The notes beneath the pieces were generated by a model that was not told where the DNA came from, made no database searches, and was given only the letters and a program-made list of their open reading frames with translations. The position numbers and the translations under genes were made by a program. From Thiohalomonadaceae bacterium (GTDB lineage Bacteria; Pseudomonadota; Gammaproteobacteria; Thiohalomonadales; Thiohalomonadaceae), in NCBI GenBank assembly GCA_041562215.1, contig JBFEYJ010000001.1, positions 747-64,746 of the forward strand: a stretch of DNA of 64,000 nucleotides, written 5' to 3'. Shown here one piece after another: positions 1 to 64,000 of the stretch (positions within the stretch are counted from its first letter, which is position 1; every line of letters starts with the position of its first letter).

Positions 1-1346
1 TTGTTGTTCTTGATCGTAATAGTCTCAAGATGCTCGTTACCGTCCACGGCTGCAACTTCCGTGTTCAACATCACCTTAATATTTTCAGTGCCGTCGATCT
101 GCTCGATGAGGTATTGGGACATAGTGTTCTGCAGTGTATCTCGACGGAATAATATACAGACCTCACTGGCGAAACGTGACAGATACATCGCCCCCTGCCC
201 TGCCGAATTAGCACCGCCAACGACGTAGACTCGTTTCCCCCTATAGTTTGTCGCTTCGGAAGCCGCCGCACCGTAGTACACCGAGCCACCGATAAAGGGC
301 TTGATTCCGGGTACATCGAGCTGACGGACCTCGACGCCGGTTGAGATCAGGAGCGCATGACAGCTCAACTCGCTGCCATCGCTTAGCGTCACATAGCGGT
401 AGGGATCTTCTCTACGCACCCCCGTCACTTGCCGGGCGGTCACCATCTCGGCGCCAAGACGCTGTGCCTGGCTCATTGCGCGTCGCGCCAGGTCAGCACC
501 GCTGATCCCCTGCGGGAAACCCAGATAGTTTTCGATGCGCGAGCTTGTTCCGGCCTGCCCTCCGGCAGCTTCCCGCTCGATCACGATGGTTCGCAGTCCC
601 TCGGAGGCGCCATACACGGCACCGGCCAGTCCGGCGGGGCCGGCGCCGATGATGATCAGATCATAAAACGGCTGCTTGGCCTGGGTCGACATACCCACCT
701 TGGCAGCCAGGGTGCTGATGTCCGGGGACACCAGGGTGCTGCCGTCAGGAAAGAACACTACCGGCAACTGGGGGCGCTCATTACCGGTCGATTCAACCAG
801 CTCTCTCGCCGCCTGGTCGCGCTCGATATCCAACCACTGATACGGGATCTGGCAACGAGCGAGGAACTCTTTCACATAGTGCGAACTCGCCGACCACAAG
901 GTACCGGCCACACGTATGCCGTCGTAGGGTGCCGGGACGCTGGCAAGCCAGTCACTCAACAGGTCGTCCAACACCGGATAGAGACGCTCCTCAGGCGGGT
1001 CCCAGGGCTTCATTAGGTAGTAGTCGAGATTGATTGCGTTGATGCTGGCAATCGCGGCATCCGTATCGGCGTAGGCGGTGAGCAGCACCTTTTTGGTTTC
1101 AGGATAGAGCTTGATGGCCTCTCCCAGAAACTCAACACCATTAATGCCGGGCATTCGCTGGTCCACCAGGAATAGCGCGATCGGATCGTTCCTGCGCTTG
1201 AACTCCTGCACTGTCTCCAGTGCATCCTCACCGGAACCCGCCTTAACGATCCGGTAGTCCTTCTGATAATTCGCCTGCAGGTCCCGTGCGATTGCGTTAA
1301 GCACATGCGGCTCGTCATCGATAGTCATAATGATTGGCTTAGCCAT
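1..1346 (-). CDS. fused response regulator / thioredoxin-disulfide reductase (C-terminal end runs off the left edge)
   Basis: Absent from the ORF track because it has no stop in the window. My translation from ATG 1346-1344 (AAGGAGA SD upstream) gives MAKPIIMTIDDDEPHVLNAIARDL...LFLVDQRMPGINGVEFL (CheY-like receiver). It continues with ...PFYDLIIIGAGPAGLAGAVYGASEGLRTIVIE (FAD GxGxxG) and ...RVYVVGGANSAGQGAMYL (NAD(P)H fold), and the frame stays open to base 3. Confidence 0.85.
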   Translation of the reverse strand, partial: MAKPIIMTIDDEPHVLNAIARDLQANYQKDYRIVKAGSGEDALETVQEFKRRNDPIALFLVDQRMPGINGVEFLGEAIKLYPETKKVLLTAYADTDAAIASINAINLDYYLMKPWDPPEERLYPVLDDLLSDWLASVPAPYDGIRVAGTLWSASSHYVKEFLARCQIPYQWLDIERDQAARELVESTGNERPQLPVVFFPDGSTLVSPDISTLAAKVGMSTQAKQPFYDLIIIGAGPAGLAGAVYGASEGLRTIVIEREAAGGQAGTSSRIENYLGFPQGISGADLARRAMSQAQRLGAEMVTARQVTGVRREDPYRYVTLSDGSELSCHALLISTGVEVRQLDVPGIKPFIGGSVYYGAAASEATNYRGKRVYVVGGANSAGQGAMYLSRFASEVCILFRRDTLQNTMSQYLIEQIDGTENIKVMLNTEVAAVDGNEHLETITIKNN

Positions 1347-1371
1347 TTTCCAATCTCCTTCGCATCATTGA

Positions 1372-3597
1372 TCATTCGGCAGGATTGAAATTCATCGGCA
1401 AGCGAACCGTAAAACTGGTGCTGCCCGGCTCTGACTTTACCGACATTTGCCCCAGGTGTTTCTGAACAATCAGGTTGCGACTGATATTAAGTCCCAGTCC
1501 TGTACCTTTGCCGGGACCCTTGGTGGTGAAAAAAGGATCGAATATCTTCGACAGGTTTTCCGCAGGTATTCCCGGACCATCGTCCTCGATTTCGACCACA
1601 ACCCAGCGATCCTCAGGGTGTGCCCGCACAACCAGCGTGCCTTCGCCATTCATCGCATCGATCGCGTTGTCGATGATGTTCGTCCAGACCTGGTTCAATT
1701 CTCCTGCGTAGGCCTGAATAACCGGTAAGTCATCGGCGTACTCACGGACCACGGTGACGCCCCGCTTCAATTTGTTGTGAAGGATGATCAGCGTGTTATC
1801 CAACCCCTCTCGCACATCGACAGATTGCACCGGCGCCTGATCCATGTAGGTGTAGGTCTTGAGCGCCTTGACCAGCTCAACAATACGCCCGGTGCCGATA
1901 CTGATCTCACGAACCAGACTGTGGATCGCGAACTTAAGGCTCAACCACTCGATGACCACAGGGAACTGTGGTTCAGTGAAGAATTTCGCCAGCTCATCCA
2001 GCTCCTTCTGGGCGTAGCCGAAGCTGACAAGCTCCGCCACCAGATCGCCGCTGGTATCAATGTTTCTCGATTGCAGCCACTGTTCCAGGGCGGCTTCACG
2101 ATCGCTGCGGGTGAGGGCATTTAACGCGGGAGGTTCCCGCGAGCGCCGCCTGGCGATCTCATCGAGCTCCAACAACTGCCCGGCCTGCTTCTCATCAAAG
2201 GAGACCTCACGCATTCTGACCTGAACGCTTTGCCACTTCGCGAACGTCTCCTGCAGCTGCGCGGCACTGCGTTGTGCCGCCGCGGCAGGGTTATTCAGTT
2301 CGTGCGCCATACCGGCGCTGAGCTTTCCCAATGAGGCCATCTTTTCCTGCATGATAAGCTGGCTATGCATCTGATTAAGCTTGTCCAGGGTCTCTTCCAG
2401 CTCATCGTTCTTTCGCTTCATCTCCTCCGTTTTTTCACGCAATGCCTGCTCGCTCTGCCGGAGCGCTTCTTCCGCCCGCTTGCGTTCACCGATGTCGCGG
2501 ATGATGCCGGTGTAATAGCGCTCGTCACGAACCGTCCAGGTCGAGAGTGAGAGCTCGATCGGCAACTCCTCGCCGTTTTTGGTCCGAGCCGCCAACTCGA
2601 CCGTTTTGCCGATCGCGTGAGCCTCACCGGTGTTCGTAAACCGCGCCATGCCGTTACGATGCGCCTCGTGATAACGCTCGGGAATAATGATCTCCAGACG
2701 TTGTCCAATCACCTCCTCTTCCGTGAAGCCAAGGATTCGGGTAGCCGCATTGTTCCAGCTGACAATCTCGCCGGTATGGTCAGCCGAAATGATGGCATCT
2801 ATAGCAGACTCAGTAACCGAGCGGAACTTCTGCTCCGCCTGTTTGCGCTCACTGATGTCACGGATAATGCCGGTGTAGTAACGAGCGTCATCAAGCAACC
2901 AGGTGGCCAACGACAGCTCGACAGGGAAATCGGTACCGTTCTTGCGCAACGCCGCAACCTCAACGGTCTTGCCGATGACGTTGCTCGGCCCACCCGAGCT
3001 GACCCGGTGGATACCATCCCTATGACGCTGGCGAAAACGCTCGGGAATAATGATTTCAATTGGCCGACCAAGCACCTCATCCTCGGTGTAACCGAACAAC
3101 GCTGTCGCTGCACTGTTCCAGGATCGGATGTTACCTTCAGCATCGCCGGAGATGATGGCGTCGATTGCCGATTCCATGACTGAACGGAACTTCGCTTCCG
3201 ATTCGCGTAGCGCCATGCGCACCTTGGAGACCGTCACCTGACGCTCTATCCTGGCCAGGACCTCACGCTCATCGAACGGCATAAGGATTAGGTCGTCGCC
3301 CGACAGGAGTCCCTTGACCCGGGTCTCGGCATCATCGGGCGTGGTCATGAAGATGACAGGAAGGTCCCGGGTCTGCCTGTTGGCTTTCAGCGTGTCGAGG
3401 AGCTTGAATGGATTGGTGCCCGAAAGATGGGCATTAAGCAGTACAAGGTTGGGATCGCATGCTGTAATGGATTCGGTCGCCGCTGTGTCGCCGGCCATAC
3501 TTTTAACCGTGTAACCATCGCCCCTCAGCAGCCTTTGCAGCGCATTGGCATTCGCTACGTCATCGTCAATAATGAAAACAAAGCCACGGTCGGACAA
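1372..3597 (-). CDS. PAS-PAS sensor histidine kinase with N-terminal receiver-like (pseudo-receiver) domain
   Basis: 741-aa ORF starting at a TTG. It has a receiver-like N-terminus (FVFIIDDD...) and two mutually similar PAS modules ([16 protein letters not shown]... / [16 protein letters not shown]...). A coiled coil follows, then the H-box MAHELNNP and ATPase boxes [21 protein letters not shown]. The stop lies 25 nt before the start of feature 1, consistent with one operon. Confidence 0.9.
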
Positions 3598-3644
3598 AGC
3601 TGCATCCCCAATTTCACTTATCTAGAATAGTTGAAATTTTCATT

Positions 3645-3670
3645 GAGTCCACAGTCTCTCATGTGGACTC
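3645..3670. promoter_or_regulatory. perfect 9-bp stem / 8-nt loop hairpin upstream of the kinase gene
   Basis: gagtccaca-gtctctca-tgtggactc read directly. It sits 48 nt upstream of the kinase start. No U-tract on either strand, so its function is unknown. Confidence 0.3.
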
Positions 3671-4152
3671 CCGCGAGATCTGAGCTTTCCGTGGCCGAGG
3701 GTCTCTAACCCTCAGCCCCCACAACACCCTGAATGCAACTCCGCACAGGGCGTTTCACTTAGCTCGACCTATCACGCTGTGATATTTCATCTTCCCCCCC
3801 CAGTTCCGATTTGTTAGCAAACTCTGCGGCCAAGGAGTGTCATCAAAAAACGTGATTAACCCGTTCAAAGACTTTGACAGATCGGCATCAACTGGATAGC
3901 GGCGAAGAATGAGACATTCATGTTCCTCGGTGATACAACCCACGGCCTCTACTATTTTTTTGAAAGGAGGTACTGAATTAATCGGCGACACCTGCAGTCC
4001 GCCGAGACACTGTTCGTAAATAAAATGATGAATTTATTTGACTCGCAGCTATTTTTCATGAATACGTTAAATAGTTCCTTCTTTTTATGGATTTTGGCAT
4101 AATTGCGGATTCGAATTGTAACAATGAAAGCCTCATAAAGGAGATAACAAGA

Positions 4153-4764
4153 ATGGCAAAGCTCAGTAAGGAAGACCTCAACGAGGATTACGAGTGGACT
4201 AACGTCAAACCCGATGATCCGAGAGTGAGCGGAGTTCCGGATGACACCCATTTCAACGCAAGTGAAGGCCACGAGGCTCTCTACCTCATCAATACTCTGA
4301 TGAGTGAGTGGGATTTGAGGAACAAAAAGTCAGGTCTCAAGATGGAACGGATGCTTCGGGATCTTCCTTCGGAGGTCCGTAGCCAGGCAGACATAAAAAT
4401 ATGGATTAAAGATAAATGGAAATCGTATAAGTTCAAGGCAGCGCGGCGTAAGGTCTTGCAACCACCTGCACACCCGGCAACGGAAACTACGCAAAAGATC
4501 AAAAAAGGAGGAAAAGACCACCATTTCTGCCCCAATTGCACACGTATCACTAAATGCAAAATCACCAAACTCACCACCAGCGATTCGACAGATACATCTC
4601 CTCAGCAGGAATTGTCGGGGATTCATTATTTCAAGCGATACCGAAAGTGTGCGAATTGCAATAGTGAATTCGAAACGGTAGAAATAGACTCAAGCATGCT
4701 CTACGAACTCATACGATTGAGATCCATTGTTGATAAAATCAAGAGCGAGCTGAATGCTTCCTGA
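4153..4764 (+). CDS. hypothetical Lys-rich protein with C-terminal zinc-ribbon (CPNC...CANC)
   Basis: AAGGAG SD about 8 nt before ATG 4153 (the ORF track starts at an upstream in-frame codon, 4087). Two CxxC pairs near the C-terminus. It lies in a visibly AT-richer patch on the opposite strand to all neighbours. No family recognised. Confidence 0.6.
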   Translation: MAKLSKEDLNEDYEWTNVKPDDPRVSGVPDDTHFNASEGHEALYLINTLMSEWDLRNKKSGLKMERMLRDLPSEVRSQADIKIWIKDKWKSYKFKAARRKVLQPPAHPATETTQKIKKGGKDHHFCPNCTRITKCKITKLTTSDSTDTSPQQELSGIHYFKRYRKCANCNSEFETVEIDSSMLYELIRLRSIVDKIKSELNAS

Positions 4765-4984
4765 GAGTAAAGGGAACGAAAATCGGGGATAAAATAAGGT
4801 GACACTGTATTTTTTCTGTCACCACCCGGCAAGTTTTAGGCCTTAAACTTGTCGGCTAAGATGACATCGACATTTGATGGGTAAGCTGTCCGATAAAGCC
4901 TGAATTCTCCACCTTGGGTAACAAGTAAGCATTGTTCTTTCCGCCCTTGCCGTCTTTTCGGTGAATTGGCTTTTTCTCTATCAA

Positions 4985-5020
4985 CAAAAAAGGGCGCCCG
5001 TATCAGGCGTCCTTTTTGTT
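4985..5020. terminator. bidirectional rho-independent terminator
   Basis: aaaaaa-GGGCGCC-cgtatca-GGCGTCC-tttttgtt: a GC stem (one G-U pair) flanked by an A-run and a T-run. It lies 20 nt downstream of the minus-strand PCu(A)C stop, so it closes the TonB/copper cluster. Confidence 0.6.
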
Positions 5021-5038
5021 ACGGCCAGTACAGGGTTA

Positions 5039-5539
5039 TCAGTGCTGCATGGCGCCGTGGTCCATCGTGCCGTGGTCCATGCCACCCTTGTTCATCCCTT
5101 CCATACCAGCACGTACTTCATGGGTCACCACCATGGTATTGCCATCCTTGAATTCCAGAGTGATATCGACCTTGTCACCGGCCTTGAGCTGCTGTTTAGG
5201 CTTCATCAACATCAGGTGATAGCCGTTCGGCTCAAAGGTGACACTGCCGCCGGCCGGAATTTCGATCTGCTTCTGGTGCACCATCTTCGCCATGCCATCA
5301 CCCATCACGGTACGATGCAGCATTACGTTGGTAAAGGCCGGGCTATTGGCGCCGATCAAAATGGCGGGTTTGTCACTCTTGTTCATCAGGGTCATGTAAC
5401 CGGCCATTGCGGCGGCTCCAGGTGGGGCCTCACGGATCCAGGTGTTATCGGCCATTACCTGGCCTTCTGCCTGTGCCATAGCGGCCCACAAACCCATGAC
5501 CAACACAACGCCCAAATGCTTAACGATTTTCATCTGCAT
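5039..5539 (-). CDS. periplasmic copper chaperone PCu(A)C (DUF461 family)
   Basis: Signal peptide (...AAMAQAEG). Met/His-containing core typical of PCu(A)C (GYMTLMNKS...MLHRTVM...MVHQ...GYHLMLM). C-terminal Met/His-rich tail MEGMNKGGMDHGTMDHGAMQH. Confidence 0.85.
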   Translation of the reverse strand: MQMKIVKHLGVVLVMGLWAAMAQAEGQVMADNTWIREAPPGAAAMAGYMTLMNKSDKPAILIGANSPAFTNVMLHRTVMGDGMAKMVHQKQIEIPAGGSVTFEPNGYHLMLMKPKQQLKAGDKVDITLEFKDGNTMVVTHEVRAGMEGMNKGGMDHGTMDHGAMQH

Positions 5540-5589
5540 ACTTCCTCATGGTGGCTAAAACATCATGTAAACAACATTAAACTGCAATC

Positions 5590-6294
5590 TCAATTGAGAC
5601 TAAAGCGCATCGTAAAGGCTACCGGCCAAGGCAGGCCCAGTGCCGATGGTGGTTCCGGCAGTGGCAGCGCCTCCTCCACCGCCCGCTTTGCCGCTCCGCT
5701 CAACACCGCTTGTGCGCCTTCCACGCTCAGGCCGGTAACCCTACCACCGGCCTGCAGGGTGAAGGTGACGATCACGTCACCCTCGATGTAACGGCGCCGC
5801 GCCGCCCGTGGGTAGTGCTTATGTTTCTCGATATGTGCCATCAGGCGACGCAGGTATTCCTGCTTCGCTTTCTCAATCAGCGCTGGATCCGCCACGGTGC
5901 CACTGACCGCCTCGCTGACCACGGGCACCTTATCCGCCGCCGCTGTGGTGGGTGCTGACGGTGCCGGCGGCTTCGGTAGAGGTAGTGGTTGAGGCGTAAC
6001 CTCCCTGGCTCGTTCAGCGCGTATGGCCTCCCTGGGAGGCGTCGGCCGAGGCTGCGGTTCTGTCGCCTCGGTCACCTCCGGTTCAGGCTTCTCCGGTGGT
6101 GTCTCCTCCGGAACCGCCTGAGGAGTGGTCAGGGGTGACGTTGCCGATCGAAAGCTCACCCGAGTCGTATGACGCTCCTGACGTTGCTGCTCCTGATTAC
6201 CGGCCAGTGAGCCGGTATTGAAGAACAACAGACCGTGTATCAGCAGAGACAGCGCTACAGCACCTGCCCAGAGCAGCGCGTCTTGTCGCATCAT
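5590..6294 (-). CDS. tonB: energy transducer TonB
   Basis: N-terminal TM anchor, Pro/Glu-rich spacer (PEETPPEKPEPEVTEATEPQPRPTPP...PLPLPKPPAPSAP) and a C-terminal TonB domain (YPRAARRRYIEGDVIVTFTL...). 4-nt overlap with exbD. Confidence 0.8.
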   Translation of the reverse strand: MMRQDALLWAGAVALSLLIHGLLFFNTGSLAGNQEQQRQERHTTRVSFRSATSPLTTPQAVPEETPPEKPEPEVTEATEPQPRPTPPREAIRAERAREVTPQPLPLPKPPAPSAPTTAAADKVPVVSEAVSGTVADPALIEKAKQEYLRRLMAHIEKHKHYPRAARRRYIEGDVIVTFTLQAGGRVTGLSVEGAQAVLSGAAKRAVEEALPLPEPPSALGLPWPVAFTMRFSLN

Positions 6295-6692
6295 CGTTGC
6301 TCGGTCACGATGTCCACCCCGCTCGCCCCTGCCTTGCGAGCGGCATCCAGCACCGTTACCGCCAGACCCAGAGGGGCGCCTCGATCGCCTCTCACCCGCA
6401 CCAGACGATCAGTGCGCCCGCTAAGCTGCTCGGCAAGCACGGCCTCAAGGTTCTCCGGCTCGACGAAGTGATCATCGATAAGGAAATGGCCTTCGGTATT
6501 GAGCACCACCTCCAGTTGATTGTCCTCGGTCATCACCTCACCGCTGTCTGCTACCGGCAAATCGATATTGAGCGCTTGCTCTTGCACAAAGTGTGAGGTC
6601 AGCATGAAGAACACCAACAGCAGGAAGACTATATCGATAAGCGGGGTCAGGTTCGGAACCTTGCTGCTGCGGCGACGCCCCTCAAACTGCAT
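6291..6692 (-). CDS. exbD: biopolymer transport protein ExbD/TolR
   Basis: ExbD signature NLTPLIDIVFLLLVFFM. The likely start is the ATG at 6692 (MQFEGRRR...) rather than the ORF-track start 6761, which lies inside exbB. Confidence 0.85.
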   Translation of the reverse strand: MQFEGRRRSSKVPNLTPLIDIVFLLLVFFMLTSHFVQEQALNIDLPVADSGEVMTEDNQLEVVLNTEGHFLIDDHFVEPENLEAVLAEQLSGRTDRLVRVRGDRGAPLGLAVTVLDAARKAGASGVDIVTEQR

Positions 6693-7341
6693 GCACACTG
6701 CCCTCGCGGTGGTGGACCGTCTCGCCCTCCTCACTATCCTTATTGTGCGGTAATTGCTCAAGTATCAGCGATGCGCAGGATCTCATGTTCTGGGCGCGGC
6801 GATCGGCCATCCCTTCGAGCATGTGCAGTAGCAACAGCACAGGGAGCGCGACCACCAGGCCAACGCCGGTGGTCAACATGGCCTCCCAGATCCCACCGGC
6901 CAGCGCCTGGGCATCGACCCTGCCTCCGGCCTGCTCGATCACCATGAAGGCCTTGATCATGCCAAGAATCGTGCCGAGTAGTCCCAGTAACGGTGCGGTA
7001 TTGCCGAGAAAGCCCAGAGTGCGAAAACCCCGCTCCATACGCTGCAACTCCGCTGAGCCGATCCGTGTTGCCACCCGTCCCAGATCGCGGATCCCTGAAG
7101 CGGCGGCGTCGAGCATGCCACGCATGATCGTTGCCTCCGGACCGTGCAGACGTTCCAGCAATGACTCGACCTCACCTTTGGGCAAAGCACCGGCGATCCT
7201 CTGCTCAAAATCTGTCGGCAACCTGCCCATCAGCAAAAACTGCATCAGCCGTTCAACAACAATCGCCAAGGCGAGAATCGAATAGCCCAGCAGCACCCAG
7301 ACGACGATGCCGCCTTTATCAAAAATATCTGTCAGCATCAT
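6682..7341 (-). CDS. exbB: MotA/TolQ/ExbB proton channel
   Basis: Three TM segments and the motif LGNTAPLLGLLGTILGMI. The likely start is MMLTDIFDKGG at 7341 (ATGA overlap with the upstream gene stop); the ORF-track start 7422 is an extension. Confidence 0.85.
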   Translation of the reverse strand: MMLTDIFDKGGIVVWVLLGYSILALAIVVERLMQFLLMGRLPTDFEQRIAGALPKGEVESLLERLHGPEATIMRGMLDAAASGIRDLGRVATRIGSAELQRMERGFRTLGFLGNTAPLLGLLGTILGMIKAFMVIEQAGGRVDAQALAGGIWEAMLTTGVGLVVALPVLLLLHMLEGMADRRAQNMRSCASLILEQLPHNKDSEEGETVHHREGSVHAV

Positions 7342-8024
7342 GGTTGAACCCACCCCAACGCGGTTACCGAACCCAATAGTATCAACATTCCCCCAGCCCC
7401 GGCCTCCAGCCTGCCGCGCCATTGCGCCAATCCTTCGCGCACCTGCGCCCCAAAATGGGCAACCAGAAAGCTGAAAACAATAGCAGGAACTACCACCGCT
7501 CCCAGACCGAAGGCCATGCCCAGTTCAGCGCCAATCAGCGGATCAGCTGACGCGGCGGCAACTGTCAGTACAGTGCCCAGCGGAACGCAAGGATTGAGCG
7601 CCATTCCCAAACCCAGGCCGAAGAGTCCAAGCGGCATCAGTTTGCGCGGCGCACGAGCGCCGGGAAGCGCAACCTTCTGCTCAGAAGTCATTTTTGCCGT
7701 ACAGATTTCACCCTTCCCGGCCCGGCGAAGGAGTATAACGCCAAGGAGTACGGTCGCCATGCCCAGCAGGATACCCGCAGGCCCTTCTTTAAACCAGTTG
7801 GTGGCGGTATAGCCGGCATACCCGGCCACGGTCCCTAGGGCGATATAACCACCAAGACGGCCTGCTGAAAACGGCAGGATAACGCCAACAGTGCGTCGCC
7901 AGCCTCCATCCTGCGTAAGAAACACCGGTCCAAGATAGGGCATGCAGGTCACGGTACAGGGACCGGCTCCGAACACCAGCCCCATCAGCGCCGCTGCACC
8001 GAAGCTGAGTGATAACACCTCCAT
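7338..8024 (-). CDS. DsbD_2/CcdA-like polytopic membrane protein (thiol-disulfide or metal transfer)
   Basis: 228 aa, about six hydrophobic segments. Has a Cys pair GPCTVTCMPYLGP in the first TM segment and a second motif ALNPCVPLG. The family call is by resemblance only. Confidence 0.5.
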   Translation of the reverse strand: MEVLSLSFGAAALMGLVFGAGPCTVTCMPYLGPVFLTQDGGWRRTVGVILPFSAGRLGGYIALGTVAGYAGYTATNWFKEGPAGILLGMATVLLGVILLRRAGKGEICTAKMTSEQKVALPGARAPRKLMPLGLFGLGLGMALNPCVPLGTVLTVAAASADPLIGAELGMAFGLGAVVVPAIVFSFLVAHFGAQVREGLAQWRGRLEAGAGGMLILLGSVTALGWVQP

Positions 8025-8027
8025 CCC

Positions 8028-9074
8028 CTACTCCTCCTGCGAGGCCGAGCGCTTTCGCCACCAGCCGAGAAACGTTCGCTTTTCCCAATTTCCCTGCGCC
8101 TTTTTGCGCCTTTTGAAGTAGGCTGGATCAGCCTTGAGCAGTGGCGCCAAGGTGTACTGAAGCTTAAGCACGTCCTTGTCGGGACAGAATTCCACGCAAC
8201 GCCCACACAAAGTGCAGTCGGCCAACATCACATCCTTTTTTTGCATCTCGGTGTGGATCTCACGGATGTCCATCGGGCAGGCTTTGGCACAAAGTCCGCA
8301 TTTTTCACAGCGTGGCTTGGCATTTTTCACCAGTCGCAGCAGGCCTATCTTGCGAAACACCGCATGTAGAGCCAGCATCGGGCAGATACGGCAGAAGGGC
8401 TGGCGTATGAACAGCCCCCATACAAGGATCAGGCCGAACAGGAAATTCGCGGTCAGCGACAACAACAGATAGCCCCAACTGGAGGTATCGAGATAGACCT
8501 GGTCGGTGCTGCCGGTGGCAAGAGAGGTAAGGATACGGCTGGGGCAAATCTTGCAGAAGGGATCGCCGGCTTCATGCCCGGTGATCCCTAAGCCGGTCAA
8601 CAGGGGTAACCCAAACACCAGCACGACCAGTATCAGCCACTTCACCGGGCGGATGCGCTCCACCAGTTTCTGCGGCAACGACTCAATACGTTGCAGGCCC
8701 AACTTCTGACCGATAAGAGTAAGCACTTCCTGGAAGAAACCCAGTGGACAGATCCAGCCACAGAAGGCCTTGTTCAACACCACGAAGAGCACCAGGAACG
8801 TCCCGAGCGTAATGAGGGTCGGCATCAGCGCGGCCACCACTGTACCGCCTGCTGAAAGTACGCCGCCGACACGATGGTCCATCTGGTGTTGAAACGGGAT
8901 CAGGGTGCAGTAGTCGGCGCTCTGCATATCGTAAGCACAGCTCAGTGCCGGCAAGGAACCCGATAGCTTATCGGCAGTATAGAAACCGACGATAACCGAA
9001 CCGTAAACCAGAAAGAGGAAGGCACTGAGCTGTACCAGCTTTCGCAACAGGGAAAGATTCATTGCGTTCAACAT
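8028..9074 (-). CDS. membrane-bound 4Fe-4S ferredoxin (NapH/MauN/YccM-like)
   Basis: Multiple TM segments and CxxCP motifs (CKICP, CRICP). Two ferredoxin motifs: CEKCGLCAKACP and CTLCGRCVEFCP. The likely start is MLNAMN at 9074, directly after the upstream stop. Confidence 0.75.
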   Translation of the reverse strand: MLNAMNLSLLRKLVQLSAFLFLVYGSVIVGFYTADKLSGSLPALSCAYDMQSADYCTLIPFQHQMDHRVGGVLSAGGTVVAALMPTLITLGTFLVLFVVLNKAFCGWICPLGFFQEVLTLIGQKLGLQRIESLPQKLVERIRPVKWLILVVLVFGLPLLTGLGITGHEAGDPFCKICPSRILTSLATGSTDQVYLDTSSWGYLLLSLTANFLFGLILVWGLFIRQPFCRICPMLALHAVFRKIGLLRLVKNAKPRCEKCGLCAKACPMDIREIHTEMQKKDVMLADCTLCGRCVEFCPDKDVLKLQYTLAPLLKADPAYFKRRKKAQGNWEKRTFLGWWRKRSASQEE

Positions 9075-9075
9075 A

Positions 9076-9921
9076 TCAGGACTCCCCTGCTTTTTTTTCA
9101 CTGCCGGTTTTACGACTACGCTGCAATACCACCAGTCCGCCAATCATCCCGGCAAACATTGCCAGTAGGCCGCCCGTGAATGACTGCCAGTGAGAGGGAC
9201 TGACATAATACGGAGCACTTACCGTGGTGTGATAACGGCGACTGTCTACTTGCAGCTCGGTGGACACCGTAAAGTCTGCCGGTCGGTTGTTACTACGACC
9301 GGCCTGTACGTCGTGAAAATCATCAGGTAACTCAATGCTGACATGCCCATGCATGTCACTCACCGTTTTGATTTCGGAACCATTTGTCGTGGTGAGCGAT
9401 ACTGGCTGTCGCGCCAGCGGCTCGCCATTATAACGGATAAGAAAGTTCACCGGCTTCATGCTTTGATAACGCTGATGTTCGCGTGTCAGCGGCGCCGGCG
9501 TAATATCCAGCATCGCTTTCGGTGCATCGACCAACTCGGACGGACTCACCTTGGCAGGCCTGCCACGCAAAGCGAGATAACGCATCGCCACCTCTTCACT
9601 CGCTCCATGCCGCTTTTTGGCAAACAGCATGTGGTAGCTATCGAGCCCGGTCTTTTTTACGGATACTTTCCCGCTAGCATCCAGGGACAGGGGACGACGC
9701 ACACGTGTCGGTAACCACAACTCGGCCTCGACATGCGCGTTATCACTAACACCGTCGATAAGTACGAATGTCTTGCCGCCGCCATGACCACCATGGCCGG
9801 CCTGTGAACCTTCAGTTACCTGAGGTGTTTTTCCAGGCGGTTCAGGCTGCCATACCAGAGCGGCCTGTGCGCTACAGGCAAACAACGCCAGCAACGGCAA
9901 GTACACAATATTGTTGTTCAT
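9076..9921 (-). CDS. exported hypothetical protein with His/Gly-rich motif and C-terminal TM anchor
   Basis: The likely start is MNNNIVYLPLLALFACSAQAA (signal peptide) at 9921. It carries the motif SQAGHGGHGGGK, and a C-terminal hydrophobic segment GGLLAMFAGMIGGLVVL followed by basic residues. Any resemblance to DUF4198-type periplasmic metal-uptake proteins is a guess. Confidence 0.55.
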   Translation of the reverse strand: MNNNIVYLPLLALFACSAQAALVWQPEPPGKTPQVTEGSQAGHGGHGGGKTFVLIDGVSDNAHVEAELWLPTRVRRPLSLDASGKVSVKKTGLDSYHMLFAKKRHGASEEVAMRYLALRGRPAKVSPSELVDAPKAMLDITPAPLTREHQRYQSMKPVNFLIRYNGEPLARQPVSLTTTNGSEIKTVSDMHGHVSIELPDDFHDVQAGRSNNRPADFTVSTELQVDSRRYHTTVSAPYYVSPSHWQSFTGGLLAMFAGMIGGLVVLQRSRKTGSEKKAGES

Positions 9922-9986
9922 TCTTTCCCAACCCCATGAGGCAAAAGAGTGCCGTCCCTGGCCGTGAGATTTCATCATGAAATAAC

Positions 9987-12218
9987 TCAAAAATGTACGG
10001 AGAGACCCGCGGTATAGGTGCGTCCCTGGTTGACGACGATTGAGAGGTCCTCCTGGTCATATACCCCATCATCATTGCCATCGCCGTGACCACGCACTGT
10101 GTTGTAATAATTACGATCAAAGAGATTGTCGACGCGGGCAAAGAGCCCCCAATCGCCACTATCCGACGGACGGTCATAGTTGAGGAGCAGGTTGAAGGTG
10201 GTATAGCCGCCGATCTTCTCCTGGTTGATCTCATCCGCATAATAGGAAGACGTTGCATCCATCTCGAGACTCACCAGCCAGTTTGTCTTCGGCATCACAT
10301 GCGCCGTGACATTGAGATGGTGGTGCGGCACCCGCGGTACCTCATTGTCGGTGTTATCGTATAAGGTCGAGATATACTTCGGCGCACACGGCACAGGCGA
10401 GCTATAAGGGCTACAGGTCGAATCATAGGCCGGATTGTAAGTTTGCAGATAGAAGCTGTCGTACTTTGTGTACTCGGAGAGCATGTAGGTATAAGCCACA
10501 TCAAAGGAAAGCTTGCGCTGCGGATCCGTGCTCAGCGCCAACTCCAGACCACGGCTACGCATGTCACCGGTGTTGTCGTAAATGTTCCCACTTGCCGTGG
10601 TGTACTGGCCAGCGGTCGATTGAATGTGATCCTTGCGGTCAATCTGGAACAACGCCAGGTCAATATCCATCGATACACCAAACAGGCTGCCGCGACTCCG
10701 CATCCCCAGTTCGGTATTCAACGCATATTCCGGTTCCAGATCCGGATTGCCCTCAGTGCGCATTGTCGGGCTAGCGCTACCGACAAAGAGCTGTTCCACT
10801 GTCGGTGCGCGGAAACCGGTTGAAGCGTTGGCGTAGAAATCAAAATTAGTATTCAGCGCATAATTGCCGCCAAGGCGCCAGGAGGCGACCTTGAACTGTT
10901 TGCTGTCATCAAGAGTGCTGTCCAGGTTATCGGCATAGTCTAGATCGAGGACATCGTATCGACCGTTCAGGGTCATCACCAGCTTATCAGCAGGACGGAA
11001 CTTCACCTCGCCATAGATGGCACTCACCTTCTCATCCGTAGTGTTGTCATCATAAAGACCACCGACACTACAAGCTCCGTAGGCCTCAGAGCAGTCCAGG
11101 AAGGTGACCTCATTATCGTAACGGTTGTCCCGCAGGTCGGTTGCCAGCATCCAGGCCAGAGATTCTCCGCCGCTACGATATTCCGCCTTCACTCCTCGCT
11201 GCACCTGGTAATAATCGTTATCGTAAGTATAAGAAGAAGGATCAGCGTCAAGCGGTTTGGAGAGGAACCGGGTTTGGTCGGTAAACTGGTAGGTGTTGAC
11301 CATCAGATTGCTGTGATTGTCGATATCACTGGCGTAAGTCAGGAACAGCTTGTCAAGCACCACATCAAAACGGTTCGCATAATCATTATAGGCCGGGTCC
11401 TCGCTTCTCGGGTCCAGCTCGGCGGCAGTGACACCGAGCACACTGCCGTGACTGTTCTTTTCCCGATCGGAATGTTCGAAGCCGAAGGTCAGATCGCTGG
11501 CTTCATCCAGATAGTACTGCAGCTTGCCGTTAACATAATCAGCCTTGGAGGCCGAGTCGTCGTAATAGCCGTCAAGCTCACGACGCGATACCTGCACGTG
11601 GCCGTTGAAACTCTCCCCAGCGGTGCCCACTCGGGCCAGCCCTTTTTTGTAACCGAAACTGCCCGCCTCGGCACTGAGCCTGATTCCGGCATTGGCCGCA
11701 CCGCGCTTGGTGGTGATGATGACGGCGCCGGCCAGGGCATCATCGCCAAATAGATAGGAAGCACCGCCTTTGACCACCTTGATTGATTCGATGTTATCGA
11801 GATCGATATTCACCCGCCCGGTGCGCTCAAACACAGGCACCCCATCGATAACCACAGCAACTCCAGGGCGCTCCCCCATATAGACCTGGTTCTCGACACC
11901 GCGAATATGGATCTTGATCGAATCGCCACTCTGTACCTCGGTGGTAATCCCGGGCACACTCTGCAACAACTGTTGGATATTCTGTGTGTGCGCGACATCA
12001 ACCTCTTCAGCGCTGATCACACCGATATTCGAAGGCTCATCACGCTTATTCTCGAAACGGTCGTCGATGGTGGTCGATTCGACCTGAATAATTCCCAGTT
12101 CTTCAGCCACGGCAGTGCTGATTGGTGCCAAAAGGGATACCCCGGTCATCAAAACAGCGGTATGCAACCCAAAATGCGGAGCAAAAAAACTTTTCACACG
12201 ACTCTCCCAAATAACCAA
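9987..12218 (-). CDS. TonB-dependent outer-membrane receptor
   Basis: Plug domain (...IHIRGVENQ...VVIDGVPV...IESIKVVKGGASYLFGDDALAGAVIITTKRG), a long beta-barrel and the terminal ...TYTAGLSVHF. The probable true start is GTG 12197 (GGGAGAG upstream), giving the signal peptide VKSFFAPHFGLHTAVLMTGVSLLAPISTAVA. Confidence 0.9.
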   Translation of the reverse strand: MVIWESRVKSFFAPHFGLHTAVLMTGVSLLAPISTAVAEELGIIQVESTTIDDRFENKRDEPSNIGVISAEEVDVAHTQNIQQLLQSVPGITTEVQSGDSIKIHIRGVENQVYMGERPGVAVVIDGVPVFERTGRVNIDLDNIESIKVVKGGASYLFGDDALAGAVIITTKRGAANAGIRLSAEAGSFGYKKGLARVGTAGESFNGHVQVSRRELDGYYDDSASKADYVNGKLQYYLDEASDLTFGFEHSDREKNSHGSVLGVTAAELDPRSEDPAYNDYANRFDVVLDKLFLTYASDIDNHSNLMVNTYQFTDQTRFLSKPLDADPSSYTYDNDYYQVQRGVKAEYRSGGESLAWMLATDLRDNRYDNEVTFLDCSEAYGACSVGGLYDDNTTDEKVSAIYGEVKFRPADKLVMTLNGRYDVLDLDYADNLDSTLDDSKQFKVASWRLGGNYALNTNFDFYANASTGFRAPTVEQLFVGSASPTMRTEGNPDLEPEYALNTELGMRSRGSLFGVSMDIDLALFQIDRKDHIQSTAGQYTTASGNIYDNTGDMRSRGLELALSTDPQRKLSFDVAYTYMLSEYTKYDSFYLQTYNPAYDSTCSPYSSPVPCAPKYISTLYDNTDNEVPRVPHHHLNVTAHVMPKTNWLVSLEMDATSSYYADEINQEKIGGYTTFNLLLNYDRPSDSGDWGLFARVDNLFDRNYYNTVRGHGDGNDDGVYDQEDLSIVVNQGRTYTAGLSVHF

Positions 12219-12461
12219 GCTAACAACAAAACTATTTATATGTTTATAAAGCGTTTATTTGCTTGCATTTCATGTGCCATCTATAAGGGATTGTTTTTAT
12301 TGAAAACTACGGAAAGTTAAAGAAGTAAACAGGGGTTATGACACTACTGATGCGGCATATCACACACCTGAGCTGGTGATGCGAAAAAATGACTCCAACG
12401 CAAAGAGCGCAGAAGTCATGCGAATCCTTTCCCCGGTGATGACTGTTGGTCAGGAGGTAGC

Positions 12462-12926
12462 ATGAAAGGAATGAATGGATTAAATGAAATTAACAGGCCC
12501 ACGCATATTCCCTCTGCGCTGAATAAATACGTCAGGCAGAACATCAAGTCTATGATGCAGGGTGAATTTAATCGGTATGTTGCCGGATTTCAGGATTTGT
12601 TGATGGTCAGTTCACCCCTGGCAGGGCGCTTCCAAAGACACATCGCACGCAAAGAAAATACAAGCTCTTCTCGCCCATTGACTGGAGACTACGCATTCCC
12701 TGCTGTGCATGGCGGCTGCGAAAGCAATCATCATCCACAGATAGTTATGAATAGCGTGGAGCAGATATTTTGTTACTTCACCGTACTCTGCTCCCGCCCC
12801 TCGATACCGGTGATGCCGAGTGTGCCGGGATTACCGCCAACTGGTTTTACCGTGAGCAGCCAGGTACCGCGCGAGGCGTTCCAGTACATTGGACCGTGTC
12901 CATCGAGCTGGAGCTGTGCGCTATAA
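12462..12926 (+). CDS. questionable small ORF (hypothetical)
   Basis: A strong AGGAGG SD lies 5 nt before ATG 12462, in the 550-bp AT-rich gap. However, the last ~150 nt run antisense through the 3' end of the subtilase gene, and no family is recognisable. Confidence 0.25.
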   Translation: MKGMNGLNEINRPTHIPSALNKYVRQNIKSMMQGEFNRYVAGFQDLLMVSSPLAGRFQRHIARKENTSSSRPLTGDYAFPAVHGGCESNHHPQIVMNSVEQIFCYFTVLCSRPSIPVMPSVPGLPPTGFTVSSQVPREAFQYIGPCPSSWSCAL

Positions 12927-14836
12927 CCCAAGGCGCTGGTGGCCTCAGCGATCAGTTTGTCCCCCCAGGGTTTGTACTCGGCACGGATAATATCGATGGT
13001 CAGATCATAACCATTGCAGTCCTGATCGATGCTGTCGTGCTTGATCTCGGTCGCTGCAGGATGGATTGCAGGGTCGGCATCGTTGCAGTCAATATCGGCG
13101 CTGTAGCCGTCAGCGTCGGCATCAGGCGGCGAAAGCGATTCGTCATCGACGAGCGTCAACACCGCCGACGTCGGCCAGCCCAGTGTTGCACCACCACTTC
13201 CCCCCAGGTGCAGGCTGAGTGTTTCGTCACCTTCGATCATCTCATCATCGAGCACGTTGACACTAAAACTTCTGCTCATCTCACCGTTGGCGAAATCAAG
13301 CGTGCCTATCACGGGTGTGTAATCAATCCCCTCCAGTGCCGTGCCACTGGCCGAATAGTAATCGACGCTCACAGCCCCGTAGTTGCCACCAAGACGGTTA
13401 ACAGTGATCTCTACCTTAAGTCCATTTTCGAGAACACTGTAATTGCCGGCGCTGAACTGCAAGTTGCCCGGTTGAGCCTGCTTCTGCAATTGATCGAGAG
13501 AGGCGACCAGATCGACCAGCCCCTGCCCCGTGTTGTTATCAGCGCCGATCGAATCGATATCGATGCTACTGCTGATCACCACCCCTTCGATCGCCGAGGC
13601 GGATGCTTGCGCCACAGCACTTTTAAGCAGGGCCATGCCGCCTGCAATTTGTGCAACGGAGAATGATGTCCCGCTGACATTGACATAGGCATCGGGGATC
13701 AGCCCACCGAAGGTAAGATCCGCGGTGCGGACATTGACCCCCGGTGCGACAACGGCCGGGAAGAGTGTCCCGTCACAGGCCGAAGGACCGCGACTGCTAA
13801 AATTTGCAACAGCACTTAATTCATCGACAGCGCCTACCGAAAGCACCTGGGCGTAATTTGCCGGGCTGAGGCTGCTGCCTGAGGCAGGCCCGGCGTTTCC
13901 AGCGGAGACCGCGACAGCGATGCCCGCTGCGCGCAGCACCTCGAGATCAGTCTGGAACTCGAACTCACAGACACCGACCGCATCGGAGAGACCCCAGGCA
14001 TTGCTCACCACGTCGGGGGCGTCATCCACATCAGGATTGCCGTCCGGATCGAGCAACCACTGAAAGGCGAGATGAATGTTGCTGTAGCTCGCGCTGCCGC
14101 TGTTGTCGAAAATCCTGGCAGCGATCCACTGCGCCCCAGGCGCAACCCCGATGGCGGTCCCGCCGTTGTCTCCACCGACGATGAGACCCATGGTCTGCGT
14201 ACCGTGACCGTTGGTGTCATGGGGCGAGGTATACTCACCACTGGGGTCAAACCAACTGTTGGCGCCACCACGCCACTTTGGCCCGATATCGGGGTGATGG
14301 GTATCGACCCCGGTGTCCAGCGACGCCACCACTACTCCCTGACCGGCAATCCCCTGTTGCCACAACAGCGGCGCTCCGAGCATCGAAAGATTCCACTCTG
14401 GCGTCACTGTACTGGCTCCCTCAGGTACCGGTACCGAGAGCGTGAGATCAAGAGAAATACTCTCTACCTCCGGGAACCGACGCAACTCCTCGACCAGCCG
14501 ACCGGGAACCTTTACTGCGAGACCATTAATCAACCACAGGCTTTTGATCTGACGAGCAGGCCTTCCCTTGAGAAAATTCAACAAAGGCTTTTCAGAGCGG
14601 GCGGACTCTGCCTGCAAGATTCGGATGATCCGAGCCCTTCTCTGAGATAGCCCGGACTCATTGAGTGGACGCAGATCGGGCCGCCCTGCAAAGCGAATAA
14701 TAAGCGCGATCTCCTTGTCGGGACTCAGTGTCTGCAAACGCTGCTCCAGTCCTGGAGTGATCCTTGCCGGCGCTGCAGCGTTGACTGCCCCGGCAGCCAA
14801 TACCGTCGCCAATATCGCGAACAGTGTGCGTGTCAT
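12773..14836 (-). CDS. secreted S8 subtilisin-like serine protease with Calx-beta-like and Cys-rich C-terminal modules
   Basis: AGGAGGG SD and signal peptide (...AAGAVNAAAP), followed by a propeptide-like N-terminus. Catalytic motifs are VVASLDTGVD (Asp), HGTQTMG (His) and SGTSFSVAQIAG (Ser). A Calx-beta-like block follows (VSVDYYSASGTALEGIDYTPVIGTLDFANGEMSRSFSVNVLDDEMIEGDETL), then the Cys-rich motif DADGYSADIDCNDADPAIHPAATEIKHDSIDQDCNG. Confidence 0.9.
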   Translation of the reverse strand: MTRTLFAILATVLAAGAVNAAAPARITPGLEQRLQTLSPDKEIALIIRFAGRPDLRPLNESGLSQRRARIIRILQAESARSEKPLLNFLKGRPARQIKSLWLINGLAVKVPGRLVEELRRFPEVESISLDLTLSVPVPEGASTVTPEWNLSMLGAPLLWQQGIAGQGVVVASLDTGVDTHHPDIGPKWRGGANSWFDPSGEYTSPHDTNGHGTQTMGLIVGGDNGGTAIGVAPGAQWIAARIFDNSGSASYSNIHLAFQWLLDPDGNPDVDDAPDVVSNAWGLSDAVGVCEFEFQTDLEVLRAAGIAVAVSAGNAGPASGSSLSPANYAQVLSVGAVDELSAVANFSSRGPSACDGTLFPAVVAPGVNVRTADLTFGGLIPDAYVNVSGTSFSVAQIAGGMALLKSAVAQASASAIEGVVISSSIDIDSIGADNNTGQGLVDLVASLDQLQKQAQPGNLQFSAGNYSVLENGLKVEITVNRLGGNYGAVSVDYYSASGTALEGIDYTPVIGTLDFANGEMSRSFSVNVLDDEMIEGDETLSLHLGGSGGATLGWPTSAVLTLVDDESLSPPDADADGYSADIDCNDADPAIHPAATEIKHDSIDQDCNGYDLTIDIIRAEYKPWGDKLIAEATSALGYSAQLQLDGHGPMYWNASRGTWLLTVKPVGGNPGTLGITGIEGREQSTVK

Positions 14837-15062
14837 GGTGCCACCCTCCTGTTTTCGCTCAACACCGACATCATCTCAACGTCTATGGGGAGAGATGATT
14901 CGTGACGAATGGAGTAGTTTCGTGCTTTCGACAATAGGTTCTGTGAATTTAGATAGCCTCTATATTCATGTATACGGCAGCAACATTTTCGCTACCTTCA
15001 CAAGCGCCGACGTTTATGCCGAAGCTCATGAACTTGGGAGTTTGCCGTGCCAATCCGTTTGA

Positions 15063-15569
15063 TTACAAAACACTCAGATTCTCCACCACGAAATCGCCGA
15101 TCACGACCGATACCTTGTCACCGGACTTGACGTGCCGGGCCGGATTACTGAAGAGAATGAAGTAGTTGCGATTGGCTTGCACATGCTTCGTCGTCTGGCG
15201 CAAGGCGCCCAGTTTGTTGGTGACCGGTACTTCCAATCGTGCATCGTCCTTCTCCACGATGAGGTAGGGCTTAATACGACGGTCAAGCAGTGGTGCGGCC
15301 TTTTCCGCATCAACCACCCGATAGCGAAAATCCAGCATATAACCGGTGGCGGTGGCTTGAATACCCAGTACTTCAACGCCCCACTTTTGCCGGAGGGCGC
15401 CAACATGTTCCGGATCGGAATCGACACCGACACCGCCGTCTTCTCCATACGCCGGTTCCTTCTCCATTGGCTCACTTGAAGTGTTCGTGCAGCCTGCCAG
15501 AAACAATGCCCCCAGCAGCACAGTTATGCACAAACCTTCCACTCTCTTTTCCTGCTTGGTCTTCATCAC
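15063..15569 (-). CDS. hypothetical lipoprotein
   Basis: Lipobox LFLAGC after a basic/hydrophobic leader. 168 aa, co-oriented and tightly spaced within the oxidase operon. No family recognised. Confidence 0.7.
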   Translation of the reverse strand: MMKTKQEKRVEGLCITVLLGALFLAGCTNTSSEPMEKEPAYGEDGGVGVDSDPEHVGALRQKWGVEVLGIQATATGYMLDFRYRVVDAEKAAPLLDRRIKPYLIVEKDDARLEVPVTNKLGALRQTTKHVQANRNYFILFSNPARHVKSGDKVSVVIGDFVVENLSVL

Positions 15570-15636
15570 CCTTTACCTCTCTCGCGAGGAACAGACTCTG
15601 CCGTGTCAACCGGTAGCACCCGCACCCGGCGCTGTA

Positions 15637-17517
15637 TTAAGGACCAACCGTTACCGTAACCGTGGCGACATTGGATAGCGCCCCCAGGTTATCCCGAATC
15701 GTATAGGTCACTGTCTCGACGCCAGTGAAACCACCGCCCGGGGTGAAGAAGATCGCATTACCCTTGGCATTCACTATGGCGGTGTTCAGCGGATTGGTGG
15801 GGCCATCGACAATGGCCAGCGAGCCCCAGTCAAGGGAACCGTCAGGATCCGAGTCATTGGCCATAACAGTAAGTTTAATGAAAGTGTCGACAGGTGTTGC
15901 GAAGGCATCATCCACAGCGACAGGCGGTTGATTTGCCGCCGGCGCGACCGTCAATGTTACTTGCACGGAATTGCCGCTCGCCGTGCCATCAAAGCTGTGG
16001 TAGGTGAAGCTGTCGGCACCGGCGAAGCCGGGATTAGGGATATAACGGAATGCCCCGCCCTTCCATAGGGTAACAGTACCGTTGGTTGTGGCGTTATCGA
16101 GAACAGCTGTAAGGGTGTCGCCATCCACATCGGTATCATTAACCAATACACCGGGGGGCGGCACGTTGAGAGTGGTATCGACACCACCCGCATAGCTGTC
16201 GGCAACCGTTAGCGGGATGTCGTTAACCGGCGTAACCGCCACACTCACGTTGGCGATATTGCTCGTCATCAGCCCGTCGCTAGCGGTATAGGAAAAGGTT
16301 GCCGTACCGTTGAAATCCGCTGGCGGGGTATAGTCGAAAGAGCCGTCCCCATTGAATATCAGCGACCCCTGATTGGCGACAGCCTGCAATGTTGCCGTCA
16401 AAGCGGTCCCGTTGTCATTTCCGAGCACACCTGGAGCGGTGATGGTGAGCGTTGACTCTTCCGCCGTAGTGAAAAGATCGTCCGCGGCGAGCGGGCGGTC
16501 TGCCCCGCCAGGCCCTACAGCCAGATAGCTGTAAATCCCCCCGGGACCTGCACCGGCATTGGTCAGGCTGAGACGATGGTCAAACAGCGGATAGTTTCCC
16601 TCGGCATTGGCCAGCAGGATCGCATCACGCGTCTTGCCGGCCGCCATCATCACCGAATACTGCTTGCGCGGATACGGGTAAGCACTGCCATCCTCGGCAA
16701 TGATCTGCAGAGGCTCCCCCAACACGCTCGGCACCAGCGTGCGCAACGACATGTTGACCATGCGAAGCAGGGTACGTGTGCCCGCCGCTCCTGCTGGAAG
16801 GGGCGTGGTGGCGGCACTGTACGGGGCGCCATTGACCAGAAAATATTTTGGCTTGTAATCGAAAGTGCTGGTCGGCCCTGTGCTGCCGTATGTGCCACCG
16901 GCAATCGCCGCATGCATTGCCGGATCGAGTTCGCTATAGAACAGCATCAGTTCCTGATCGTAGGTGATGCCGGGATAGGCCTCGCCCACTGCAGCATCCT
17001 TGCTGGCTGTGCCATAAAGTCCCATCTGTACCTGCACCGCCACATGGCTGCCGCTCTGGTAGGCATAGGTTCCAGGCTGGAAATCATTCCAGGTATAGAT
17101 CCCGGTGGCGCCCGGTGCGGTTTCGTGGGTAAAAGAGCGCACACGTGAACGCCCTTGGCCATCGGTAAAGAATACCGGTGTCATGGACGTCGACTGACCG
17201 CTAATCACCAGTGATGTTTCCACAGGCAGTTCATTCAGCAGGTTGATAGTGAGGCTTGTGTCGGCACTTGGCACGCTTATCGCCGGGCCTGGTAGTTGCA
17301 CAGGGTTGCCGCAACCATCACCAAGATTGGCATTGTCGTCTTCCGCATATCCCCACACAGCGATAATATTGCCATCGGGCATAGTCAGGTTCGTGCTCCC
17401 GGCACAGAGAAAGACCTCTGCCGCTTGCACCAATCCACCGGCCAGCCCCAGCCCCAACGCCAGTCCGGAGAGCAGGCTGGTCTTTCTCACGGTTCTGTTC
17501 ACAATCGTCTCCTCCAC
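15637..17517 (-). CDS. secreted cupredoxin/multicopper-oxidase-fold protein without copper ligands, C-terminal Ig/cadherin-like repeats
   Basis: Signal peptide present. The N-terminal ~330 aa parallel the neighbouring MCO (IAVWGYAE...LPGPAISV; YAYQSGSHVAVQVQMGLYG versus YYHSGSRPDLQIEMGLVG), but there is no HxH motif anywhere. The C-terminus has three ~95-aa repeats (PGVLGNDNG...FDYTPPADFNGTATFSYTASDG; PGVLVNDTDVDGDTL...FRYIPNPGFAGADSFTYHSFDG; VMANDSDPDGSL...FTPGGGFTGVETVTYTIRDN). Confidence 0.75.
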   Translation of the reverse strand: MEETIVNRTVRKTSLLSGLALGLGLAGGLVQAAEVFLCAGSTNLTMPDGNIIAVWGYAEDDNANLGDGCGNPVQLPGPAISVPSADTSLTINLLNELPVETSLVISGQSTSMTPVFFTDGQGRSRVRSFTHETAPGATGIYTWNDFQPGTYAYQSGSHVAVQVQMGLYGTASKDAAVGEAYPGITYDQELMLFYSELDPAMHAAIAGGTYGSTGPTSTFDYKPKYFLVNGAPYSAATTPLPAGAAGTRTLLRMVNMSLRTLVPSVLGEPLQIIAEDGSAYPYPRKQYSVMMAAGKTRDAILLANAEGNYPLFDHRLSLTNAGAGPGGIYSYLAVGPGGADRPLAADDLFTTAEESTLTITAPGVLGNDNGTALTATLQAVANQGSLIFNGDGSFDYTPPADFNGTATFSYTASDGLMTSNIANVSVAVTPVNDIPLTVADSYAGGVDTTLNVPPPGVLVNDTDVDGDTLTAVLDNATTNGTVTLWKGGAFRYIPNPGFAGADSFTYHSFDGTASGNSVQVTLTVAPAANQPPVAVDDAFATPVDTFIKLTVMANDSDPDGSLDWGSLAIVDGPTNPLNTAIVNAKGNAIFFTPGGGFTGVETVTYTIRDNLGALSNVATVTVTVGP

Positions 17518-17530
17518 AGTTATGGGGCCA

Positions 17531-18787
17531 TCACTCGATGGGTGTACCAGGCGGTTCGATAATCATCATGGTCATCATGCCGCCCGGAAATATGTCGTTA
17601 TTAACCAGTTCTCTCTCCGTGTGCGAGTGCCACATGAAGAACATGCCCCCATTTGCGTTCAGTCCGCCCTCGCCTGGAGGAAGAGTGCCGAAGGCACCGA
17701 GGAAGGGACTGCCGCTCCAGAAACCACCGAAAGTGAGGTCCTGATTCTCAGGCAGCACAACCGGGATAGGCTTGCCGTGGTCGGCCGGATCCTCGAACGG
17801 CGCCAACGGATCGCCGGGAGCATGGCCATAAAAGTCCCAGCCCATGCCTTTGCCCGTCCAGCTGAAAAGCGCATCGTAAGTGGCGCCGGGAACGACCTTA
17901 ACGGTGAAATCGGTGATGCCCAGGTCCGGGCCTGCTCCCGGACTGCTTTCCAGCAGATAACCGTCACGGGCAACCTGGAGGATGTGATTACCGTGGGTAT
18001 GGAAGGGATGGAGATCACGACTCGCCCCAATCAGCCGTGTCAGCACCCTATCGCCCGGGTGCATACGCGGCACGATGTTGTAAGGCTGATGTGGCAGCAA
18101 GGGGCTGTTGGCAGGCGCCAGTGTGTCAGGTCCGTTTCGTCCGTTGATGAACCACAGCACCGGGTGGTAGACGGTGGTGTCGATCTCCGCATACAGACCG
18201 CGATCGACCTGGTAATGGATCTCCGGATCCATCTCCGTCAGCAGGAACAGGTACTCATAATCAAAGGCTGTGTCAGCGTGATTGTATGCCTGTTTCGGTG
18301 CACCGCTCGGGCGGACGATCAGTGCACCGACCAGTCCCATCTCTATCTGCAGATCGGGCCGGGAACCACTGTGATAATAGAATGTGCCCGGACGGCCGGC
18401 AGTGAAGGTGTAGCTCACCGGATCGGCAGGTCCACTACTCTCCTGGGTCAACATCCCTGCCGTGCCGCCTGAAGCCGCCACATTAGGCAATCCCGGGAAA
18501 ACGATAGAGACCGGCTGCGGCAGGCTATTGCTGAGGTTGATCGTGACGGTGTCCCCCTGGTTAACGATAAGGGTTGGTCCCGGATACTGCATCTGACCGC
18601 CGTCCACGCCATAACCCCAGATCAACAGGCTGTCTCCATCAGGTGTATTGATGTAACCGGACGATGCGGTCAGATTGAAGGTCGTCCCGGTAATGCCGTC
18701 GATGGCGGCCTGGGCCTGCATGCTGCCAAGCAGCATGCCCAGCAACACCGCCGCCAGCCACCCTCTTGTACGTTGTTGAATTTTCAT
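17531..18787 (-). CDS. multicopper-oxidase-family protein, trinuclear-site His pairs kept but type-1 Cu site lost
   Basis: AGGAGA SD plus ATG 18787 (the ORF-track start 18823 is an upstream extension). Signal peptide ...GSMQAQAA. The first domain has degenerate motifs (VSIVFPG, YYHSGS). The last domain keeps HPFHTHGNH and FMWHSHTERE, i.e. two HxH pairs, but Ser replaces the canonical Cys of HCH and the following His is absent. Confidence 0.8.
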   Translation of the reverse strand: MKIQQRTRGWLAAVLLGMLLGSMQAQAAIDGITGTTFNLTASSGYINTPDGDSLLIWGYGVDGGQMQYPGPTLIVNQGDTVTINLSNSLPQPVSIVFPGLPNVAASGGTAGMLTQESSGPADPVSYTFTAGRPGTFYYHSGSRPDLQIEMGLVGALIVRPSGAPKQAYNHADTAFDYEYLFLLTEMDPEIHYQVDRGLYAEIDTTVYHPVLWFINGRNGPDTLAPANSPLLPHQPYNIVPRMHPGDRVLTRLIGASRDLHPFHTHGNHILQVARDGYLLESSPGAGPDLGITDFTVKVVPGATYDALFSWTGKGMGWDFYGHAPGDPLAPFEDPADHGKPIPVVLPENQDLTFGGFWSGSPFLGAFGTLPPGEGGLNANGGMFFMWHSHTERELVNNDIFPGGMMTMMIIEPPGTPIE

Positions 18788-18819
18788 GGATCGTCTCCTG
18801 AGCTCGAGTCGGGTGGCCG

Positions 18820-20049
18820 TCAATTGATACGGATCTCGGTCATCATGCCGCCAAAGTCCTCGGTACCATTGCTGAGGAAATTGAGATTCGTGGTGTAGAG
18901 AAAGTAGGTGCCGGGAGCAACCGATGCGGTATCAATGATCACATCCACAGATTCACCACCGCCCAGAGTGACCGAGTTAGTCTCATAGACGGTTTCGATC
19001 CCCTGCACCGGGCCCTCGCCGTCCGGGTCAGGGCCGCGTAAAAGCCGGGCTCCGGTACCGACCACACGCATCTTCAGTCCCATGCTCTGCAAGGTGTAGA
19101 AATTGGTCACATTCAGGTTGGAGATACGCAGCAGAATTTTCTCGCCACTTGTCGCCGTCACCAGAGAGCTGACGGCTTGTGAGACCTTTCCGCCATTCTC
19201 AACCGGTGGAGTGAGTGGTGCGGGATTTACTGTATCCGGATAGCCACGGCCGTTGAGCATGGCGTAGTTGTCTTTCATGTTGGCAAATGGCAGTGGCTGC
19301 ACATTCAGGCTCGCATCGTGGAACTCGGCATCGAACGAACCGATCTGCAGCGGATATTCGACATCGTAAAAGGTGGAACCATCACCGTCGTTGTATACAT
19401 ACTTGAAGCCACTCTGGTGAGTGAATCCATTAAGCTGTGCACCCGCCGGGAGATCGTTCTGAATCGGTTGCACGTAGAGGTTGCCGAGCATGCCCATTTG
19501 CATATGCTCGGTCGCCTCCACATGGCAGTGATACATATAGGTACCGGGTTCAATCAGGTTGTAATAGTAGGTCATGCTCGATCCCATATTGATGGAGACC
19601 GAGGCATCGGGCACCCCATCGAACACCGTCGAGGCATTGGGAAAACCATGGAAATGAACGGTATGCGGATCGAACAGATCCGGCCGCATCATCATCCCGA
19701 CATTGGTCAGGGTCAGGAAAAACTCCTGCCCCTGCTTCAACGTTATGGTCGGTGCCGGAAAGGCGGCGGCAAGGTTACCGGAGGTCATCGCCTGAGCTTC
19801 AGTAATACCGGTCAGGTCGGAAAATCCGAACATGTACTGCAGACGTCCGTCTGCCATGTTGATGAAGCCGTCACCGGCTCCCAGGTGCATGCACTTGAGC
19901 TGGTTCGGGTCATAGGGTCCATCCGGCACGGCATCGCCGTTGTTGTCTCCCGGGCATTGCACATAGACCGCTGCTTGCGCCGGCAAACCGATGCCCGCCA
20001 AAACCAGTGCTGTGGCAGCCGAGAGAGCCCTTAGCCTGAACTTGTTCAT
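18820..20049 (-). CDS. two-domain multicopper oxidase with complete type-1 Cu site in its N-terminal domain
   Basis: GGAGGAG SD and signal peptide ...GLPAQAA. Domain 1 carries HTVHFHG and YMYHCHVEATEHMQMGM, i.e. two HxH pairs plus His/Cys/His/Met type-1 ligands. Domain 2 carries no His ligands. 4-nt overlap with the downstream gene frame. Confidence 0.85.
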   Translation of the reverse strand: MNKFRLRALSAATALVLAGIGLPAQAAVYVQCPGDNNGDAVPDGPYDPNQLKCMHLGAGDGFINMADGRLQYMFGFSDLTGITEAQAMTSGNLAAAFPAPTITLKQGQEFFLTLTNVGMMMRPDLFDPHTVHFHGFPNASTVFDGVPDASVSINMGSSMTYYYNLIEPGTYMYHCHVEATEHMQMGMLGNLYVQPIQNDLPAGAQLNGFTHQSGFKYVYNDGDGSTFYDVEYPLQIGSFDAEFHDASLNVQPLPFANMKDNYAMLNGRGYPDTVNPAPLTPPVENGGKVSQAVSSLVTATSGEKILLRISNLNVTNFYTLQSMGLKMRVVGTGARLLRGPDPDGEGPVQGIETVYETNSVTLGGGESVDVIIDTASVAPGTYFLYTTNLNFLSNGTEDFGGMMTEIRIN

Positions 20050-20111
20050 GAGCGAACTCCTCCTCTTCAGACCCTGGCCGCCTGATGCGGCCAGGGCTTG
20101 GTTTTAATGGG

Positions 20112-23100
20112 TTACGGTTGCGCCACTTCGTCAGCGCCAATGTCCGTGCCCGCTCCGGCGGGGCGCGTTTGCGCATCATAATCAACAGCCAAGTCAGTGA
20201 AATCCGCCGGCACAGCCCCATCACCTGCATCGATCGCAGGCGAGCCTGCCGAGAGGTGGTAATCACCAGTGAGGCTCAGCGGTCCGAAGCTGACATCGAT
20301 GAAGTTGCCACCCTCGTCAAAGGCAGGAGCCGCAGCCAGTGAAGTGGTCAATTCAGGTATCAGAATGGTCTGGCCGCGATCACCATTGAAGTAGCTAGCG
20401 ACGAATGCCGGGTCGACCGGGATATTGCTGGGGTCGTAGCCGGTAACATCGGTCAGGATGCTGTTCAGCGGGTTCAGGCTGCCGGTAACACCGAGTACTG
20501 CCAGGTCATCATAAACAGCCGGGTCTCCCGCTCCTACATTGGGCACAAAACCGAAGATGGACTGTGCGGGATTGGCCTGATCCGGCTGAATCGCCCAGTA
20601 GAAGGAGCGGTTCTGCCAAATGATGTTATTCACCAGGGTCGGATTGGAGAACGCCCGATACTGATCCAGCGCCGTGGACGGATAGATGAGGCTACTCAGT
20701 GCGAGACTGTTGGCCCTGGAGACAATGCCTGCTGGTTGCGCAGTACTCTGGTTGGGGCTGCCGGGCAAGAAGGCCTCACCCGCGGTCGCCGTGCTGTCAT
20801 TGTGAGCGATGGTGTTGTTGATGATCTTCACCATCAGCGAGTCCTGCAGCGAGATACCGCCACCGGCAAGTCCGGCCACGTTATTGGTCATGATGTTGTT
20901 CATCACATTAACGCGATACCAGCGGTTGATACCGGCCGGGTGACGCGCTATATCCTCGCCATTAACCCGCTCGGTGCGGATGCCACCACCGTCGCCGGCA
21001 CCGGCCTGGTTGCCCTGGATCAGGTTCCCGTCGATGGTAACGTGGCCGGAACCGGGGCTCACCGCGCCTGCCAGACCGACCTGTCCGCCGATATAGATCC
21101 CGCCACCGGAGACCGACACACCCTGATTGAAGGACTGATTGAACAGGATCTTGTTGTCGGCGATGCGGCCAAGCCAGCTCAGACCGAGATGACCGATACC
21201 ACCACCATGACCCTGGCTGAAGTTGCCGCAGATGAAGTTGGAGGTCACGCTGTAGCCGCTGGCGCCGGTATAGAGTGCGATTCCGCCACCGGCGCCGGCG
21301 AGACTTCCGTTCTGCACCACCTGGTTATTGTGGATATTGATGCGTTTATTACCTGCGTCGGTGTAGATCTCGCCAAGGGTCGGATCCTGACTGACCAGAT
21401 CGGCATGGCCGATGCGAATACCGCCGCCGAACAGTCCCTGGTTGGCGACCAGGCGGTTATTGCTGATCTCCAGGTAACTTGCATAGCCGTTGACGAAGAT
21501 CGCTCCACCATGGTCTCCACCGGTAATGGTCACGCCATCAATGCGGGCATGATGCTCGCCGCCACGGAATTGCAGACGCTTACGCACGGTGGTACTACCC
21601 AGCACCGTAATGCCCGCTCCCTCACCATCGAACAGCAGCACAGGCTCGTTATCGGTGGGAACAAACCCGGCTCCCTGGCCGGGCAACAGTTCGAAGGCCC
21701 CGGCGGTGAGAAGCGAGGCCACCTTGTTACGCCACTGCTGCAGTTTCTCGGCAGGTGCCTTGCGAGCATTGAGCACCGTGGCATAAGGACCCCAGCCCTG
21801 CAGGCGCACCGGCTTGTACATCAGCACCATTTCGTTGTAGGTACCGGGTGCGAGCATGATGATGTCCTGTGGGCGGGCGATGTCGATGGCATCCTGGATC
21901 GGCGTTGCCGCGGGATCGGCACTGGGCAGGACCGGGATAACCGACATACGATTCGGCAACGGGCCGACCGTGACGGTCACACCGCCGGGTGCACTCTCAC
22001 CACCCGCCGTGGTGACCATCAACTGGCCGGTAGTGGCCCCGGCCGGAACGGTACCGGTGATAATACCGTCGCTCCAGCTCACACCACTCAGCGGCACACC
22101 ACCCACGGTCACCTCACCGGCAGCATTGCCGAAACCATAATGACGCGAGATCATCCGTGTGGTCGCCGCCGTGCCGTCATAGGCAGGATTAGGCACATCC
22201 ATATCACCCACCGCGACAATGGTCAGTGTCTGACCCGGCTCCACGTAAGGACCACTACCAGCCGGTCCGGATACGGTGTAAATGAGTGGTGTACCGGCAG
22301 GCTGCTCACAGTCCAGCGGGCTGCCCGGACCGGCAAAAGCGGCAATCGGCAGCACCGGCGTATCCAGGTAGGTAGTACCACCGGGCATGTATTGGAAGGT
22401 GTAGCAGAACTGGCTGTAACGCCGATCGTAATGCGGATCGACAATTATCTCAGGTACAGTGGGGTTGCTCACCGGATCGTAGGCCGGATTGGGGATCGGT
22501 CCCGCGTCGTTCATGCACGCGGAGATCATGTTGGGCGAGACGCCGGAGGCCATTGGCAGGTTCACAGAATAGCTCGATGGCAGCATGGCATTGAACTTTC
22601 CCCACTCATCGGAGTAGGTGCGCACGATTTCACGACCGGTCCAGTCACGGAACGATACCGGCAACCACGGCGGCGCAAACTTCTCACCGAAGGTCGGTGC
22701 ATTGGGATCGAACTCGTTGGCCAGATCGTTGAGGATCCCACCGACTACCATGGCTGCCTTGGGCGTTTCGGTAAAGAGGAAGAAATCGGCCGCCGAGTTC
22801 TGGCCCTGGGTCAGGTGCACCTTTTTTCGGTCGCACAACGGACGGTCTGTACCGGCATAAGGTGCAGCGATCAGATCGGCCGGTGCGATCCCCGGATAGG
22901 GGGTACCTGAAGCGTCGGTCTGCATCGTCAGGTACGGCGGCACAGTGTGCAGCGTGCCGACACAAACGTTAGGCAACAGCAACGGTGAGGGGGTGTAGGC
23001 GTCACCGAAATCGACGTTTTTATCCTCCTCCTTCAGCAGCTCGTAGCCTGGCGGTACCTTCACTTCAACAACATAGTCTCCCGGAACCAGCGGAGGATTG

Positions 23101-25334
23101 GCCGGGTCAGCCGGGTCGCCGGGACCGAAGGCATAGCCGCCGTCGAACACACCGGGACGGACCTGGTTAAAGTTGCGCAAGCCGTCGTAGCAATCGGTGG
23201 GAACACCGTCGACGCTGAAAACAGCACCCTGGCAACCGGTGGGCACGCTGTCGTCCCAACTGTCGGTATGGGTTACACGCAGTGCATCGCCGTTGTCGAA
23301 TACGCCATTGGCGTTGTGATCGGTGTCCTCGATACCGGGGAAATTGCCGAGCGGGTAGTTGTCCACGTCAGGTGCGGTAATAATGCCGTCACCGTCCTGA
23401 TCGAGGATATTACCGTCGATATCGGCCTGATAGAGGTTGACCTGTATCCGCGGGATACCGGGCTCCCACTCCTCACCAACCGCATAACGCGGGTCGTTCT
23501 CAGCGCGGGTAATGGCATAGAAAACGATACCGGAGATCCCGCCGTTCTCAGCGGCATCATAGGGTGCCTTGCCCCACTCGAAGCGGTTTGTCTGGCCAAG
23601 GAAACCCTGGAATGCCTGGGTCAATACCGGACCGGTCTCGGTACGAGAGAGATTGTCAGCGGTATTGGGGTTAATCAGTGGCTGTCCCAATTCGGCGGTC
23701 GTGCAGAATCCCGCCTCCACATCACCCTGGGTACAATTTTGCGGCTGTGGGGTGAGCACCTCACCGGCGGCAACCGGTCCACCATTGTCCACCGACACCG
23801 TCAGGCCGGTCGCCTTCAGGCGGGCGAAATCCACCTCAGCAACCAGCCAGTGGAAGAAGGGGAAGACCTCATCGAAGGGGGCTTCTCCATTGTTGTCCAC
23901 CGGCATCGCCTGATAGATACGACCATCACGGAAGCGCAGGTTAACAGCTGCCTGATCGGCGCCCAAGGGGGCGTCATCCAGCGTTGGGTCATTGCATTCG
24001 GCCGTCACGCAGTCGCGGAAACCGTTTTTGTTGCGATCGAAAAAGACAGTGTGCTCGCTGCGATGGAACCAGTTGAATACCGGCACATCACCCAACGCGA
24101 TGCTTCCCCCACCAACGGGGACCGTCACCGGCAGTGTCGAGATAATGACATCCAGGGGTTTGTCCCAGACAACCAGCTCATAATCGCCGGGGGGAACGTT
24201 ATTGATCTGGAAGCTACTGTCGGCATTACACGGCTGGGCATAGACCCCTTGTCCGGTACCGACAGGCGCATCGTTCAGGCCGACCCAACAGCCGGGGATC
24301 GGATGGCCGCTGTAAAAAGTAAAATCGGGCGGTCGTGAATTATGCAGATTAGTGACGGTGCCACTGATGCTGGAGCTGCCCGGCGGCTGCGCCGTGTCGC
24401 AATAGCCGACCGGATTGGTTGCGGCAGCATTGTAGCAGTCGAAAGTTTTAATGAAGCCGATGAAGACATGATGTCCCGGCGGTCCGAACTCGGTGAAAAA
24501 GCGTGGCTCGTTGGCCTTCACCCAAGCGTCAATCGTCTTACTGCCCTCGATGGTATGAGTCTGATGCCAGTCCTGCCCTGCCGGCGGGACCAGCTGAACA
24601 CCGTACTTGCCAGGCGACAGATTCTTGACCAGCGCAACACCGTCTACGTCGGTGAGGATTACCCCATCCCCCAATACATTGACCGTGCCGTCTGCGTTAT
24701 AGCTGGTTCCGAGCGGATTGCCGAAGGCATCCTGAAGAATTTGGCCACCGGCAGCACCATACTGTCCTGCGGCATCGAACAGCAACACGCTGAAACCCGG
24801 CAAACCGACCTCCTGCGGCAGGTCGGGAGCGTTATTGATCGGGGACTTATCCTCGAAGGCAAAGATCGATATTTGCGCTGTCGGTAACGGATGCGGCGCA
24901 ACCACAAGAGTCACATCCGCCGTCGCCGTAACCTGATCGAAACTCACCTCCCCACCAACATTGCTATAACCGGCAAAGGGCAGTACCGAAACGAAATAGC
25001 GTTTGTCCGTATCGACCCCCGTGATGGTCGCCGTGGTGCCCGCCGTCTCACCCTGCTGCAGCACCGGCGAGTGGCTGGTATGGAATTTCAGCGAGGGGGT
25101 ATCCAGAGTATGCACACCCGGAATAACCGCCGTGGTGTGATCTTCTTCCAGTAACCAGCGAAAACCGGAAACCGGGTTGGCGCTGCCATCCTGCACCTGT
25201 AGATTGATACTACCAGGCACCGCGTGTGCCGGTGACATGATCAGCAGGCAACAAACCAGAGTTGCTACCCATAAGGCGTGAATGGCCGACCACTCATCCG
25301 TGCTCCAAGACACCTGTCGACTGTTCATGTTCAT
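20112..25334 (-). CDS. giant secreted protein: beta-sandwich repeats + IPT/TIG-like module + long parallel beta-helix (PbH1) region
   Basis: GGGAGAG SD plus ATG 25334 (ORF-track start 25385) and signal peptide ...LLIMSPAHAVPG. An IPT/TIG-like block is present (GEVTVGGVPLSGVSWSDGIITGTVPAGATTGQLMVTTAGG). Many beta-helix turns follow: ISNNRLVANQGLFGGGIRIGH, IHNNQVVQNGSLAGAGGGIALY, VTSNFICGNFSQGHGGGIGH, IDGNLIQGNQAGAGDGGGIR, MNNIMTNNVAGLAGGGISL, IINNTIAHNDS. No CxxCH or HxH metal motifs were seen. Confidence 0.85.
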   Translation of the reverse strand: MNMNSRQVSWSTDEWSAIHALWVATLVCCLLIMSPAHAVPGSINLQVQDGSANPVSGFRWLLEEDHTTAVIPGVHTLDTPSLKFHTSHSPVLQQGETAGTTATITGVDTDKRYFVSVLPFAGYSNVGGEVSFDQVTATADVTLVVAPHPLPTAQISIFAFEDKSPINNAPDLPQEVGLPGFSVLLFDAAGQYGAAGGQILQDAFGNPLGTSYNADGTVNVLGDGVILTDVDGVALVKNLSPGKYGVQLVPPAGQDWHQTHTIEGSKTIDAWVKANEPRFFTEFGPPGHHVFIGFIKTFDCYNAAATNPVGYCDTAQPPGSSSISGTVTNLHNSRPPDFTFYSGHPIPGCWVGLNDAPVGTGQGVYAQPCNADSSFQINNVPPGDYELVVWDKPLDVIISTLPVTVPVGGGSIALGDVPVFNWFHRSEHTVFFDRNKNGFRDCVTAECNDPTLDDAPLGADQAAVNLRFRDGRIYQAMPVDNNGEAPFDEVFPFFHWLVAEVDFARLKATGLTVSVDNGGPVAAGEVLTPQPQNCTQGDVEAGFCTTAELGQPLINPNTADNLSRTETGPVLTQAFQGFLGQTNRFEWGKAPYDAAENGGISGIVFYAITRAENDPRYAVGEEWEPGIPRIQVNLYQADIDGNILDQDGDGIITAPDVDNYPLGNFPGIEDTDHNANGVFDNGDALRVTHTDSWDDSVPTGCQGAVFSVDGVPTDCYDGLRNFNQVRPGVFDGGYAFGPGDPADPANPPLVPGDYVVEVKVPPGYELLKEEDKNVDFGDAYTPSPLLLPNVCVGTLHTVPPYLTMQTDASGTPYPGIAPADLIAAPYAGTDRPLCDRKKVHLTQGQNSAADFFLFTETPKAAMVVGGILNDLANEFDPNAPTFGEKFAPPWLPVSFRDWTGREIVRTYSDEWGKFNAMLPSSYSVNLPMASGVSPNMISACMNDAGPIPNPAYDPVSNPTVPEIIVDPHYDRRYSQFCYTFQYMPGGTTYLDTPVLPIAAFAGPGSPLDCEQPAGTPLIYTVSGPAGSGPYVEPGQTLTIVAVGDMDVPNPAYDGTAATTRMISRHYGFGNAAGEVTVGGVPLSGVSWSDGIITGTVPAGATTGQLMVTTAGGESAPGGVTVTVGPLPNRMSVIPVLPSADPAATPIQDAIDIARPQDIIMLAPGTYNEMVLMYKPVRLQGWGPYATVLNARKAPAEKLQQWRNKVASLLTAGAFELLPGQGAGFVPTDNEPVLLFDGEGAGITVLGSTTVRKRLQFRGGEHHARIDGVTITGGDHGGAIFVNGYASYLEISNNRLVANQGLFGGGIRIGHADLVSQDPTLGEIYTDAGNKRINIHNNQVVQNGSLAGAGGGIALYTGASGYSVTSNFICGNFSQGHGGGIGHLGLSWLGRIADNKILFNQSFNQGVSVSGGGIYIGGQVGLAGAVSPGSGHVTIDGNLIQGNQAGAGDGGGIRTERVNGEDIARHPAGINRWYRVNVMNNIMTNNVAGLAGGGISLQDSLMVKIINNTIAHNDSTATAGEAFLPGSPNQSTAQPAGIVSRANSLALSSLIYPSTALDQYRAFSNPTLVNNIIWQNRSFYWAIQPDQANPAQSIFGFVPNVGAGDPAVYDDLAVLGVTGSLNPLNSILTDVTGYDPSNIPVDPAFVASYFNGDRGQTILIPELTTSLAAAPAFDEGGNFIDVSFGPLSLTGDYHLSAGSPAIDAGDGAVPADFTDLAVDYDAQTRPAGAGTDIGADEVAQP

Positions 25335-25642
25335 TTCGGCTCTCCCACTCACTGATTCAGTAGCACTGAACAGACGACGACCCATCGCCTGCCTTTACAC
25401 CGTGTCGCCGGAATACCGTTAACCTCAACAATACCGGTCGTCACGCATAACAACAGCCATCGAAAAACAGCCTAGTGATTAGCTAAAGTTTTACCGGTCG
25501 GTGCAGCCCCTATTTCCATGGGGGGACGACCCTATGAGCAAGGTAGTTGTGCACCTGACTGACAAGGACGAAAAGCAGCCTGCGGCAAATGCGGGATTCA
25601 TTGAAACTTCAGGAGATGACATTAGGAAGATAACGGAGAGTA

Positions 25643-26020
25643 TTACGAGGATTTCGCGGCAAGGTGATGTTGTACCAGTGAAAGGATATCGCCGGGAGAA
25701 GTCGTTTCCTTGCACAGAAAATCACTGGCGCCATTGGCAAATGCCGCCTCGCGATATTCAGGCAGATCATAACTGGTCAGAATAATGACATTGGTCGTCG
25801 CATCGGCATCCTTGAAAATGCGGGTCAGTGCGAGGCCGTTTTCACCTGGAATATTGATGTCCATCAACACCAGATCAGGACGCAATGACGCCGTCACAGC
25901 AATAGCTTCCTCGCCAGTACCGACATCAAGGATTTCTATTGCGGGAAAATGCTCTTGCAACAATAAGCGCAGGGTTGTGCGAAAACCAAGATTGTCTTCC
26001 ACAAGCAGTGTGCGAAACAT
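25643..26020 (-). CDS. single-domain CheY-like response regulator
   Basis: GGAGG SD plus ATG 26020 (MFRTLLVEDN...). Receiver motifs are DLVLMDINIPGENG, IILTS and LCKE. There is no output domain. Confidence 0.85.
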   Translation of the reverse strand: MFRTLLVEDNLGFRTTLRLLLQEHFPAIEILDVGTGEEAIAVTASLRPDLVLMDINIPGENGLALTRIFKDADATTNVIILTSYDLPEYREAAFANGASDFLCKETTSPGDILSLVQHHLAAKSS

Positions 26021-26399
26021 TTTCACGGCCTCCACTGCAGGGTCCACCTGCACCATATCCAGTTCACCAGGAATCTGTATCGCAACACACTCTCATGGCG
26101 GAGTAATTCCTACGAAAAGCAGATTAGTGAATAGCCGTGCTGATGTATCCCCGGTTGACACCCCAGTCCTGCCAGTGCATTACCCTATATTTTTTTCGGT
26201 TTTTCTCCGCACAGGAATTATGACAATGTTCATCTATACTGCTGAAACAATAGAGGAGCCCTCCGCGGCCGGGTAGTAGCTGCCCGTGCGTTCAGTGAAA
26301 CTGCGGATCGCATCAGGCAAAAACAAGCTCTGTCACTTGCAACAATTGAGTGACAACTACCATAATTTCTGAACAGCACTCACTTGTAGGGGAAAAAGC

Positions 26400-27059
26400 A
26401 TGGCAAAGCAGGTGTACCGGGTTCTGCTCGCAGACGATCACACCATCCTGCGCGAAGGCTTACGCGCCCTCCTGGATGCATCACCGGATATCATGATTGT
26501 CGGCGAGGCCGCAGACGGTCATGAGGCAGTGCAAATGGCCAACCAAACCACACCGGATGTCATCCTTATCGACCTGTCGATGCCGAGAATGAACGGTACC
26601 GAAGCAATCGAATTAATACGCAGGAGAAATTCAAAACTAAAAATCATCGCACTAACCGTTCATCGCACCGAGGAATACGTCCGTGCAACACTCGATGCCG
26701 GTGCTAACGGCTACGTACTCAAAGACGACACACGCAACGAACTGATTTCATCGATTAATGCAGTGATGCAGGGCAAGACCTACCTTAGCCCATCGATCTG
26801 TGCCCAACTGGTCAACGGCTATCTGGAACCCCATGGCCCCAACAGCACCTGCTCATCATGGGATACACTCACCCTTCGCGAACGTGAGGTCATCAAGCTT
26901 ATCGCAGAGGGAAATACCAACAAAGTGATCGCTCGCCTACTTTCCATCAGCGTAAAAACTGTAGAGAAACACCGTGGCAACCTGATGAAGAAACTTGGCC
27001 TACACAGCGCCTCAAAGATCACTGCCTACGCCATTGAGCACAGACTGATCGAACTGTGA
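26400..27059 (+). CDS. NarL/FixJ (LuxR-type) response regulator
   Basis: Receiver (VLLADDHTILREGL...DVILIDLSMPRMNG) plus a LuxR HTH (LTLREREVIKLIAEGNTNKVIARLLSISVKTVEKHRGNLMKKLG). Confidence 0.9.
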   Translation: MAKQVYRVLLADDHTILREGLRALLDASPDIMIVGEAADGHEAVQMANQTTPDVILIDLSMPRMNGTEAIELIRRRNSKLKIIALTVHRTEEYVRATLDAGANGYVLKDDTRNELISSINAVMQGKTYLSPSICAQLVNGYLEPHGPNSTCSSWDTLTLREREVIKLIAEGNTNKVIARLLSISVKTVEKHRGNLMKKLGLHSASKITAYAIEHRLIEL

Positions 27060-29069
27060 CAAAGCGACTTTGACAGGCCAGAAGGCGCTGATCCTGGTCC
27101 CTTCACCACACACAGATTGAATATCGAAGGACCCGCCCATCAACTCGGCGCGTTCGCGCATACTTTTAAGTCCCAGACTGGGACCATTGACCACATCCGC
27201 ATCCATAACAAAGCCACAACCGTTATCATTAATATTCAGCGCCAACCTGTCATCCTGCACTTGCAGGGAGAGTTCGACCCGGTTAGCTGACGCGTGTTTG
27301 CTGATGTTATGAAAAGCCTCCTGCGTAATGCGGAAAATCACGACCTTGAGCTCTTCGCGTAACGCCGTTTCCTGAACCGTTACACTCTTTACCACTGCGA
27401 TCCAGGGGAACATGGTGCCGAACTCACGGCAAAACCAGTTGATGGTTGCCACTAAGCCAAGGTCATCAAGAATTGAGGGACGCAAATCCATCGAGGTACG
27501 GCGGACCTCCTCAATGGAGTCACGGATCTTGCCAACCACATCGTGCAGACGTTCCAGCGACTGTGCACTCGCTGACTCCTCTGCACAACGCAACACATCC
27601 TCGACCGAGAACTTGATTGCGCTCAGTCGCTGCCCGATACCATCATGCAGCTCATTAGCGATACGTTTCCGTTCGTTTTCCTGCGCCGTTATGAGCAGCG
27701 AGGAGAGTTGATGCATGGCCTGTTCTGAATGGCGCAATTCCTCATGGATACGCACCTGCTCTGAAACATCGATGACGTTTCCGAGCACAAACACCCCCTC
27801 ATCGTTTTCCAATCGGGCGTGGCTCATCTTCATCCAGATACTTCCCCCGTCACGTCGCCGCCCCTCCACGACGTTGGCGCGACTCATTGTTGCATTGGTG
27901 TTCTGGTCCATATCAGGTAACGACCCTAGGTCATCAACATCATCGAGCAATCGGTGTAATTCCATGCCTGCAATCTCATCACGGGTATAGCCGAAGATTT
28001 CCGCGAACCGTTCATTGCAAAACACCACCCGGTTTTCCTGCTGGAGGTAAATCCCTGTCAAGGTATTCTCAACCAGAGAGGTATAACGTCTCCCAAGGGC
28101 CTCAAGCGACAGACGATCACGCTCATTTTCATCGACTTGCTGTTTCAGCATATCGATCACCATGGTCAACTGCCCGGTCTTTCTTGCCACCTCGTGTTCA
28201 AGCTTTTTGCTGTATTCAATCGCGATCTCATCCTCACGACGTCGCTCACTGACATCTCGTATAATCGACACCAGTTCGCCCTTCCCGGCCGCATTCACAA
28301 TGGCATGAGTCCGCGCCTCTACCCAGCACCAGTCACCGGAAGCGTTTTTCAGGCGGAATGTATTGCTCTCGACGAATTCACCTGCAGGTATCTGGCTCAC
28401 TCTGTCAGCAACAGGGCCACGATCTTCCTCGTGGATCTGGGCAAACAGGCTAACGCCGAGCAACGCCTGCGGCTTGCGCCCCAGCAGTGCACTGCTTGCC
28501 GACGAGAGATAATGGATTGTGCCATCAGAACTGTGCTGGACAATAAGGTCGGAGACCGATTCGACCAGCAACTGCAACTTTTCCTCGCTGGCGGATGCCT
28601 TACGATCCATCCCTACCCGGCGGGAAACATCCTCAGCAACGAACAGGGAAAAACGGTTCTCATTGCCAAGTTTCACCTCGGTCTGATGCAGTGAGGAGAG
28701 ATGGATCTTCAGATAACGTGAAAGCTGTTCATCGTAAACGCGCAAACCGTTTGCAGGTGTCGCGAAACCAGCCATTCCAGCCAAAGCGACATGCTGCCTG
28801 AGGTAGCAGTCGGGTTCGGTGCAGTGAGGATGCAGTCGCTGGTGAAGACCGCCACCGGCGGCGCTTTGTACATCACCCAGCCCCCAGCGCTCTAAGGTTC
28901 GATTAGTGCGGACGATCCGACCGTCCGCATCAACCAGACAGATAAGCTGCGGCAGTGTATCGACGACCGCTTCCCAATGGCGCTTCGCCGTACCGATGGG
29001 ACCTTCAGTCGAGCCGTGTTCCACCGATGCGATACGCTTTAATCCAGACATGCTGAAATTATTATCCAT
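27012..29069 (-). CDS. multi-PAS sensor histidine kinase, HisKA_3 (NarX/DegS-like) type
   Basis: 685 aa with no obvious TM segment and PAS-like blocks. H-box IANELHDGIGQRLSAIKF; ATPase boxes NINDNGCGF and GLKSMRERAELMGG. The start ATG overlaps the gspM stop by 8 nt, and the 3' end overlaps the convergent LuxR-type gene by 48 nt. Confidence 0.9.
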   Translation of the reverse strand: MDNNFSMSGLKRIASVEHGSTEGPIGTAKRHWEAVVDTLPQLICLVDADGRIVRTNRTLERWGLGDVQSAAGGGLHQRLHPHCTEPDCYLRQHVALAGMAGFATPANGLRVYDEQLSRYLKIHLSSLHQTEVKLGNENRFSLFVAEDVSRRVGMDRKASASEEKLQLLVESVSDLIVQHSSDGTIHYLSSASSALLGRKPQALLGVSLFAQIHEEDRGPVADRVSQIPAGEFVESNTFRLKNASGDWCWVEARTHAIVNAAGKGELVSIIRDVSERRREDEIAIEYSKKLEHEVARKTGQLTMVIDMLKQQVDENERDRLSLEALGRRYTSLVENTLTGIYLQQENRVVFCNERFAEIFGYTRDEIAGMELHRLLDDVDDLGSLPDMDQNTNATMSRANVVEGRRRDGGSIWMKMSHARLENDEGVFVLGNVIDVSEQVRIHEELRHSEQAMHQLSSLLITAQENERKRIANELHDGIGQRLSAIKFSVEDVLRCAEESASAQSLERLHDVVGKIRDSIEEVRRTSMDLRPSILDDLGLVATINWFCREFGTMFPWIAVVKSVTVQETALREELKVVIFRITQEAFHNISKHASANRVELSLQVQDDRLALNINDNGCGFVMDADVVNGPSLGLKSMRERAELMGGSFDIQSVCGEGTRISAFWPVKVALSQFDQSVLNGVGSDL

Positions 29070-29661
29070 TATCTTTCACCTGTTTTCGATAACCCATGAG
29101 ATCCAGGCTGACATCCAGAACCTGCTGATCGCCACTACCACGCCATCTTGCTGTAGAACCTGATGGACGGGCTGAAATGGTCACGTTATTCAATTGCAAA
29201 ACCGGTGGTTGTGTTTCCAGCTCATAGAGAATTTTTTCCAACGTCGGCAAATCCATCCGCAAATTCACCCTGAGCACCACCCTATGCAGGCCGTTCTGTT
29301 CTTGCTCACCCAGGATCTGACTACTGACAATACTTCCTCCCTGTTTCTCAACAGACTGTTTCACCCGACGCTGCAATTCCGCAGCGGCAAGTGTCGGACG
29401 GTTGTTTTCAAGATAGTAGCCATGGCGCTTCTCCACCAATGCCAGGCGATTCAACTGTTCCCTCGCCGCCTTGCCCTCTTCAAGGATTGTCTGCGAACCG
29501 GCAATACGCTGGTTTAACCGCTGTAATTTTTGCTCATAACCGACCGCCACCCCTCGCAGTGGCATCACCAGTAGCACCCAGACAACGGAAATCATCACGA
29601 CGAGGATCGTCAGCGCGAGGATCCGCCGCTGCATTGATGTAAATTGTTCAAGGTGTATCAC
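29062..29661 (-). CDS. gspM: type II secretion system protein M
   Basis: 199 aa with a single N-terminal TM segment (ILALTILVVMISVVWVLLVMP). It follows gspL immediately with a 14-nt overlap. Size and topology fit GspM. Confidence 0.65.
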   Translation of the reverse strand: MIHLEQFTSMQRRILALTILVVMISVVWVLLVMPLRGVAVGYEQKLQRLNQRIAGSQTILEEGKAAREQLNRLALVEKRHGYYLENNRPTLAAAELQRRVKQSVEKQGGSIVSSQILGEQEQNGLHRVVLRVNLRMDLPTLEKILYELETQPPVLQLNNVTISARPSGSTARWRGSGDQQVLDVSLDLMGYRKQVKDNG

Positions 29662-30820
29662 TATTGCCCCTTATCGCCAGCGAAATGACATAACGCTCAT
29701 TCCCGGTTTTCGGGTTTTGCGTTAATGGCGCTTCAAAGCGAGGGTCGGAAAAGATCGAGGATTTGCTGAGCTGTGCCAACAACTCGGAAGCGGCACTCGC
29801 CTCACCGCTTAGCCTGACACGCCCGGATGTTATCGTAACCTGTCCTGCCCACGACTCATCTGACATCAGATGTGTAAGCTCCAATAACACATCTAGCACG
29901 GAGGGCATTGCGCTTGTCTGCTGCTGTATCAGGGTCATCCGTTCTATACGGTCAAGGAGATCCTCCCGATCGCTTTCTGCCTGATGCAGCTGTGCACGCA
30001 ACCCCGAGAGCTCACTTTCGAGTTGGGAGGTCGCCTGCTGACGCTGAATAAATGGCATGACAGCAACGACCAGCAGCAGCGCCAAAGCCGACAGAGCCAA
30101 CACCCGGTCAAATCGATTCATGCCGGCCGTTGCCGAACGCCACTCTGGAGGACAGAGATCGATACCCTCCCTTCCATTAGCCGATGCACTGGCAACGTCC
30201 ACTGTTGCTATTTCGATATTCATGTCGGCAAGCGCATGAATGGCCGGCTCCACCCCTTCAGTCGGTGCCACGTAAAGTATGATTGCAATTTTTTTGTTCA
30301 CCAAATCACGACGAACAATCCTGTAATCGAAGACCACGTCGCTCTCAGCGAAGGGGGTATAGTGGTCCATGGAAAACGACAATACCCGACGCAAGGTACT
30401 CTCCGCCTCAAGTGGCAACTCCAGTTCACGCACCAACACGAGAGCCTCATCGAGCAGAAGGTCACAACGCTGTTTCAGCAGATACGGAGGTAAGCTGCCG
30501 CTGGTGCTGCTCCCAGACTCAAGCGCATGACAGATTTCCTCACCTGTCGGGCTGTTCGGATCGACAAAACACAACTTCTCGTGTGATATCGTGACCAGCA
30601 GGCGTTGCTCAGAGAAGAGTCGACGCAGCGAGGGCGGCAGAAGCAAACCGATCTCCCCCAGCCACCAGTGAACCATTGGCATCACCGACGAAAAATGCGA
30701 TTTCAGTTTCGCTCCATCCACTCCTGAGCCACTAACCTCCTTATGTCCTCTGGGTTTATCAAGGGGATCCCCGCTCCCCGCCTCAGAAGCTGTTCTATTT
30801 TCATCATCAATAGCATTCAT
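29648..30820 (-). CDS. gspL: type II secretion system protein L
   Basis: 390 aa with a cytoplasmic N-domain, one TM segment near residue 250 (VLALSALALLLVVAVMPFI) and a periplasmic C-domain. Paired with gspM. Confidence 0.7.
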   Translation of the reverse strand: MNAIDDENRTASEAGSGDPLDKPRGHKEVSGSGVDGAKLKSHFSSVMPMVHWWLGEIGLLLPPSLRRLFSEQRLLVTISHEKLCFVDPNSPTGEEICHALESGSSTSGSLPPYLLKQRCDLLLDEALVLVRELELPLEAESTLRRVLSFSMDHYTPFAESDVVFDYRIVRRDLVNKKIAIILYVAPTEGVEPAIHALADMNIEIATVDVASASANGREGIDLCPPEWRSATAGMNRFDRVLALSALALLLVVAVMPFIQRQQATSQLESELSGLRAQLHQAESDREDLLDRIERMTLIQQQTSAMPSVLDVLLELTHLMSDESWAGQVTITSGRVRLSGEASAASELLAQLSKSSIFSDPRFEAPLTQNPKTGNERYVISLAIRGNSDTP

Positions 30821-31057
30821 TGTTGTGTATCAATTGGACATCGTCTTCAAAACTATAGTCCAGCCACTTCTCATCCGCCGTAGGTGCCCGCAGTAGGACA
30901 ACACCTTAGCTGTGTGTAGGTAGTACCCCATCCCCTATGAATCAGCCATTGATGGATTACATTTAATGACGTCACCATGACAACTAGAGGCCGCGCCTGC
31001 CTGCCAGAGGCACACCAAGGCCACGTTAATCACAGTAAATCTCCGTGGGAGAAACCA

Positions 31058-31768
31058 ATGAAGTCCACACTATTATCTGTCCGGAAGAAGATGCCGTCTT
31101 TCGTCAGCCTGATCACCATTACGGCTGCTGCGATAGCCGCCCAAGCGGGCGCCGCAGAGGAAATGAATCACCACCATCATGCCGGTCATGCACCGATGCA
31201 GATTCAGGAGACCACGGCGGTAAATACCATGGAAGATCACTCCCAGCATATGCAGGCTATCCAGTCGATGAAAAATCACGATTACCGGCGCCATGTCGAT
31301 AACTACACGCTGCCGTCGCTGGAATTGGTCGATATGCACGGCAAAACGCTCCGCATGGATGAGGTGCTGAATACCGATCAGCCACTGATGGTGAATTTCA
31401 TCTACACCTCCTGCACAACCATCTGTCCGATCCTCAGCGCCACATTTTCATCAGCACAACAGCAGATGGGAGAGGAGGCTGAACCTGTTAAATGGGTTTC
31501 GATCTCTATCGATCCGGAATACGACACACCGGAACGCCTGCGAGAATATGCCCAACGTTTTGACGCCGGTGCCAACTGGCAATTCATCACCGGCGAGGTC
31601 GAACAGATCATCGAACTGCAAAAGGCCTTTAATGTCTATTTCGGCAGTAAGGCCAACCACAAGCCGGTCACCCTGATGCGAGCAGGACGCGATCAGTCAT
31701 GGGTACGGATCGAGGGTCTCACCAGCGGAGCCGAACTGGTCGCAGAGTACCGACAGATCGCACGGTAG
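31058..31768 (+). CDS. SCO1/SenC copper chaperone (thioredoxin fold) with His-rich N-terminal extension
   Basis: GGGAGA SD plus ATG 31058 and a signal/anchor (SFVSLITITAAAIAAQAGAA). His/Met-rich stretch EEMNHHHHAGHAPMQ...MEDHSQHMQAIQSMKNH. CxxxCP motif FIYTSCTTICP, plus a downstream conserved His region (KANHKP). Confidence 0.85.
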   Translation: MKSTLLSVRKKMPSFVSLITITAAAIAAQAGAAEEMNHHHHAGHAPMQIQETTAVNTMEDHSQHMQAIQSMKNHDYRRHVDNYTLPSLELVDMHGKTLRMDEVLNTDQPLMVNFIYTSCTTICPILSATFSSAQQQMGEEAEPVKWVSISIDPEYDTPERLREYAQRFDAGANWQFITGEVEQIIELQKAFNVYFGSKANHKPVTLMRAGRDQSWVRIEGLTSGAELVAEYRQIAR

Positions 31769-31770
31769 TG

Positions 31771-33432
31771 ATGAAATTATCGCGACAACTGGTACTCCTG
31801 CTGTTATTTTCTTCGAACGGGCTTGCTGTCACTGTACAGGAGAGTCTGCCTGCGCATAGCGGCAAGCAATCACAACAAGAACGACTCGAGGCCGGGAAGC
31901 AGATCTACCTTTACGGCAAACTTGCCGACGGCGAACCCATCACCGCCAGGGTCCGCGGCGATGTCACGCTGCGAGGCGCCGGATACGCTTGCGTCAATTG
32001 CCACCGGCGTAGCGGTATCGGATCGAGCGAAGGAGGTGATCCGGTCCCGCCATTGATCGGCAACGCGCTTTTTTCACCGCGCGTCGTCGCTTTGCACGAT
32101 AATTACCCTAGCGGCGCCTTACACAATGAAACCCGTCCTGCCTATACGACTGATAGCCTGAAGCGGGCACTCAGGCAAGGGGTCGATCCGACCGGACGGG
32201 AACTGTCACCACTGATGCCTCGCTTTTCGCTCACGGACAACGAGGTGCTTGCAATCTCCAGTTACCTTGCCAGCCTGAGCGTCGCCATACCGCCGGGAAT
32301 CGATGACCAGGAAATGCATTTCGCCACCATCACGACACCCGGCAACGATGCCGCACGTCAAGCCATGCTCGATGTCTTCACCACCTTTTTCCGCGACAAG
32401 AATGCCGGCACCCGCAGCGAAACCCGACGGGCGCAAAATTCGCCCTACCACAAGGACTGGGTCTACGGGGCGTATCGGCGCTGGCGACTGCATGAGTGGA
32501 TGTTGCATGGAGCACCGGAAGAATGGCAGGTGCAACTGCAGGCTTTCTATACCAAGCAGCCGGTGTTTGCCATCCTCGGTGGTGTGGGGAGCGACGACTG
32601 GCTGCCCGTTCACCGCTTCTGCGAGGAACAACAACTCCCCTGCCTGATGCCGCATATCCCTTTGCCGCCGACACATGCCGACGACGACTTCTACTCAGTC
32701 TATTTCTCCCGTGGGGTCGAATTGGAGGCCCAAACGCTGGCCAAGCACCTCAGCGACACCACCCGGCAGTCACAGCAGGTGATTCAGGTACGAATTGAGC
32801 AGGGCGTTGCGCAAGCGGCGACAGATGCCTTGCATCAGGCATTAGCAGGCAGGGAGACACTTACGCTAACGGAAATCATCCTGGCGTCAGACCAGGTACC
32901 CGCCCTCGATTTCTGGACAGAGCTTGCCGCAAAGTATGGTGAGGCGGTGTGGGTCCTGTGGCTCGACGAAGAGCACCTGAAGGGGCTCACTTCACTTGCC
33001 GAAGCGGGTTCCACATCACCTGCGGCAATTTATCTTTCAGCGTCACTTCAGCGAAACATCTCTGCCCTGCAGCATCATCCACTGCATTCACGCTTCACCC
33101 TGCTCACTCCCTACCGGGCAACCGACAATGAAAATAACACCCTTCGTTTTCGCACCTGGGCACGCCTGCGTCAGCTGCCGATCAGCAACCTGCACCTTCA
33201 GTCTTCCAGTTTTCTCGCTGCCACCCTGCTGGGCGAAACCCTGATGCACCTGCGCGGCAATCTCTCACGAGAGTATTTTATCGAGCGCATCGAACATATT
33301 ATCGACAACATGATCAACCCCTCGCTTTATCCTCGTATCAGCCTCGCTCCGGGTCAACGCTTCGCCGCTAAGGGGTGTTATGTGTGGGAAATGGGAAAGG
33401 ACTTCGAAACCGCCGAATGGATCGTTCCGTAA
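31771..33432 (+). CDS. c-type cytochrome fused to a type-I periplasmic-binding-protein-like domain
   Basis: ATG 31771 lies 2 nt after the SCO1 stop. Signal peptide MKLSRQLVLLLLFSSNGLAV and a single heme motif ACVNCHRRSG. About 400 further aa resemble LivK-type binding proteins (FATITTPGNDAA...FAILGGVGSDDW...); the second-domain call is by resemblance only. Confidence 0.65.
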   Translation: MKLSRQLVLLLLFSSNGLAVTVQESLPAHSGKQSQQERLEAGKQIYLYGKLADGEPITARVRGDVTLRGAGYACVNCHRRSGIGSSEGGDPVPPLIGNALFSPRVVALHDNYPSGALHNETRPAYTTDSLKRALRQGVDPTGRELSPLMPRFSLTDNEVLAISSYLASLSVAIPPGIDDQEMHFATITTPGNDAARQAMLDVFTTFFRDKNAGTRSETRRAQNSPYHKDWVYGAYRRWRLHEWMLHGAPEEWQVQLQAFYTKQPVFAILGGVGSDDWLPVHRFCEEQQLPCLMPHIPLPPTHADDDFYSVYFSRGVELEAQTLAKHLSDTTRQSQQVIQVRIEQGVAQAATDALHQALAGRETLTLTEIILASDQVPALDFWTELAAKYGEAVWVLWLDEEHLKGLTSLAEAGSTSPAAIYLSASLQRNISALQHHPLHSRFTLLTPYRATDNENNTLRFRTWARLRQLPISNLHLQSSSFLAATLLGETLMHLRGNLSREYFIERIEHIIDNMINPSLYPRISLAPGQRFAAKGCYVWEMGKDFETAEWIVP

Positions 33433-33450
33433 GGTTCAAAGTTCAAAAGG

Positions 33451-33518
33451 TAGGAGCGGCGTGCCCTGTCGCCATATGCTAAAGATGCCACCGCTGTCGT
33501 GGAAAGATGCCGCTCCTA
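33451..33518. repeat. REP-like inverted repeat between convergent genes
   Basis: taggagcggc ... gccgctccta: perfect 10-bp arms separated by 48 nt, in the gap between the cytochrome gene and gspB. Confidence 0.4.
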
Positions 33519-33581
33519 AGGCAAAAGCTAGCGGCAGGGTTTAAGAACAGTGTCCAACCTAGAATACTGAACTTAAAATTT

Positions 33582-34523
33582 TCAGCGTTGAAGGCGAAAC
33601 ACCTGCCCCTGATAACTCAACACCAAATCCTTCCGGCCGATCTCCTCCACCTCAATCCCTGCCTCTGTACGATCCCCTTCGCGGTACTTTTTCATATTAA
33701 TGATGACAAATCGAGCCTCTGCTTCATCGGCATATGCCTGGGCATTGATCACGATCTTCGGCAGCGTGCTTTGGAAACGGTACGGCAGGGTGCGCAACAA
33801 CGGGGGAAGCGGTTCGTCCGGCATCACATCATCGTGCGCGGAGAGATCGACCTCAGTGGTACCGATTTGCGGAACAAAGTCTGACGCCGGCGTATCAAGA
33901 TCGGGCAACGGCCAGCCATGCTTCACTTCACCAGAGACCATGTCCACCACCTCATCGCTGTGATCCTCCACACGAGAAGTTAGTGATGATCCGGTGCTCT
34001 CTTGCCGTTTCTCCTCAGCCATACTCTCTTCCACACTGCGAGTGGTATGCCTTGTCTCAGGCCGGGATACTGTGGCAGGAAGTTCCCTTATCGCTATATC
34101 CACTGTCTTGGGCGCCGGGGAATCATCGGCGATGAGCATCGATGACGATGCCTTTGTGGCGTCGACGGTAGGCGTGGAAAGCGCTACAGGTTGGGGTTCG
34201 GCTAATACAGGGGATCGGGCAGACGGCATTCGCTGTGGCGTTTTGGTATTGCTGCTATCAGCGATTCCGGCATGCATTTGCTCGATAACTTCGGCATCAA
34301 CATCATCAGCGGCAGAGGCTACTGCCTCTGCTGTGACGTCATCACTGGCCCACCACCAGGTTAGCGCCATGGCGCAGGCCGTCACAACAGCAACATAGAT
34401 GAGGCGTCTTGCCTGTCCATGCCTGGCGACAATGTCATACTGACGCGGTGCGGCGATAGTGGAGTTACGAGTTAAGTCTCGCTCCGTCTCCGCCTTGCGC
34501 AATGCATCGAGTATGTAAGACAT
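33582..34523 (-). CDS. gspB: general secretion pathway protein B (GspB/ExeB-like)
   Basis: Characteristic N-terminus MSYILDALRKAETER, one TM segment and a low-complexity periplasmic region. Lies immediately downstream of gspA. Confidence 0.6.
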   Translation of the reverse strand: MSYILDALRKAETERDLTRNSTIAAPRQYDIVARHGQARRLIYVAVVTACAMALTWWWASDDVTAEAVASAADDVDAEVIEQMHAGIADSSNTKTPQRMPSARSPVLAEPQPVALSTPTVDATKASSSMLIADDSPAPKTVDIAIRELPATVSRPETRHTTRSVEESMAEEKRQESTGSSLTSRVEDHSDEVVDMVSGEVKHGWPLPDLDTPASDFVPQIGTTEVDLSAHDDVMPDEPLPPLLRTLPYRFQSTLPKIVINAQAYADEAEARFVIINMKKYREGDRTEAGIEVEEIGRKDLVLSYQGQVFRLQR

Positions 34524-34530
34524 GGCGGTT

Positions 34531-36330
34531 CTAGTCGTTCCTGTTTGTTGCCACCAGCAGGGGAACCTGCGGTTGCTCCAGTAGGTTGTTCAAATGAATG
34601 AGCGTGCGTGGACCGGCGATGCCGTCCGCCGCCAGACCACGCGAGTGCTGGAAGGCGCGAAGCCGCTGTTGCAGATCCCGATCGAACTCCCTTGCTGAGG
34701 TCACCACACCGTCTCCACGCTGGAGCGCCCCCTGCAACCATTGAACCGCCTGCTCATTGGCACCGGCGGCGATCATCGAGACCCTTCCGAGTGGCGGTCG
34801 CCAGAGCAACATGAATTCCCCTGTCCAATACGCCTCCAACTCCCGTAAAGCCACCGGGAACACACCCTCGGCTGTCGCCACCAGCGCGCGCTTTCTATCC
34901 AGGCCAACCAGGGCCAGATAGGCCTCATTTCCGTGCTGCCGATGCAAAGTGAGCAGAGCCGGACGGTTGTAGCCACGGAGCTCATCCCAACGGCCAAAGT
35001 CTTCCATGCAACTCAGACCATGACGATTGGCCCGGCGGCACAAAGAGAGGCGATCGACCGCATTACCGTCTATTCCCCAGCGATCAGACAGGGCGTGCAG
35101 CGCTACCGGAATCCCCCTCTGTACCACATGATCCGCCGACAGGAATTCGCCGGTGGCGGGAGTCTCTTTCCCGGGAGACTCTTCTCTAGCCGCAACAATC
35201 GCCGGCACCCTGCCCGATAACGACCCCAGTCTTGGCTGCGCAGGGATGGTGGCTGACAGGGGGCGTCCGGAGGAGACCGGCGAAGCGGTGGCAGAGTCAC
35301 CTCCTGCTACCGCGTTATGTGGATCAGGCCCAGGCACCGTTGGCAACAAGTCACTCCGCGTGAACCAATCACCGGTAATCCCCGTACTAACCATGTCGGT
35401 CATGTCTTCCACTGAAGAGACATTACCGTTAACGGCCAACCCGGCCAGTGTAAGAACGAGTAAACCCGCTACCATCGCGGCCGCCGGGAGAGCAAAGCCT
35501 CGCCGGGCACCGCCCTCCTCACCTCGCCACTCCCTGGCGGCATGGCGCACAATAGTGGCCTTGACCGAGAGAGATTCGGTGGCATACGCGCCGATCAGCG
35601 CCCGATCACACAGAATATTGATCACCCTGGGGATCCCCTGGGAGTGACGGTAGATCTGTCTAAACGCCGCACCGCTGAACAGCCTTTGCCCGCAACCGGC
35701 CACCGCCAGCCGGTGCTGAATATAGCCCTGCGTCTCGGACAGGGAGAGTGGTTCAAGGTGATAACGCGCCGTGACCCGCTGTGCCACTTGGCGCAAGGCG
35801 GGGTGTTGCAGTTTCTGCCGCAACTCCGGCTGCCCGATCAGGAACACCTGTAACAATTTGTGGGTCGCTGTTTCAAGGTTGGTCAACAACCTAACCTGCT
35901 CCAGCACCTCAGGGAGGATATTTTGCGCCTCATCGATAATCACCACAGTGCGCCGTCCCGCGGCGTGTGTTGCCAGCAATCGCTGGTTGAGCAAGGCTAC
36001 CAGTTCACCGGTAGGTGTAACGCGCCTGGGCACACGTAGTTGCAACTCTGCGGCAATGGCCAGCAGCAGTTCCCGAGCGTTATCGGGCGGACTTAACAAA
36101 AGCGCCACATCGACGCTCTCCGGCAACTGTTCGAGAAAGGCCCGGCAAATGGTGGTCTTGCCGGTGCCTACCTCACCGGTTAGCTGGACGAATCCCCCCC
36201 CCTCCTCAGTACCGAACAACAGGTGAGCCATCGCCTCCCGGTGACGCTCGCTCAGAAACAGGTAGCGTGGATCCGGGGTAATGGCGAAAGCATTCTCCCT
36301 GATCCCGAAATAGTCGCTGTAGATGCGCAT
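34531..36330 (-). CDS. gspA: ExeA/GspA AAA ATPase with C-terminal peptidoglycan-binding domain
   Basis: Walker A GEVGTGKTT, Walker B VVIIDEAQ, a central TM segment and a C-terminal PG_binding_1-like motif (LRAFQHSRGLAADGIAGPRTLIHLN). Confidence 0.85.
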   Translation of the reverse strand: MRIYSDYFGIRENAFAITPDPRYLFLSERHREAMAHLLFGTEEGGGFVQLTGEVGTGKTTICRAFLEQLPESVDVALLLSPPDNARELLLAIAAELQLRVPRRVTPTGELVALLNQRLLATHAAGRRTVVIIDEAQNILPEVLEQVRLLTNLETATHKLLQVFLIGQPELRQKLQHPALRQVAQRVTARYHLEPLSLSETQGYIQHRLAVAGCGQRLFSGAAFRQIYRHSQGIPRVINILCDRALIGAYATESLSVKATIVRHAAREWRGEEGGARRGFALPAAAMVAGLLVLTLAGLAVNGNVSSVEDMTDMVSTGITGDWFTRSDLLPTVPGPDPHNAVAGGDSATASPVSSGRPLSATIPAQPRLGSLSGRVPAIVAAREESPGKETPATGEFLSADHVVQRGIPVALHALSDRWGIDGNAVDRLSLCRRANRHGLSCMEDFGRWDELRGYNRPALLTLHRQHGNEAYLALVGLDRKRALVATAEGVFPVALRELEAYWTGEFMLLWRPPLGRVSMIAAGANEQAVQWLQGALQRGDGVVTSAREFDRDLQQRLRAFQHSRGLAADGIAGPRTLIHLNNLLEQPQVPLLVATNRND

Positions 36331-36353
36331 GTTTTTTGCCGTGCCTGTATCGG

Positions 36354-38483
36354 CTATCGCTTAGGCATCGCCAGGGTCTGCTCTGCCCGTTGACGCATAT
36401 TGTTCATGCGCATGCGGTACTCTTCAGTCAATAGCTGAGCATCATTGGAATTTTTCACGACCCGCGGAGTGATCAGCACAACCAGTTCGGTGCGTCGGCT
36501 TGACTCGGAAGTTTTACCGAACAGTGCCCCAAGGAGGGGAATATCGCGCAGTCCCGGAACGCCGGACTCGGCATTAGTGTTATTTTCCGTGATCAGGCCG
36601 CCGAGCATAATGGTGTCGGCATTCTGTATTGAAATCGTGCTCTGGATATTGCGCTGGCGAAAACTGCGCTGACCGGTTGCATCTTCCACCGCACCGACAT
36701 CAGTCACGTCCTGTCGGATCTCCATAGTGATGAGTCCCCCGCTATTGATCCGCGGTGTCACCTCAAGTTGCACGCCCGTATCCTTGAACTGGATAGATTC
36801 GATGATCACACCTCCCTCGGTGGTGGCGGTTTGGGATTTCACCGGAACCTGATCGCCGACCGTGATTCGTGCCGTACGATTGTCCAGCACCATCAATGAG
36901 GGGCTGGAGATCACGTTGAGTTTCGAGTCGCGAGCCAGAGCATTGAGCACTGCACTTATCACACCGCGTCCGCTGACAGTGTAGGAAAAGCCGGGGATCG
37001 CGGCGCCGATGCCGGATGAGTTATCCAGATCCAGCAACCCCTCACCAATCTTGCCTTCGTAGACGTTGTTGTTCTTGAAATACCACTCCAGGCCATAGCT
37101 GAGCTCATCGGTCAGGGTCACCTCAAGGATTGACGCCTCGATCAACACCTGCATCTCCTGCACATCGAGACGCTTGAGCGCCGACTCGATCACCAAAAAG
37201 TCCCTCGCTGAAGCCATCACCAGAATGCTGTTGTTTGACTCATCGGCAACGATACGGACCTGGCCGCCGGCAGGCAGGACCAGACTCTGGGTCGCCCCGC
37301 CGGCTGTCGGAGGCTTCTGAGCCCCCTCACTCACCGAGCTAAGTTTGACCGGGGTCATGCCCGGCGCCAGCCCCGCCGGACTCCCTCCACCACCAGAGCC
37401 TTCACTACCAAACACACTGGTCAGCACGGATGCCAGTTCGGAGGCTTTCCTGTTTTTCACCTCATAGGTATAAAGACGAATTCCCGGCTCGTCACCGACC
37501 CGGTCGAGCCGTTCGATCCAGACCCGCATCCGCTCCAGATAGCGCTGTTGGGGAGTAAGCACCAGTAGCGCATTTAGCCGATCGAGCGGCTCGATTTTGA
37601 CCATCCCAGCCGAATCGGCATTCATGTGTTCGCCAAGGATCCGCTTCAGCTCCTCGCCAATGCTCTTGGCATCGGCATACTGCAAGGGGAATACACCGAC
37701 AGAATAGCCCGCCATCCAGTCCACATCGAAGATCTCGACAGTATCGCGCCAGCCTTCAAGCTCCTGGCTGGTGCCACCGAGCACCAGCAGATTGCGGTGC
37801 TCATCGACCAGCAACAGATTTTCCTTCGGCACCATCGCTTCAAGGATCTTGAGCATCTCCTTGGCGGAAATGTAACGCAGTGGAAAAATCTGCGCACCGT
37901 AACCAGGCATCAGCGGTGCACCACGTTGGGCAATACGCGGGCTGATGCCACCGCGCATCGCGCTGGCCAGCGGAGCGACACGGTACATCGAGCCATCCCA
38001 GCTCATCGCCGCGCCGTTCATTTTCAGCAGCTCCTCCAAAATCGGCAGCAGGGCATCACGTTTTACCGGCTGGCTGGTTTTGAGACTGACGCTCCCCTTG
38101 ATGACGGGGTCGATAACGTAGTTCTCACCAAGAATATCGCCCAGAACAATCTTGACCACTTCGTTAATGGCGGTATTGTCGAAATTGAGTGTGACATCAC
38201 CCTTCACCAGCTGGGGAGCACGTCGCTCTGCGGCTTTTCGATTGATAAAACCACCACTGCCGAGGCTGATCTCCGGTTCCCGGGGCGGCACCACCTCCGC
38301 TGATTCCGGCTCCGTCTCCTGAACCTCACCGGGAGGAGTCTCGGTACGGCGAGCCTCCTCCGCGGACGAGGCAGGCATAACAGCACCTTTTGCCTCTTCA
38401 CGCGGCGGCGTGCCCGAACAGCCGGCCACCGCCAGTGACAACACCAGCCCCTGCAGGGTTAAACGGCTAACCACTCTCTCCAC
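36354..38483 (-). CDS. gspD: type II secretion secretin GspD, probably lipidated (liposecretin)
   Basis: AAGGAGA SD 5 nt before GTG 38483, giving VERVVSRLTLQGLVLSLAVAGCSG, a lipoprotein signal with lipobox. N-domains and a secretin core are present (...VISSPSLMVLDNRTARITVGDQVPV...; GVPGLRDIPLLGALFG). The ORF-track start 38549 is an extension. Confidence 0.9.
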   Translation of the reverse strand: MERVVSRLTLQGLVLSLAVAGCSGTPPREEAKGAVMPASSAEEARRTETPPGEVQETEPESAEVVPPREPEISLGSGGFINRKAAERRAPQLVKGDVTLNFDNTAINEVVKIVLGDILGENYVIDPVIKGSVSLKTSQPVKRDALLPILEELLKMNGAAMSWDGSMYRVAPLASAMRGGISPRIAQRGAPLMPGYGAQIFPLRYISAKEMLKILEAMVPKENLLLVDEHRNLLVLGGTSQELEGWRDTVEIFDVDWMAGYSVGVFPLQYADAKSIGEELKRILGEHMNADSAGMVKIEPLDRLNALLVLTPQQRYLERMRVWIERLDRVGDEPGIRLYTYEVKNRKASELASVLTSVFGSEGSGGGGSPAGLAPGMTPVKLSSVSEGAQKPPTAGGATQSLVLPAGGQVRIVADESNNSILVMASARDFLVIESALKRLDVQEMQVLIEASILEVTLTDELSYGLEWYFKNNNVYEGKIGEGLLDLDNSSGIGAAIPGFSYTVSGRGVISAVLNALARDSKLNVISSPSLMVLDNRTARITVGDQVPVKSQTATTEGGVIIESIQFKDTGVQLEVTPRINSGGLITMEIRQDVTDVGAVEDATGQRSFRQRNIQSTISIQNADTIMLGGLITENNTNAESGVPGLRDIPLLGALFGKTSESSRRTELVVLITPRVVKNSNDAQLLTEEYRMRMNNMRQRAEQTLAMPKR

Positions 38484-38589
38484 ACTGTTCTCCTTGTTAT
38501 TACCGGCACCCGCAGATCGGACCAGCCTTCGGGCCTCACACTCCCACATCTTTTGTCAGTCAGACTGGCAGGATTACAGTGAGCACAAC

Positions 38590-39129
38590 TCAGTGCTGCT
38601 TACCCCGCTCTTCATCCAGCATGATTCGCTGTTTTTCTCCGCTCTTATTAAGGCTCACGCTAACGGCCGTCATCGATTCAATCTCCCAACCTTCCACCAC
38701 ATCGCCCGGCTGCGCCTTGATAACTTCAGTGCCGCCTGGCTTGCCGAGAAGGGCATAACTTGATTGCGGTGACGTCACGACACCAATCAACACAAACGCC
38801 AACGGCTGATGGGGCGTCAACGCCTCTACCGGCGAGGCAGTCGCTAGCACACGCCTCTCGCTCCAAAACAGCGGTCGTGCCAGAAGCTCCTGATAATGAT
38901 CGAGAGAGAGGGTGCGCAGAGGGCTCCCAGGTAACTGTACGGATGGTGTTTGTATATCCGGCGCCTCATGCATGGAGACCACTTGAGGCGCGTTTTTCCA
39001 TAACCACACCATCATGATCAACAACACCAGATTTAGCAGCAGCAAGAATGAACGCATCAGTCTGCCCGTACTCGTCACCGGCACCCTGCCCGGCCAATAC
39101 ATAGGCATGACCTCCATATGGCTCCCCAC
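38590..39129 (-). CDS. small GspC/XpsN-like T2SS inner-membrane component (no PDZ)
   Basis: One N-terminal TM segment (FLLLLNLVLLIMMVWLW) and a short periplasmic beta-rich domain. It sits directly upstream of gspD, as gspC/xpsN do. The name is inferred from position and topology only. Confidence 0.5.
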   Translation of the reverse strand: MGSHMEVMPMYWPGRVPVTSTGRLMRSFLLLLNLVLLIMMVWLWKNAPQVVSMHEAPDIQTPSVQLPGSPLRTLSLDHYQELLARPLFWSERRVLATASPVEALTPHQPLAFVLIGVVTSPQSSYALLGKPGGTEVIKAQPGDVVEGWEIESMTAVSVSLNKSGEKQRIMLDEERGKQH

Positions 39130-39317
39130 ATTTTTATCTGTTAGCTATAGCTATAGTCAGAGGCAGGAAAGGTGACAAGCAGGTAAACACCCTAGTTGAT
39201 AACTGGCCGCTAGGGGCGTGTAGATTTGCCTTTTGTCGCAGGAGGGCAATCCAGCCGTGACAAAGGTGGCACCTTAAGCAAATGCGGCAGGGATACCGCT
39301 CATATATTCGGAACCTT

Positions 39318-40208
39318 TCACCGCCCCTCTCGCCAGCGAAGAAATTCATATCGCAAGGGGGCATTGGCACGAGTGGGCATAAAGCGCACCACCGCATCCA
39401 CCTGCTCGCGGACACCGTTATCGAGCCGTGCTTCAACAGCAATGCTGAAGACAGCTCCTGTGCTCCTCATTCCGCGCGCCGTTAAAACAACATACGAGTC
39501 GGCCTCAGCCCCGCCTTCACCGAGATGGTCATCATTGACCAGGCTATCACCGTCGTCTCTCAGCGCTTGTCGAAGTCGAGGCGTCGCCACCTGCATATTA
39601 ATGGCGGCATCTCCGGCATAGATCGTAAGGTTCTCGATAAGAGCGTGGTATAGCGAAGCATCGACACCGATAACCAGAGCCAATTCCTCCAGGCTCTGAA
39701 ACGGGCCATTGCGTGGACCATAATCCAGCCCGGCAACGCGGTATTCCTCCTCCTCGGCGCCGTTGAGACGACGCAGGCTGTCCCGGTCGCGCCAGTCGAG
39801 AATAGCGTCAACCAGTGCCTCGCGCCGTTCCTGTATCACACCGCTTGCCGCGAACAGCTTACCTAGCACAGTTGCCGATGCGACGTTGATGTCTACCTTG
39901 CCGCTCTCGTCAGTGATCGCAACAGAAAGATTCGCCTGATCAAAGCGCAGGGTATTAATGCTGCTATCACGGCTCATCTCGCGCGCCGGAATCGGCTTTG
40001 CCAGATCGGCGATCGCCAGTTGCAGCCCTGCCCAGGCGGCTGCCCGGGCATTGGCCGATTCAACCAGGTTACCGACGACCAGAGTCTCGGTACGCACCGT
40101 AGCACTCTGGCTCACGGCCATCAGCGCCAGCAGCGCCACCAACCACAGCACCACCACCAACGCGATGCCACCCTGATGCACTGAAGTCGATTCACGCCCC
40201 GCCCTCAT
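39318..40208 (-). CDS. gspK: type II secretion minor pseudopilin GspK
   Basis: ATG 40208 overlaps the gspJ stop (ATGA). N-terminus ...HQGGIALVVVLWLVALLALMAV, about 300 aa, in the typical GspK position after gspJ. Confidence 0.8.
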   Translation of the reverse strand: MRAGRESTSVHQGGIALVVVLWLVALLALMAVSQSATVRTETLVVGNLVESANARAAAWAGLQLAIADLAKPIPAREMSRDSSINTLRFDQANLSVAITDESGKVDINVASATVLGKLFAASGVIQERREALVDAILDWRDRDSLRRLNGAEEEEYRVAGLDYGPRNGPFQSLEELALVIGVDASLYHALIENLTIYAGDAAINMQVATPRLRQALRDDGDSLVNDDHLGEGGAEADSYVVLTARGMRSTGAVFSIAVEARLDNGVREQVDAVVRFMPTRANAPLRYEFLRWREGR

Positions 40209-40852
40209 CGCGTGGCCCCTGTTACCGGCAACACCACCACCAGCGCCGGCCAGGGTGCGCTTTGCGCCTGCAGGTGCAACGTCATGCGCACCCTTGCCGG
40301 GAGACGCTCCGGCTTGTCCCATATAGCCTGCCAGTGGGGTCCATCCGGCAAAGGTGTATCCGCAAAATAGGCGAACTCACCATTGTCCAACCCACTCACC
40401 AGCAAGGCGCTTTCCGTCATCCCCTGCCACCCGGGATCCTCACCGGGAAGCCAGGGACGATAATCAAGCCACAACGTCTTTCCCCGCTCATCAGCAACAA
40501 AACGCAAACGGTAGCGATACAACGCAACAAGACGACCGTCCTGAACCGGCGCCGGAGCAACGAATTCCAACAACTGGGGAGCGCCGGAAAACAGCAACTT
40601 TCGACTGGCCTCAAGAGGTCTTATCGCCACCACCTGATTAAGCTGCCGACGCACCACACTAGCGGCGATACGCAGTTGATCGAGTTCGCTCCCCAGCAGG
40701 TCAGTACGCTCCCAACTGCGTGAAGCAAAACGCAAAGAGGAAAAGGCGATGGTCAGCGCCATCCCCACCAGCGCCATGGCGATCATCATCTCCATCAGGG
40801 TGAAGCCACGACCGTGACGCCTGGCAGCAGAAATAGACACACAATCGATCAT
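40205..40852 (-). CDS. gspJ: type II secretion minor pseudopilin GspJ
   Basis: Prepilin cleavage/methylation motif GRGFTLMEMMIAMALVG. 4-nt overlaps on both sides. Confidence 0.8.
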   Translation of the reverse strand: MIDCVSISAARRHGRGFTLMEMMIAMALVGMALTIAFSSLRFASRSWERTDLLGSELDQLRIAASVVRRQLNQVVAIRPLEASRKLLFSGAPQLLEFVAPAPVQDGRLVALYRYRLRFVADERGKTLWLDYRPWLPGEDPGWQGMTESALLVSGLDNGEFAYFADTPLPDGPHWQAIWDKPERLPARVRMTLHLQAQSAPWPALVVVLPVTGATR

Positions 40853-41256
40853 TTCGCCTGCCCGAGAGTAAGCGTGGACAACTGCACGGAGCGCCGGCGA
40901 TTACCCTCACCCCAGTCGACCTGGACATCGATGCGATAGAGACGGGTGCGACCGGCATCCAAGCCCCCCTCCTCGTAGGGAGAGACCCGACTCTGCCAGC
41001 TAAATCCCTCAGAGATACCCTCACTGATCCCGCTTTCCAGTTGCGTCGCGTTACTGCTCCCCTGAAAGGCGGCCAGGTGCGACTCGGCCAAAGTGAGCGC
41101 TCGGGCATACTCAGCGGCAACCGCAGTGTTACGCAGTCCGCTGGCGAATAGTGAGAGAATAGTCGCCACCGCCAGCGCCAGAATGGCAAAAGCGACCAGA
41201 ACCTCCAGCAGCGAAAAGCCTTGCTGAACCTTGGCAGTGTGGCGGAAGTCATTCAT
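40849..41256 (-). CDS. gspI: type II secretion minor pseudopilin GspI
   Basis: Prepilin motif QQGFSLLEVLVAFAILA. 135 aa. Confidence 0.8.
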   Translation of the reverse strand: MNDFRHTAKVQQGFSLLEVLVAFAILALAVATILSLFASGLRNTAVAAEYARALTLAESHLAAFQGSSNATQLESGISEGISEGFSWQSRVSPYEEGGLDAGRTRLYRIDVQVDWGEGNRRRSVQLSTLTLGQAK

Positions 41257-41770
41257 GCAGAGATACCCGCCCGCTCAGCCAGTCCACATCCAGCCGGAGC
41301 TGCCGCACCTCTGCGACCAGTGTCACGCTACCGCCAGTGGCGCTGCCGTCAGCGAAGAAGGTGATCGATCCGGCGCCCCCGCCGCGCAGCTCGCTCTCGC
41401 CGGTCACCAGTTCCAACTGAAGGTCTTCCGGCAGAGCTACTGAAGGCCTGCCGTCGACACGAAACGATTGTTGCTCAAGATCCAGGGTAAAGGCGACAGG
41501 CTTTCGCCGACTCACCGCCGTACTGCGTGCATAACGCAAGGCGGCCAGCATCTCTCGCGCCACTGTGTTCAACCCGGTTGTGGAGAGGCCGCGATCAAAC
41601 AGCGGCGGCACCAGTGCTAAGAGTGCACTCATCAGCACCAACACTACCAGCAGCTCCATCAAGGTAACGCCGCGACAGCGCCATGGTTCACTCCCAGGCC
41701 AGGATGTCCGCATCTTCACCACTGCCGCCTTGTGCATTGTCCGCCCCCAGTGAAAAGAGGTCATAGACAC
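41249..41770 (-). CDS. gspH: type II secretion minor pseudopilin GspH
   Basis: Prepilin motif CRGVTLMELLVVLVLMSALL. The true start is probably one of the internal ATGs (41737 or 41713), because the listed start overlaps the gspG 3' end. Confidence 0.75.
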   Translation of the reverse strand: MSMTSFHWGRTMHKAAVVKMRTSWPGSEPWRCRGVTLMELLVVLVLMSALLALVPPLFDRGLSTTGLNTVAREMLAALRYARSTAVSRRKPVAFTLDLEQQSFRVDGRPSVALPEDLQLELVTGESELRGGGAGSITFFADGSATGGSVTLVAEVRQLRLDVDWLSGRVSLHE

Positions 41771-42128
41771 CCTCTTCTCCCGGAAAGCGGTAGTGGAAAG
41801 TGTATCCCCAAGGATCCTTAGGCACCGTACGTTTTTTCAGATAGGGACCGTTCCAGCGCGTATCGGTACCCTGCGGGGCTTCCACCAGCGCATTCAAGCC
41901 CTGCTCGACTGAGGGGTATCGCCCCACTTCCAGGCGGTACAGATCGAGCGCCCCCCCCAACTCCTGGAGCTGCAGGTAAGCGGTTTTGGTCTTGGAGGTC
42001 CCGAGATATTTCATCACCTGCGGCCCCACCAGGCCCGCCAGCAGACCGAGGATCACCAGCACCACCAGCAGCTCAATGAGAGTAAAACCATTCAACTTTT
42101 CAGTTTGTTGCCACTTTCTATTCATCAT
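41688..42128 (-). CDS. gspG: type II secretion major pseudopilin GspG
   Basis: GGGAG SD plus ATGATG at 42128, giving MMNRKWQQTEKLNGFTLIELLVVLVILGLLAGLVGP and then the conserved ...DPWGYTFHY... The ORF-track start (GTG 42239) is an extension into the repeat region. Confidence 0.9.
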   Translation of the reverse strand: MMNRKWQQTEKLNGFTLIELLVVLVILGLLAGLVGPQVMKYLGTSKTKTAYLQLQELGGALDLYRLEVGRYPSVEQGLNALVEAPQGTDTRWNGPYLKKRTVPKDPWGYTFHYRFPGEEGVYDLFSLGADNAQGGSGEDADILAWE

Positions 42129-42542
42129 CACTCCCAGATATAAATCCGTTGCGAGTGCGTCATACGCCGCCTTCGCCTGTTGTGCTGAATGTGTGTTCCT
42201 TTCTGCAGTGAAAAAACTGCGTTTATAAATGTCTGTCACTGCGAGAAACTGAGCCTGTAAGTGTCGGCCACTGCAAGAAACTGAACCTGTAAATATCTGT
42301 CATTGCGAGGAACGATAGTGACGATGCAATCTGTCTCCAACGGCCGCTTTCTATTCATCATCACTCCCAGGTATAAAATCCGTTGCAATTAGGTCATACG
42401 TCGCCATCGCAGGTTAGACTGAATGTCTGTTCCTTTCTGCAGTGCTAGAAACTGCGTCTATTAAGTATCTGTCACTGCGAGAAACTGAGCCTGTAAATAT
42501 CTGTCATTGCGAGGAGCGGTAGTGACGAAGCAATCTGTCCCC
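42114..42542. repeat. imperfect tandem duplication (~200-230 bp unit) of the gspG start codon/SD/leader region with nested ~32-nt sub-repeats
   Basis: Copy A (42114-42338) and copy B (42347-42542) both begin ctttctattcatcatcactcccag (reverse complement = SD + ATGATGAATAGAAAG). Both continue through ...ttcctttctgcagtg...ctgtcactgcgagaaactgagcctgtaa...atatctgtcattgcgagga.cg.tagtgacga.gcaatctgtc. Copy A has an extra unit, gtgtcggccactgcaagaaactgaacctgtaa. Confidence 0.85.
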
Positions 42543-42598
42543 GACAGTGACCGACATGAAATCGTTTCGCTGCCTCTTCTGGTTTCTCGCGGCTACAC

Positions 42599-43810
42599 CT
42601 ACAGCGTCAAGTCATTAATGCTCAGGATCGCCACCAGGATCGACATGATGATCCCCCCGACGATGATCCCCAGTCCAATGATCAGCATCGGCTCAAGCAA
42701 GGCCAGCATTCTCTGTACAGAGGCCCTCACCTCACGGTCATAGATATCGGCGAGACGCAGTAACATCGCGTCAAGGCTGCCGGTCTCCTCGCCTACCCGC
42801 ACCAAATGAACAGCAAGCGATGGAAAGCTTCCGCTCTCCGTCAGTCCGGCGGCCAGGGTCGTTCCGCCCTTGACTCCCTCGACAACGCTTGCAATGCGAC
42901 TCTGCAACACCTGATTGGTCAGTGTTTCACGCACGATCTGCAGTGATGCGAGCAAGGGCACGCCGTTGTGGAGCAACGTTGAGAGAGTACGCGAGAAGAT
43001 CGCCATCTGTATCTTGATCATCAATTCTCCCAGCAGCGGCCATCCCATCAGACGGATCTCCCAGCGATAGCGACTCTCTGCCTGGCCCCACTGTGCCTGC
43101 ATGAACTTTGCTCCAAGGAGCATCAGCGCAACTCCCGCCCACCAATAATCATGCAGCATCTCGGCGGCGCCACTAACGATACGCGTTGCCAGCGGCAACT
43201 CACGCCCCATATCCTCAAACAGCACCGTAAACTGAGGCACCACAACCACCATCAGCACAAGCAGTGACAGCACCGTGATTACCACCAGCAGCGCCGGATA
43301 GATAAGCGCCGTTCGCACACTCTCCTTGACCGAGTCCAGCTCCTCAGTGGATTCGGCCAGTCGCAGCAGCACGGCGCCGAGCATGCCGGATGCCTCCCCG
43401 GCACGCACCATATTGATATGAAATCGGCTGAATACGCCCTGCTCCGCTTCCATCACCTCAGAGAGGGAGCGTCCGCTACGCACCCCATCGAGCATCTGTG
43501 CCGCCACCCTGGCCTGACCCAGACCCGTAGCGATATCGCTAAACATGGAAAGAGCGCGGTCCAGCGGGATCCCCGCCTCAAGCAAGGTGCCCATGTCACG
43601 GGCAAATGCCGCCACATTGAAACCACCCCGCCGAGGCAAAGGGAGAGATAAAAAGCGCTCACGCCAGCTGCCGCCAACCGGTTCCGCGCTGATCGGCGCA
43701 TATCCCTGCTCCTTGAGCCGCTGGAGGGCATCGTTTTCGGTAAGCGCCTCGATTTCACCTTCCAGCAGGCCGCCTGCCGCGTCCACGACCTTATAGCGAA
43801 ACCGGCTCAT
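42599..43810 (-). CDS. gspF: type II secretion inner-membrane platform protein GspF
   Basis: 403 aa with duplicated GspF domains and three TM segments. Ends ...GGIIMSILVAILSINDLTL. Sits 1 nt after the gspE stop. Confidence 0.9.
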   Translation of the reverse strand: MSRFRYKVVDAAGGLLEGEIEALTENDALQRLKEQGYAPISAEPVGGSWRERFLSLPLPRRGGFNVAAFARDMGTLLEAGIPLDRALSMFSDIATGLGQARVAAQMLDGVRSGRSLSEVMEAEQGVFSRFHINMVRAGEASGMLGAVLLRLAESTEELDSVKESVRTALIYPALLVVITVLSLLVLMVVVVPQFTVLFEDMGRELPLATRIVSGAAEMLHDYWWAGVALMLLGAKFMQAQWGQAESRYRWEIRLMGWPLLGELMIKIQMAIFSRTLSTLLHNGVPLLASLQIVRETLTNQVLQSRIASVVEGVKGGTTLAAGLTESGSFPSLAVHLVRVGEETGSLDAMLLRLADIYDREVRASVQRMLALLEPMLIIGLGIIVGGIIMSILVAILSINDLTL

Positions 43811-43811
43811 A

Positions 43812-45491
43812 TCAGATCGCCCGCGTCACGCGCAACACCTCTTCCAGGCTGGTCACACCGGCCAAGGCCTTATCCAGGCCATCCTCATACATTGTGCGCA
43901 TGCCGCTTGCCCTGGCTGCCTGCTGGAACTCATGCGCTCCAGCCTGCCGGAGCACCAGCGAGCGGATCTCATCAGTCATCGGCAACAGTTCCAGTATCGC
44001 CGTGCGCCCCTTATAGCCGCTGCCCTTGCACTGCTCGCATCCGGCCGCACGATACAGCTTCACCGGCTCACCATTTTCCGGCTCAGGAAGCTGAAGCTCA
44101 CTTGCAAGGTCCGCCAACACCTCGGTACTCTCCCGACAATGAGGACAGAGCCGGCGAACCAGGCGCTGCGCCACAATGCCGATCACCGTCGAGGTCACCA
44201 GATAGCCCTCCACCCCCATGTCCAGCAGACGATTGACACTGCTCAACGCATCGTTTGTATGCAAGGTAGAGAGCACCAGGTGACCGGTCATCGCCGACTG
44301 CACTGCAATCCGCGCCGTCTCCAGATCGCGCATCTCGCCGATCATGATGACATCCGGGTCCTGGCGCACCAGCGCGCGCAGCGCACGTGCGAAGTCGAGT
44401 CCGATCTGCGGCTTGACCTGCAGTTGGTTGACCCCTTCCAACTCGTATTCGACCGGATCCTCCACGGTAAGGATCTTGCGTGTCGGCTGGTTGAGGTGGT
44501 GCAGTGCAGCATAAAGAGTGGTGGTCTTGCCACTACCGGTGGGACCGGTAACCAGAAGGATCCCGTTAGGCTGGTGCACCATCCCCATAAAGCGCTCCAA
44601 GAGCGCATCGGTAAAACCGAGCTGATGGAAATCCGGCACAGCGCCATCCTTGCGCAGCAATCTGATCACGACACTTTCCCCATGCATCGTCGGCACGGTG
44701 GAGAGGCGCAGATCGATCTCGCGACCCTGGCTGCGCAGTTGGATCCGTCCATCCTGCGGTAGGCGTCTCTCGGCAATATCCAGTTTGGCCATGATCTTGA
44801 AACGGGAGATGATCGCCGCACTCATCCGCGATGGCGGTGCCTCCATCTCCTGTAACATGCCATCGATTCGATAACGCACCTTGAGGCGGTTATCGAACGG
44901 CTCGATATGGATATCCGAGGCGCCGGCATCAATCGCCCGCTCGATCAACAGATTAACCAGGCGGATCACCGGCGCCTCACTGGCCAGGTCCTTCAGGTGT
45001 TCGATATCATCCGCTTCGCTCCGGCTCTCGGGCTGGCTGACATCGGCAACGATCTGATCCATCACAGAGCGACCACTACCGTAAAGGCGCTCAATAGCCG
45101 CCCCCAGCTCACTCGGCTGCGCCAGGCGCGGTTTGACCCGCATACCGGTTGTCATCTCCATCGCGCTGATCACATATCGGTCCAAAGGATTGGCCATTGC
45201 CAACTCCAGCTCGCCTTCACGCACGCCCAGCGGCACAGCCTTGTGGTATTTCAGAAAATTGACGGAAAAGTGATCCGGCTGCACCGGCTCAAAGGGATAC
45301 TCCTCCTGGCGCACCACAGCCATGTCCAACTGCCTGGAGACCATATCGACCACATCACTCTCAGCAACCAGGCCAAGGCGCACCAGGATCGAACCAATAG
45401 GTTCTGAACGCCCCTTCTTGAGTTCGAGTGCACGTTCAAGATCAGCCACATCGACCTTGCCGGCCGCAACGAGCGTATCGCCGATTCTCAT
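43812..45491 (-). CDS. gspE: type II secretion ATPase GspE
   Basis: Walker A GPTGSGKTTT, Asp box, Walker B (DPDVIMIGEMRD), His box (TGHLVLSTLHTN) and the tetracysteine motif CPHC...CEQC. Confidence 0.95.
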   Translation of the reverse strand: MRIGDTLVAAGKVDVADLERALELKKGRSEPIGSILVRLGLVAESDVVDMVSRQLDMAVVRQEEYPFEPVQPDHFSVNFLKYHKAVPLGVREGELELAMANPLDRYVISAMEMTTGMRVKPRLAQPSELGAAIERLYGSGRSVMDQIVADVSQPESRSEADDIEHLKDLASEAPVIRLVNLLIERAIDAGASDIHIEPFDNRLKVRYRIDGMLQEMEAPPSRMSAAIISRFKIMAKLDIAERRLPQDGRIQLRSQGREIDLRLSTVPTMHGESVVIRLLRKDGAVPDFHQLGFTDALLERFMGMVHQPNGILLVTGPTGSGKTTTLYAALHHLNQPTRKILTVEDPVEYELEGVNQLQVKPQIGLDFARALRALVRQDPDVIMIGEMRDLETARIAVQSAMTGHLVLSTLHTNDALSSVNRLLDMGVEGYLVTSTVIGIVAQRLVRRLCPHCRESTEVLADLASELQLPEPENGEPVKLYRAAGCEQCKGSGYKGRTAILELLPMTDEIRSLVLRQAGAHEFQQAARASGMRTMYEDGLDKALAGVTSLEEVLRVTRAI

Positions 45492-45834
45492 CTTCGCCCA
45501 ATCTCTGCCCGGTAGAATAAAAGACCATATTAATTATGGGTATTACTAGGCTACAGGTCACGATAGCCGTTACCTGCAAGCAGTATAGACCACCGTGCAA
45601 GTGCCATCAGGCAAGGCAGGAGAGCAAGGAAAGAGTGGGATAGACGTTACGAAACCCGCTACGGTTGGCGTGACATTCGGGTATCAAACGGACGTCGGGC
45701 AACCGGAGAGGTAATGACAACGTGTCTTTAACATGCTTGTCCGAAAGGGAGATCGTGACAGAAAAAGACAGCGTTAGGAGTCAATAGAAAATAGCATGCG
45801 GGATCAAACCAACTTGCACCCTGGGCGGGCGTTA

Positions 45835-46914
45835 TCAAGCACGATCCTCGGGATCACAGTAGCGAGCCCGTATCGCATGGATCTCCGCAAGTGACGCTTC
45901 AAATTGTGTCACGACCGCCGGCTCAAAATGGGTACCGGCATGCTCACGGATATAACTCACTGCTTCATCCACCGGCCAGGGCCGCTTGTAAGGACGGCTG
46001 GAGGTGAGTGCATCAAAAACATCCGCTACCGCCACAATGCGACCGGATTGAGGGATATCTTCGCCCGTCAGACCGGCGGGGTAACCGCTACCATCCCATC
46101 TTTCATGGTGAGTTAAGGCAATGGTTCGCGCCAGCTTCAGTAACGCGGAGTCATCGCCTTCAAGCAATTCAGCACCAATGACGGTATGAGTCTTCATGAT
46201 TTCCCACTGCGCCGCATCCAGTTTACCTGGCTTGAGCAGAATATCATCCGCAATGCCGATCTTGCCGATATCATGCATCGGGCTGGCATTCAGCATCAGC
46301 TCACACTCCGCGTCACTCCAGCCCAGTTTGCGTGCTAAAAGCTCCGAGATCTGGCTCATACGCATAATGTGATAACCGGTTTCATTATCACGGTATTCCG
46401 CCGCCCGTCCCAGACGATGCACGATCTGAAGTCGAGTCTGCCGCAACTCATCGGTACGCTGACGCACCAGTTCATCCAGCACATCTTTCTGCTCATGTAC
46501 CATGAGATGTGCCATATGGGCATCGAGCAGGTTGCGCACGCGGGCCAGCAGCTCCAGGCGGTCAAAAGGCTTGCCGATAAAGTCCCGCGCCCCGGCGTTG
46601 AGTGCGCGCAGAAGATAGTCGCGTCCGTGTTGCGCTGTTAGCACCACCACCGGAGGAAGCAGCGGATCATTGAGCTCCCGCAATGCATCCAGCACGGCGA
46701 AACCGTCCATGTGCGGCATGTTGATATCGAGCAAAATGAGATCGGGACGCCGCTTGTGGTAATGCTCCAGCACCAACCGCGGATCCTGTACCAGCACCAG
46801 ATTGGTGTATCCCTGCGCGCCAAGCATCTTGTCCATAAGCTTAAGGTTGAACGGCTCATCATCGACGATGAGAATGTCAGCCTCTTCAGGATTAAGTCTC
46901 CACTGCTCACTCAT
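45835..46914 (-). CDS. response regulator with HD-GYP domain (RpfG-like c-di-GMP phosphodiesterase)
   Basis: Receiver (ILIVDDEPFNLKL...DLILLDINMPHMDG...GKPF) plus HD-GYP (HDIGKIGI...HHERWDGSGYP). Confidence 0.9.
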   Translation of the reverse strand: MSEQWRLNPEEADILIVDDEPFNLKLMDKMLGAQGYTNLVLVQDPRLVLEHYHKRRPDLILLDINMPHMDGFAVLDALRELNDPLLPPVVVLTAQHGRDYLLRALNAGARDFIGKPFDRLELLARVRNLLDAHMAHLMVHEQKDVLDELVRQRTDELRQTRLQIVHRLGRAAEYRDNETGYHIMRMSQISELLARKLGWSDAECELMLNASPMHDIGKIGIADDILLKPGKLDAAQWEIMKTHTVIGAELLEGDDSALLKLARTIALTHHERWDGSGYPAGLTGEDIPQSGRIVAVADVFDALTSSRPYKRPWPVDEAVSYIREHAGTHFEPAVVTQFEASLAEIHAIRARYCDPEDRA

Positions 46915-46942
46915 ACGCTAACCACCCGAATCATGAAAATTG

Positions 46943-49900
46943 TTACCCTTGTTCAAGCAACCCATCAAGCACAGAGAGAAAATCCGTCACATCCAGGGGC
47001 TTGGTCAGGTAATCGGTGAATCCCGCCGCCTTGCCGCGTTCGATATCCCTTGGCATGGCATTGGCGGTGATTGCAACAACAGGAATAGTCTTTAGCCGCT
47101 CATCCGAACTCATAATGTTTAGGATCTGATATCCATCCATACGCGGCATATTGATATCCAGCAAAATGAGATCAGGACGGTGAGCTGCAGCCATCTCCAG
47201 GCCGAGTTCAGGTTCATGAGCGGTGACCAAATTAACATACTTTCTTTTGGCCAAAATCTGGCTAACCAGTTTGAGATTAGCCGGGTTGTCCTCAATGTAC
47301 AATACCGTATGCGTCTTGCCGGAACCACTCTCGTCGTGATGATGAAGGGCACTGCTCTCCTCATCGTGGGCGCCGTTGAAAGCGATGGTTCCTCGGGGTA
47401 ATATCACCTGAAACCGGCTCCCCACACCGGGCTCACTCTCGATACCGATGGTACCGCCCATCATCTCCACCAGATTACGTGTGATGGAGAGCCCGATGCC
47501 GGTGCCTTCGATTTCGCTCCCTTCCGCATCGAGTCGATTGAACGGTTCAAACAGCTGTTCCTGCCGGTCTTCCGCAACCCCCCTGCCGGTATCCATGACC
47601 GTAAGTCGCAGTTCATCCTCATTGACCGCATCCACTTCCAGAATAACTTTGCCATTCTCACGGTTATATTTGATGGCATTCGAAAGCAAGTTAAGCAGTA
47701 CCTGTTTAAGGCGAGTCCGGTCGGCACGGACAATGTAGCCCGCAATATCCCCCTGGATTAACTGAACTCCATATTGCTGGGCAACGGGCTCAATCAGGGA
47801 AAAACACTCAGTAAACACCTGAGTAACATCGACAGGTTCAAGAGACAGGTCGATACGCCCCGACTCGATCTTGGCCAGATCCAGCACCTCGTTAATCAGA
47901 TCAAGCAAGTGGCGACCGGCCTTGATGATCTCCTGCACACTGTCCAGCTGATCCTCATCCAATGCCTCATCGAATTCAAGAATTTGTGCAAATCCAAGGA
48001 TCGCATTCATTGGTGTTCGTAGTTCATGACTCATGCTGGAGAGAAATGTCGACTTGGCCTGGCTGGCCCGCTCGGCGTCCTCCTTTGCCGCGGCCAGTTG
48101 CTGCTGGCGATGTTGCTCCTCTGTATGGTCGCTCATGATGTTGAACAGGTATTGCGGTGAGCCGTCGTCACCGGCGACGAAACCGACATTGGCATTAGTC
48201 ATCAGCTGTGTGCCGTCAGGCTTCAACACCGGCAAAAGGCCTTTCCATCCCTTGCCCTGGTTGATAGCGCCCATGATTTCATCCACCGCCCACGCCAGCG
48301 ACTCCTGCGGAAAAAACATAGTGAAGTGCTTGCCGACAATCTCCTCATGGCTATAGCCGTGAATAATGTCATGGGCCTTGTTGGAATAGAGCAGATGTCC
48401 TGTCGCATCGGTAACTCCGATCCCTTGCTCGGAACTCTCGAAGATCCGACGAAACAAGATCAAATCCTGTTCCGCCTGCTTAAGTTCAGTGATGTCCTGC
48501 ACGGTTCCGACAAGGCCGATCATCCTGCCGGTTTCATCATACTTGCTCGTGGCAAGTTCATGCACGTAACGCAGGGTGCCATCCGGCCGCACGATACGAT
48601 GCATCACATCCAGCCTTCCACTTTCCTCCGCCTGCTTCCGACTCTCCTCTACAAGCCCTAGGTCTGCCGGATGAATCGCCTGCCAAAACAACGCCACAGA
48701 GGGTTCAACGCTCGCCTTGTCCAGGCCGAAAATGTCGTAAATGATATCGGACCACTGCACCTCGCCGCTCACCAGATCCGCTTCCCAGTTGCCGATATGC
48801 GCCAGTTGCTGCGCCTCGAGCAATCGTCGGCGGCTATCCTCCAAGGCATTTTCCGACCTTTTCCGCTCGCTAATGTCCTGTACGATGGACCATATCCGCT
48901 TATTGCCAAACGGGTCCTCTACCAGGGAGCCGCTGAGCAGCACCGGCACCCGATGACCATCCTTGTGGATATACTCCTTCTCATAGGGGCCATAGCGTCC
49001 TGTGCTTGCCAATTTCGCCAGTTGCTCCTGCTCATTGGCGAAATATTTGTCCGGGGTCAGTTGCCAATAAGAGAGGAGACGATATTCCTCCTCGGAGTAA
49101 CCAATAGCGTCCAACAGCGCCTGATTCGCCTCGAGGAAGTTCCCCTCCATGTCGTTAAGCGCGATCCCCACCGGTGATAACTCGAAGAGATTTCGGAATT
49201 TCTGTTCGCTCTCGTGGCGGGAATCCTCGGCCATTCTGCGATCATGGATGTCCATGACCACGCCCAACATGTGCAGCGGATTACCCGCCGCATCACGCAC
49301 AACATCGCCTTTCTCCTGCACCCAGCGAACCTGGCCATCGGGCCAGACAATCCGATGCTCGATGTTGTACTCATCGCCTTTCTCAATACAATTGCCGACC
49401 GCCTTCACCACCAGGTTGCGGTCCTGGGGATGAACTGCATTGAGGAAATTCTCGTAAGTCGTTTCCAGATCCCCCGCCAGGTAACCGAACAGTGGTGCGA
49501 TGCGCTCGGACCAGAAGAGATCACCGGTCTGGATATTCCAGTCCCAGGTACCGATGTTGGCGAAAATCTGGCTGCGTCGCAGACGCTCGGCTGAGATATT
49601 CGCCTCCTGCTCCAACCGCTTAACATGGGTAATGTCAGTGCGGATGGAAACATACTGATAGGGTTTTCCAGCGGCATCCTTGAACGGTACGATGGTCGAC
49701 TCTACCCAGTAATTTTCGCCGCACTTGCTGCGATTACAGACATCCCCCCGCCAGACATTTCCATCGCTGATGGTCCGCCACATTACTTGATAAAATTCCG
49801 GGGAATGCGCGCCCGATTTAATGATACGATGGTTCTGACCAAGAAGCTCTTCCCGCCGATAACCACTGATGGCGCAAAACAGATCATTCACATAGATGAT

Positions 49901-51154
49901 TTTTCCCGTGACATCGGCAATGCTGACAATTGCGTGATGATCCAGCGCCAGATGCTCGCGTTCCTTCTCGTACAGGGCGCGATTGAGCGACAGCCTTGTC
50001 CGGCTCGCCTCACGCGATCGTCGGGCACGTGACAGCACGGCGCTGCAAAATTGCAGCGGCTCGACCGGTTGCACCAGCAAACCATCCCAGTCGGGGTTGT
50101 AGGCAAACAGCTCGTGCAAAGATTCGCTCCTGTCCGAGAGAAACAGGATGGGTAACGAGGCGTTCTCCTCATCTTCATGCAGCAGTGAGGCCAGCTCGGC
50201 GCCACCGACCTCCTGCATCGCCACCTCCAGCACCACCACTTCAGGCTGGAACTGACGCAGCGTATCAAGGACGGCAAGCGGGCTGGATTCGGTGCACACC
50301 TCCATCCCGGCGTTCTGCAACAACTCGGTATGGAAGGATAACCTGTTCAGGTCGTCATCGATCAACAGCACCCGATAAGACACCGGCTCCTCACGGACCG
50401 TGACCTGCTCAATAACCCGCAGCAGCCTGTCAGGGCTGACAGGTTTGACCAGACAGCGGCTGGCCCCGGCACGGTAAGCCGCAAGGCGCTTGCGGATATC
50501 ATCGTCCAGGGTAAGCAGCACCAATGGCGTATTACCGGAGGCTCCACTTCGCAAGGTTTCGATGGCCTCCATCATCACCGTATTGCCCTGAGCGAAGTGC
50601 ATATCCAGGATCACCACGGCAGGCGCCTGATCATTCGACATGACCCTCGTGACTGTTTCCGGCTCGGAAAAACGCTGCACGCTATAACCTGCCGCCTGCA
50701 GCAGCTCCATCAGCGGGTATGCCTGCTCCGGGTCATCCTCGATCAGGTAGACCAGCGAAGCCTGGCTTGGCGGAAAATATCCCACAGGTGGCATCAGCGT
50801 CGGTGCGGTGGTTGTCAGTGCCGATCGCACGGCCGCATCAAGCCTCACAAGCCCCTCCTCCAGCGCCTGAAGATCCACCTTTCCAGGCGGCAGGGCCTGT
50901 CTGTCGTCCATGGTGATGAAAGACAACGCCAGTGAACGCGCCGCCTCAGCGACCCCCGACAGGTCGAAGATCGCCGCGGAACCGACGATGCCATCCAGCA
51001 TGCGGTCGAGCTTTTCTCCCTCTTTCCCTAGCCTGCGGGACAAATCGGGATCGAGCAACAGATGCCTGAGCTCATCCAGCCTCATCGGCAGGTGGGCGAC
51101 AAATTCAGCACGCAAGCGCGCCAGTTCACTACTAATACACTCTTCCATCACCAT
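46943..51154 (-). CDS. 1403-aa cytoplasmic hybrid sensor kinase (HPt-like, 2 receiver-like, multiple PAS, HisKA-HATPase, receiver)
   Basis: H-box SHELRTPMNAILGF and ATPase boxes NLLSNAIKY, DTGRGV, GTGIGLSI. The C-terminal receiver has DLILLDINMPRMDG...TKP. At least four PAS/PAC blocks are present (e.g. ...WDWNIQTGDLFWSE..., ...IVQDISERKRSE...). No TM segment seen. Confidence 0.9.
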   Translation of the reverse strand: MVMEECISSELARLRAEFVAHLPMRLDELRHLLLDPDLSRRLGKEGEKLDRMLDGIVGSAAIFDLSGVAEAARSLALSFITMDDRQALPPGKVDLQALEEGLVRLDAAVRSALTTTAPTLMPPVGYFPPSQASLVYLIEDDPEQAYPLMELLQAAGYSVQRFSEPETVTRVMSNDQAPAVVILDMHFAQGNTVMMEAIETLRSGASGNTPLVLLTLDDDIRKRLAAYRAGASRCLVKPVSPDRLLRVIEQVTVREEPVSYRVLLIDDDLNRLSFHTELLQNAGMEVCTESSPLAVLDTLRQFQPEVVVLEVAMQEVGGAELASLLHEDEENASLPILFLSDRSESLHELFAYNPDWDGLLVQPVEPLQFCSAVLSRARRSREASRTRLSLNRALYEKEREHLALDHHAIVSIADVTGKIIYVNDLFCAISGYRREELLGQNHRIIKSGAHSPEFYQVMWRTISDGNVWRGDVCNRSKCGENYWVESTIVPFKDAAGKPYQYVSIRTDITHVKRLEQEANISAERLRRSQIFANIGTWDWNIQTGDLFWSERIAPLFGYLAGDLETTYENFLNAVHPQDRNLVVKAVGNCIEKGDEYNIEHRIVWPDGQVRWVQEKGDVVRDAAGNPLHMLGVVMDIHDRRMAEDSRHESEQKFRNLFELSPVGIALNDMEGNFLEANQALLDAIGYSEEEYRLLSYWQLTPDKYFANEQEQLAKLASTGRYGPYEKEYIHKDGHRVPVLLSGSLVEDPFGNKRIWSIVQDISERKRSENALEDSRRRLLEAQQLAHIGNWEADLVSGEVQWSDIIYDIFGLDKASVEPSVALFWQAIHPADLGLVEESRKQAEESGRLDVMHRIVRPDGTLRYVHELATSKYDETGRMIGLVGTVQDITELKQAEQDLILFRRIFESSEQGIGVTDATGHLLYSNKAHDIIHGYSHEEIVGKHFTMFFPQESLAWAVDEIMGAINQGKGWKGLLPVLKPDGTQLMTNANVGFVAGDDGSPQYLFNIMSDHTEEQHRQQQLAAAKEDAERASQAKSTFLSSMSHELRTPMNAILGFAQILEFDEALDEDQLDSVQEIIKAGRHLLDLINEVLDLAKIESGRIDLSLEPVDVTQVFTECFSLIEPVAQQYGVQLIQGDIAGYIVRADRTRLKQVLLNLLSNAIKYNRENGKVILEVDAVNEDELRLTVMDTGRGVAEDRQEQLFEPFNRLDAEGSEIEGTGIGLSITRNLVEMMGGTIGIESEPGVGSRFQVILPRGTIAFNGAHDEESSALHHHDESGSGKTHTVLYIEDNPANLKLVSQILAKRKYVNLVTAHEPELGLEMAAAHRPDLILLDINMPRMDGYQILNIMSSDERLKTIPVVAITANAMPRDIERGKAAGFTDYLTKPLDVTDFLSVLDGLLEQG

Positions 51155-51264
51155 TGATACATATTACCACCGCACACCGACAGCCGGGCGACAACAATCC
51201 GGCACCAACATCACGCACTCAGCCTCTCATACCTGCGGCCTCTGCTCCAGCCCTCCAAAGGCCT

Positions 51265-52455
51265 TTAGCGCACCAAGACACACCCTTCCGACTCAACCTC
51301 AATCTCAGGGAGGGAGAACCGCTGCAACTCAGCGGCATCGTGAAACAAAACCCAGCGCTCATCGGGCACATTCTCAAAGGCGTGTACCATCCGCGCGCTC
51401 CCCCTGGGCTCATCCGTAACATTCCGGATCATGATCGCCGTGATCTGATCGGGATGACGCCTTGCCATTTCACCATACACTTCCGGATCTTTCTCCCCGC
51501 TGTCACCGATCAATACAAACCGCCGTTGAGGCCAAGAGTTAAGGATCTCCTCAATAGCTGGGATCTTGAATACCTCGGCGGAGGCGAACAGGTTGAGGAA
51601 ACTGGAATCCTTGAGGCGAAAAGCGCGGAGATGAAAACTCCCCTTCGGAAAGCCGCTCTGGGAGAGAAAGGCCGACAGCGGCGGATAAAGCTGCCATGGG
51701 GAACCGGAGACATAGTGAAAAGCTATGCCCTGCTCGCGCCACTTTTGGTAGATCGGCGCCATACCGGGGACGGGCTGGAACTCGCGCAGGAAGGTATTGG
51801 CGAGCAACGCCTTTTTATCCAGCACGTTGCTGATCTTGATAGTGTCATCAAGATCGGAGATCACGGACAAACCATGTGGGCACAGCAACTGCGCCTCCCC
51901 CTGGAAACGGCGCGCATCGCCCGATGGCATCACTATTTCCAGAGGCAGCCAGGTTAACGACCGCTCACGCCCAAGCACCTCCTCAGCGACAGTCAACATC
52001 CCTGTAAAATGACCATTCGCCCCCGAGGCCTCTAACGTAACCGCCTCCGCTCCCGGATAAAGGACAGTGAGCGCCTTGTTGCGCTCATTATCGACCAAAA
52101 AAGGCCAAACGCGTTTCTTGAAGCTCCCCTCATCATCAACCACCTCATCGATATCCAGCATGGCAGCCGCGCCGGCCACGGTGAAAAGCCGCCACAGTGA
52201 ATCCGTCTCAGGCTCAAACACCCATCCATGCACCGGGATCCGCCATACCTCGTCACGGCTGTCCCACCAGCCGTTTTGCGGAAACAGGATCACCTCCTCA
52301 TCGGACTTCAAGGGCGAGCCGAAAAGCACAGACGACGGGACCATCAACAACACCGCCAGACCTACGGATAGCAGCCCCTGTCCATTCCACTGTTTACTGC
52401 GCCGCAAGCGCCACATGGTCTTTATACCCACACTGACTCCCTCTGGAAAACCCAC
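51265..52455 (-). CDS. App1-family (DUF2183) phosphatidate-phosphatase-like protein
   Basis: Signal/anchor at the N-terminus. DxDxT motif ISDLDDTIKISNV and GDSGEKDPE, typical of App1/DUF2183. Confidence 0.7.
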   Translation of the reverse strand: MGFPEGVSVGIKTMWRLRRSKQWNGQGLLSVGLAVLLMVPSSVLFGSPLKSDEEVILFPQNGWWDSRDEVWRIPVHGWVFEPETDSLWRLFTVAGAAAMLDIDEVVDDEGSFKKRVWPFLVDNERNKALTVLYPGAEAVTLEASGANGHFTGMLTVAEEVLGRERSLTWLPLEIVMPSGDARRFQGEAQLLCPHGLSVISDLDDTIKISNVLDKKALLANTFLREFQPVPGMAPIYQKWREQGIAFHYVSGSPWQLYPPLSAFLSQSGFPKGSFHLRAFRLKDSSFLNLFASAEVFKIPAIEEILNSWPQRRFVLIGDSGEKDPEVYGEMARRHPDQITAIMIRNVTDEPRGSARMVHAFENVPDERWVLFHDAAELQRFSLPEIEVESEGCVLVR

Positions 52456-52489
52456 CCACTACACTGCCCTGATATCAAGGCTCAGCCAC

Positions 52490-52939
52490 TCAAGCGCGCT
52501 CCCGTCGCGCATGCAACCGCTCCTTGATAACCGCAAAGTGCCTCATGTTATCAAACGCGTAAAGCAGGATATCCCCGTTATCGTCAACAAGACAGGTAGT
52601 GGTCGCAAAGGCGTACTCCTTCATCCGCCCGAACCTCTCCCATGGAACAAAACGCACACAATGGCTGGAATGGATCTCGAGTCCATCCTGCAAAACGAAT
52701 ATCGACGCCCCCATATACCTCAGCACCAAAAACCCAATTGCGCACTGGTAGAGCAGAGCCCCTCCCATTGCTGCATTGACAAGAATTTGCGATTCGCTCA
52801 AGCCTTCCTCCCAAAGAGCCCGCCTAATCAACCACAGGGCAACCATTAACAGCACCGGCACCCCCAGCCATGAAATAACCTTCATCCAGACCGGGTAATA
52901 GACAGGAATCGGCTCATCATCACGCATCGGCAGCAACAC
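52490..52939 (-). CDS. hypothetical membrane protein
   Basis: 149 aa with two hydrophobic segments (VISWLGVPVLLMVALWLI; AAMGGALLYQCAIGFLVL) and a soluble C-terminal half. No family recognised. Confidence 0.55.
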   Translation of the reverse strand: MLLPMRDDEPIPVYYPVWMKVISWLGVPVLLMVALWLIRRALWEEGLSESQILVNAAMGGALLYQCAIGFLVLRYMGASIFVLQDGLEIHSSHCVRFVPWERFGRMKEYAFATTTCLVDDNGDILLYAFDNMRHFAVIKERLHARRERA

Positions 52940-52986
52940 TCATCGCTGAAGCAATCAACTTGGGGCGCGGAAAGACAAACACAACC

Positions 52987-53373
52987 TCAGCGCCCCTCTG
53001 ATGACTTATTGTTAACTGATGGAATTAGGTAAGGCTTAAACAAGTGGCGGTGGTTATGACATTGGATTTGCAGTAATTTCCAGCTTTTCGATGGACCTGA
53101 TAGGTTTCTTACCGTCTCTTTGTATTTGAAGATAGCCGGAGCGAGATCCAGTAACGGCACGATATGATCCATCAGCTTCTTACATGTCGACTCCATCAGT
53201 TCATCCACTCTGGTGCCCAACGATTTATCTTTACCGCAACTGATGCCAAGTTTCGAGTCACCTTTCTGCAAGGCATTGATCACCCTGGCGAAAAGGGGAG
53301 GGATTCTTCCGTTCCGGTCAATACTGGTAATCTCCAGATCCGCCCCTGGGGGGTGGCGCTGCAATAACATCAT
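52987..53373 (-). CDS. hypothetical protein (possibly a gene remnant) at the island boundary
   Basis: 128-aa ORF in the GC transition zone. No recognisable motif or convincing SD. Confidence 0.3.
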   Translation of the reverse strand: MMLLQRHPPGADLEITSIDRNGRIPPLFARVINALQKGDSKLGISCGKDKSLGTRVDELMESTCKKLMDHIVPLLDLAPAIFKYKETVRNLSGPSKSWKLLQIQCHNHRHLFKPYLIPSVNNKSSEGR

Positions 53374-55371
53374 CTACCTCGTCATGACAGGCACTAGCTC
53401 AGTATCACCACTCATCCCGTCAATGGCGAAGCAAGCAAAGCACCTCGTTCTGATGGCTCTGTTTTCATCACCTCGGAAATGGTGCTGATCTGAGGTGGAC
53501 CGCATCAAGCCTTTCCCGAGAGATTTGTTCACCCGAGACCATGCACCTAAGTGACATTAAGCCACTCGAACTTCATGCCTATGAATTAACGTCATTGCCG
53601 GTCCCTTGGTCAGTGTGTTCTCTGTATATCATGCAATCAAAGAGCTGTCCCTTGGTACGATGCACCATGGAGATGTTTGAGATCATGAAGTGCATGTTAC
53701 TGGAGCTTACCTGAAGAAAGTTTTTCCGAAGTCCCATGGCCAGCATCGCTGTATAGCTTAGGGAAGTATCGAATTGTTTGCCTCCACATAAGCAGGCACG
53801 AGAACAAGGAGATACCCAAGAGTAAGGTTTGTTTTTCTATCAGCCTTATGCCCTACAAACTTTAATAAGGGCAGTTCAATAGATTCAGCTTCACATGTCT
53901 CCTACAGAAATCCTTTATCCTTGGTATCCGTGAAAACGCTGTTGCCGTGGAAATACGGTGTCATTATAATATTTTGTCAAATACAAAACATTTCCTCCCA
54001 TGGACTCGCCGTGCTTAACGACTTTCCTGTAAGAACACAGGGCACAGGATTCAAGTCAAAGCAGTGGATATTGGTAGCCAGAGCCGGCACATAGAACACT
54101 TTGAAAACAAAGGGAATTTATAAACATTCATCTTATATATCTTTTCAAACAACCAAGAACCGCTTCCGAGATACCGGCTGAAAAGGAAATACGTTAGATT
54201 GTAGGCAAGAGCTTAAAGATTTTATTCTGAAGAGACACTCAATGCATTGGGTAAGGCGGTAATGTTCTCTACTTTCAATCATGACACAGTACTACCATCC
54301 CTGGCTGTAGTTTTTATGAAGGTATTACCTGTTTTCGTCCAGAGTACATACCCTGAGTTTATTATTACTTTAAAGCCCCGATTAAACTCAGTGTGAAATA
54401 CAAGACTAAAAAATGAATTTAGCGAAGGCGTTCTTCTCAGTTATTTTAGCTGCTTGGTCGCGAAAATCTTCGACCATCCCACCTATCCTTCCCTGTCTAT
54501 CGGGTAGCACCCACACACAGAGTTGAGTGCATAATCATGCAAGAAGAACCTCCTTCTGTATATTACCAGTTGGACAAGAAACCAACCAACTCACTTGCGC
54601 ACCACAACTACCGTCAATGGAGTTACTTATTCTATTTTCTTACCTATGTCATTAATCGATTATTCATGGTAACAAGGTACCGTAACCGAGAAGCAAACAC
54701 GATAAGCGGCACAACTATAGTGACCCATGATAATTTTAACAAAACCATAAAGACCGAAAATACTTTATGGGTGTTTCGTCATAAAAAGAAAGCCAATCAT
54801 AAACCTGACACACTATGCCCAATAACAATTAGAAAAAACAATGATAATGGCAGGCACCAAAACACTCGGTTCTATAAAGAAAACCCTACCCAAAGACAAT
54901 CACTCTTCCCGACATTTAGTGCCTCCTCAAAAGCACCCCTTTCGATTGGACATTAGTGAGCTTGAAACCAAACCTTTAACGTGGCTCACACCACTTTTCA
55001 AAGAAGACATTTAGTAACACCGGCTTCAGTGAGACCTACTGGCCTTAATAAATCATAGCCCGACGTTAAAGGTGCGGCCACACGCAGGCACTAACGACTT
55101 AAAAAATCATAAAAAAACACACCATCATCATGGACGAGATGGGATTCATCCGACCACAACCATGACATTCAATCCAAAACCTGACAAACAAACCCACTCA
55201 CAACCACTGAACTTTCGGCGGTCATACATCTGAGCGACACCTGAAAGGCAAGAAACGCATTAATAAAATGCACCACACAAATCAATCAACACACTCTGTC
55301 AAACCCGGCCCCTCCCACCTGCATCCTTTTAATCGAAAGGCCGGAGAGGCCTACAACTGGAGCAACATAAA

Positions 55372-58300
55372 ATGAAAAAAAAATACACCAAAAAAGACAA
55401 AGAACCGTTACCTTTATTTGCCTCTAAAGAATACCGGTTGATGGAAAAAATCGGTGAGGGTGGTTTTGGACAAGTATACCGAGCAATTCACCTCAACACC
55501 AAACAACAGGTCGCTATAAAAATATTAAAGATCCCACCTAAACTGGATAGTAACAAAAAGCGTCGCTATATTGATCGATTCGAGCGAGAATCCCTATTAG
55601 TTAGTCGCTTACAGCATCCGAATATCGTTCGTTTACTCGACAAAGGTCAGCTTGAGAGCGGACTGATTTACACTGTATTTGAATTTATTGACGGAGAATC
55701 GTTAAAGGACAGATTGTTGAAGTCAGGCGCACAAAGCCCACTTGCTACCAAAGAGATTATGGCACAGGTACTTGACGGGCTTTCCTATGCACATGAGAAA
55801 GGCGTCATCCACAGGGACATTAAGCCGGCTAACATCATGCTGGTAACAACACAAAACAAAACTTACGTAAAGATACTCGACTTCGGAATAGGCGCATTGA
55901 TCAATGAGACATATCATCCAGACTATAAAAGCATCACACTCACCCAGGAGACCCTTGGCACACCATCCTACTGCTCTCCTGAGCAATTACGCGGGGAGCC
56001 CCCGACTCCGAAATCCGATCTGTATGTGTGGGGGCTGTTATTTATCGAATGCATAACAGGTAGCCCTGCCATCTATGGCTCCAATCTTGCATCTGTATTT
56101 CATAAACAGCTCAACCAGGAAAACGTCCCGATACCTGCGTTAATTGCAGGCCATCCTATTACCGGACTACTTAGGCGCGTTTTAGAAAAAAAGAGTACTG
56201 AACGTGCTGGGTGTGCTTCAAGCATTTACAAGGAACTTATTCAACTTAACTTTTCAGCTGTGGCACCCATACCGGCATCACCTTTATCAGAAAAGGACAA
56301 TTGGCCATCAAGCTCCAATGAATGCATGACTCAAACACTCCTGAACGATCACGACGTTACCTCCAAAGGTGTAACAGAGCGTAAACAGCTATCAGTTTTA
56401 TGCGTACGTGTAAATGTAAAGTCAACAGCAGAGACTTTTGATCATGAAATTATAGAGGCACTACATCGAGATCAAAAATCCCAATGTTGCGATATTGCCA
56501 TTGAATATAGCGCCATCCATGTTGGCAGCTTGGGTGATTCATTGTTGTTTTATTTCGGGTACCCACTAGTAAGCGATAGTGACGCCAGGCTTTGCGCTAG
56601 AACTGCCCTTGATATTCTAAGCAGGATAAAGAAACGTAACTCACTACTGAACAATACACAAGGTCTCGTGATCGAAGTATGCAGCGGTATACATACGGGC
56701 ATTATGACCTGCTATAGCGATATTATTCCAGATGGTGAAACAGCCAACATTGCCATAGAGCTTGCACGTAGCGCGCTGCCAAGTCAGATATTGTGCTCTG
56801 AAGCAAGCAAACTGATTCTTGATACTTACATATCATTCGAGTACTCAGAGTCTCGGCAAATCGGAATTGACTCGCGCGAGACAATAGTATATTTGCTTAC
56901 AGGTGAACGCCATGTGGAGGCATTTGGTTTCTTGAGAGCGAATCGGCACCATGACTGCTTTATCGGTCGAAAGGATGAGCTCGAACGCTTAACCAGTTTA
57001 TTGAAACAAAAAAGAATTAAGAGAGTTGTACGCAAACGCCAAAACTGCAGATTTTTCCATGTACATGGTGAGGCAGGAATAGGTAAGTCACGTCTGGTTT
57101 TTGAACTAAGAGACCGAGCAAAGAATTATAAACATATCGTTATTCAATGCCTCCCCGAGCATAAGCATCACGCACTATTCCCAATCTTAAACATTATCAG
57201 ATACCAATACTCACTTGATGCACATTCACCGGCTACCGCAGTGTCTCAACTTCGCAATGCTCTGGTGACTGGGGGGAACACCAGAGAACAGGATGCAATT
57301 GCTCTACTGTGTCTATGGCTTAATTTACCCATCCCGGATAATGTTCCACCTATAGCGATCTCACCTGACAAACAGAAAGAACGGCTACATGAAGCATTAG
57401 GCACGCTATTAACAAGAGTCGAGAATTCTTCGCCTGAATTTATCACTCTCTATATTTTTGAAGATATGCACTGGGCTGACCCTGCCAGCATAGAATTTAT
57501 CGCCTACCTATTATCAAACAGGCGCTTCCAGGAAGAAGGTCACATATTTATCAGCACATCAAGACAACGTCTGCCGGCAACACTGAACACTCTTGATATA
57601 GATAGCATTGTATTGCACAAACTCAACCCTGATATGGTAAAGGAATTCATTATCACCATGTTTGATAATGAGGTGCTTGAGGAAAGAGTTATTTCACTGA
57701 TCACTGAACGTACAGACGGCATCCCTCTATTCATCGAAGAATTTATCGCCATGCTAAAGCAGAAGCAAATTGTTCAACGCTTAAACGGAATCATCGACTT
57801 CTCAAAGCCTGAAAAAATCAATGAACTACCCAACAACCTTAGAGACTCTTTGCAGCAGAACCTGGATGAATTAGTGTATGCGAAAGAAACCGCTCAAATG
57901 GCGGCGACCATAGGACGAGAGTTTACCTACGACTTACTTGTCGCCTGCAGTCATCGCAGTGAAGAACAGGTGCAATCTGACTTGAATGAACTTCTTGAAT
58001 CGGAGTTGATATATATTCAGCGCAAGGTGGATTCTGATAGTTACATTTACAAGCACGCATTGATTAGGGATGCTGCTTACGAGAGCATGCCGCTATTGAG
58101 AAGAAAAGATGCACACAGACAAATCGCCGTAGCATTGGAGAGTGGGCATGTGGCGAACATGTCCCATAACCCAGCCGTAATGGCAATGCATTGGAGCAAA
58201 GCTGGTGACTGTGAAAAGGCTGTCGAGTATGGTATCAAAGCGGCCAATATGGCACTCAGACGTTCATCGGCCGGTGAAGCTATTAAGCATGGACTTGAGG

Positions 58301-59361
58301 CACAGTCTTGGATTGAAAAAATTGAAGAAAAAAAACAGCTGAACAACAGACTCGAGATATATGGTGTATTGACATCGGCCTATATGGAAACCAAAGGCTG
58401 GGGATCTAAAGAGGTGCTTTTTTACTCTGAAGAGTCACTTAAGTTGTTAAAATCAGAAAAACGACATGATGCTCTTGTTTCACACCTTTGGTGGAAAGTG
58501 CTTAACGGGATCGTAGGTGGCAGGCGTGAAGACCTGGCGAATATTTCCGCACAAATGAATACACTACTTGCTCATGTCAACAAAATAAATAAGTCCGCCA
58601 TTAAGTGTGCAGAAGGTTTTTATCACTTTACCGAAGGTGACCGGATAGCCTGTATCGAAGCGTTAAGTTCATCAATTAATTACTATGATCCTAAGGCAGA
58701 AATAACTCATCAGCAACTTTACGGGTTTGATGTCGGCGTCTTTGCAAAAGCGACTATAGCACGCGCATACGCTGACACCAACCAAATAGAAAAAGCGGTT
58801 AAATATGCGGAGGACGCTGTCACAGAAGCAAAGATTCACGAACACATTCCATCTATCGGTATATCGTTAATGTATTACGGTTTAGTACATCAACAGTACC
58901 AGAACAGGAAACTGGTAAAAGAATCATCACAAGAGCTTCTTGATATTTCAGAGAAGCATAACCTACCAATATACAAGGGATTTGCGCAAATGCTTTATGG
59001 ATGGGCTACCAGAGACATCACACAAGCCGAGATAGTACTCAGTAATTTGACGACAGCCGGATCACTACACGGACTGGGACAGTTTCAATCATTTTACGCT
59101 GAACTCTACGCAGAGAATGGCGACTACCAGGAGGCTGCAAGAAAGATCGATGAATGCTTAGCCTTAGATCAGGCTATCAATGAACCGAATTACCGAGCCT
59201 ACCTATTATTTAAAAGAGCTCAATATTTACTTTGTAGTGGTTACTACAATCGGAAAGCCGGATTAAAAGACCTCGATGACGCATATGCGTTAGCCAAACT
59301 TCAGGGAGTGAGTTACATTATGCAAAAGATAAAAGAGCTGAGAAAGAACCTCAAAAACTAA
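55372..59361 (+). CDS. Ser/Thr protein kinase fused to degenerate class III cyclase-like module, AAA/STAND NTPase and TPR-like repeats
   Basis: Kinase motifs: GEGGFGQVYRA, VAIK, HRDIKPANIM, DFG, GTPSYCSPEQ. The cyclase-homology-like block (SVLCVRVNV...GDSLLFYFGYP...SGIHTGIM) lacks the first metal Asp. Walker A HGEAGIGKS and Walker B-like LYIFEDMHWAD are present, followed by about 550 aa of helical repeats. Confidence 0.85.
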   Translation: MKKKYTKKDKEPLPLFASKEYRLMEKIGEGGFGQVYRAIHLNTKQQVAIKILKIPPKLDSNKKRRYIDRFERESLLVSRLQHPNIVRLLDKGQLESGLIYTVFEFIDGESLKDRLLKSGAQSPLATKEIMAQVLDGLSYAHEKGVIHRDIKPANIMLVTTQNKTYVKILDFGIGALINETYHPDYKSITLTQETLGTPSYCSPEQLRGEPPTPKSDLYVWGLLFIECITGSPAIYGSNLASVFHKQLNQENVPIPALIAGHPITGLLRRVLEKKSTERAGCASSIYKELIQLNFSAVAPIPASPLSEKDNWPSSSNECMTQTLLNDHDVTSKGVTERKQLSVLCVRVNVKSTAETFDHEIIEALHRDQKSQCCDIAIEYSAIHVGSLGDSLLFYFGYPLVSDSDARLCARTALDILSRIKKRNSLLNNTQGLVIEVCSGIHTGIMTCYSDIIPDGETANIAIELARSALPSQILCSEASKLILDTYISFEYSESRQIGIDSRETIVYLLTGERHVEAFGFLRANRHHDCFIGRKDELERLTSLLKQKRIKRVVRKRQNCRFFHVHGEAGIGKSRLVFELRDRAKNYKHIVIQCLPEHKHHALFPILNIIRYQYSLDAHSPATAVSQLRNALVTGGNTREQDAIALLCLWLNLPIPDNVPPIAISPDKQKERLHEALGTLLTRVENSSPEFITLYIFEDMHWADPASIEFIAYLLSNRRFQEEGHIFISTSRQRLPATLNTLDIDSIVLHKLNPDMVKEFIITMFDNEVLEERVISLITERTDGIPLFIEEFIAMLKQKQIVQRLNGIIDFSKPEKINELPNNLRDSLQQNLDELVYAKETAQMAATIGREFTYDLLVACSHRSEEQVQSDLNELLESELIYIQRKVDSDSYIYKHALIRDAAYESMPLLRRKDAHRQIAVALESGHVANMSHNPAVMAMHWSKAGDCEKAVEYGIKAANMALRRSSAGEAIKHGLEAQSWIEKIEEKKQLNNRLEIYGVLTSAYMETKGWGSKEVLFYSEESLKLLKSEKRHDALVSHLWWKVLNGIVGGRREDLANISAQMNTLLAHVNKINKSAIKCAEGFYHFTEGDRIACIEALSSSINYYDPKAEITHQQLYGFDVGVFAKATIARAYADTNQIEKAVKYAEDAVTEAKIHEHIPSIGISLMYYGLVHQQYQNRKLVKESSQELLDISEKHNLPIYKGFAQMLYGWATRDITQAEIVLSNLTTAGSLHGLGQFQSFYAELYAENGDYQEAARKIDECLALDQAINEPNYRAYLLFKRAQYLLCSGYYNRKAGLKDLDDAYALAKLQGVSYIMQKIKELRKNLKN

Positions 59362-59387
59362 AAGCAACTTATATGGAGATAAAAAAA

Positions 59388-60293
59388 ATGAATAACACTC
59401 TGGTAAGTAGTGGTAACACGTTAATGGACCTTAGGTTAATGATTCTAAGGACAATTTCACAAGTTTGGCAAAAACCGGACTTGAGGGAAGTAATTGAATC
59501 AAAAACACCGATCCAACTCTATCAATATTTTGCACAAGAATTTAATTACCATGCAGCATTTGAAAACTTTGGTATAAAATTCATGAAACCCACTGCAGAA
59601 TGGAACTTTTATGGCGACAATCAGTGGACAAAGCCGGAAGATGAAACCATCACAATCACCCTCCCACGCAACGAACAAAGCAGCACTTTTAACGCAACTG
59701 ACAAATTATTTGAATATTATAGCTACTTCCCGACTTTCTTCGGCTTAATGAGAAAGACTGGCGGACGAATCGAAACACATGACAGTGCGATTAAATCGTC
59801 TTCTGCAAGTCTGGTTCAAGGAACAAGCTCGATGTCCGGCACTGACTTCCATGGAAATGATTATGATCTTGGCGTGTCTGAGGATCCTTTCCTTGGATTT
59901 GGTGGAGTCTTACTAAAGATAATTGCCGCTTCATGGGAAAACCCTGAACTGACAAAAATGATTGACTATAATTACCAAAAAAATAATAACCATTCATCCA
60001 ATGAAACCTATTACGCAAATATAAAATCAATGCTCAATAAGTACTATGATTTTGAATTCCCTTGGGCATTTAACCTAAAATTTGTTTTTCCCTCCGATGA
60101 GGAATCATTCTGGTTCGAGAAAGATGGTGAATGGACTTGGAGAAAAGCCGATAACAATGGTGGACAATTAATCAGAAACACCGTATCGCTAGAGATCCCA
60201 AATGCACCGACAACAGGCGAGACGAGCGAAACAGCCATGGCATTGGCAAGATATAACATGATAGGTCCAGCATACCCATTTACCTGTTCATAG
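59388..60293 (+). CDS. tandem NHLP-like (nitrile-hydratase-leader-like) protein with single penultimate Cys; putative YcaO substrate
   Basis: GGAGAT SD precedes ATG 59388 (ORF-track start 59373). It has two internally similar halves: ILRTISQVWQKPDLREVI...ETITITLPRN and LLKIIAASWENPELTKMI...NTVSLEIPNAP. These echo the NHLP pattern (KAWxDPxF...vLP.kP). The only Cys in the protein is in the C-terminal ...GPAYPFTCS. Confidence 0.6.
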   Translation: MNNTLVSSGNTLMDLRLMILRTISQVWQKPDLREVIESKTPIQLYQYFAQEFNYHAAFENFGIKFMKPTAEWNFYGDNQWTKPEDETITITLPRNEQSSTFNATDKLFEYYSYFPTFFGLMRKTGGRIETHDSAIKSSSASLVQGTSSMSGTDFHGNDYDLGVSEDPFLGFGGVLLKIIAASWENPELTKMIDYNYQKNNNHSSNETYYANIKSMLNKYYDFEFPWAFNLKFVFPSDEESFWFEKDGEWTWRKADNNGGQLIRNTVSLEIPNAPTTGETSETAMALARYNMIGPAYPFTCS

Positions 60294-60300
60294 CAGTTTT

Positions 60301-62484
60301 ATGAAGGCGATTAATTTCTCGCTACAGTGGAACCCCCGCTTTTCAATATACAATCTTGATTGCGGAGGCGCCATTTTATTGGGCGATAGTGAACAGTTCC
60401 AATTAACCAAAAAAGACTTTTATGAAGTTAATGCTGTAATCACCAGAAAGGGAAATCTGTATGATTATGTCTTTGAGACAGAAGACCTATCAGAGCAAGT
60501 TTCGCGAATTGAGCGAATTGATACATTGGTATCAACCAACATTATCACTCGCAATCAAGAGGATGATCTAACTTATTTAATCCCGGACTTTTTATCTCAA
60601 ATTGAGGAAATTTGTTGCGGATCGATAAATATATATTTTCTAAGCACCTTAGTAGATAAGTCATTTATTACAGAGTGGCTATTGGGCATTGACTCACTTG
60701 ACGACATGACAATCGTCATTGTCGATGATTATTTAGACCCAAGGTTACTGAGAATAAGCGCCTATCTGGCAAAGAAAAAGACAAACTGGATACTCATCAA
60801 ACCAGTCGGCTTGACGGCTATGGTGGGACCCTACTTCAACAGTAATCGCCCTGACGCACCATGTTACCACTGCCTCCATACAAGGCTAGTCCAAAACAAC
60901 CCCGTTAGGGAGTGGTGTCGAAGACACACTAAGAGTGATAGCCAGTTGGCAGTACCTGTTATGGTTAGTCATGTGTCCATTAGACACGCACTTGAAAATT
61001 TTACAAGGTGTTATCTTCAACATTTACATGATAGACCCGATAGAGACAACATCATATACACCATTAATCCTGATGTCGCAGATACACAAGTGGGTAAATT
61101 TCACAATGTTATAAAAAGACCACAGTGCTCCGGCTGTGGTGATTCTGATTTATTTAAAAAAATGAATGATATCCCGATACATTTACTTGATTGTATAATA
61201 CATGATGACACAGATGGTGGTTATCGGAACATTGCCAGAGAGGTAACCTTAGACAACAATGACAAACTGATCAGTCCTGTTAGTGGAATCATTAGCGAAC
61301 TTAAGAACATTACTGATGATGAAAATCCGGACGAAATGGCAATCTACCAAGCAGCTTATTATCAAACCACCTACAATGAAAAAACAATTACGGCCGATAC
61401 CTTCGTCCAACTATCACTTGGAAAGGGGATATCAAAAAAGCAGGCCATGTCCAGCGCTATTTGCGAGGCGATTGAGCGGCAGGCAGCACAGTTTAACGGC
61501 GAGGAATCATTTATACTTTCCACTCCTAAAAAGCTAGATAATAGAGCATTCCAGCCTCAGTCACTTGCACAGTTCAGTCAAGCACAGTACAAAACATTCG
61601 CTCATTTCGAAGCGACAAGCCTGGATAATCCTCAGTGGGTTTGCGAATACAGTGAAAATACACCTATTCACTGGGTGCGAGGGTGGTCGTTAACTAAGCA
61701 GGAACATGTTTACTTTCCTGCTGCTTTCTGTTTCGCCAACACACCTTTTACTGATCACAAATACTCCCTCTATACACACAATGGCAATGCTGCAGGCAAT
61801 ACACAAGAAGAAGCGATTCTTCAGGGAGCCCTTGAAGTTATCGAAAGGGATGCGGTTGCAATATGGTGGTACAACCAAATCCCGCGACCCGAGATAGCAC
61901 TGGATGTGGTACCACAAGATACACTTAAAATAATATCTAAAACCCTGTCCGCAGATTGGGATTACTGGTTGCTGGATATATCACACGATATTAGTGTGGT
62001 CAGCTGCGTTGCAGTAGGTCGCCATAAAGAATCTGAGAAGTTTGTTTTAGGCTTTGGCAGCCACATGGAGGTATTGATTGCCTGTCAACGGGCACTAACA
62101 GAGATGTTTCAACTAATCACTATCAAAGATAAAGTTACTGGCCCCTTTGACTTCAATAATATCCCGCCCCATCCGTTCATGTTCCCGCGACGACATTCAG
62201 CTACAAAAAAAGCTACTGACTTCAATACAATTGAGACAAACAACATTCGCGAGGGCATTCTATACCTAATGAAAACATTAACAAATTGTGGCCTCGAACT
62301 TTGTGTCGTAAGTTATTCCAGAGCGGATATTTCCCTAAAGACGCTAAAAGTCATCATTCCTGGTTTATCCCACTTCTGGCCTCAGCTGGCGAACGAGAGA
62401 CTATATGATGTCCCGGTCCGTTTAGGATGGCTAAGCCAGCGATTAAAAGAAGAAGAGCTCAATCCCTTAGAGCTGTATTTATAA
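60301..62484 (+). CDS. fused E1-like docking / YcaO cyclodehydratase (TOMM-type)
   Basis: The N-terminal half has the cyclodehydratase-docking pattern (IVIVDDYLDPRLL...WILIKPVGLTAMVGPYFNSNRPDAPCYHCLHTRL...CSGCGD). The C-terminal half has YcaO signatures (LSLGKGISKKQAMSSAICEAIERQAAQF; HNGNAAGNTQEEAILQGALEVIERDAVAIWWYNQ). The ATG lies 7 nt after the upstream stop. Confidence 0.85.
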   Translation: MKAINFSLQWNPRFSIYNLDCGGAILLGDSEQFQLTKKDFYEVNAVITRKGNLYDYVFETEDLSEQVSRIERIDTLVSTNIITRNQEDDLTYLIPDFLSQIEEICCGSINIYFLSTLVDKSFITEWLLGIDSLDDMTIVIVDDYLDPRLLRISAYLAKKKTNWILIKPVGLTAMVGPYFNSNRPDAPCYHCLHTRLVQNNPVREWCRRHTKSDSQLAVPVMVSHVSIRHALENFTRCYLQHLHDRPDRDNIIYTINPDVADTQVGKFHNVIKRPQCSGCGDSDLFKKMNDIPIHLLDCIIHDDTDGGYRNIAREVTLDNNDKLISPVSGIISELKNITDDENPDEMAIYQAAYYQTTYNEKTITADTFVQLSLGKGISKKQAMSSAICEAIERQAAQFNGEESFILSTPKKLDNRAFQPQSLAQFSQAQYKTFAHFEATSLDNPQWVCEYSENTPIHWVRGWSLTKQEHVYFPAAFCFANTPFTDHKYSLYTHNGNAAGNTQEEAILQGALEVIERDAVAIWWYNQIPRPEIALDVVPQDTLKIISKTLSADWDYWLLDISHDISVVSCVAVGRHKESEKFVLGFGSHMEVLIACQRALTEMFQLITIKDKVTGPFDFNNIPPHPFMFPRRHSATKKATDFNTIETNNIREGILYLMKTLTNCGLELCVVSYSRADISLKTLKVIIPGLSHFWPQLANERLYDVPVRLGWLSQRLKEEELNPLELYL

Positions 62485-62521
62485 CACTTTCTCCACCAAA
62501 GGTGGATCAAAGGTTTACGTA

Positions 62522-63556
62522 GTGAATAAAAACGAAAAAAAACAAGTGCTTGTCTGTGGCACACAGTATGGTCAAGTCTATCTTCGTGCTATCGATGAAC
62601 TCCAGGACTTTGAAGTATCCGCATTACTTGCACGAGGGAGTGAGCGATCTATTAGGTTATCCGAGCAACGTGCCATCAGCTTATATAAAAATGTTGATCA
62701 GATCGATGAGCATGTTGATCTTGCTTGTGTTGCGATTGGTGGGGATGCCGGTACAGATGTTGCGGCTTCCTTATTGAAACGAGGAGTGCCGGTATTGCTG
62801 GAGCATCCTGTTTCAATTGACAAAGTGAGCCAACTTTTACATTTGGCGAATAAGCACGAAACTTTCTGCCATGTCAACAGCCACTTCCCGGAAATCAAAC
62901 CAATCAATTCTTTTATAGAACTCTGTAAAAAACTTAATAGCCGAAGCAAACCCCGAGTTATTAATGCTGCATGTAACAGCAGGACACTCTATTCCATGTT
63001 GGATATTTTACAACGTAGCCTTGGCGATATAAACCTGGAACACTTTACATCATCCCCAATGGGAACGCATGATCTTTATAAAAATTGTACATTTTCAGTG
63101 AATGAAACTCCATGCGCCATGGTCTACCAAAGGTGGCTTGGCCGCATTGATGATAGCAAGGATTCACCTTTAGGGCATGAAATAACCGTCACCTATCCCG
63201 AGGGCGTGCTTCGTCTTGCTGGCACCTTTGGCCCCTGCCAGTGGTTCCCCTTAGTTGCCGGCGGACTTCCAATCCATGCCCCTATAGTCAGTGACTCTGC
63301 TGATGACAATGGGACCGTTACCAGTATGGATATTATTCAATGGCGGATAGCGGCAAACAAAGTCGCCATAAACAATCTTCATCAATCATACATAAACCGT
63401 GATCTATCTGACAGCTATCAAAGTTGCGATTGGTTAGAACATTTATGCAGGCTTTGGAGTCACCTCTACACTCGACTCGGTGTTGTGTCGATTGAAGCTA
63501 CTCAAGAAATGGTTTCGTCACCCTATATAAACATTGACGCCATCCGGAAGGGTTAA
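62522..63556 (+). CDS. thiazolinyl-imide-reductase-like (PchG/Irp3/YbtU-type, Gfo/Idh/MocA fold) oxidoreductase
   Basis: GTG start. The N-terminus, VLVCGTQYGQVYLRAI...ALLARGSERSIRLSEQ...DLACVAIGG...GTDVAASLLKRGVPVLLEHPV, matches what I recall of the PchG/YbtU family pattern (VCGT.fG..Yl...LaRGS.RS...aCV...G..LA..LL.rG..VL.EHP). Confidence 0.65.
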   Translation: MNKNEKKQVLVCGTQYGQVYLRAIDELQDFEVSALLARGSERSIRLSEQRAISLYKNVDQIDEHVDLACVAIGGDAGTDVAASLLKRGVPVLLEHPVSIDKVSQLLHLANKHETFCHVNSHFPEIKPINSFIELCKKLNSRSKPRVINAACNSRTLYSMLDILQRSLGDINLEHFTSSPMGTHDLYKNCTFSVNETPCAMVYQRWLGRIDDSKDSPLGHEITVTYPEGVLRLAGTFGPCQWFPLVAGGLPIHAPIVSDSADDNGTVTSMDIIQWRIAANKVAINNLHQSYINRDLSDSYQSCDWLEHLCRLWSHLYTRLGVVSIEATQEMVSSPYINIDAIRKG

Positions 63557-63593
63557 CAAACGATTAATACATCGACCAGCACATGGGGTAGCT

Positions 63594-64000
63594 ATGGCAA
63601 CCATCTATAACGTAAATACAGGGATACAAATAAACTTAACAGCACATCATAGTTTTGGCCGAAATCCTCATGGTAACAATACTATCCTGGATGATGCATA
63701 TGCCTCACGCATTCATGCGGTAGTATTTTGGGATGGTGGGAATTGGAAAATAATGAACAAGAGCATTAACGGAACCTATCTCAATGGCACCAAGATATCC
63801 GATTCGCAGAGCAGCCTATTAGCAAAAGATGACAAGCTACATTTCGGCAGTATGCAGAGTGACACTTGGTGCATAATGGAAATTGAGGCGCCTACAGCCA
63901 CACTCATTCCGGTAACGCCATCTCTTTCGGAGATCATACTCATTGATATGGTTGCGCTCCCCTCTGAGGAGTCACCGCAAGTAACATTATATCAATCAGG
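63594..64000 (+). CDS. FHA-domain protein (3' end runs off the right edge)
   Basis: Absent from the ORF track because it has no stop in the window. ATG 63594 opens MATIYNVNTGIQINLTAHHSFGRNPHGNNTILDDAYASRIHAVVFWDGGNWKIMNKSINGTYLNGTKI..., which carries the FHA signature G-R...S-R-x-H...N-G-T-x-x-N-G. The frame is open to base 64000. Confidence 0.75.
   Translation, partial: MATIYNVNTGIQINLTAHHSFGRNPHGNNTILDDAYASRIHAVVFWDGGNWKIMNKSINGTYLNGTKISDSQSSLLAKDDKLHFGSMQSDTWCIMEIEAPTATLIPVTPSLSEIILIDMVALPSEESPQVTLYQS

Follow-up and report, generated by a model that had tools for sequence, protein, structure and literature searches.

The window analyzed here, a 64,000-nucleotide stretch of a Thiohalomonadaceae genome, holds four blocks of genes with strong domain matches between positions 5039 and 45491 (ORF calling, Pfam, and NCBIfam). 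A TonB-type metal-uptake cassette (5039-12218, minus strand) encodes PCuAC, TonB, ExbD, ExbB, DsbD_2, a NapH/NosR-like protein, a DUF4198-family protein, and a TonB-dependent receptor. The second block (12773-25385, minus strand) encodes a subtilase, a 168-aa lipoprotein, three multicopper oxidase (cupredoxin) proteins, and a 1757-aa protein, here called the giant protein. The third (25643-29069) consists by Pfam of a CheY-like receiver (25643-26056, minus), a NarL/LuxR response regulator (26400-27059, plus), and a PAS/HisKA_3 kinase (27012-29069, minus), and the fourth (29062-45491) carries gspM, gspL, SCO1, a cytochrome c fusion, gspB, gspA, gspD, a GspC-like gene, and gspK, J, I, H, G, F, and E. 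ORFs, Pfam, and NCBIfam agree in placing all four blocks where a first-pass annotation had put them.

The core operon and its divided copper ligands

The core operon, made up of the genes for the giant protein, MCO-A, MCO-B, MCO-C, the lipoprotein, and the subtilase, is ancient, widespread, and still uncharacterized. The giant gene comes first (20112-25385, minus strand), and its secreted product has relatives in at least 366 species, with identities of 50-84% over the full length to homologs from distant taxa. Its C-terminal repeats are beta-helix-like, it has a choice-of-anchor Q domain, and the PDB contains no sequence relative of the protein. In all 59 judgeable loci, meaning those with at least 4.5 kb of sequence downstream of the giant gene, it is followed by MCO-A, MCO-B, and MCO-C, which are always adjacent and in constant order. 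A homolog of the lipoprotein (15063-15569, minus strand; lipobox LFLAGC) follows MCO-C in related loci (56 ORFs), and in most of these loci the MCO genes are also followed by the gene for the secreted subtilase (12773-14836, minus strand), which in the window has a signal peptide and Pfam matches to Peptidase_S8 (E 8e-43), Calx-beta, and Cu-binding_MopE.

The three proteins with multicopper oxidase domains are 626, 430, and 409 aa long. They had been annotated as a split oxidase, and the split is real and sharper than first described, with the copper ligands themselves divided between MCO-A and MCO-B. Domain 1 of MCO-A (18820-20049, minus strand) carries HxxHxH and HCHx5Hx4M motifs, which amount to a T1 site and four trinuclear-cluster His. 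In MCO-B (17531-18823, minus strand), domain 1 is degenerate and domain 2 contributes four trinuclear-cluster His through HxxHxH and HSH, the protein lacking a T1 Cys as its sequence reads. Eight of eight MCO-A ligands are invariant among 66 homologs, and those of MCO-B in 66-67 of 67. MCO-C (15637-17517, minus strand) combines two cupredoxin domains with three Big_9/cadherin-like repeats (Pfam) and has no Cu-ligand motif conserved across 46 homologs. An AF2 model of MCO-B (pLDDT 76), which includes a 90-residue low-confidence insert, best matches the trimeric two-domain laccases 2zwn and 3g5w, with NirK also among its structural matches.

Because the split ligand residues are invariant in 66-67 homologs, sequence and model together suggest that MCO-A, MCO-B, and MCO-C form a heterotrimer with a single active site. 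Such a complex would be a ceruloplasmin-like six-domain ring, with one trinuclear copper cluster where MCO-A domain 1 meets MCO-B domain 2, one T1 copper located in MCO-A, and MCO-C serving as a copper-free spacer bearing adhesin-like repeats. We infer, rather than observe, the substrate of this putative oxidase. If the three proteins did not assemble, then MCO-A could be a small blue copper electron carrier or a partial oxidase, with MCO-B and MCO-C as structural or adhesive proteins decorating the giant protein. The lack of ligands and the adhesin-like repeats in MCO-C would suit this arrangement, as would the low-confidence insert in MCO-B, and the heterotrimer itself is deduced from ligand count and fold. 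We nevertheless regard a failure to assemble as quite improbable, since MCO-A and MCO-B each hold exactly four of the eight trinuclear-cluster His in all 66-67 homologs, which come from several phyla, and we know of no stand-alone function for such a half-site. The nearest structures are obligate trimers with copper sites between subunits, and the invariable adjacency and order of the three genes likewise argue for a joint assembly.

Regulators, copper chaperone, and type II secretion

The core operon is often accompanied by a NarL-type two-component system and a SCO1/MofC-like pair. The related loci are for the most part from metagenome-assembled genomes, and neighbors were counted in 60 loci from other species over the 10 kb that precede the giant gene, with the sequence downstream beyond the subtilase mostly outside view. 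The region upstream of the giant gene contains a LuxR-type (NarL-type) regulator in 26 of the 60, in 19 of these with at least 45% identity, and SCO1 and MofC are found beside the operon on its upstream side in 17; they also occur immediately downstream of it in L004 and L007. In the window, the pair is divergent from gspL and consists of a SCO1 copper chaperone (30977-31768, plus strand; Pfam SCO1-SenC, with CxxxC) and a cytochrome c/binding-protein fusion (31699-33432, plus strand). The latter, which has a Cytochrom_C match in Pfam, had been labeled a cytochrome c fusion and is more exactly described as a MofC-like protein with a single CxxCH. An ATRGGGK element common to the giant and gspL/SCO1 promoters was a post hoc find, and its window-wide frequency is that of chance.

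In the window lineage, SCO1 and mofC are located inside the T2SS cluster, between gspL-gspM (29062-30820, minus strand; Pfam T2SSM_b and PilN, NCBIfam GspM_XpsM above cut-off) and a run of gspE-F-G-H-I-J-K, the GspC-like gene, and gspD-A-B (33582-45491, minus strand; Pfam and NCBIfam). GspE, GspD, GspG, and GspM exceed NCBIfam equivalog cut-offs, the F, H, and I components are Xps-like by NCBIfam, and the GspC-like ortholog gives a faint T2SSC match; there is no prepilin peptidase gene within the window. The gspM and kinase ORFs as called overlap by 8 nt, and the gspLM-kinase order is the same in L009-L011, L100, and L102. The window layout of oxidase operon, regulators, SCO1/MofC pair, and T2SS is retained in every relative with enough context (L009-L011, L100-L103), with GspL identity down to 42%. 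Only 27 homologs of this type of GspL are detectable, and all of those with context adjoin the oxidase module, always in the layout T2SS-SCO1/MofC-gspLM-kinase-giant.

The association of oxidase and T2SS proposed in the first-pass annotation also holds up outside these relatives. Of the 60 loci from other species, 10 have T2SS genes in the 10 kb upstream of the giant gene, which is beyond chance by our own rough estimate of about 0.4 loci expected; T2SS genes are also adjacent in L028 and L079. At least seven different gene orders bring the T2SS and the operon together in other lineages, so the connection with secretion is found again in unrelated bacteria and shared descent alone is insufficient to account for it. 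Since the other 50 of the 60 loci have no T2SS within this distance, it is a non-obligate neighbor, and to call the region self-contained was an overstatement.

This frequent absence would also be expected if the T2SS were a general secretion system, beside the operon by shared descent or chance, with the oxidase complex remaining periplasmic or reaching the surface by another route. GspE, GspD, and GspG do score like ordinary T2SS equivalogs, and the window contains one T2SS. We think such a neutral neighborhood unlikely, however, given the recurrence in at least seven gene orders, the position inside the T2SS cluster of SCO1/mofC, which elsewhere are members of the oxidase module, the abutment of gspLM with the kinase gene of the module, and the restriction of the 27 GspL-type homologs, wherever context is available, to the side of the oxidase module.

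Here and in several other lineages, a T2SS is physically fused to the module. Sec-type signal peptides are present on every cargo candidate, and copper insertion must therefore be periplasmic. The subunits would all enter the periplasm unfolded via Sec and acquire their copper there, assisted by SCO1, and the T2SS would then export them, folded and copper-loaded, to the cell surface or the medium. Periplasmic copper insertion fits both the periplasmic chaperones and T2SS export of folded protein.

The TonB metal-uptake cassette

The cassette begins with the TonB-dependent receptor gene (9987-12218, minus strand; Pfam Plug and beta-barrel), 554 bp from the subtilase gene, and has its own sigma-54-type promoter, TGGCAC-N5-ATGCA (12264-12279, minus strand), which is the sole match in the window and is conserved in L001, L091, and L104. 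The remaining genes, all on the minus strand, encode a 304-aa periplasmic metal-binding protein of the DUF4198 family (9076-9990), which has no Pfam match itself and is assigned through homologs that carry PF10670 or the DUF4198 name; a DsbD_2 thiol-disulfide membrane protein and a NapH/NosR-like 4Fe-4S membrane protein (7338-9143; Pfam DsbD_2, Fer4_5, and Fer4_10), the latter with below-cut-off NCBIfam matches to NapH/MauN and the NosR C-terminal region; ExbB, ExbD, and TonB (5590-7422; Pfam MotA_ExbB, ExbD, and TonB_C) in ORFs that overlap or abut; and last, the copper chaperone PCu(A)C (5039-5539; PF04314, E 1e-38), with the motif H-X10-M-X21-H-X-M and a Met/His-rich tail.

The first-pass annotation had pointed to receptors of the OprC/NosA type, an identity we reject: the nearest solved relatives of the receptor are YncD and PqqU, the receptor has no similarity to known copper receptors, and its NCBIfam matches all fall below cut-off, with no copper-receptor model among the top ones. 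The DUF4198 proteins characterized so far are periplasmic binders of Zn or Ni rather than Cu (PMC12663993, PMC12537917). PCuAC, and in L094 also SCO1, are fixed members of the cassette and are all that points to copper specificity.

In L001, L091/L106, and L104, the cassette comes immediately after the subtilase, and every clade member with context shows this adjacency, with DUF4198 identities of 64-100%. The operon has no such neighbor in L003 (73% MCO-B identity), L004, L005, and L007, and the cassette occurs alone in L094 and L095, adjoining unrelated genes such as those for MMPL, DyP peroxidase, sirohaem synthase, and cytochrome cd1. These solo occurrences and absences, together with the separate promoter, the gap, and the YncD/PqqU-like receptor, give only a little less than an even chance that the cassette is an independent metal-acquisition unit, for copper destined for respiratory oxidases or N2O reductase or for another metal, that merely landed beside the oxidase operon. 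The consistent adjacency within the clade, the copper chaperones, and a neighboring enzyme whose complex would require four periplasmically delivered coppers argue against mere coincidence. We regard the cassette as a lineage-specific add-on beside the oxidase, in this clade only, which probably improves its copper supply.

The region had been read as a single unit for copper acquisition, metallation, and secretion. The secretion and metallation links are good, and oxidase operon, two-component regulators, SCO1/MofC pair, and T2SS are co-inherited; the copper-import link is weak and the TonB cassette clade-limited. A layered composite, rather than one indivisible unit, seems to us the reasonably probable description.

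Comparison with known systems

Like the chains of the two-domain oxidases (the metagenome laccase 2zwn, the Nitrosomonas blue copper oxidase 3g5w, and SLAC), those of the window have two cupredoxin domains each, and the proposed complex would share with these enzymes a trinuclear cluster built from His of two domains at an interface. The known enzymes are homotrimers with three clusters, whereas three paralogous chains here would yield a single cluster and a single T1 site and leave one subunit free of ligands; ceruloplasmin likewise has a six-domain ring with a single trinuclear cluster. The cassette follows the same logic as NosA/OprC with the nos accessory genes (NosR, NosL), in which a TonB receptor, a NosR/NapH-like protein, and a copper chaperone accompany a periplasmically matured copper enzyme, but its receptor is dissimilar, PCuAC takes the place of NosL, and the DUF4198 protein and DsbD_2 are extra.

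MofA-MofB-MofC of Leptothrix discophora and the Mn-oxidizing factor of Pseudomonas putida GB-1, the latter reportedly secreted by the xcm T2SS, resemble our proposal in an extracellular metal-oxidizing multicopper oxidase, an accessory cytochrome (MofC), and Gsp-related secretion. Their oxidases are single large polypeptides, and these systems are not known to have a giant partner, a split ligand set, or fused T2SS and oxidase loci.

OmpB of Geobacter sulfurreducens is a multicopper protein that needs the Pul/OxpG (Pul-type) T2SS (Mehta et al. 2006, cited in PMC5566968 and PMC3543383). It resembles our proposal in being an outer-surface, T2SS-dependent multicopper protein with MofC-like and SCO1 genes beside its gene, but a single long chain contains all motifs and an fn3 domain, as opposed to three genes. 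The Geobacter pul genes, described as near cell-division and DNA-uptake genes (PMC3543383), appear non-adjacent to ompB, in contrast to the interleaved T2SS and oxidase of the window. In L005, the module has an OmpB-like gene as a neighbor.

A cluster that matches the core operon in gene composition, Slit_1812-1818, has been noted before in Sideroxydans lithotrophicus ES-1, and a Sideroxydans MAG (L076) carries the giant gene. As in the window, tandem cupredoxin/MCO genes, two of them with MCO motifs, accompany a larger MCO-type gene without motifs, parts of which resemble adhesins and polysaccharide lyases, and the cluster also includes small hypothetical genes, SCO1/SenC, and a MofC-like cytochrome. 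Neither a T2SS nor a TonB cassette nor regulators are reported for the ES-1 cluster. The Slit_1812-1818 genes are up-regulated on magnetite, where their proteins are more abundant (Keffer et al. 2025, PMC12016527), and an extracellular location is predicted for these proteins (He et al. 2017, PMC5566968; Keffer et al. 2025, PMC12016527).

The giant protein and the copper sites of its cupredoxin partners

Read from its high-coordinate end, the oxidase operon (12773-25385, minus strand) opens with the gene for the giant, a secreted protein of 1757 aa (20112..25385), continues with MCO-A, MCO-B, and MCO-C, which encode cupredoxin-domain proteins of 409, 430, and 626 aa, and closes with a 168-aa lipoprotein and a subtilase bearing Calx-beta and MopE-type motifs. 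Related loci keep this order: MCO-A, B, and C follow the giant in 59 of the 59 loci having at least 4.5 kb beyond the giant gene, and the lipoprotein and subtilase usually come next. A scan of one genome per species, using the N-terminal 500 residues of the giant as query, found relatives in at least 366 species, the closest being in Thiohalomonadaceae at 85%. The carriers, mostly chemolithotrophs from redox gradients, include Thiobacillus, Sulfuricella, Gallionellaceae, Sideroxydans, Methylocaldum, and Amphritea, as well as members of the Nitrospirota, Desulfobacterota, Acidobacteriota, and Planctomycetota. Identity over the full length of the giant was 50-84% in the first five contexts, and mean column identity was 47% in an alignment of 27 sequences. 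A profile of these 27 sequences found no PDB relative, and single-sequence AlphaFold prediction of residues 55-600 gave an unusable model (pLDDT 35). Between the giant stop and the MCO-A start lies a perfect, G+C-rich hairpin, CCCTGGCCGC-CTGAT-GCGGCCAGGG (20072-20096), which may set different transcript levels within the operon.

Pfam Cu-oxidase domains define two cupredoxin domains in each of the three MCO proteins. Domain 1 of MCO-A (18820-20049) contains HTVHFHG and HCHVEATEHMQMGM, which make up the T1 site and four of the eight histidines of the trinuclear cluster. MCO-B (17531-18823) has lost the copper ligands of its domain 1, and its domain 2 carries HPFHTHG and WHSH, the other four trinuclear-cluster histidines, with a serine at the position of the T1 cysteine. 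MCO-C (15637-17517) has no ligands at all and ends in three Big_9/cadherin-like repeats. We checked these positions in homologs extracted from about 80 related loci. All eight ligand positions of MCO-A are invariant in 66 sequences, all six positions checked in MCO-B are invariant in 66-67 of 67, and MCO-C has no conserved ligand-like column among 46 sequences; the full set of T1 and eight trinuclear-cluster ligands in one chain is absent from MCO-A, B, and C alike (46-67 homologs).

The MCO-B family is large, with 60-70% identity retained across distant taxa. For an AlphaFold model of MCO-B built from 46 sequences (pLDDT 76), the best structural matches are 2zwn and 3g5w, both two-domain laccases, along with copper nitrite reductases; the target-normalised TM-score of the model against 2zwn is 0.72. 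Two-domain laccases and copper nitrite reductases are trimers whose copper sites lie between subunits. The simplest reading of the ligand pattern and the model would be an A-B-C heterotrimer with one active site. We neither know of nor found a characterised precedent for such a heteromeric oxidase design.

Secretion, chaperone, and regulatory genes around the operon

The gene classes that the first-pass annotation described between 5039 and 45491 are all in place there, according to ORF listing and Pfam and NCBIfam searches. The type II secretion system (T2SS, 29062-45491) is recognized with varying confidence across its components. GspE, GspD, and GspG exceed their NCBIfam equivalog cut-offs (659 bits vs 630, 504 vs 351, and 162 vs 89), and GspM scores 133 against an NCBIfam cut-off of 60. 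GspF falls below its NCBIfam cut-off and matches Pfam T2SSF at E 8e-56, and GspL has a PilN-like match only, with none in NCBIfam. Apart from GspE, GspD, GspG, and GspM, the system looks Xps-like, with scores under the cut-offs. The minor pseudopilins GspH, I, J, and K were found through Pfam GspH, N_methyl, T2SSJ, and T2SSK_1st, their Xps-type NCBIfam matches being below cut-off. A 179-aa ORF between gspK and gspD (38590-39129) is probably GspC; it has no match itself, and its ortholog has a faint T2SSC match. No prepilin peptidase GspO was present among the Pfam-scanned ORFs of the window; the gene for this enzyme often lies at another site in the genome and serves type IV pili as well. The genes gspE-F-G-H-I-J-K, the GspC-like gene, and gspD-A-B converge with the SCO1 and MofC-like genes. 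The last 8 nt of gspM are shared with the called kinase ORF, so gspL-gspM abuts the kinase gene, with which it is probably co-transcribed. Three ORFs, at 4961-5791, 12462-12926, and 39134-39442, were discarded as spurious because they lack matches and lie across genes with better support or across the promoter region of the TonB receptor; the last, a Cys-rich ORF of 102 aa that overlaps gspK, is probably not a gene.

Two further features of the T2SS cluster bear on its possible control. At its N-terminus, GspE (43812-45491) has a cyclic-di-GMP-binding domain of the MshEN type (above the cut-off of NCBIfam NF053729, and matched by Pfam MshEN), and next to its gene on the same strand (45835-51154) are genes for an HD-GYP phosphodiesterase response regulator and a 1403-aa hybrid PAS kinase. 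Taken together, this domain and these neighbors make it possible that secretion is gated by c-di-GMP. In the gspF-gspG gap (42226-42545), an approximately 32-nt unit, TGTCACTGCGAGAAACTGAGCCTGTAAATATC, occurs in about five copies as two 84-nt blocks that are 88% identical. The unit is absent from the rest of the window, and the repeats in front of gspG may serve as a series of sites for a regulator or represent a small repeat element.

How often do secretion genes accompany this oxidase operon elsewhere? The upstream side of the giant gene is available over 8 kb or more in 60 loci. Ten of these have at least two T2SS genes there; in the other 50, none were seen within reach (10 kb upstream), the side beyond the subtilase being mostly outside view. 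By our rough estimate, the proportion of genomes in which a 15-kb T2SS cluster happens to lie no more than 10 kb from a given gene is well below 1%, which would amount to about 0.4 loci among 60. The arrangements themselves are diverse. Three related loci (L009-L011) have the window's type; another, L036, has a complete gspE-to-M operon transcribed away from the giant gene, L070 has gspLM with an inverted gspE-K block, L062 runs from gspF to L and then to a kinase, and L078 reads gspK-L-M-x-D-SCO1-mofC. In Amphritea, gspI-J-K, a kinase, an NtrC-type regulator, a hybrid kinase, a receiver, SCO1, mofC, and the giant all lie on one strand, and two loci with shorter flanks (L028 and L079) place gspD-gspK directly in front of the giant gene. 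The window GspL has 27 detectable homologs, and all of those with context (L100-L103) share one gene order, which runs from the T2SS through SCO1/mofC, gspLM, the kinase, the regulators, and the giant to the MCO genes. The window's layout is kept down to 42% GspL identity (L010 and L011). The adjacency has been re-created repeatedly, in different gene orders, and this argues for a functional coupling of the T2SS and the oxidase, as predicted from gene neighborhoods, over shared inheritance alone.

The SCO1 and MofC-like genes, which are divergent from gspL, sit inside the T2SS cluster here. SCO1 matches PF02630 with 84 bits against a cut-off of 23, has a thioredoxin-like domain with a CxxxC motif (CTTIC), and has a His/Met-rich N-terminal stretch; the 577-aa MofC-like protein has one CxxCH and a weak Cytochrom_C match. 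In L004 and L007, a SCO1 gene and then a homolog of about 570 aa of this cytochrome fusion directly follow the operon, the ortholog in L004 having a weak Peripla_BP_6 match, and 17 of 60 loci have the pair ahead of the giant gene at a distance of no more than 10 kb. Because it adjoins the operon in other loci, we consider this pair to belong to the oxidase module, although it lies within the T2SS cluster in the window.

Upstream of the oxidase operon are genes for a CheY-like receiver, a divergent NarL/LuxR regulator, and a PAS/HisKA_3 kinase. Of 60 loci, 26 have a LuxR-type regulator upstream of the giant, and in 19 of these the regulator is at least 45% identical. ATRGGGK boxes, conserved in relatives, occur three times in the giant promoter (25386-25642), twice in the gspL/SCO1 region (30821-30976), with a single copy between cheY and luxR; a further conserved block in the giant promoter is GCACCGACCGGTAA. 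The boxes or the block could possibly be a binding site for the NarL-type regulator, a lead and a statistically weak one: ATRGGGK was picked post hoc and is at its chance level across the window (30 matches vs 30.6 expected), and CATAGGGK is likewise not significant. Rfam gave nothing in the window, and a sigma-70/terminator scan of the window came out below shuffle expectation.

The TonB cassette and the far end of the window

The TonB cassette (5039-12218, minus strand) is separated from the oxidase operon by 554 bp and encodes PCuAC, TonB, ExbD, ExbB, a DsbD_2 membrane protein, a NapH/NosR-like Fe-S membrane protein, a 304-aa protein, and the receptor. PCuAC matches PF04314 (132 bits vs a cut-off of 29) and has the copper(I) motif H-X10-M-X21-H-X-M, LHRTVMGDGMAKM...YHLM. 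For the receptor, we reject an OprC/NosA identity: the solved structures nearest to it are YncD and PqqU, the matches at E 1e-5 or better do not include OprC, and no copper-receptor model is among the 25 NCBIfam matches listed. The 304-aa protein has no Pfam match at E 0.01 or better; its homologs at 34-56% identity carry PF10670 or the name DUF4198, and its own subfamily is small (95 proteins). The fixed copper chaperones of the cassette suggest copper as its metal, as judged from gene content, but the metal bound by those DUF4198 proteins that have been characterised is Zn or Ni (PMC12663993, PMC12537917).

A metagenome scan with a narrower DUF4198 alignment gave nine loci. Where the DUF4198 homolog is 64-72% identical (L001, L091/L106, and L104), the cassette directly follows the subtilase in all cases. 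A sigma-54 activator gene and tig-clpP-clpX-lon come after PCuAC in L104 and set the left boundary of the island. Cassettes that are more distant, in L094 and L095, retain the order receptor, DUF4198, NapH-like, DsbD_2, TonB, with SCO1 and PCuAC added in L094; their neighbor genes are unrelated, and no oxidase operon is in view. The cassette is absent beside the operon in L003 (73% MCO-B identity), L004, L005, and L007. The receptor gene has a sigma-54-type promoter, TGGCAC-N5-ATGCA, 45 nt ahead of it; this promoter, which other members of the clade conserve, is the single such match in the whole window. These solo copies, the operons without a cassette, and the promoter of its own together identify the cassette as a separate, separately regulated unit.

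The proposal that the whole region is one functional unit therefore holds in part. Metallation, regulation, and secretion are well supported by synteny; copper import is plausible, with PCuAC fixed in the cassette, but is lineage-specific and independently regulated, and its receptor is not OprC-like. In practical terms, the genes to group with the operon are those of the T2SS, SCO1/mofC, and the NarL system, the TonB cassette being optional, a division that can guide joint deletions.

At the far end of the window (54000-64000), G+C drops from about 55% to 41-44%. This stretch encodes, on the plus strand, a Ser/Thr kinase-AAA_16-TPR protein (55372-59361), a 306-aa protein with no matches, a 727-aa YcaO protein (60301-62484), and an Irp3-like thiazolinyl imine reductase (62522-63556), and it looks like a horizontally acquired YcaO/azoline-type island.

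A model for assembly and export, and its relation to known systems

The signal peptides of the candidate cargo proteins are all Sec-type, with no twin-arginine signals, so it is in the periplasm that the cargo would fold and take up copper. Both SCO1 and PCuAC are Cu(I) chaperones of this compartment, and T2SSs export folded proteins. Cargo processing is a possible role for the subtilase, and cargo anchoring for the lipoprotein. Together these steps offer a concrete, testable model for making and exporting the oxidase complex. A cluster whose composition matches is found at higher abundance on magnetite in Sideroxydans ES-1 (PMC12016527); this, with the mostly chemolithotrophic carriers of the giant, makes oxidation of mineral Fe(II) or Mn(II) a reasonable guess at the activity, not a result. 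The most inclusive proposal is that the giant and A-B-C form a "split ceruloplasmin", an unrecognised extracellular oxidase machine of hundreds of mostly chemolithotrophic species, whose locus holds dedicated metal import, SCO1/PCuAC loading, its own two-component sensing, and co-evolved T2SS export, and whose substrate is insoluble or extracellular, such as mineral Fe(II) or Mn(II). We advance this combination only tentatively and think it rather doubtful as a whole.

T2SS-dependent extracellular multicopper oxidases are already known. The Mn-oxidising factor of Pseudomonas putida GB-1 is a T2SS-dependent multicopper protein, and Geobacter offers a second example in OmpB (PMC3543383). For these known oxidases, a fusion of the secretion genes with the oxidase locus is not known to have been described. 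One metagenome contig of Geobacter-like origin (L005, 17335-21269) has, after the giant/MCO operon, a gene for an FKBP isomerase and then one for a Cu-oxidase_2/fn3 protein of more than 1339 aa, an OmpB/MofA-MofB-like set adjoining the module. One of the closest described counterparts, which resembles the window's cluster by published description only, is the Slit_1812-1818-type cluster of S. lithotrophicus ES-1, where tandem MCO genes with SCO1 and a MofC-like gene were noted by He et al. (2017) and Keffer et al. (2025) (PMC5566968, PMC12016527). Neither of these papers mentions a T2SS, and our literature search found no paper linking such a tandem MCO/SCO1/MofC-like cluster with one. What we could not find described is the conserved division of copper sites over three genes and the physical interleaving of the oxidase module with the T2SS. 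The module, noted only in passing in iron oxidisers, is far more widespread and deeply conserved, and it is repeatedly joined to T2SS genes, copper chaperones, and regulators.

Follow-up and report, generated by a model that had tools for sequence, protein, structure and literature searches.

A widely conserved six-gene operon for an exported, putatively heteromeric oxidase in a Thiohalomonadaceae bacterium

Six co-directional open reading frames were identified on the minus strand, between positions 12773 and 25334, in the ORF analysis of the window, which is the whole stretch of 64,000 nucleotides analyzed here. They constitute an operon for an exported oxidase that is confirmed as real and is conserved widely. 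Three of the encoded proteins, denoted McoA, McoB, and McoC, look from their sequences like complementary parts of one multicopper oxidase (MCO) and not like three enzymes. We propose, with a probability of roughly 0.6, that the operon specifies a heteromeric oxidase that is exported by a type II secretion system (T2SS) and whose substrate is a metal outside of the cell, possibly bound to minerals. The architecture of the oxidase is well supported, and its substrate is what we infer. The function of this type of operon has never been characterized, though the type was noticed earlier in iron-oxidizing bacteria.

Organization and conservation of the operon

The genes of the operon and of its neighborhood are listed in Table 1. 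The intergenic gaps, read from the gene for the giant protein to that for the S8 subtilase, are 62, −4 (an overlap), 13, 67, and 226 nt. No minus-strand terminator-like site was found between the six genes when the operon span was scanned, and the sole minus-strand match of this kind within the span (15346..15332) is located inside the coding sequence of the small protein. The hairpin downstream of the giant gene may be an element for mRNA processing or stability. The giant ORF can be extended to position 25385, and an identical database protein (P0001) has 1,740 amino acids. For McoB, an ATG located 12 codons in, at position 18787, is more likely to be the start than the TTG.

Table 1. Features of the operon and its neighborhood in the window
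Feature	Coordinates	Strand	Size or remark
S8 subtilase	12773..14836	-	687 aa
Small lipoprotein	15063..15569	-	168 aa
McoC	15637..17517	-	626 aa
McoB	17531..18823	-	430 aa with TTG start
McoA	18820..20049	-	409 aa
GC-rich 10-bp hairpin	20072..20096	.	In the 62-nt gap from the giant stop codon to the McoA start; pattern match only
Giant protein	20112..25334	-	1,740 aa
Stand-alone receiver (CheY-like) response regulator	25643..26056	-	137 aa; Response_reg, 2.8e-20
NarL/LuxR-type response regulator	26400..27059	+	Adjoins giant in 33/79 loci
Histidine kinase, three PAS + HisKA_3 + HATPase	27012..29069	-	Adjacent in 25/79 loci
T2SS genes gspM, gspL	29062..30820	-	
SCO1/SenC-type copper chaperone	30977..31768	+	Adjacent in 34/79 loci
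MofC-like protein	31699..33432	+	Adjacent in 31/79 loci
T2SS genes gspB, A, D, weak C-like gene, K, J, I, H, G, F, E	33582..45491	-	

Relatives of the giant protein were found in 348 GTDB species, and a search with only its central region gave 477 representatives (50% clusters) at E ≤ 1e-30. The original prediction treated the six genes for exported proteins as a unit, and this is borne out by the exact order giant-McoA-McoB-McoC-small protein-S8 in 51 of the 58 untruncated loci, in which 9 kb or more of sequence follows the giant gene; the last two genes are swapped in one further locus. The loci span about ten phyla and are found in Gamma-, Beta-, Alpha-, and Deltaproteobacteria, Nitrospirota, Acidobacteriota, Planctomycetota, Hydrogenedentes, and Myxococcota. 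Export is likewise predicted here, with Sec signal peptides read at the N-termini of the operon proteins and with T2SS genes and a two-component system alongside.

Many of the carriers are obligate or facultative chemolithoautotrophs that oxidize sulfur or iron. Strict anaerobes (Dissulfuribacter and Desulfobacteraceae) are also among them, which is awkward for an O2-dependent oxidase. Other carriers are the heterotrophs Amphritea, Massilia, and Azospirillum, for which we know of no metal oxidation.

A seventh co-directional gene, for the CheY-like receiver, had been missed in the original prediction. It is located upstream of the giant gene, at a distance of 257 nt from the longest form of that ORF or 308 nt from the start at 25334, and is kept in the nine closest loci. 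On the plus strand, the ORFs at 25501..26276 are its antisense shadows.

Copper ligands of McoA, McoB, and McoC

All three Mco proteins matched Cu-oxidase families in profile searches. Domain 1 of McoA carries the T1 copper ligands H129, C175, H182, and M187 together with four histidines of the trinuclear center (H132, H134, H174, and H176), each of which is kept in 70–71 of 71 orthologues, and no MCO copper-ligand motif was found in its domain 2. The ligands of McoB are located in domain 2, as an HxH motif (H275 and H277) and an H-S-H motif (H399 and H401) that are kept in 68–69 of 69 orthologues. McoB has no T1 site, the T1 Cys being replaced by Ser, and no MCO copper-ligand motif was found in its domain 1. 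McoC is composed of two cupredoxin domains, in which no MCO copper-ligand set was found, followed by three tandem-95/Big_9 (cadherin-like) repeats. The best PDB matches of McoA are the type-C two-domain MCOs 3g5w, 3gdc, and 2zwn, with alignment to their domain-1 motifs, and those of McoB are 3g5w and 2zwn, with segments that align with the domain-2 ligand motifs of 3g5w.

Type-C two-domain MCOs are normally homotrimers with three complete centers, and each trinuclear center is located at the interface of two neighboring chains, where domain 1 of the one meets domain 2 of the other. McoA and McoB each lack part of the ligand set, so that a homotrimer of either one could not contain a trinuclear center. 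The domain-1 and domain-2 ligands are found on different gene products, with none on McoC, and there can be at most one center per A-B-C set. The three cupredoxin-fold proteins of the original prediction thus stand as folds and not as three enzymes. They are diverged paralogues of the type-C MCOs, with domain 1 of McoA contributing the type-1 copper, the presumed site of substrate oxidation, and four of the eight trinuclear-center histidines, domain 2 of McoB contributing the remaining four, and McoC contributing none. From this ligand bookkeeping and the known homotrimers, the most likely arrangement would be a pseudo-six-domain McoA-McoB-McoC ring with 1:1:1 stoichiometry and a single catalytic center, where O2 would be reduced to water.

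The giant protein and the accessory genes

The giant protein consists of a signal peptide, approximately 1,040 residues of CnaB/SdrD-B-like β-sandwich modules, in which the loops are Asp-rich (putative Ca2+ sites) and some eight cysteines are conserved, an IPT/TIG domain (residues ~1040–1125), and a right-handed β-helix (1125–1740) that ends in a choice-of-anchor-Q motif. The profile matches to SdrD_B, SpaA, and CarboxypepD_reg are all sub-threshold, and choice-of-anchor Q was also matched. In the AF2 models, a string of β-sandwiches is followed by a confident right-handed β-helix (pTM 0.90).

The original prediction likened this β-helix to metal-center-handling PbH1 proteins, a likeness that proved not to be specific. 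TIGR04247 (NosD) matches residues 1163–1206 only, at a score of 23 bits where the cut-off is 300, and NosD is absent from the top 50 structural matches. NosD, a periplasmic protein of the machinery that matures N2O reductase, shares the right-handed β-helix and a similar N-terminal cap motif, but partners of the NosF, NosY, or NosL type are absent here. The likeness to carbohydrate-active enzymes is weak but at least as great as that to anything else, the best fold matches being glycoside hydrolases and polysaccharide lyases (GH136 LnbX, PL6 chondroitinase B, Pel9A, and alginate lyases).

These matches raise the possibility that the same secreted heteromeric oxidase acts on organic polymers. 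The β-helix would bind or cleave an acidic polysaccharide or the cell's own matrix, and the MCO would be laccase-like and oxidize or cross-link phenolic, humic, or matrix components. A sub-threshold match of the giant to the fn3_3 domain of PL4, that to CarboxypepD_reg, and the high frequency of the system among Burkholderiales from soil and plants, Ralstonia solanacearum being one of them, are consistent with such a role. We nevertheless consider it unlikely, given that the fold matches are weak (E of 1e-5 to 1e-3, TM ~0.4) and generic for right-handed β-helices, that no CAZy-family catalytic motif was identified, and that so many carriers are chemolithoautotrophs.

Natural fusions in other lineages argue that the giant is physically linked to the oxidase, from which contact in the window is inferred. 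A giant-[tandem-95 repeats]-McoA fusion was found in seven proteins, in some metagenomic relatives, and McoC is fused to the N-terminus of the giant in Cupriavidus, Paraburkholderia, Ralstonia, and Gallionellaceae. The fused McoC-giant family is large. Cupriavidus metallidurans CH34, a model for metal resistance, encodes on its chromid a 2,698-aa McoC::giant protein with genes for McoA, McoB, the small protein, and a T2SS around it, and identities to the proteins of the window are 41% for McoA, 38% for McoB, 34% for the giant part, and 41% for the small protein. A locus in a Gallionellaceae MAG has the CH34 layout plus SCO1. Together with the synteny, these fusions substantiate the predicted co-conservation of the giant and the MCO genes in relatives.

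The small protein is a lipoprotein here, with an L-A-G-C lipobox, and no known-family match was found for its C-terminal domain of ~110 residues. Its gene was found in 62 of 79 loci as well as in CH34, and the lipobox Cys is kept in only 6 of 15 aligned orthologues, from which only about half of the orthologues would be lipoproteins. The S8 protein matched Peptidase_S8 (8e-43), Calx-beta (9e-19), and a MopE-type Cys motif (3e-9). It has an N-terminal propeptide, a catalytic triad (D174/H211/S391) that is kept in 48–50 of 50 orthologues, and an oxyanion residue, N314, and is predicted to be active.

The SCO1 protein has a CxxxC motif (C146–C150) and a His/Met-rich N-terminal stretch. The MofC-like protein, with a signal peptide, one CXXCH heme motif (C98), and a weak periplasmic-binding-protein-like region, fits the published description of MofC-like proteins (PMC5566968). 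Of 79 loci, 21 have T2SS genes within 10 kb of the giant gene, as do CH34 and the Gallionellaceae locus, so that this adjacency is limited to about a quarter of the loci.

The copper chaperone could also mean that the complex serves copper homeostasis, as an extracellular cuprous oxidase or a copper-capture device that detoxifies Cu(I) or supplies copper. The Met-rich segments in McoA and McoB, the His/Met-rich SCO1, and the CH34 chromid location would suit such a role, and the copper-resistance CopA family TIGR01480 is the best or second-best NCBIfam match of the cupredoxin domains, but at 28–55 bits it is far under the cut-off of 479. With no CopB/PcoB, CusF, P-type ATPase, or CueR- or CopRS-type regulator nearby, with a 1,740-aa carrier and a dedicated T2SS that are hard to justify for Cu(I) detoxification, and with SCO1 equally explained as the enzyme's own assembly factor, we regard copper homeostasis as slightly less probable still than a role on organic polymers. 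The stalk-like N-terminal 1,100 residues of the giant, which resemble Gram-positive adhesins and pilins in fold, and the adhesin-typical tandem-95/cadherin-like repeats might instead suggest that the giant is an ordinary adhesin or a protein of the biofilm matrix, with unrelated oxidase genes that happen to be in its operon, or the Mco proteins might be separate homotrimeric enzymes, but both readings are already disfavored and very improbable in view of the independent fusions at either end, synteny of ~90% across phyla, 50–55% identity of the giant over ~1,700 residues across phyla, unlike fast-evolving adhesins, and the incomplete ligand sets of McoA and McoB and absence of any ligand in McoC.

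Proposed function and relation to known systems

In the proposed metal-directed, T2SS-exported oxidase, all of the parts would reach the periplasm by Sec, where SCO1, as the chaperone, and the MofC-like cytochrome would assist in loading copper. Once folded, the complex, with the oxidase ring physically joined to the 1,740-aa giant, would exit through the neighboring T2SS. The S8 subtilase would trim or activate some component, the small protein may aid assembly or retention at the cell surface, and expression would be controlled by the adjacent PAS kinase, the NarL-type regulator, and the CheY-like receiver. The least certain element is the substrate. It would be extracellular, and our leading guess is a metal in reduced form, either Fe(II) or Mn(II), on minerals or close to their surface, where the giant would hold the oxidase against the solid. 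Since the electrons would be passed to O2 outside of the cell, we propose a role in transformation, detoxification, or nutrient release and not in respiration. The giant may act as a scaffold and the S8 protein as a maturation protease, with Mn(II) oxidation as a possible analogy, all as put forward in the original prediction.

The Mco proteins resemble the type-C MCOs 3g5w (Nitrosomonas europaea blue copper oxidase), 2zwn (metagenomic mgLAC), and 3gdc (Arthrobacter) in having two cupredoxin domains per chain, in the T1 site in domain 1 (as in McoA), and in the ligand motifs, HxxHxH and HCHx5Hx4M in domain 1 and HxH twice in domain 2, which are the same as those of McoA and McoB. However, the Mco proteins are larger, and McoC bears tandem-95 repeats. 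Mnx of Bacillus is a multi-protein Mn(II) oxidase in which MnxE and MnxF are small non-cupredoxin subunits. MnxG (with MnxE/F) and six-domain MCOs such as ceruloplasmin are similar to the proposed ring in their six cupredoxin domains, pseudo-threefold axis, and single trinuclear center, an architectural analogy only, and their six domains are in one polypeptide, unlike those of the Mco proteins.

Other secreted or outer-surface MCOs share the SCO1 and/or MofC-like partners. The Geobacter OmpB cluster contains genes for an SCO1-type chaperone and a MofC-like cytochrome, and OmpB is secreted via an atypical T2SS (PMC5566968). MofC of Leptothrix MofABC is the founding cytochrome of the MofC-like type (PMC5566968), and the IoxA-F cluster of Iodidimonas encodes three SCO1 homologues, is flanked by gsp genes, and specifies a multi-subunit enzyme of IoxA plus IoxC (PMC9415286). 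As compared by description, OmpB, MofA, and IoxA have all four copper-binding regions in one chain, unlike McoA and McoB, and their systems are without a giant partner or subtilase.

The original prediction found no characterized match for this combination of genes, and indeed no characterized locus matches, but a fused version had already been flagged in Sideroxydans lithotrophicus ES-1. There, Slit_1812-1818 form an uncharacterized three-cupredoxin (three-MCO) cluster with two MCO-motif proteins, one large motif-less protein with adhesin-/polysaccharide-lyase-like domains, and also small proteins, an SCO1 protein, and a cytochrome; an extracellular location is predicted for the proteins, and similar clusters are found in Paraburkholderia and Ralstonia (PMC5566968). 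The three-MCO proteins of ES-1 are not homologous to the metal oxidoreductases of the OmpB, Mof, and Iox group (He et al.). Compared by the published description and the Paraburkholderia/Ralstonia statement, the fused form of the operon matches the Slit_1812-1818 type. In proteomics, Slit_1812-1818 were significantly more abundant on magnetite than with Fe(II)-citrate (PMC12016527), a correlative result for a fused variant without the S8 gene.

In the fused clusters, McoC and the giant are one polypeptide of ~2,700 residues after McoA-McoB, whereas the giant is a separate first gene in the window. No S8 gene was found in those fused loci of the Burkholderiales type that were examined, and a LolA-like gene follows the small protein, whereas the operon in the window is closed by the subtilase. 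The ES-1, CH34, and Gallionellaceae clusters share with the window two MCO-motif proteins and a third copper-less cupredoxin protein, the β-sandwich and β-helix ("adhesin/polysaccharide-lyase-like") domains, and the small conserved protein, with SCO1, a MofC-like cytochrome, a LuxR-type regulator, and a T2SS nearby.

Gene order and conservation of the operon

The six co-directional genes of the original prediction were found to be real, and all of them are located on the minus strand. The operon begins with the giant, a predicted secreted beta-sandwich/IPT/beta-helix protein, and continues with three paralogous multicopper oxidase (MCO) proteins (McoA, McoB, and McoC), a small lipoprotein, and an S8 subtilase. 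The giant would be 1,757 aa long if read from an upstream ATG, but the identical database protein (P0001) has 1,740 aa. The intergenic gaps range from -4 to 226 nt, and no minus-strand terminator-like site was found between the genes; the sole minus-strand match in the span lies within the gene for the small protein. A promoter and terminator scan, together with Rfam, identified one intergenic hairpin and nothing else. This perfect 10-bp GC-rich hairpin in the 62-nt spacer from the stop codon of the giant to the start of McoA might set the balance between the amounts of giant and oxidase mRNA. The original gene list overlooked a seventh co-directional gene, for a stand-alone receiver-domain (CheY-like) protein, which is kept in all nine of the closest loci. 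The plus-strand ORFs at 25501..26276 were rejected as genes and are antisense shadows of the receiver-domain gene.

Positions of the operon genes and of other features discussed in the text
Feature	Position	Strand	Remarks
PAS-domain signalling genes	1372..3597 and 45835..51154		flanking the secretion and oxidase region
Four-gene block	7338..12218	-	subtilase-exbB/exbD interval
S8 subtilase	12773..14836	-	
Small lipoprotein	15063..15569	-	
McoC	15637..17517	-	
McoB	17531..18823	-	
McoA	18820..20049	-	
Hairpin	20072..20096		
Giant	20112..25334	-	1,740 aa
Receiver-domain (CheY-like) gene	25643..26056	-	137 aa; directly upstream of the giant, co-directional
SCO1 and MofC-like genes	30977..33432	+	inside the T2SS cluster
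Low-GC stretch	~54000..64000		

The domain assignments proposed earlier are borne out. The N-termini read as Sec signal peptides, and the small protein has a LAGC lipobox. In the domain searches, the giant gave sub-threshold matches to prealbumin and SdrD-B-type beta-sandwiches and a C-terminal choice-of-anchor-Q motif. Two cupredoxin (Cu-oxidase) domains were found in each of McoA, McoB, and McoC, with three additional tandem-95/Big_9 repeats in McoC, and the last gene encodes Peptidase_S8 and Calx-beta domains with a MopE-type Cys motif.

Relatives of the giant were found in 348 GTDB species by a pattern scan of one genome per species. The members are 50-55% identical across ~1,700 aa and occur in the Gamma- and Betaproteobacteria, Thermodesulfobacteriota, Ca. 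Abyssubacteria, and others; the central 711 aa alone recovered 477 representatives (50% clusters) at E<=1e-30. The best 79 loci were compared, with the neighboring genes scored by tblastn of the window proteins against them. The closest relatives of the window among these loci are from Thiohalomonadaceae MAGs (84% identity). Among the 58 loci that extend 9 kb or more beyond the giant on the downstream side, 51 have the exact order McoA-McoB-McoC-small protein-S8 subtilase; the last two genes are swapped in one of the others, the subtilase is absent in four, and both are absent in two. Co-conservation of the giant with the MCO genes had been set beforehand as a test of the original prediction. 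Because the synteny and the locus survey show these genes to be co-conserved, the prediction clearly holds on this point. The operon occurs widely among bacteria of groundwater, sediments, and soils and among symbionts, and the cultured genera that carry it include Cupriavidus, Paraburkholderia, Ralstonia, Amphritea, and Methylocaldum.

The four-gene block encodes a TonB-dependent receptor (YncD/PqqU-like), a NapH/MauN-type membrane polyferredoxin, a DsbD_2 protein, and a 304-aa protein without an assigned family. It was rejected as a part of the system because none of the related loci has it. In L001, the closest relative, exbB-exbD directly follows the subtilase, and the block therefore reflects an insertion or a deletion. 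PAS-domain signalling proteins are unusually frequent in the window; among them are a hybrid kinase that carries a receiver domain, a multi-PAS hybrid kinase of 1,403 aa, and a response regulator with an HD domain. The GC content falls from ~0.55 to ~0.42 over about the last 10 kb, where four notable genes encode a Ser/Thr kinase of 1,329 aa that carries an AAA_16 (STAND-like) domain, a member of the TOMM bacteriocin-precursor family (TIGR03795), a cyclodehydratase of the fused leader-binding/YcaO type, and a thiazolinyl imide reductase. This stretch is likely to be a RiPP (thiazole/oxazole peptide) cluster gained by horizontal transfer.

Copper ligands of McoA, McoB, and McoC

Type-C two-domain MCOs are homotrimers in which each trinuclear copper center is shared by neighboring chains, lying between domain 1 of the first and domain 2 of the second. 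The nearest solved structures to McoA and McoB are of this type (3g5w and 2zwn), with 3gdc also ranking high for McoA. McoA matches Cu-oxidase_3, Cu-oxidase_2, and Cu-oxidase, and McoC matches Cu-oxidase and Cu-oxidase_3. For McoB, the match to Cu-oxidase_3 is over the cut-off and that to Cu-oxidase_2 is slightly under it. The matches to the copper-resistance CopA/PcoA family (TIGR01480) fall short of its curated cut-off, with scores of 28-55 bits versus 479.

The copper ligands were counted in 58-71 orthologues of each Mco protein taken from the related loci. McoA aligns with the domain-1 motifs of 3g5w (HTVHFHG and YHCHVEATEHMQMGM), and residues H129, H132, H134, H174, C175, H176, H182, and M187 are kept in 70-71 of 71 orthologues. 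The domain-1 ligands of a type-1 copper (H129, C175, H182, and M187) occur in McoA only among the three proteins, and no MCO copper-ligand motif was found in domain 2 of McoA in the 71 orthologues. McoB aligns with the domain-2 motifs of 3g5w (HPFHTHG and WHSH), and residues H272, H275, H277, H399, and H401 are kept in 68-69 of 69 orthologues. The position of the type-1 cysteine is occupied by Ser400 in 68 of these (the remaining one has a gap), and domain 1 of McoB has no MCO copper-ligand motif in the 69 sequences. No MCO copper-ligand set was found in McoC in the orthologue count. Nearly invariant histidines outside the canonical MCO ligand motifs are H244 of McoA (71/71) and H203 and H349 of McoB (67/69 each), which may mark an additional metal or substrate site.

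The Mco proteins thus have the two cupredoxin domains per chain of the type-C enzymes, and none of them has the full eight trinuclear histidines of a type-C chain: McoA has the four from domain 1, McoB has the four from domain 2, and McoC has none. The complete set is found only across McoA and McoB. Because these ligand sets are complementary, neither protein alone can build a trinuclear center, and jointly they can build exactly one. The most economical reading of the sequences is that the three proteins would form an A-B-C ring, and this pseudo-six-domain oxidase would have a single type-1 site and a single trinuclear center. In a full-text literature search for a split MCO, the only candidate precedent was the Nitrosopumilus "heterotrimer" two-domain MCO (PMC11761707), which was rejected because its alpha-alpha-alpha' form arises by proteolysis of one archaeal gene product.

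The giant protein and its fusions with the oxidase

The AF2 model of residues 1-1130 of the giant is all-beta and of moderate confidence (pLDDT 67), and it matches CnaB/SdrD-B-type stalks such as those of TIE proteins, SdrD, and pilins. Because of this moderate confidence and the generic nature of the matches, no function can be read from the N-terminal fold. The highest sequence conservation is found at residues ~600-1010, where some stretches, SQFCYTFQY among them, are invariant and about eight cysteines are kept; this region is poorly modelled by AF2 and has no recognizable relative. Residues 1125-1740 form a confidently predicted right-handed beta-helix (pLDDT 87, pTM 0.90), which resembles carbohydrate-active beta-helix enzymes weakly and in a generic manner (E 1e-5 to 1e-3). 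A specific resemblance of this beta-helix to NosD, or a role in metal-center assembly read from it, was rejected. The NosD profile (TIGR04247) scored 23 bits versus a cut-off of 300, over 42 profile positions that cover the cap motif only, and NosD is not found in the top 50 Foldseek matches of the beta-helix model. The predicted folds are compatible with the proposed role of the giant as a scaffold. Its conservation, however, is unusually high for an adhesin, and the central region or the beta-helix may have a binding or catalytic role.

Two independent types of gene fusion connect the giant with the oxidase. In the first, the C-terminus of the giant is joined to the N-terminus of McoA. In seven relatives of the giant, of 2,284-2,456 aa, McoA follows within the same chain, with two or three tandem-95 repeats as the linker in six of them and no repeat match in the seventh (P0101). 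The McoA portion is 55-66% identical to that of the window, and the fusion replaces the separate McoA gene in three loci (L036, L041, and L046). In the second type, the C-terminus of McoC is joined to the N-terminus of the giant. When plasmids and chromids were searched with McoA by tblastn, copies with 39-43% identity were found in Cupriavidus metallidurans CH34, Paraburkholderia, and Ralstonia. The order in CH34 is a LuxR regulator, a kinase, T2SS genes, McoA, McoB, a 2,698-aa McoC::giant fusion, and the small protein. The McoC::giant family contains 2,056 proteins at E<=1e-20, including those from Burkholderia, Ralstonia solanacearum, Collimonas, Pandoraea, Gallionellaceae, and Granulicella. 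A Gallionellaceae locus has the layout of CH34 together with a secretin, pseudopilins, a LuxR regulator, and SCO1. In the fused variant, a LolA-like (TP_0789-like) gene follows the small protein in L080 (23797..24576) and L081 (17487..18323), and it has no counterpart in the window. Taken together, the two fusion types are strong evidence that the giant, McoA, McoB, and McoC would work in physical contact. The original observation is thus confirmed, and its interpretation, which is supported in part, is now sharpened to that of one split oxidase coupled to the giant.

Export, proposed function, and known systems

The catalytic triad of the subtilase (D174, H211, and S391) and the oxyanion residue N314 are kept in 48-50 of 50 orthologues, and the Peptidase_S8 match (8e-43) likewise indicates a protease that is predicted to be active-site-competent. 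The subtilase gene is missing from the fused-type loci examined, and it is thus an add-on of the window-type variant. The small protein is common to both variants. It has a conserved ~110-aa domain for which no relative was found in Pfam, NCBIfam, or the PDB, even with a 15-sequence profile, and the lipobox is present in 6 of 15 aligned orthologues.

SCO1 adjoins the giant in 34 of the 79 loci, a MofC-like cytochrome in 31, a LuxR-type regulator in 33, and a PAS kinase in 25, and T2SS genes are found within 10 kb of the giant in 21. The SCO1/SenC protein of the window was identified by its match to PF02630 (9e-24), a CxxxC motif (C146-T-T-I-C150), and a His/Met-rich N-terminus. A single CXXCH motif and a weak periplasmic-binding-protein-like region were identified in the MofC-like protein, which fits the description of the MofC-like proteins found beside OmpB and MofA (PMC5566968). 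Both genes are on the strand opposite to the operon, in the gspL/gspB interval of the gspA-M cluster, and this insertion within the T2SS cluster suggests that the T2SS is dedicated to the copper oxidase. The operon proteins have signal peptides read from the sequence, and a complete T2SS adjoins the operon. A search of the secretome and T2SS literature for these proteins found nothing relevant.

The observed gene content, synteny, complementary invariant ligands, fusions, SCO1 and haem motifs, and adjacency of T2SS and regulatory genes suggest the following model. McoA, McoB, and McoC would form the A-B-C ring, copper would be loaded in the periplasm, and the complex would be exported by the T2SS, processed by the S8 protease, and retained at the cell surface. 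An extracellular MCO is unable to feed respiration because its electrons go to O2 outside of the cell. The likely roles are the transformation or detoxification of reduced metals, attack on minerals, or the oxidation of polymers. The assignment of the substrate is the weakest point of the model. A metal or mineral is favored from the magnetite proteomics (PMC12016527), and a role with polymers is still alive, given the beta-helix fold and the many heterotrophic carriers. For the carriage of the operon by strict anaerobes, OmpB of Geobacter may serve as a precedent. We estimate a chance of roughly three in ten that this is the first natural MCO with a single center built from different gene products, an A-B-C heterotrimer of two-domain paralogues that is held on a beta-helix carrier of giant size, leaves the cell through a dedicated T2SS, and serves bacteria as a general tool for the extracellular oxidation of reduced metals that are surface-bound or in the solid phase, such as Fe(II) in magnetite. 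If so, its carriers would range from iron and sulfur oxidizers to Ralstonia, Burkholderia, and Cupriavidus.

Few metalloenzymes have been studied as well as MCOs. A two-domain MCO that is split and heteromeric would bridge the gap between the homotrimeric two-domain enzymes and the single-chain six-domain enzymes such as ceruloplasmin, and it would show ongoing evolution toward one active site per ring. The sole functional clue for the operon is its greater abundance on magnetite in an iron oxidizer. If the small protein and SCO1/MofC are taken, together with the giant and the three Mco proteins, as parts of one secreted complex, the bacterial attack on solid electron donors or on other extracellular substrates becomes open to concrete tests. 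This view also names the four proteins that would require co-expression for activity. The operon is of clear interest to MCO enzymology and to extracellular metal oxidation.

The closest described system is the three-MCO cluster of Sideroxydans lithotrophicus ES-1 (Slit_1812-1818). Its proteins were predicted to be extracellular, with little that could be inferred about their function (He et al., PMC5566968), and they were found to be more abundant on magnetite than on Fe(II)-citrate (Keffer et al., PMC12016527). In the latter report, Slit_1817 and Slit_1818 carry MCO motifs, Slit_1816 is much larger, lacks these motifs, and has adhesin- and polysaccharide-lyase-like domains, and Paraburkholderia and Ralstonia are named as having similar clusters. 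The ES-1 type of gene set is complete in the window: two MCO-motif proteins, a larger motif-less cupredoxin protein, the small protein, SCO1, and the cytochrome. The adhesin/lyase-like domains are encoded by a separate gene in the window, whereas in ES-1, as described, they are on the motif-less cupredoxin protein. From the published description and the Paraburkholderia and Ralstonia clusters named as similar, we infer that the ES-1 cluster is of the fused variant, a form that was confirmed in CH34 and in a Gallionellaceae locus; the ES-1 proteins themselves were absent among the 120 matches listed in two sequence searches. A literature search with the CH34 locus tags found nothing. The ES-1 proteins are still cited as uncharacterized in a 2026 paper (PMC13488337), and the Thioclava cytochrome-MCO operon of that paper was rejected as a different system. 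The window locus is a variant of a kind that has already been noticed and is still uncharacterized. Analogous secreted MCO systems are OmpB of Geobacter, MofA of Leptothrix, and the iodide oxidase of Iodidimonas, in which IoxA and IoxC are combined with three SCO1 homologues and with gsp genes on the flanks (PMC9415286). In OmpB, MofA, and the MCO of the iodide oxidase, all of the copper regions are on one chain, unlike in McoA and McoB.

Follow-up and report, generated by a model that had tools for sequence, protein, structure and literature searches.

The 64-kb stretch of DNA analysed here (hereafter the window) encodes, on its minus strand, a set of genes in the conserved order G-A-B-C-S-P, in which A, B and C are two-domain cupredoxin proteins and P is an S8 protease (Table 1). 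The intergenic gaps of 62, 32, 13 and 67 bp represent tight operon spacing. The Pfam models Cu-oxidase, Cu-oxidase_2 and Cu-oxidase_3 match A, B and C, identifying their domains as cupredoxin domains of the multicopper oxidase (MCO) superfamily, an assignment backed by PDB matches. No further MCO-type motif was found in any real ORF of the 64-kb window. An initial annotation, made from the sequence alone, had described A, B and C and omitted G, S and the S8 protease, which are members of the same conserved unit.

We placed the start of B at the ATG at 18787, in agreement with the gene call in a public collection. The mechanical ORF of B is longer (430 aa, with a TTG start at 18823), and residue numbers for B follow this 430-aa numbering throughout.

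Table 1. Positions of the genes, motifs and domains discussed in the text, counted from the first nucleotide of the window.
Feature	Position	Strand	Description	Basis
P	12773-14836	minus	Secreted S8 subtilase with Calx-beta domain and MopE-type Cys-rich motif; proposed maturation protease	Pfam
S	15063-15569	minus	168-aa small protein, membrane- or lipid-anchored	Conserved cluster member
C	15637-17517	minus	626-aa protein	ORF confirmed
C tail	15640-16503	minus	Three Big_9/cadherin-like (tandem-95) repeats; proposed tether to G	Pfam, NCBIfam
C core	16504-17517	minus	Ligand-free two-domain cupredoxin paralog; proposed ring-closing subunit	hhalign
B	17531-18787	minus	418-aa two-domain cupredoxin protein	Pfam, alignment to 3g5w, public gene call
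B motif HSH	17621-17629	minus	H399 and H401, trinuclear-cluster ligands; invariant S400 in place of type-1 Cys	
B-specific insertion	17648-17863	minus	About 70 aa in domain 2, with invariant DHGKP	hhalign, conservation
B motif HPFHTH	17993-18010	minus	H275 and H277, trinuclear-cluster ligands; H272, vestigial type-1 position	
A	18820-20049	minus	409-aa two-domain cupredoxin protein	ORF confirmed, Pfam, PDB matches
A motif HCHVEATEHMQMGM, residues 174-187	19489-19530	minus	H174 and H176, trinuclear-cluster ligands; C175, H182 and M187, type-1 ligands	
A motif HTVHFH, residues 129-134	19648-19665	minus	H129, type-1 ligand; H132 and H134, trinuclear-cluster ligands	
G	20112-25385	minus	1757-aa secreted giant protein	Pfam, NCBIfam, AF2
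Receiver protein	25643-26056	minus		Pfam
LuxR-type response regulator	26400-27059	plus		Pfam
PAS-HisKA_3 kinase	27012-29069	minus		Pfam
Type II secretion genes	29062-45491	minus	M, L/PilN-like, GspB, GspA, secretin GspD, GspK, GspF, GspE	Pfam
SCO1/SenC copper chaperone gene	30977-31768	plus	Within the type II secretion stretch	Pfam

Copper-ligand motifs in A, B and C

The best PDB matches for A, and for B too, are the type C two-domain MCOs, namely the Nitrosomonas europaea blue copper oxidase (3g5w), the metagenomic mgLAC (2zwn) and the Arthrobacter 2dMCO (3gdc). Like A and B, these enzymes have two cupredoxin domains per chain, with the type-1 site and the HxxHxH/HCH motifs in domain 1, and HxxHxH/HxH motifs without a type-1 Cys in domain 2. 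Pfam assigns residues 84–195 of A to Cu-oxidase_3/_2 and residues 283–387 to Cu-oxidase. Domain 1 of A contains two HxH pairs and the complete set of type-1 copper ligands, and it aligns with domain 1 of 3g5w over HxxHxH and HCHx5H, including the HCH and the type-1 His, while domain 2 is devoid of ligands. All eight ligand residues of A (H129, H132, H134, H174, C175, H176, H182, and M187) are 100% invariant among 76 orthologs, and the identity of A across phyla is ∼60–90%. We propose that domain 1 provides the type-1 site and half of a trinuclear cluster and that A is the catalytic subunit, its oxidase activity being inferred.

In B, the HPFHTH and HSH motifs both lie in domain 2, which aligns with domain 2 of 3g5w (HAIHTHG and HDH); no His occurs downstream, and domain 1 has no ligands. 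H272, H275, H277, H399, and H401 are 100% invariant in 77 orthologs, and in the same set the residues following HSH are retained as well, with E403 near-invariant (99%) and E405 and N408 invariant. The hhalign alignment reveals a reciprocal pattern, in which domain 1 of B reads PVSIVFPG and YHSGS where A carries HTVHFHG and YHCH, and domain 2 of A reads NLNVTNFYTLQSMG and NFLSNGTEDFGG at the positions of B's HPFHTHG and WHSH. The B-specific insertion is absent from A, C, and 3g5w and has a mean pairwise identity of 0.62.

C has only weak Cu-oxidase_3 and Cu-oxidase matches in Pfam. Its histidines are limited to H131, H158, H202, and H314, and no conserved HxH or Cys was found in 76 C orthologs, yet the mean pairwise identity of the C core is 0.50. 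The three repeats (Big_9/Cadherin_5/Cadherin_4 in Pfam and NCBIfam) begin at about residue 340. The tail varies among loci, and C as a whole measures between 326 and more than 1000 aa; C of Dissulfuribacter is a bare two-domain core, and the tail is also missing in several Desulfobulbaceae/Desulfobulbus MAGs.

The three proteins are collinear, full-length two-domain paralogs (hhalign probability 99.5–100%; B-C 100%, E 1e-54; A-C 99.5%). No single chain contains the full MCO motif set, since A has the domain 1 set, B has the domain 2 set, and C has none; the set is complete only in A plus B, which jointly supply eight cluster His and one type-1 site. This ligand count fits exactly one cluster per A+B+C. 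Neither of the non-ligand domains (domain 2 of A and domain 1 of B) has a His at a cluster position, nor does C. The complementary pattern is universal across phyla and, with every ligand of A and B invariant in 76–77 orthologs, lies well outside what chance would give. The remaining shared invariant histidines, H244 of A, H203 of B, and H202 of C, align with one another and correspond to the “DWWH” His of ascorbate oxidase, which is not a ligand. Mean pairwise identity decreases from domain 1 of A (0.71) through domain 2 of A (0.64) and B (about 0.60) to C, a gradient that fits catalytic, half-site, and structural roles.

These results bear on the initial annotation as follows. Its descriptions of A (two HxH pairs and a full type-1 site, in domain 1 only), of B (two HxH pairs in the last domain, a Ser at the type-1 Cys position, and no downstream His), and of C (no HxH and three Ig/cadherin-like repeats) all held. 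One point was corrected, in that the missing type-1 Cys is not specific to B, as domain 2 of 3g5w has H-D-H at the same place. Overlooked His ligands, which would have refuted the split-site proposal, were not found; the extra invariant histidines either align with the non-ligand ascorbate oxidase His or, in the case of H349 of B, an invariant non-cluster residue, lie within the insertion. The claim that neither A nor B alone can build a trinuclear center, whereas the two together supply eight His and one type-1 site, is supported by invariance, complementarity, and co-occurrence, although it remains an inference from sequence. Alignment to two-domain MCO types, which had been suggested as a check, shows that A and B resemble type C, with the ligand halves on separate chains and no complete site per chain. 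The view of C as a non-catalytic subunit is supported by the lack of conserved ligands among its orthologs.

An alternative is that A functions alone, for example as a homotrimer, and either transfers electrons through its type-1 site or resembles NirK, with a reduced, mononuclear site where its own chains meet. B and C would then be degenerate, non-catalytic paralogs. The only type-1 site and the highest conservation belong to A, and NirK, which likewise consists of two-domain cupredoxin chains, forms a homotrimer that binds copper between its subunits; NirK entries are among the weaker PDB matches. However, the mononuclear type-2 site of NirK uses three His without an H-C-H or a double HxH, its His-Cys lacks a second His, and its spacing is HxxxxH, whereas A has MCO-type HxxHxH and H-C-H motifs. 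The conserved His in domain 2 of A is just the structural, DWYH-type H244. Moreover, B retains the four domain 2 His together with S400, E403, E405, and N408, all of which a decayed paralog would lose. We therefore regard the A-alone explanation as very unlikely.

The curated NCBIfam models for copper resistance MCOs were not matched above their cutoffs: scores were 28–55 bits against a cutoff of 479 for TIGR01480 and 20–25 bits against 525 for the CueO model, and a CopA/CueO-type copper resistance MCO was thus rejected. Identity with NirK itself was also rejected, given the H-C-H and HxxHxH of A and the HxxHxH and HxH of B, which comprise all eight cluster His; the NCBIfam NirK model scored 19–39 bits against a cutoff of 296.

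Gene order, fusions and neighbouring genes

Among the species representatives of GTDB, the cluster was identified at no fewer than 571 loci, which belong to more than ten phyla. B comes after A at 76 of 77 loci, and C occurs at 73 of 73, in three cases as a C-G fusion. An upstream G was seen at 63 of 65 loci, and P is last in the cluster at most loci. That A, B, and C are decaying duplicates, or an annotation artefact, without coordinated function finds its sole support in the incomplete site of every single protein; intact ORFs, conserved order, and 50–70% identity over this phylogenetic range all but exclude it.

The hosts include sulfur, iron, and nitrogen cyclers as well as sulfate reducers, and most come from oxic-anoxic interfaces (e.g., Thiobacillus, Gallionella, Thioploca, and Nitrospira). 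Strict anaerobes, such as Desulfatiglans anilini and Dissulfuribacter thermophilus, also carry the cluster. Gallionellaceae are among the loci found.

In several lineages, cupredoxin proteins are fused to G. G-A fusions occur in Gallionella and Planctomycetota, and 29 of the 150 best cluster representatives are of this type; G-Ig-A fusions were found in seven of the top 120 G homologs, and C-Ig-G fusions in three Acidobacteriota. Fusions thus join G to A and G to C, but B is never involved, and no A-B or B-C fusion was detected among 84 loci and 150 representatives. The same Ig/cadherin repeats that end C form the linker in the natural G-Ig-A and C-Ig-G fusions, and Dissulfuribacter C lacks them. 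Hence, where the initial annotation had suggested that C is a scaffold or a substrate- or surface-binding subunit, we revise this view for the repeats, for which, by inference, a tether to G appears likelier than a substrate adhesin.

G consists of an N-terminal array of CnaB/SdrD-B-type beta-sandwich domains, with faint Pfam matches to SdrD_B, SpaA, and CarboxypepD_reg, followed by a C-terminal parallel beta-helix and a choice-of-anchor Q domain (NCBIfam choice_anch_Q and NosD-like matches). A TIG-like domain is likely, as inferred from consensus motifs. G shares 43–66% identity over its full length across phyla. No PDB sequence homolog of G was found; an AF2 model of residues 45–1160 (pLDDT 73) matches the B. 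anthracis TIE protein, SdrD, Gram-positive pilins, and alpha2-macroglobulin. S displays an Ig/filamin-like beta-sandwich (AF2 core pLDDT >95) and has no Pfam match and no conserved metal ligands; the best Foldseek hit of S, at E 0.017, was not significant. Of 120 S homologs, 68 have a lipobox.

Regulatory genes adjoin the cluster (Table 1), and their kinase/regulator pair is also found upstream of G in Kaarinaea. Adjacency to type II secretion genes has been shown for this window alone, and SCO1 occurs at one other locus as well. We propose that these genes provide an export and copper-loading context, a suggestion that rests on adjacency only. Each of the three ORFs has its own signal peptide of the Sec type, and a Tat motif was found in none of 120 A homologs. 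MCOs are usually exported by Tat. With Sec signals on A, B, and C, copper loading would have to follow export.

A proposed hetero-oligomeric assembly and its alternatives

Two-domain MCOs are trimeric (PMC13151041), and such trimers place the trinuclear cluster where domain 1 of one chain meets domain 2 of its neighbour. Six-domain MCOs (ceruloplasmin, hephaestin, and bacterial MnxG) form a pseudo-threefold cupredoxin ring with one trinuclear cluster at one of three interfaces, the rest being vestigial. We favor, with moderate confidence, an obligate A:B:C hetero-oligomeric MCO, a six-domain ring resembling an unfused ceruloplasmin, mounted on a giant stalk protein outside the cytoplasm. The motifs, paralogy, ligand invariance, synteny, and fusions are shown; contact among A, B, and C, stoichiometry, ring order, oxidase activity, and location are inferred. 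An obligate hetero-oligomer, as initially suggested, is thus the best reading, but direct A-B contact is still an inference.

In this model, a type C two-domain MCO would have undergone gene triplication followed by complementary ligand loss. A, B, and C would each be exported singly by Sec and combine, one copy of each, into a pseudo-threefold ring that runs A.d1-A.d2-C.d1-C.d2-B.d1-B.d2, the topology of ceruloplasmin without the fusion. Metal would be bound solely at the B.d2/A.d1 interface, where A (H132, H134, H174, and H176) and B (H275, H277, H399, and H401) are predicted to hold the three coppers of the trinuclear cluster, and a single type-1 copper would be held by H129, C175, H182, and M187 of A. 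The type-1 site would accept substrate electrons one by one, and the C175-H174/H176 tripeptide would relay them to the interface cluster for the reduction of O2 to water. The ligand-free C would close the ring, which would be fixed to the stalk and beta-helix protein G, here by the three Ig-like repeats of C and in other lineages by a covalent G-Ig-A or C-Ig-G fusion. S is viewed as a membrane-anchored accessory and P as a maturation protease. Copper would be loaded outside the cytoplasm, possibly via the nearby SCO1/SenC protein, and the complex may be displayed by the adjacent type II secretion system. The substrate is a low-confidence guess: extracellular Fe(II), Mn(II), or Cu(I) is possible, as is O2 scavenging at oxic-anoxic interfaces.

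Several observations speak against the ring. Contact of B with A and with C is without physical or structural evidence, no fusion joins B to either and B stays outside all fusions, the strict anaerobes among the hosts are odd for an O2-reducing enzyme, and the signals are Sec rather than the Tat usual for MCOs.

A related explanation retains the A-B copper center but dispenses with a 1:1:1 ring, such that A and B form an A2B or AB2 trimer or an A3B3 assembly, with C as a separate tethering or binding accessory. Consistent with this, fusions connect only G-A and G-C, nothing ties C straight into a ring, and C is the least conserved of the three, with a variable tail. On the other hand, the C core is a full-length paralog of B, C occurs at every locus surveyed and keeps 50% mean pairwise identity across phyla without ligands, the tailless Dissulfuribacter C is a two-domain core, and a mixed A/B trimer leaves four-His half-sites at its remaining interfaces. 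We consider this explanation unlikely.

It is also conceivable that the eight-His interface site is real but not an O2-reducing copper cluster, serving other metals or another oxidant in strict anaerobes, or forming part of a structural or adhesive organelle with a vestigial redox module. The anaerobic hosts, the resemblance of G to pilin- or adhesin-type stalks, and the absence of substrate or activity data leave room for this possibility. However, every ligand residue has its counterpart in canonical MCOs, down to the axial Met and the Cys-His wiring of the type-1 site, the majority of hosts inhabit oxic-anoxic interfaces, and a vestigial module would drift, whereas these ligands are 100% invariant. 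Such a site thus seems very unlikely, and the A:B:C oxidase remains our preferred reading.

Comparison with characterised oxidases

In type C two-domain MCOs, both halves of the site are on one chain, and a homotrimer has three clusters. Here, in contrast, the halves are on two paralogs and the third is empty, giving at most one cluster and one type-1 site per three chains; on the basis of where the ligands lie, no interface in a homotrimer of A, or in one of B, would have more than four His. The likeness to six-domain MCOs is architectural only and is inferred, the ring geometry being predicted by analogy. Those enzymes are one polypeptide, whereas three ORFs with their own signal peptides are found here, and ceruloplasmin has type-1 sites in domains 2, 4, and 6, compared to a single one here, in the domain that also gives half of the cluster.

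The Bacillus Mnx complex (MnxE/F/G) and the iodide oxidase IoxA/IoxC each contain an MCO within a multi-protein complex, as proposed here. The iox cluster contains genes for SCO1/SenC chaperones and is flanked by type II secretion (gsp) genes (PMC9415286), which parallels the SCO1 and secretion genes of this window. IoxA carries all four copper-binding regions (PMC9415286). MnxG likewise has all copper-binding regions itself, with small non-cupredoxin partners. Unlike A and B, therefore, neither system splits its catalytic ligands between subunits. OmpB of Geobacter and MofA of Leptothrix are large extracellular MCOs with adhesion-type domains and a link to metal redox, encoded in gene clusters that include SCO1/SenC (PMC5566968), and OmpB is secreted by a type II system. 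They are, however, single polypeptides described with their own copper motifs, encoded beside mofB/mofC-type genes and not beside G, S, and an S8 protease, and no homology to G was evident, short of a direct comparison.

In the literature searched, we found no description of the A/B/C system beyond a passing mention in Sideroxydans lithotrophicus ES-1 of “three tandem MCO-coding genes”, predicted to be extracellular and without homology to known metal oxidoreductases (He et al. 2017, PMC5566968). That study placed the genes in a cluster with a mofC-like gene and a chaperone gene, inferred no function, and described no split ligands or heteromer (PMC5566968). The ES-1 genes very likely belong to the A/B/C family, though the ES-1 locus itself was not compared. 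To our knowledge, there is no characterised MCO whose eight cluster His and type-1 ligands are not in one gene product.

A bolder reading, which we hold to be slightly more likely right than wrong, is that the complex is a living “unfused ceruloplasmin”, with its cluster genetically split over two subunits, a third subunit purely structural, and the ring carried on G (∼190 kDa, estimated from 1757 aa). It would then be a missing intermediate between homotrimeric two-domain and six-domain MCOs, and a widespread, uncharacterised extracellular oxidase machine with a possible role at redox interfaces, either oxidising metals or scavenging O2.

If the proposed assembly is correct, two genes that each give half a cluster, together with a ligand-free third, would represent a new quaternary solution for the MCO class. 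They would also capture directly, and in testable form, a stage of the path by which two-domain trimers are proposed to have evolved into ceruloplasmin and other six-domain enzymes. A, B, and C, to which no function has been assigned, are not confined to one genome, being found in hundreds of species with strong conservation and, in many lineages, fusion to a giant surface protein. Identification of the substrate could expose an overlooked extracellular redox process in sediments and groundwater.

Copper ligands of the three cupredoxin paralogs

Six co-directional ORFs separated by short gaps occupy 12.7–25.4 kb of the window on its minus strand. They encode a giant secreted protein (G), three adjacent two-domain cupredoxin proteins of the multicopper oxidase (MCO) type (A, B, and C), a small anchored protein (S), and an S8 subtilase (P). 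The mechanical ORF of B reaches beyond the ATG of the public-collection gene call, to a TTG at 18823, and B residues are given here in 430-aa numbering.

Features of the oxidase cluster and its surroundings (positions in the window)
Feature	Position	Strand	Length	Remark
G	20112-25385	-	1757 aa	giant secreted protein
G-A spacer hairpin	20072-20096			10 bp, GC-rich
A	18820-20049	-	409 aa	two-domain cupredoxin protein
A N-terminal extension	19890-19970			residues about 27-55
B	17531-18787	-	418 aa	ATG at 18787 (public-collection gene call)
B domain 2 insertion	17648-17863		~70 aa	residues about 321-392 (430-aa numbering)
C	15637-17517	-	626 aa	two-domain cupredoxin protein
S	15063-15569	-	168 aa	small anchored protein
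P	12773-14836	-	687 aa	S8 subtilase
TonB-dependent receptor	9987-12218			downstream of P
Unassigned ORF	within 5590-12218		304 aa	downstream of P
Fer4_5 polyferredoxin	8028-9143			downstream of P
DsbD_2	7338-8024			downstream of P
ExbB	6682-7422			downstream of P
TonB	5590-6294			downstream of P
Type II secretion system	29062-45491			GspA, GspB, secretin GspD, GspK, GspF, GspE, L/PilN-like, M
SCO1/SenC copper chaperone gene	30977-31768	+		between type II secretion genes and sensor kinase
Low-GC block	54000-64000			GC 41-43%
Ser/Thr kinase with AAA_16 domain	55372-59361		1329 aa	
YcaO cyclodehydratase	60301-62484			
Thiazolinyl-imine-reductase-like protein	62522-63556			

In A, B, and C alike, Pfam identified MCO cupredoxin domains; C closes with three Big_9/cadherin repeats. 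The NCBIfam models for MCO, CueO, laccase, and NirK all scored far under their cutoffs, and none of the three proteins fits a named MCO family as an ordinary member. The motifs reported in the initial annotation were found exactly as quoted: domain 1 of A carries HTVHFH (129–134) and HCHVEATEHMQMGM (174–187), domain 2 of B carries HPFHTH and HSH, and HxH is lacking in C. Comparable MCO motifs occur in no other real ORF of the 64-kb window.

Among solved structures, A and B both match best to type C two-domain MCOs, namely 3g5w (from Nitrosomonas), 2zwn, and 3gdc. Domain 1 of A aligned to domain 1 of 3g5w, which bears PHTIHWHG and YHCHVNVNEH, while domain 2 of B aligned to domain 2 of 3g5w, which bears VHAIHTHG and IHDH. 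The Ser in the H-S-H motif of B is thus the counterpart of the Asp in a normal type C enzyme; the replacement of the type-1 Cys by Ser had been correctly observed, but it represents no special loss. The vestigial type-1 position of B (H272, S400, E405, and D410) could also be read as a new hard-metal site, an idea that remains speculation because type C enzymes already have no type-1 copper at that point (3g5w reads HDH).

In profile-profile comparisons of their ortholog alignments, the three proteins emerge as full-length, collinear paralogs with two domains each (probability 99.8% for A-B, 99.5% for A-C, and 100% for B-C, the last with an E-value of 1e-54). The family is best viewed, from sequence alone, as a probable triplication of a type C two-domain MCO, after which one copy (A) likely kept only the domain 1 ligands, another (B) only the domain 2 ligands, and the third (C) none.

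Equivalent ligand sites of A, B, and C in the profile-profile alignment
Domain	Site	A	B	C
1	1	DPHTVHFHG	PQPVSIVFPG	PVETSLVISG
1	2	YHCHVEATEHMQMGM	YHSGSRPDLQIEMGL	YQSGSHVAVQVQMGL
2	3	NLNVTNFYTLQSMG	RDLHPFHTHGNH	MSLRTLVPSVLG
2	4	NFLSNGTEDFGGMMT	MWHSHTERELVNNDIFPGGMMT	RLSLTNAGAGPGGIYS

Two of the paralogs also carry segments of their own. The domain 2 insertion of B, missing from A, C, and 3g5w, includes Trp, Asp, and His positions that do not vary (WTG, WD, and DHGKP) and matches the remainder of the protein in conservation; it might serve near the cluster as a lid, channel, or contact surface. A has an N-terminal extension (VQCPGDxNGDA...KCMHL), in which C32 and C53 are 99% and H55 93% conserved, and an invariant interdomain loop (YNDGDGST), neither of which occurs in B, C, or 3g5w.

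Conservation, gene order, and natural fusions

Thousands of homologs of A were scored; the top-ranking ones share 65–91% identity with it, and their cultured carriers include Desulfatiglans anilini, Dissulfuribacter thermophilus, and Kaarinaea lacus. When one genome per species was scanned, with E-values relative to the candidate sets, no fewer than 571 loci were recovered, a number that is a lower bound. The nearest locus belongs to a Thiohalomonadaceae MAG (91% identity). Hosts among the Gamma- and Betaproteobacteria include Thiobacillus, Gallionella, Sulfuricella, Thioploca, Sedimenticola, and Methylocaldum, and the system extends to Desulfobulbaceae, Geobacter, Myxococcota, Bdellovibrionota, Acidobacteriota, Planctomycetota, Nitrospirota, and Cytophagia. 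Sulfuricella denitrificans is a further carrier available in culture.

For counting ligand conservation, 84 loci supplied 76 orthologs of A and 77 of B; ORF starts in these loci were set mechanically and may be over-extended. H129, H132, H134, H174, C175, H176, H182, and M187 of A are each 100% invariant, as are H272, H275, H277, H399, S400, and H401 of B; E405 and N408 of B are likewise invariant, and E403 is conserved in 99%. No conserved HxH or Cys was found among 76 C cores. Overlooked His ligands would have undermined the split-site reading, and the remaining invariant His (A H244, B H203, and C H202, the last at 96%) align with each other at the start of domain 2. We rejected a hidden metal site at this position, since these residues align with the non-ligand DWWH His of ascorbate oxidase and are thus not missed ligands. 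Mean pairwise identity declines from 0.71 in domain 1 of A and 0.64 in domain 2 of A to about 0.60 in B and 0.50 in C, and reaches 0.73 in the C-terminal, HSH-containing segment of B. The ranking A > B > C is the order expected of catalytic, half-site, and structural subunits, roles that are themselves inferred.

The gene order G-A-B-C-S-P is repeated across phyla. Among loci with enough sequence to judge, B follows A in 76/77, C follows B in 70/73 (the remaining three have C as a C-G fusion), and G precedes A in 63/65. The C-Ig-G fusions occur in three Acidobacteriota, with the gene order A-B-[C-G]-S, and G-A fusions are found in Gallionella and one planctomycete. Among the top 120 G homologs, seven are fused to mature A, six through two or three Big_9 repeats and one through a different linker; when 50%-identity cluster representatives were searched, 29 of the 150 best A relatives were G-A fusions. 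A-B or B-C fusions, sought as direct Rosetta-stone evidence, were absent from the fetched loci and the 150 best cluster representatives. The natural fusions show that G, A, and C share one physical assembly, contact itself being inferred. The G-A and C-G fusions link G to the oxidase and recast the C repeats, initially described as adhesin-like, as a probable tether. In Dissulfuribacter and several Desulfobulbaceae/Desulfobulbus MAGs, C consists of a 326–348-aa core only.

Several further features of these loci were observed. The linker-to-A junction of the G-A fusions lies approximately at the N-terminal extension of A. In the window, G and A are separated by a 62-bp spacer, which is missing from lineages where the two are fused. 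The hairpin in this spacer might set how strongly G is expressed relative to A, through processing or attenuation. The gammaproteobacterial MAG M2_maxbin2_scaf2bin.326 carries two complete G-A-B-C clusters on different contigs (L061 and L064), each with P at its end and no detected S, so the system can be duplicated within one genome.

Accessory proteins and genomic surroundings

A profile search of the PDB returned no solved sequence homolog of G. Residues 45–1160, modelled by AF2 (pLDDT 73), form an array of beta-sandwich domains. The fold search with this predicted model returned only generic stalk-type arrays, its matches being the B. anthracis TIE protein, SdrD, Gram-positive pilins, and alpha2-macroglobulin. 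The C-terminal third shows signatures of the beta-helix/NosD-like and choice-of-anchor Q types, and no heme or copper motifs were seen in G. Full-length identity of G across phyla is 43–66%, unusually high for a surface stalk. S matches no Pfam or NCBIfam family, and in its AF2 model an anchor helix or lipobox is followed by a disordered linker and then by a confidently predicted Ig/filamin-like beta-sandwich, which has no significant PDB structural match. A role for S as a copper chaperone (NosL/PCuAC-like) is unsupported, given the lack of a family or fold match and of any conserved His, Cys, or Met, and hence of conserved metal ligands. In P, Pfam finds a Calx-beta domain and a MopE-type motif besides the S8 subtilase.

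A homologs carry Sec-type rather than Tat-type signal peptides; Tat export was rejected, with the Tat motif in 0/120 A homologs. The cluster is flanked in the window by a LuxR-type two-component system, a SCO1/SenC gene, and an apparently complete type II secretion system. The Kaarinaea locus (L004) is also flanked by SCO1/SenC (929–1606), there adjoining the kinase, and by the same kinase/regulator pair. SCO1/SenC could be a copper-loading factor for the Sec-exported oxidase. In the iodide-oxidase cluster, SCO1 genes are likewise paired with flanking gsp genes (PMC9415286). The type II secretion genes directly adjoin the two-component system of the oxidase cluster, an arrangement seen in the window only, the flanks of other loci being too short.

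The block from the TonB-dependent receptor to TonB may be a metal-uptake module; the receptor and ExbBD genes were rejected as members of the system, as they are not conserved at other loci. Elsewhere in the window GC content is 50–61%, and the low-GC block is probably a horizontally acquired azoline/RiPP-type cluster.

Proposed assembly and relation to known oxidases

One trinuclear cluster requires eight His, as four HxH pairs, and in the trimers of two-domain MCOs it sits at the contact of domain 1 of one subunit with domain 2 of the next. By the ligand map, either A or B as a homo-oligomer would therefore offer only four His per interface, and eight are available solely where domain 2 of B meets domain 1 of A. 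The proposal that neither protein alone can build a trinuclear center thus held, as an inference from the ligand map. Since a third, ligand-free two-domain paralog is always encoded alongside, the simplest assembly would be a 1:1:1 ring, A.d1-A.d2-C.d1-C.d2-B.d1-B.d2 (d1 and d2 being domains 1 and 2), holding four coppers in total, with the topology of an unfused ceruloplasmin. Contact among A, B, and C, their stoichiometry, and the ring order are inferred only, without structural data.

Two cluster His flank the type-1 Cys and wire the type-1 site to the cluster. Electrons would enter at the type-1 site of A (H129, C175, H182, and M187) and move via C175-H174/H176 to the interface cluster, where O2 would be reduced to water. 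The ring would hang on G via the C repeats in this organism, and covalently in others. Oxidase activity and location are likewise inferences, with no activity data.

The full-text literature searched contained no description of an MCO with catalytic ligands divided between gene products, or of a split or heteromeric two-domain MCO. In the heteromeric iodide oxidase IOX, IoxA retains all copper motifs, whereas here the ligands are split over A and B; MnxG of the Bacillus Mnx complex also retains all copper motifs. The sole close item was a one-paragraph note by He et al. 2017 on "three tandem MCO-coding genes" in Sideroxydans lithotrophicus ES-1, predicted to be extracellular, from which no function was inferred (PMC5566968). 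These genes probably belong to the same family, as inferred from the published description alone; MCOs go unmentioned in the ES-1 transcriptome paper, and a preprint on O2 reduction in cable bacteria brings them in as an analogy only.

The presence of the system in strict anaerobes is unexplained by an O2-reducing mechanism. By analogy, based on host habitats and on the closest architectures being metallo-oxidases, we can only guess that the substrate may be a metal ion, or that the system may scavenge O2 at redox interfaces. The cofactor chemistry is familiar; what is new is the genetically split architecture, which we infer to be heterotrimeric and tethered to a giant protein.
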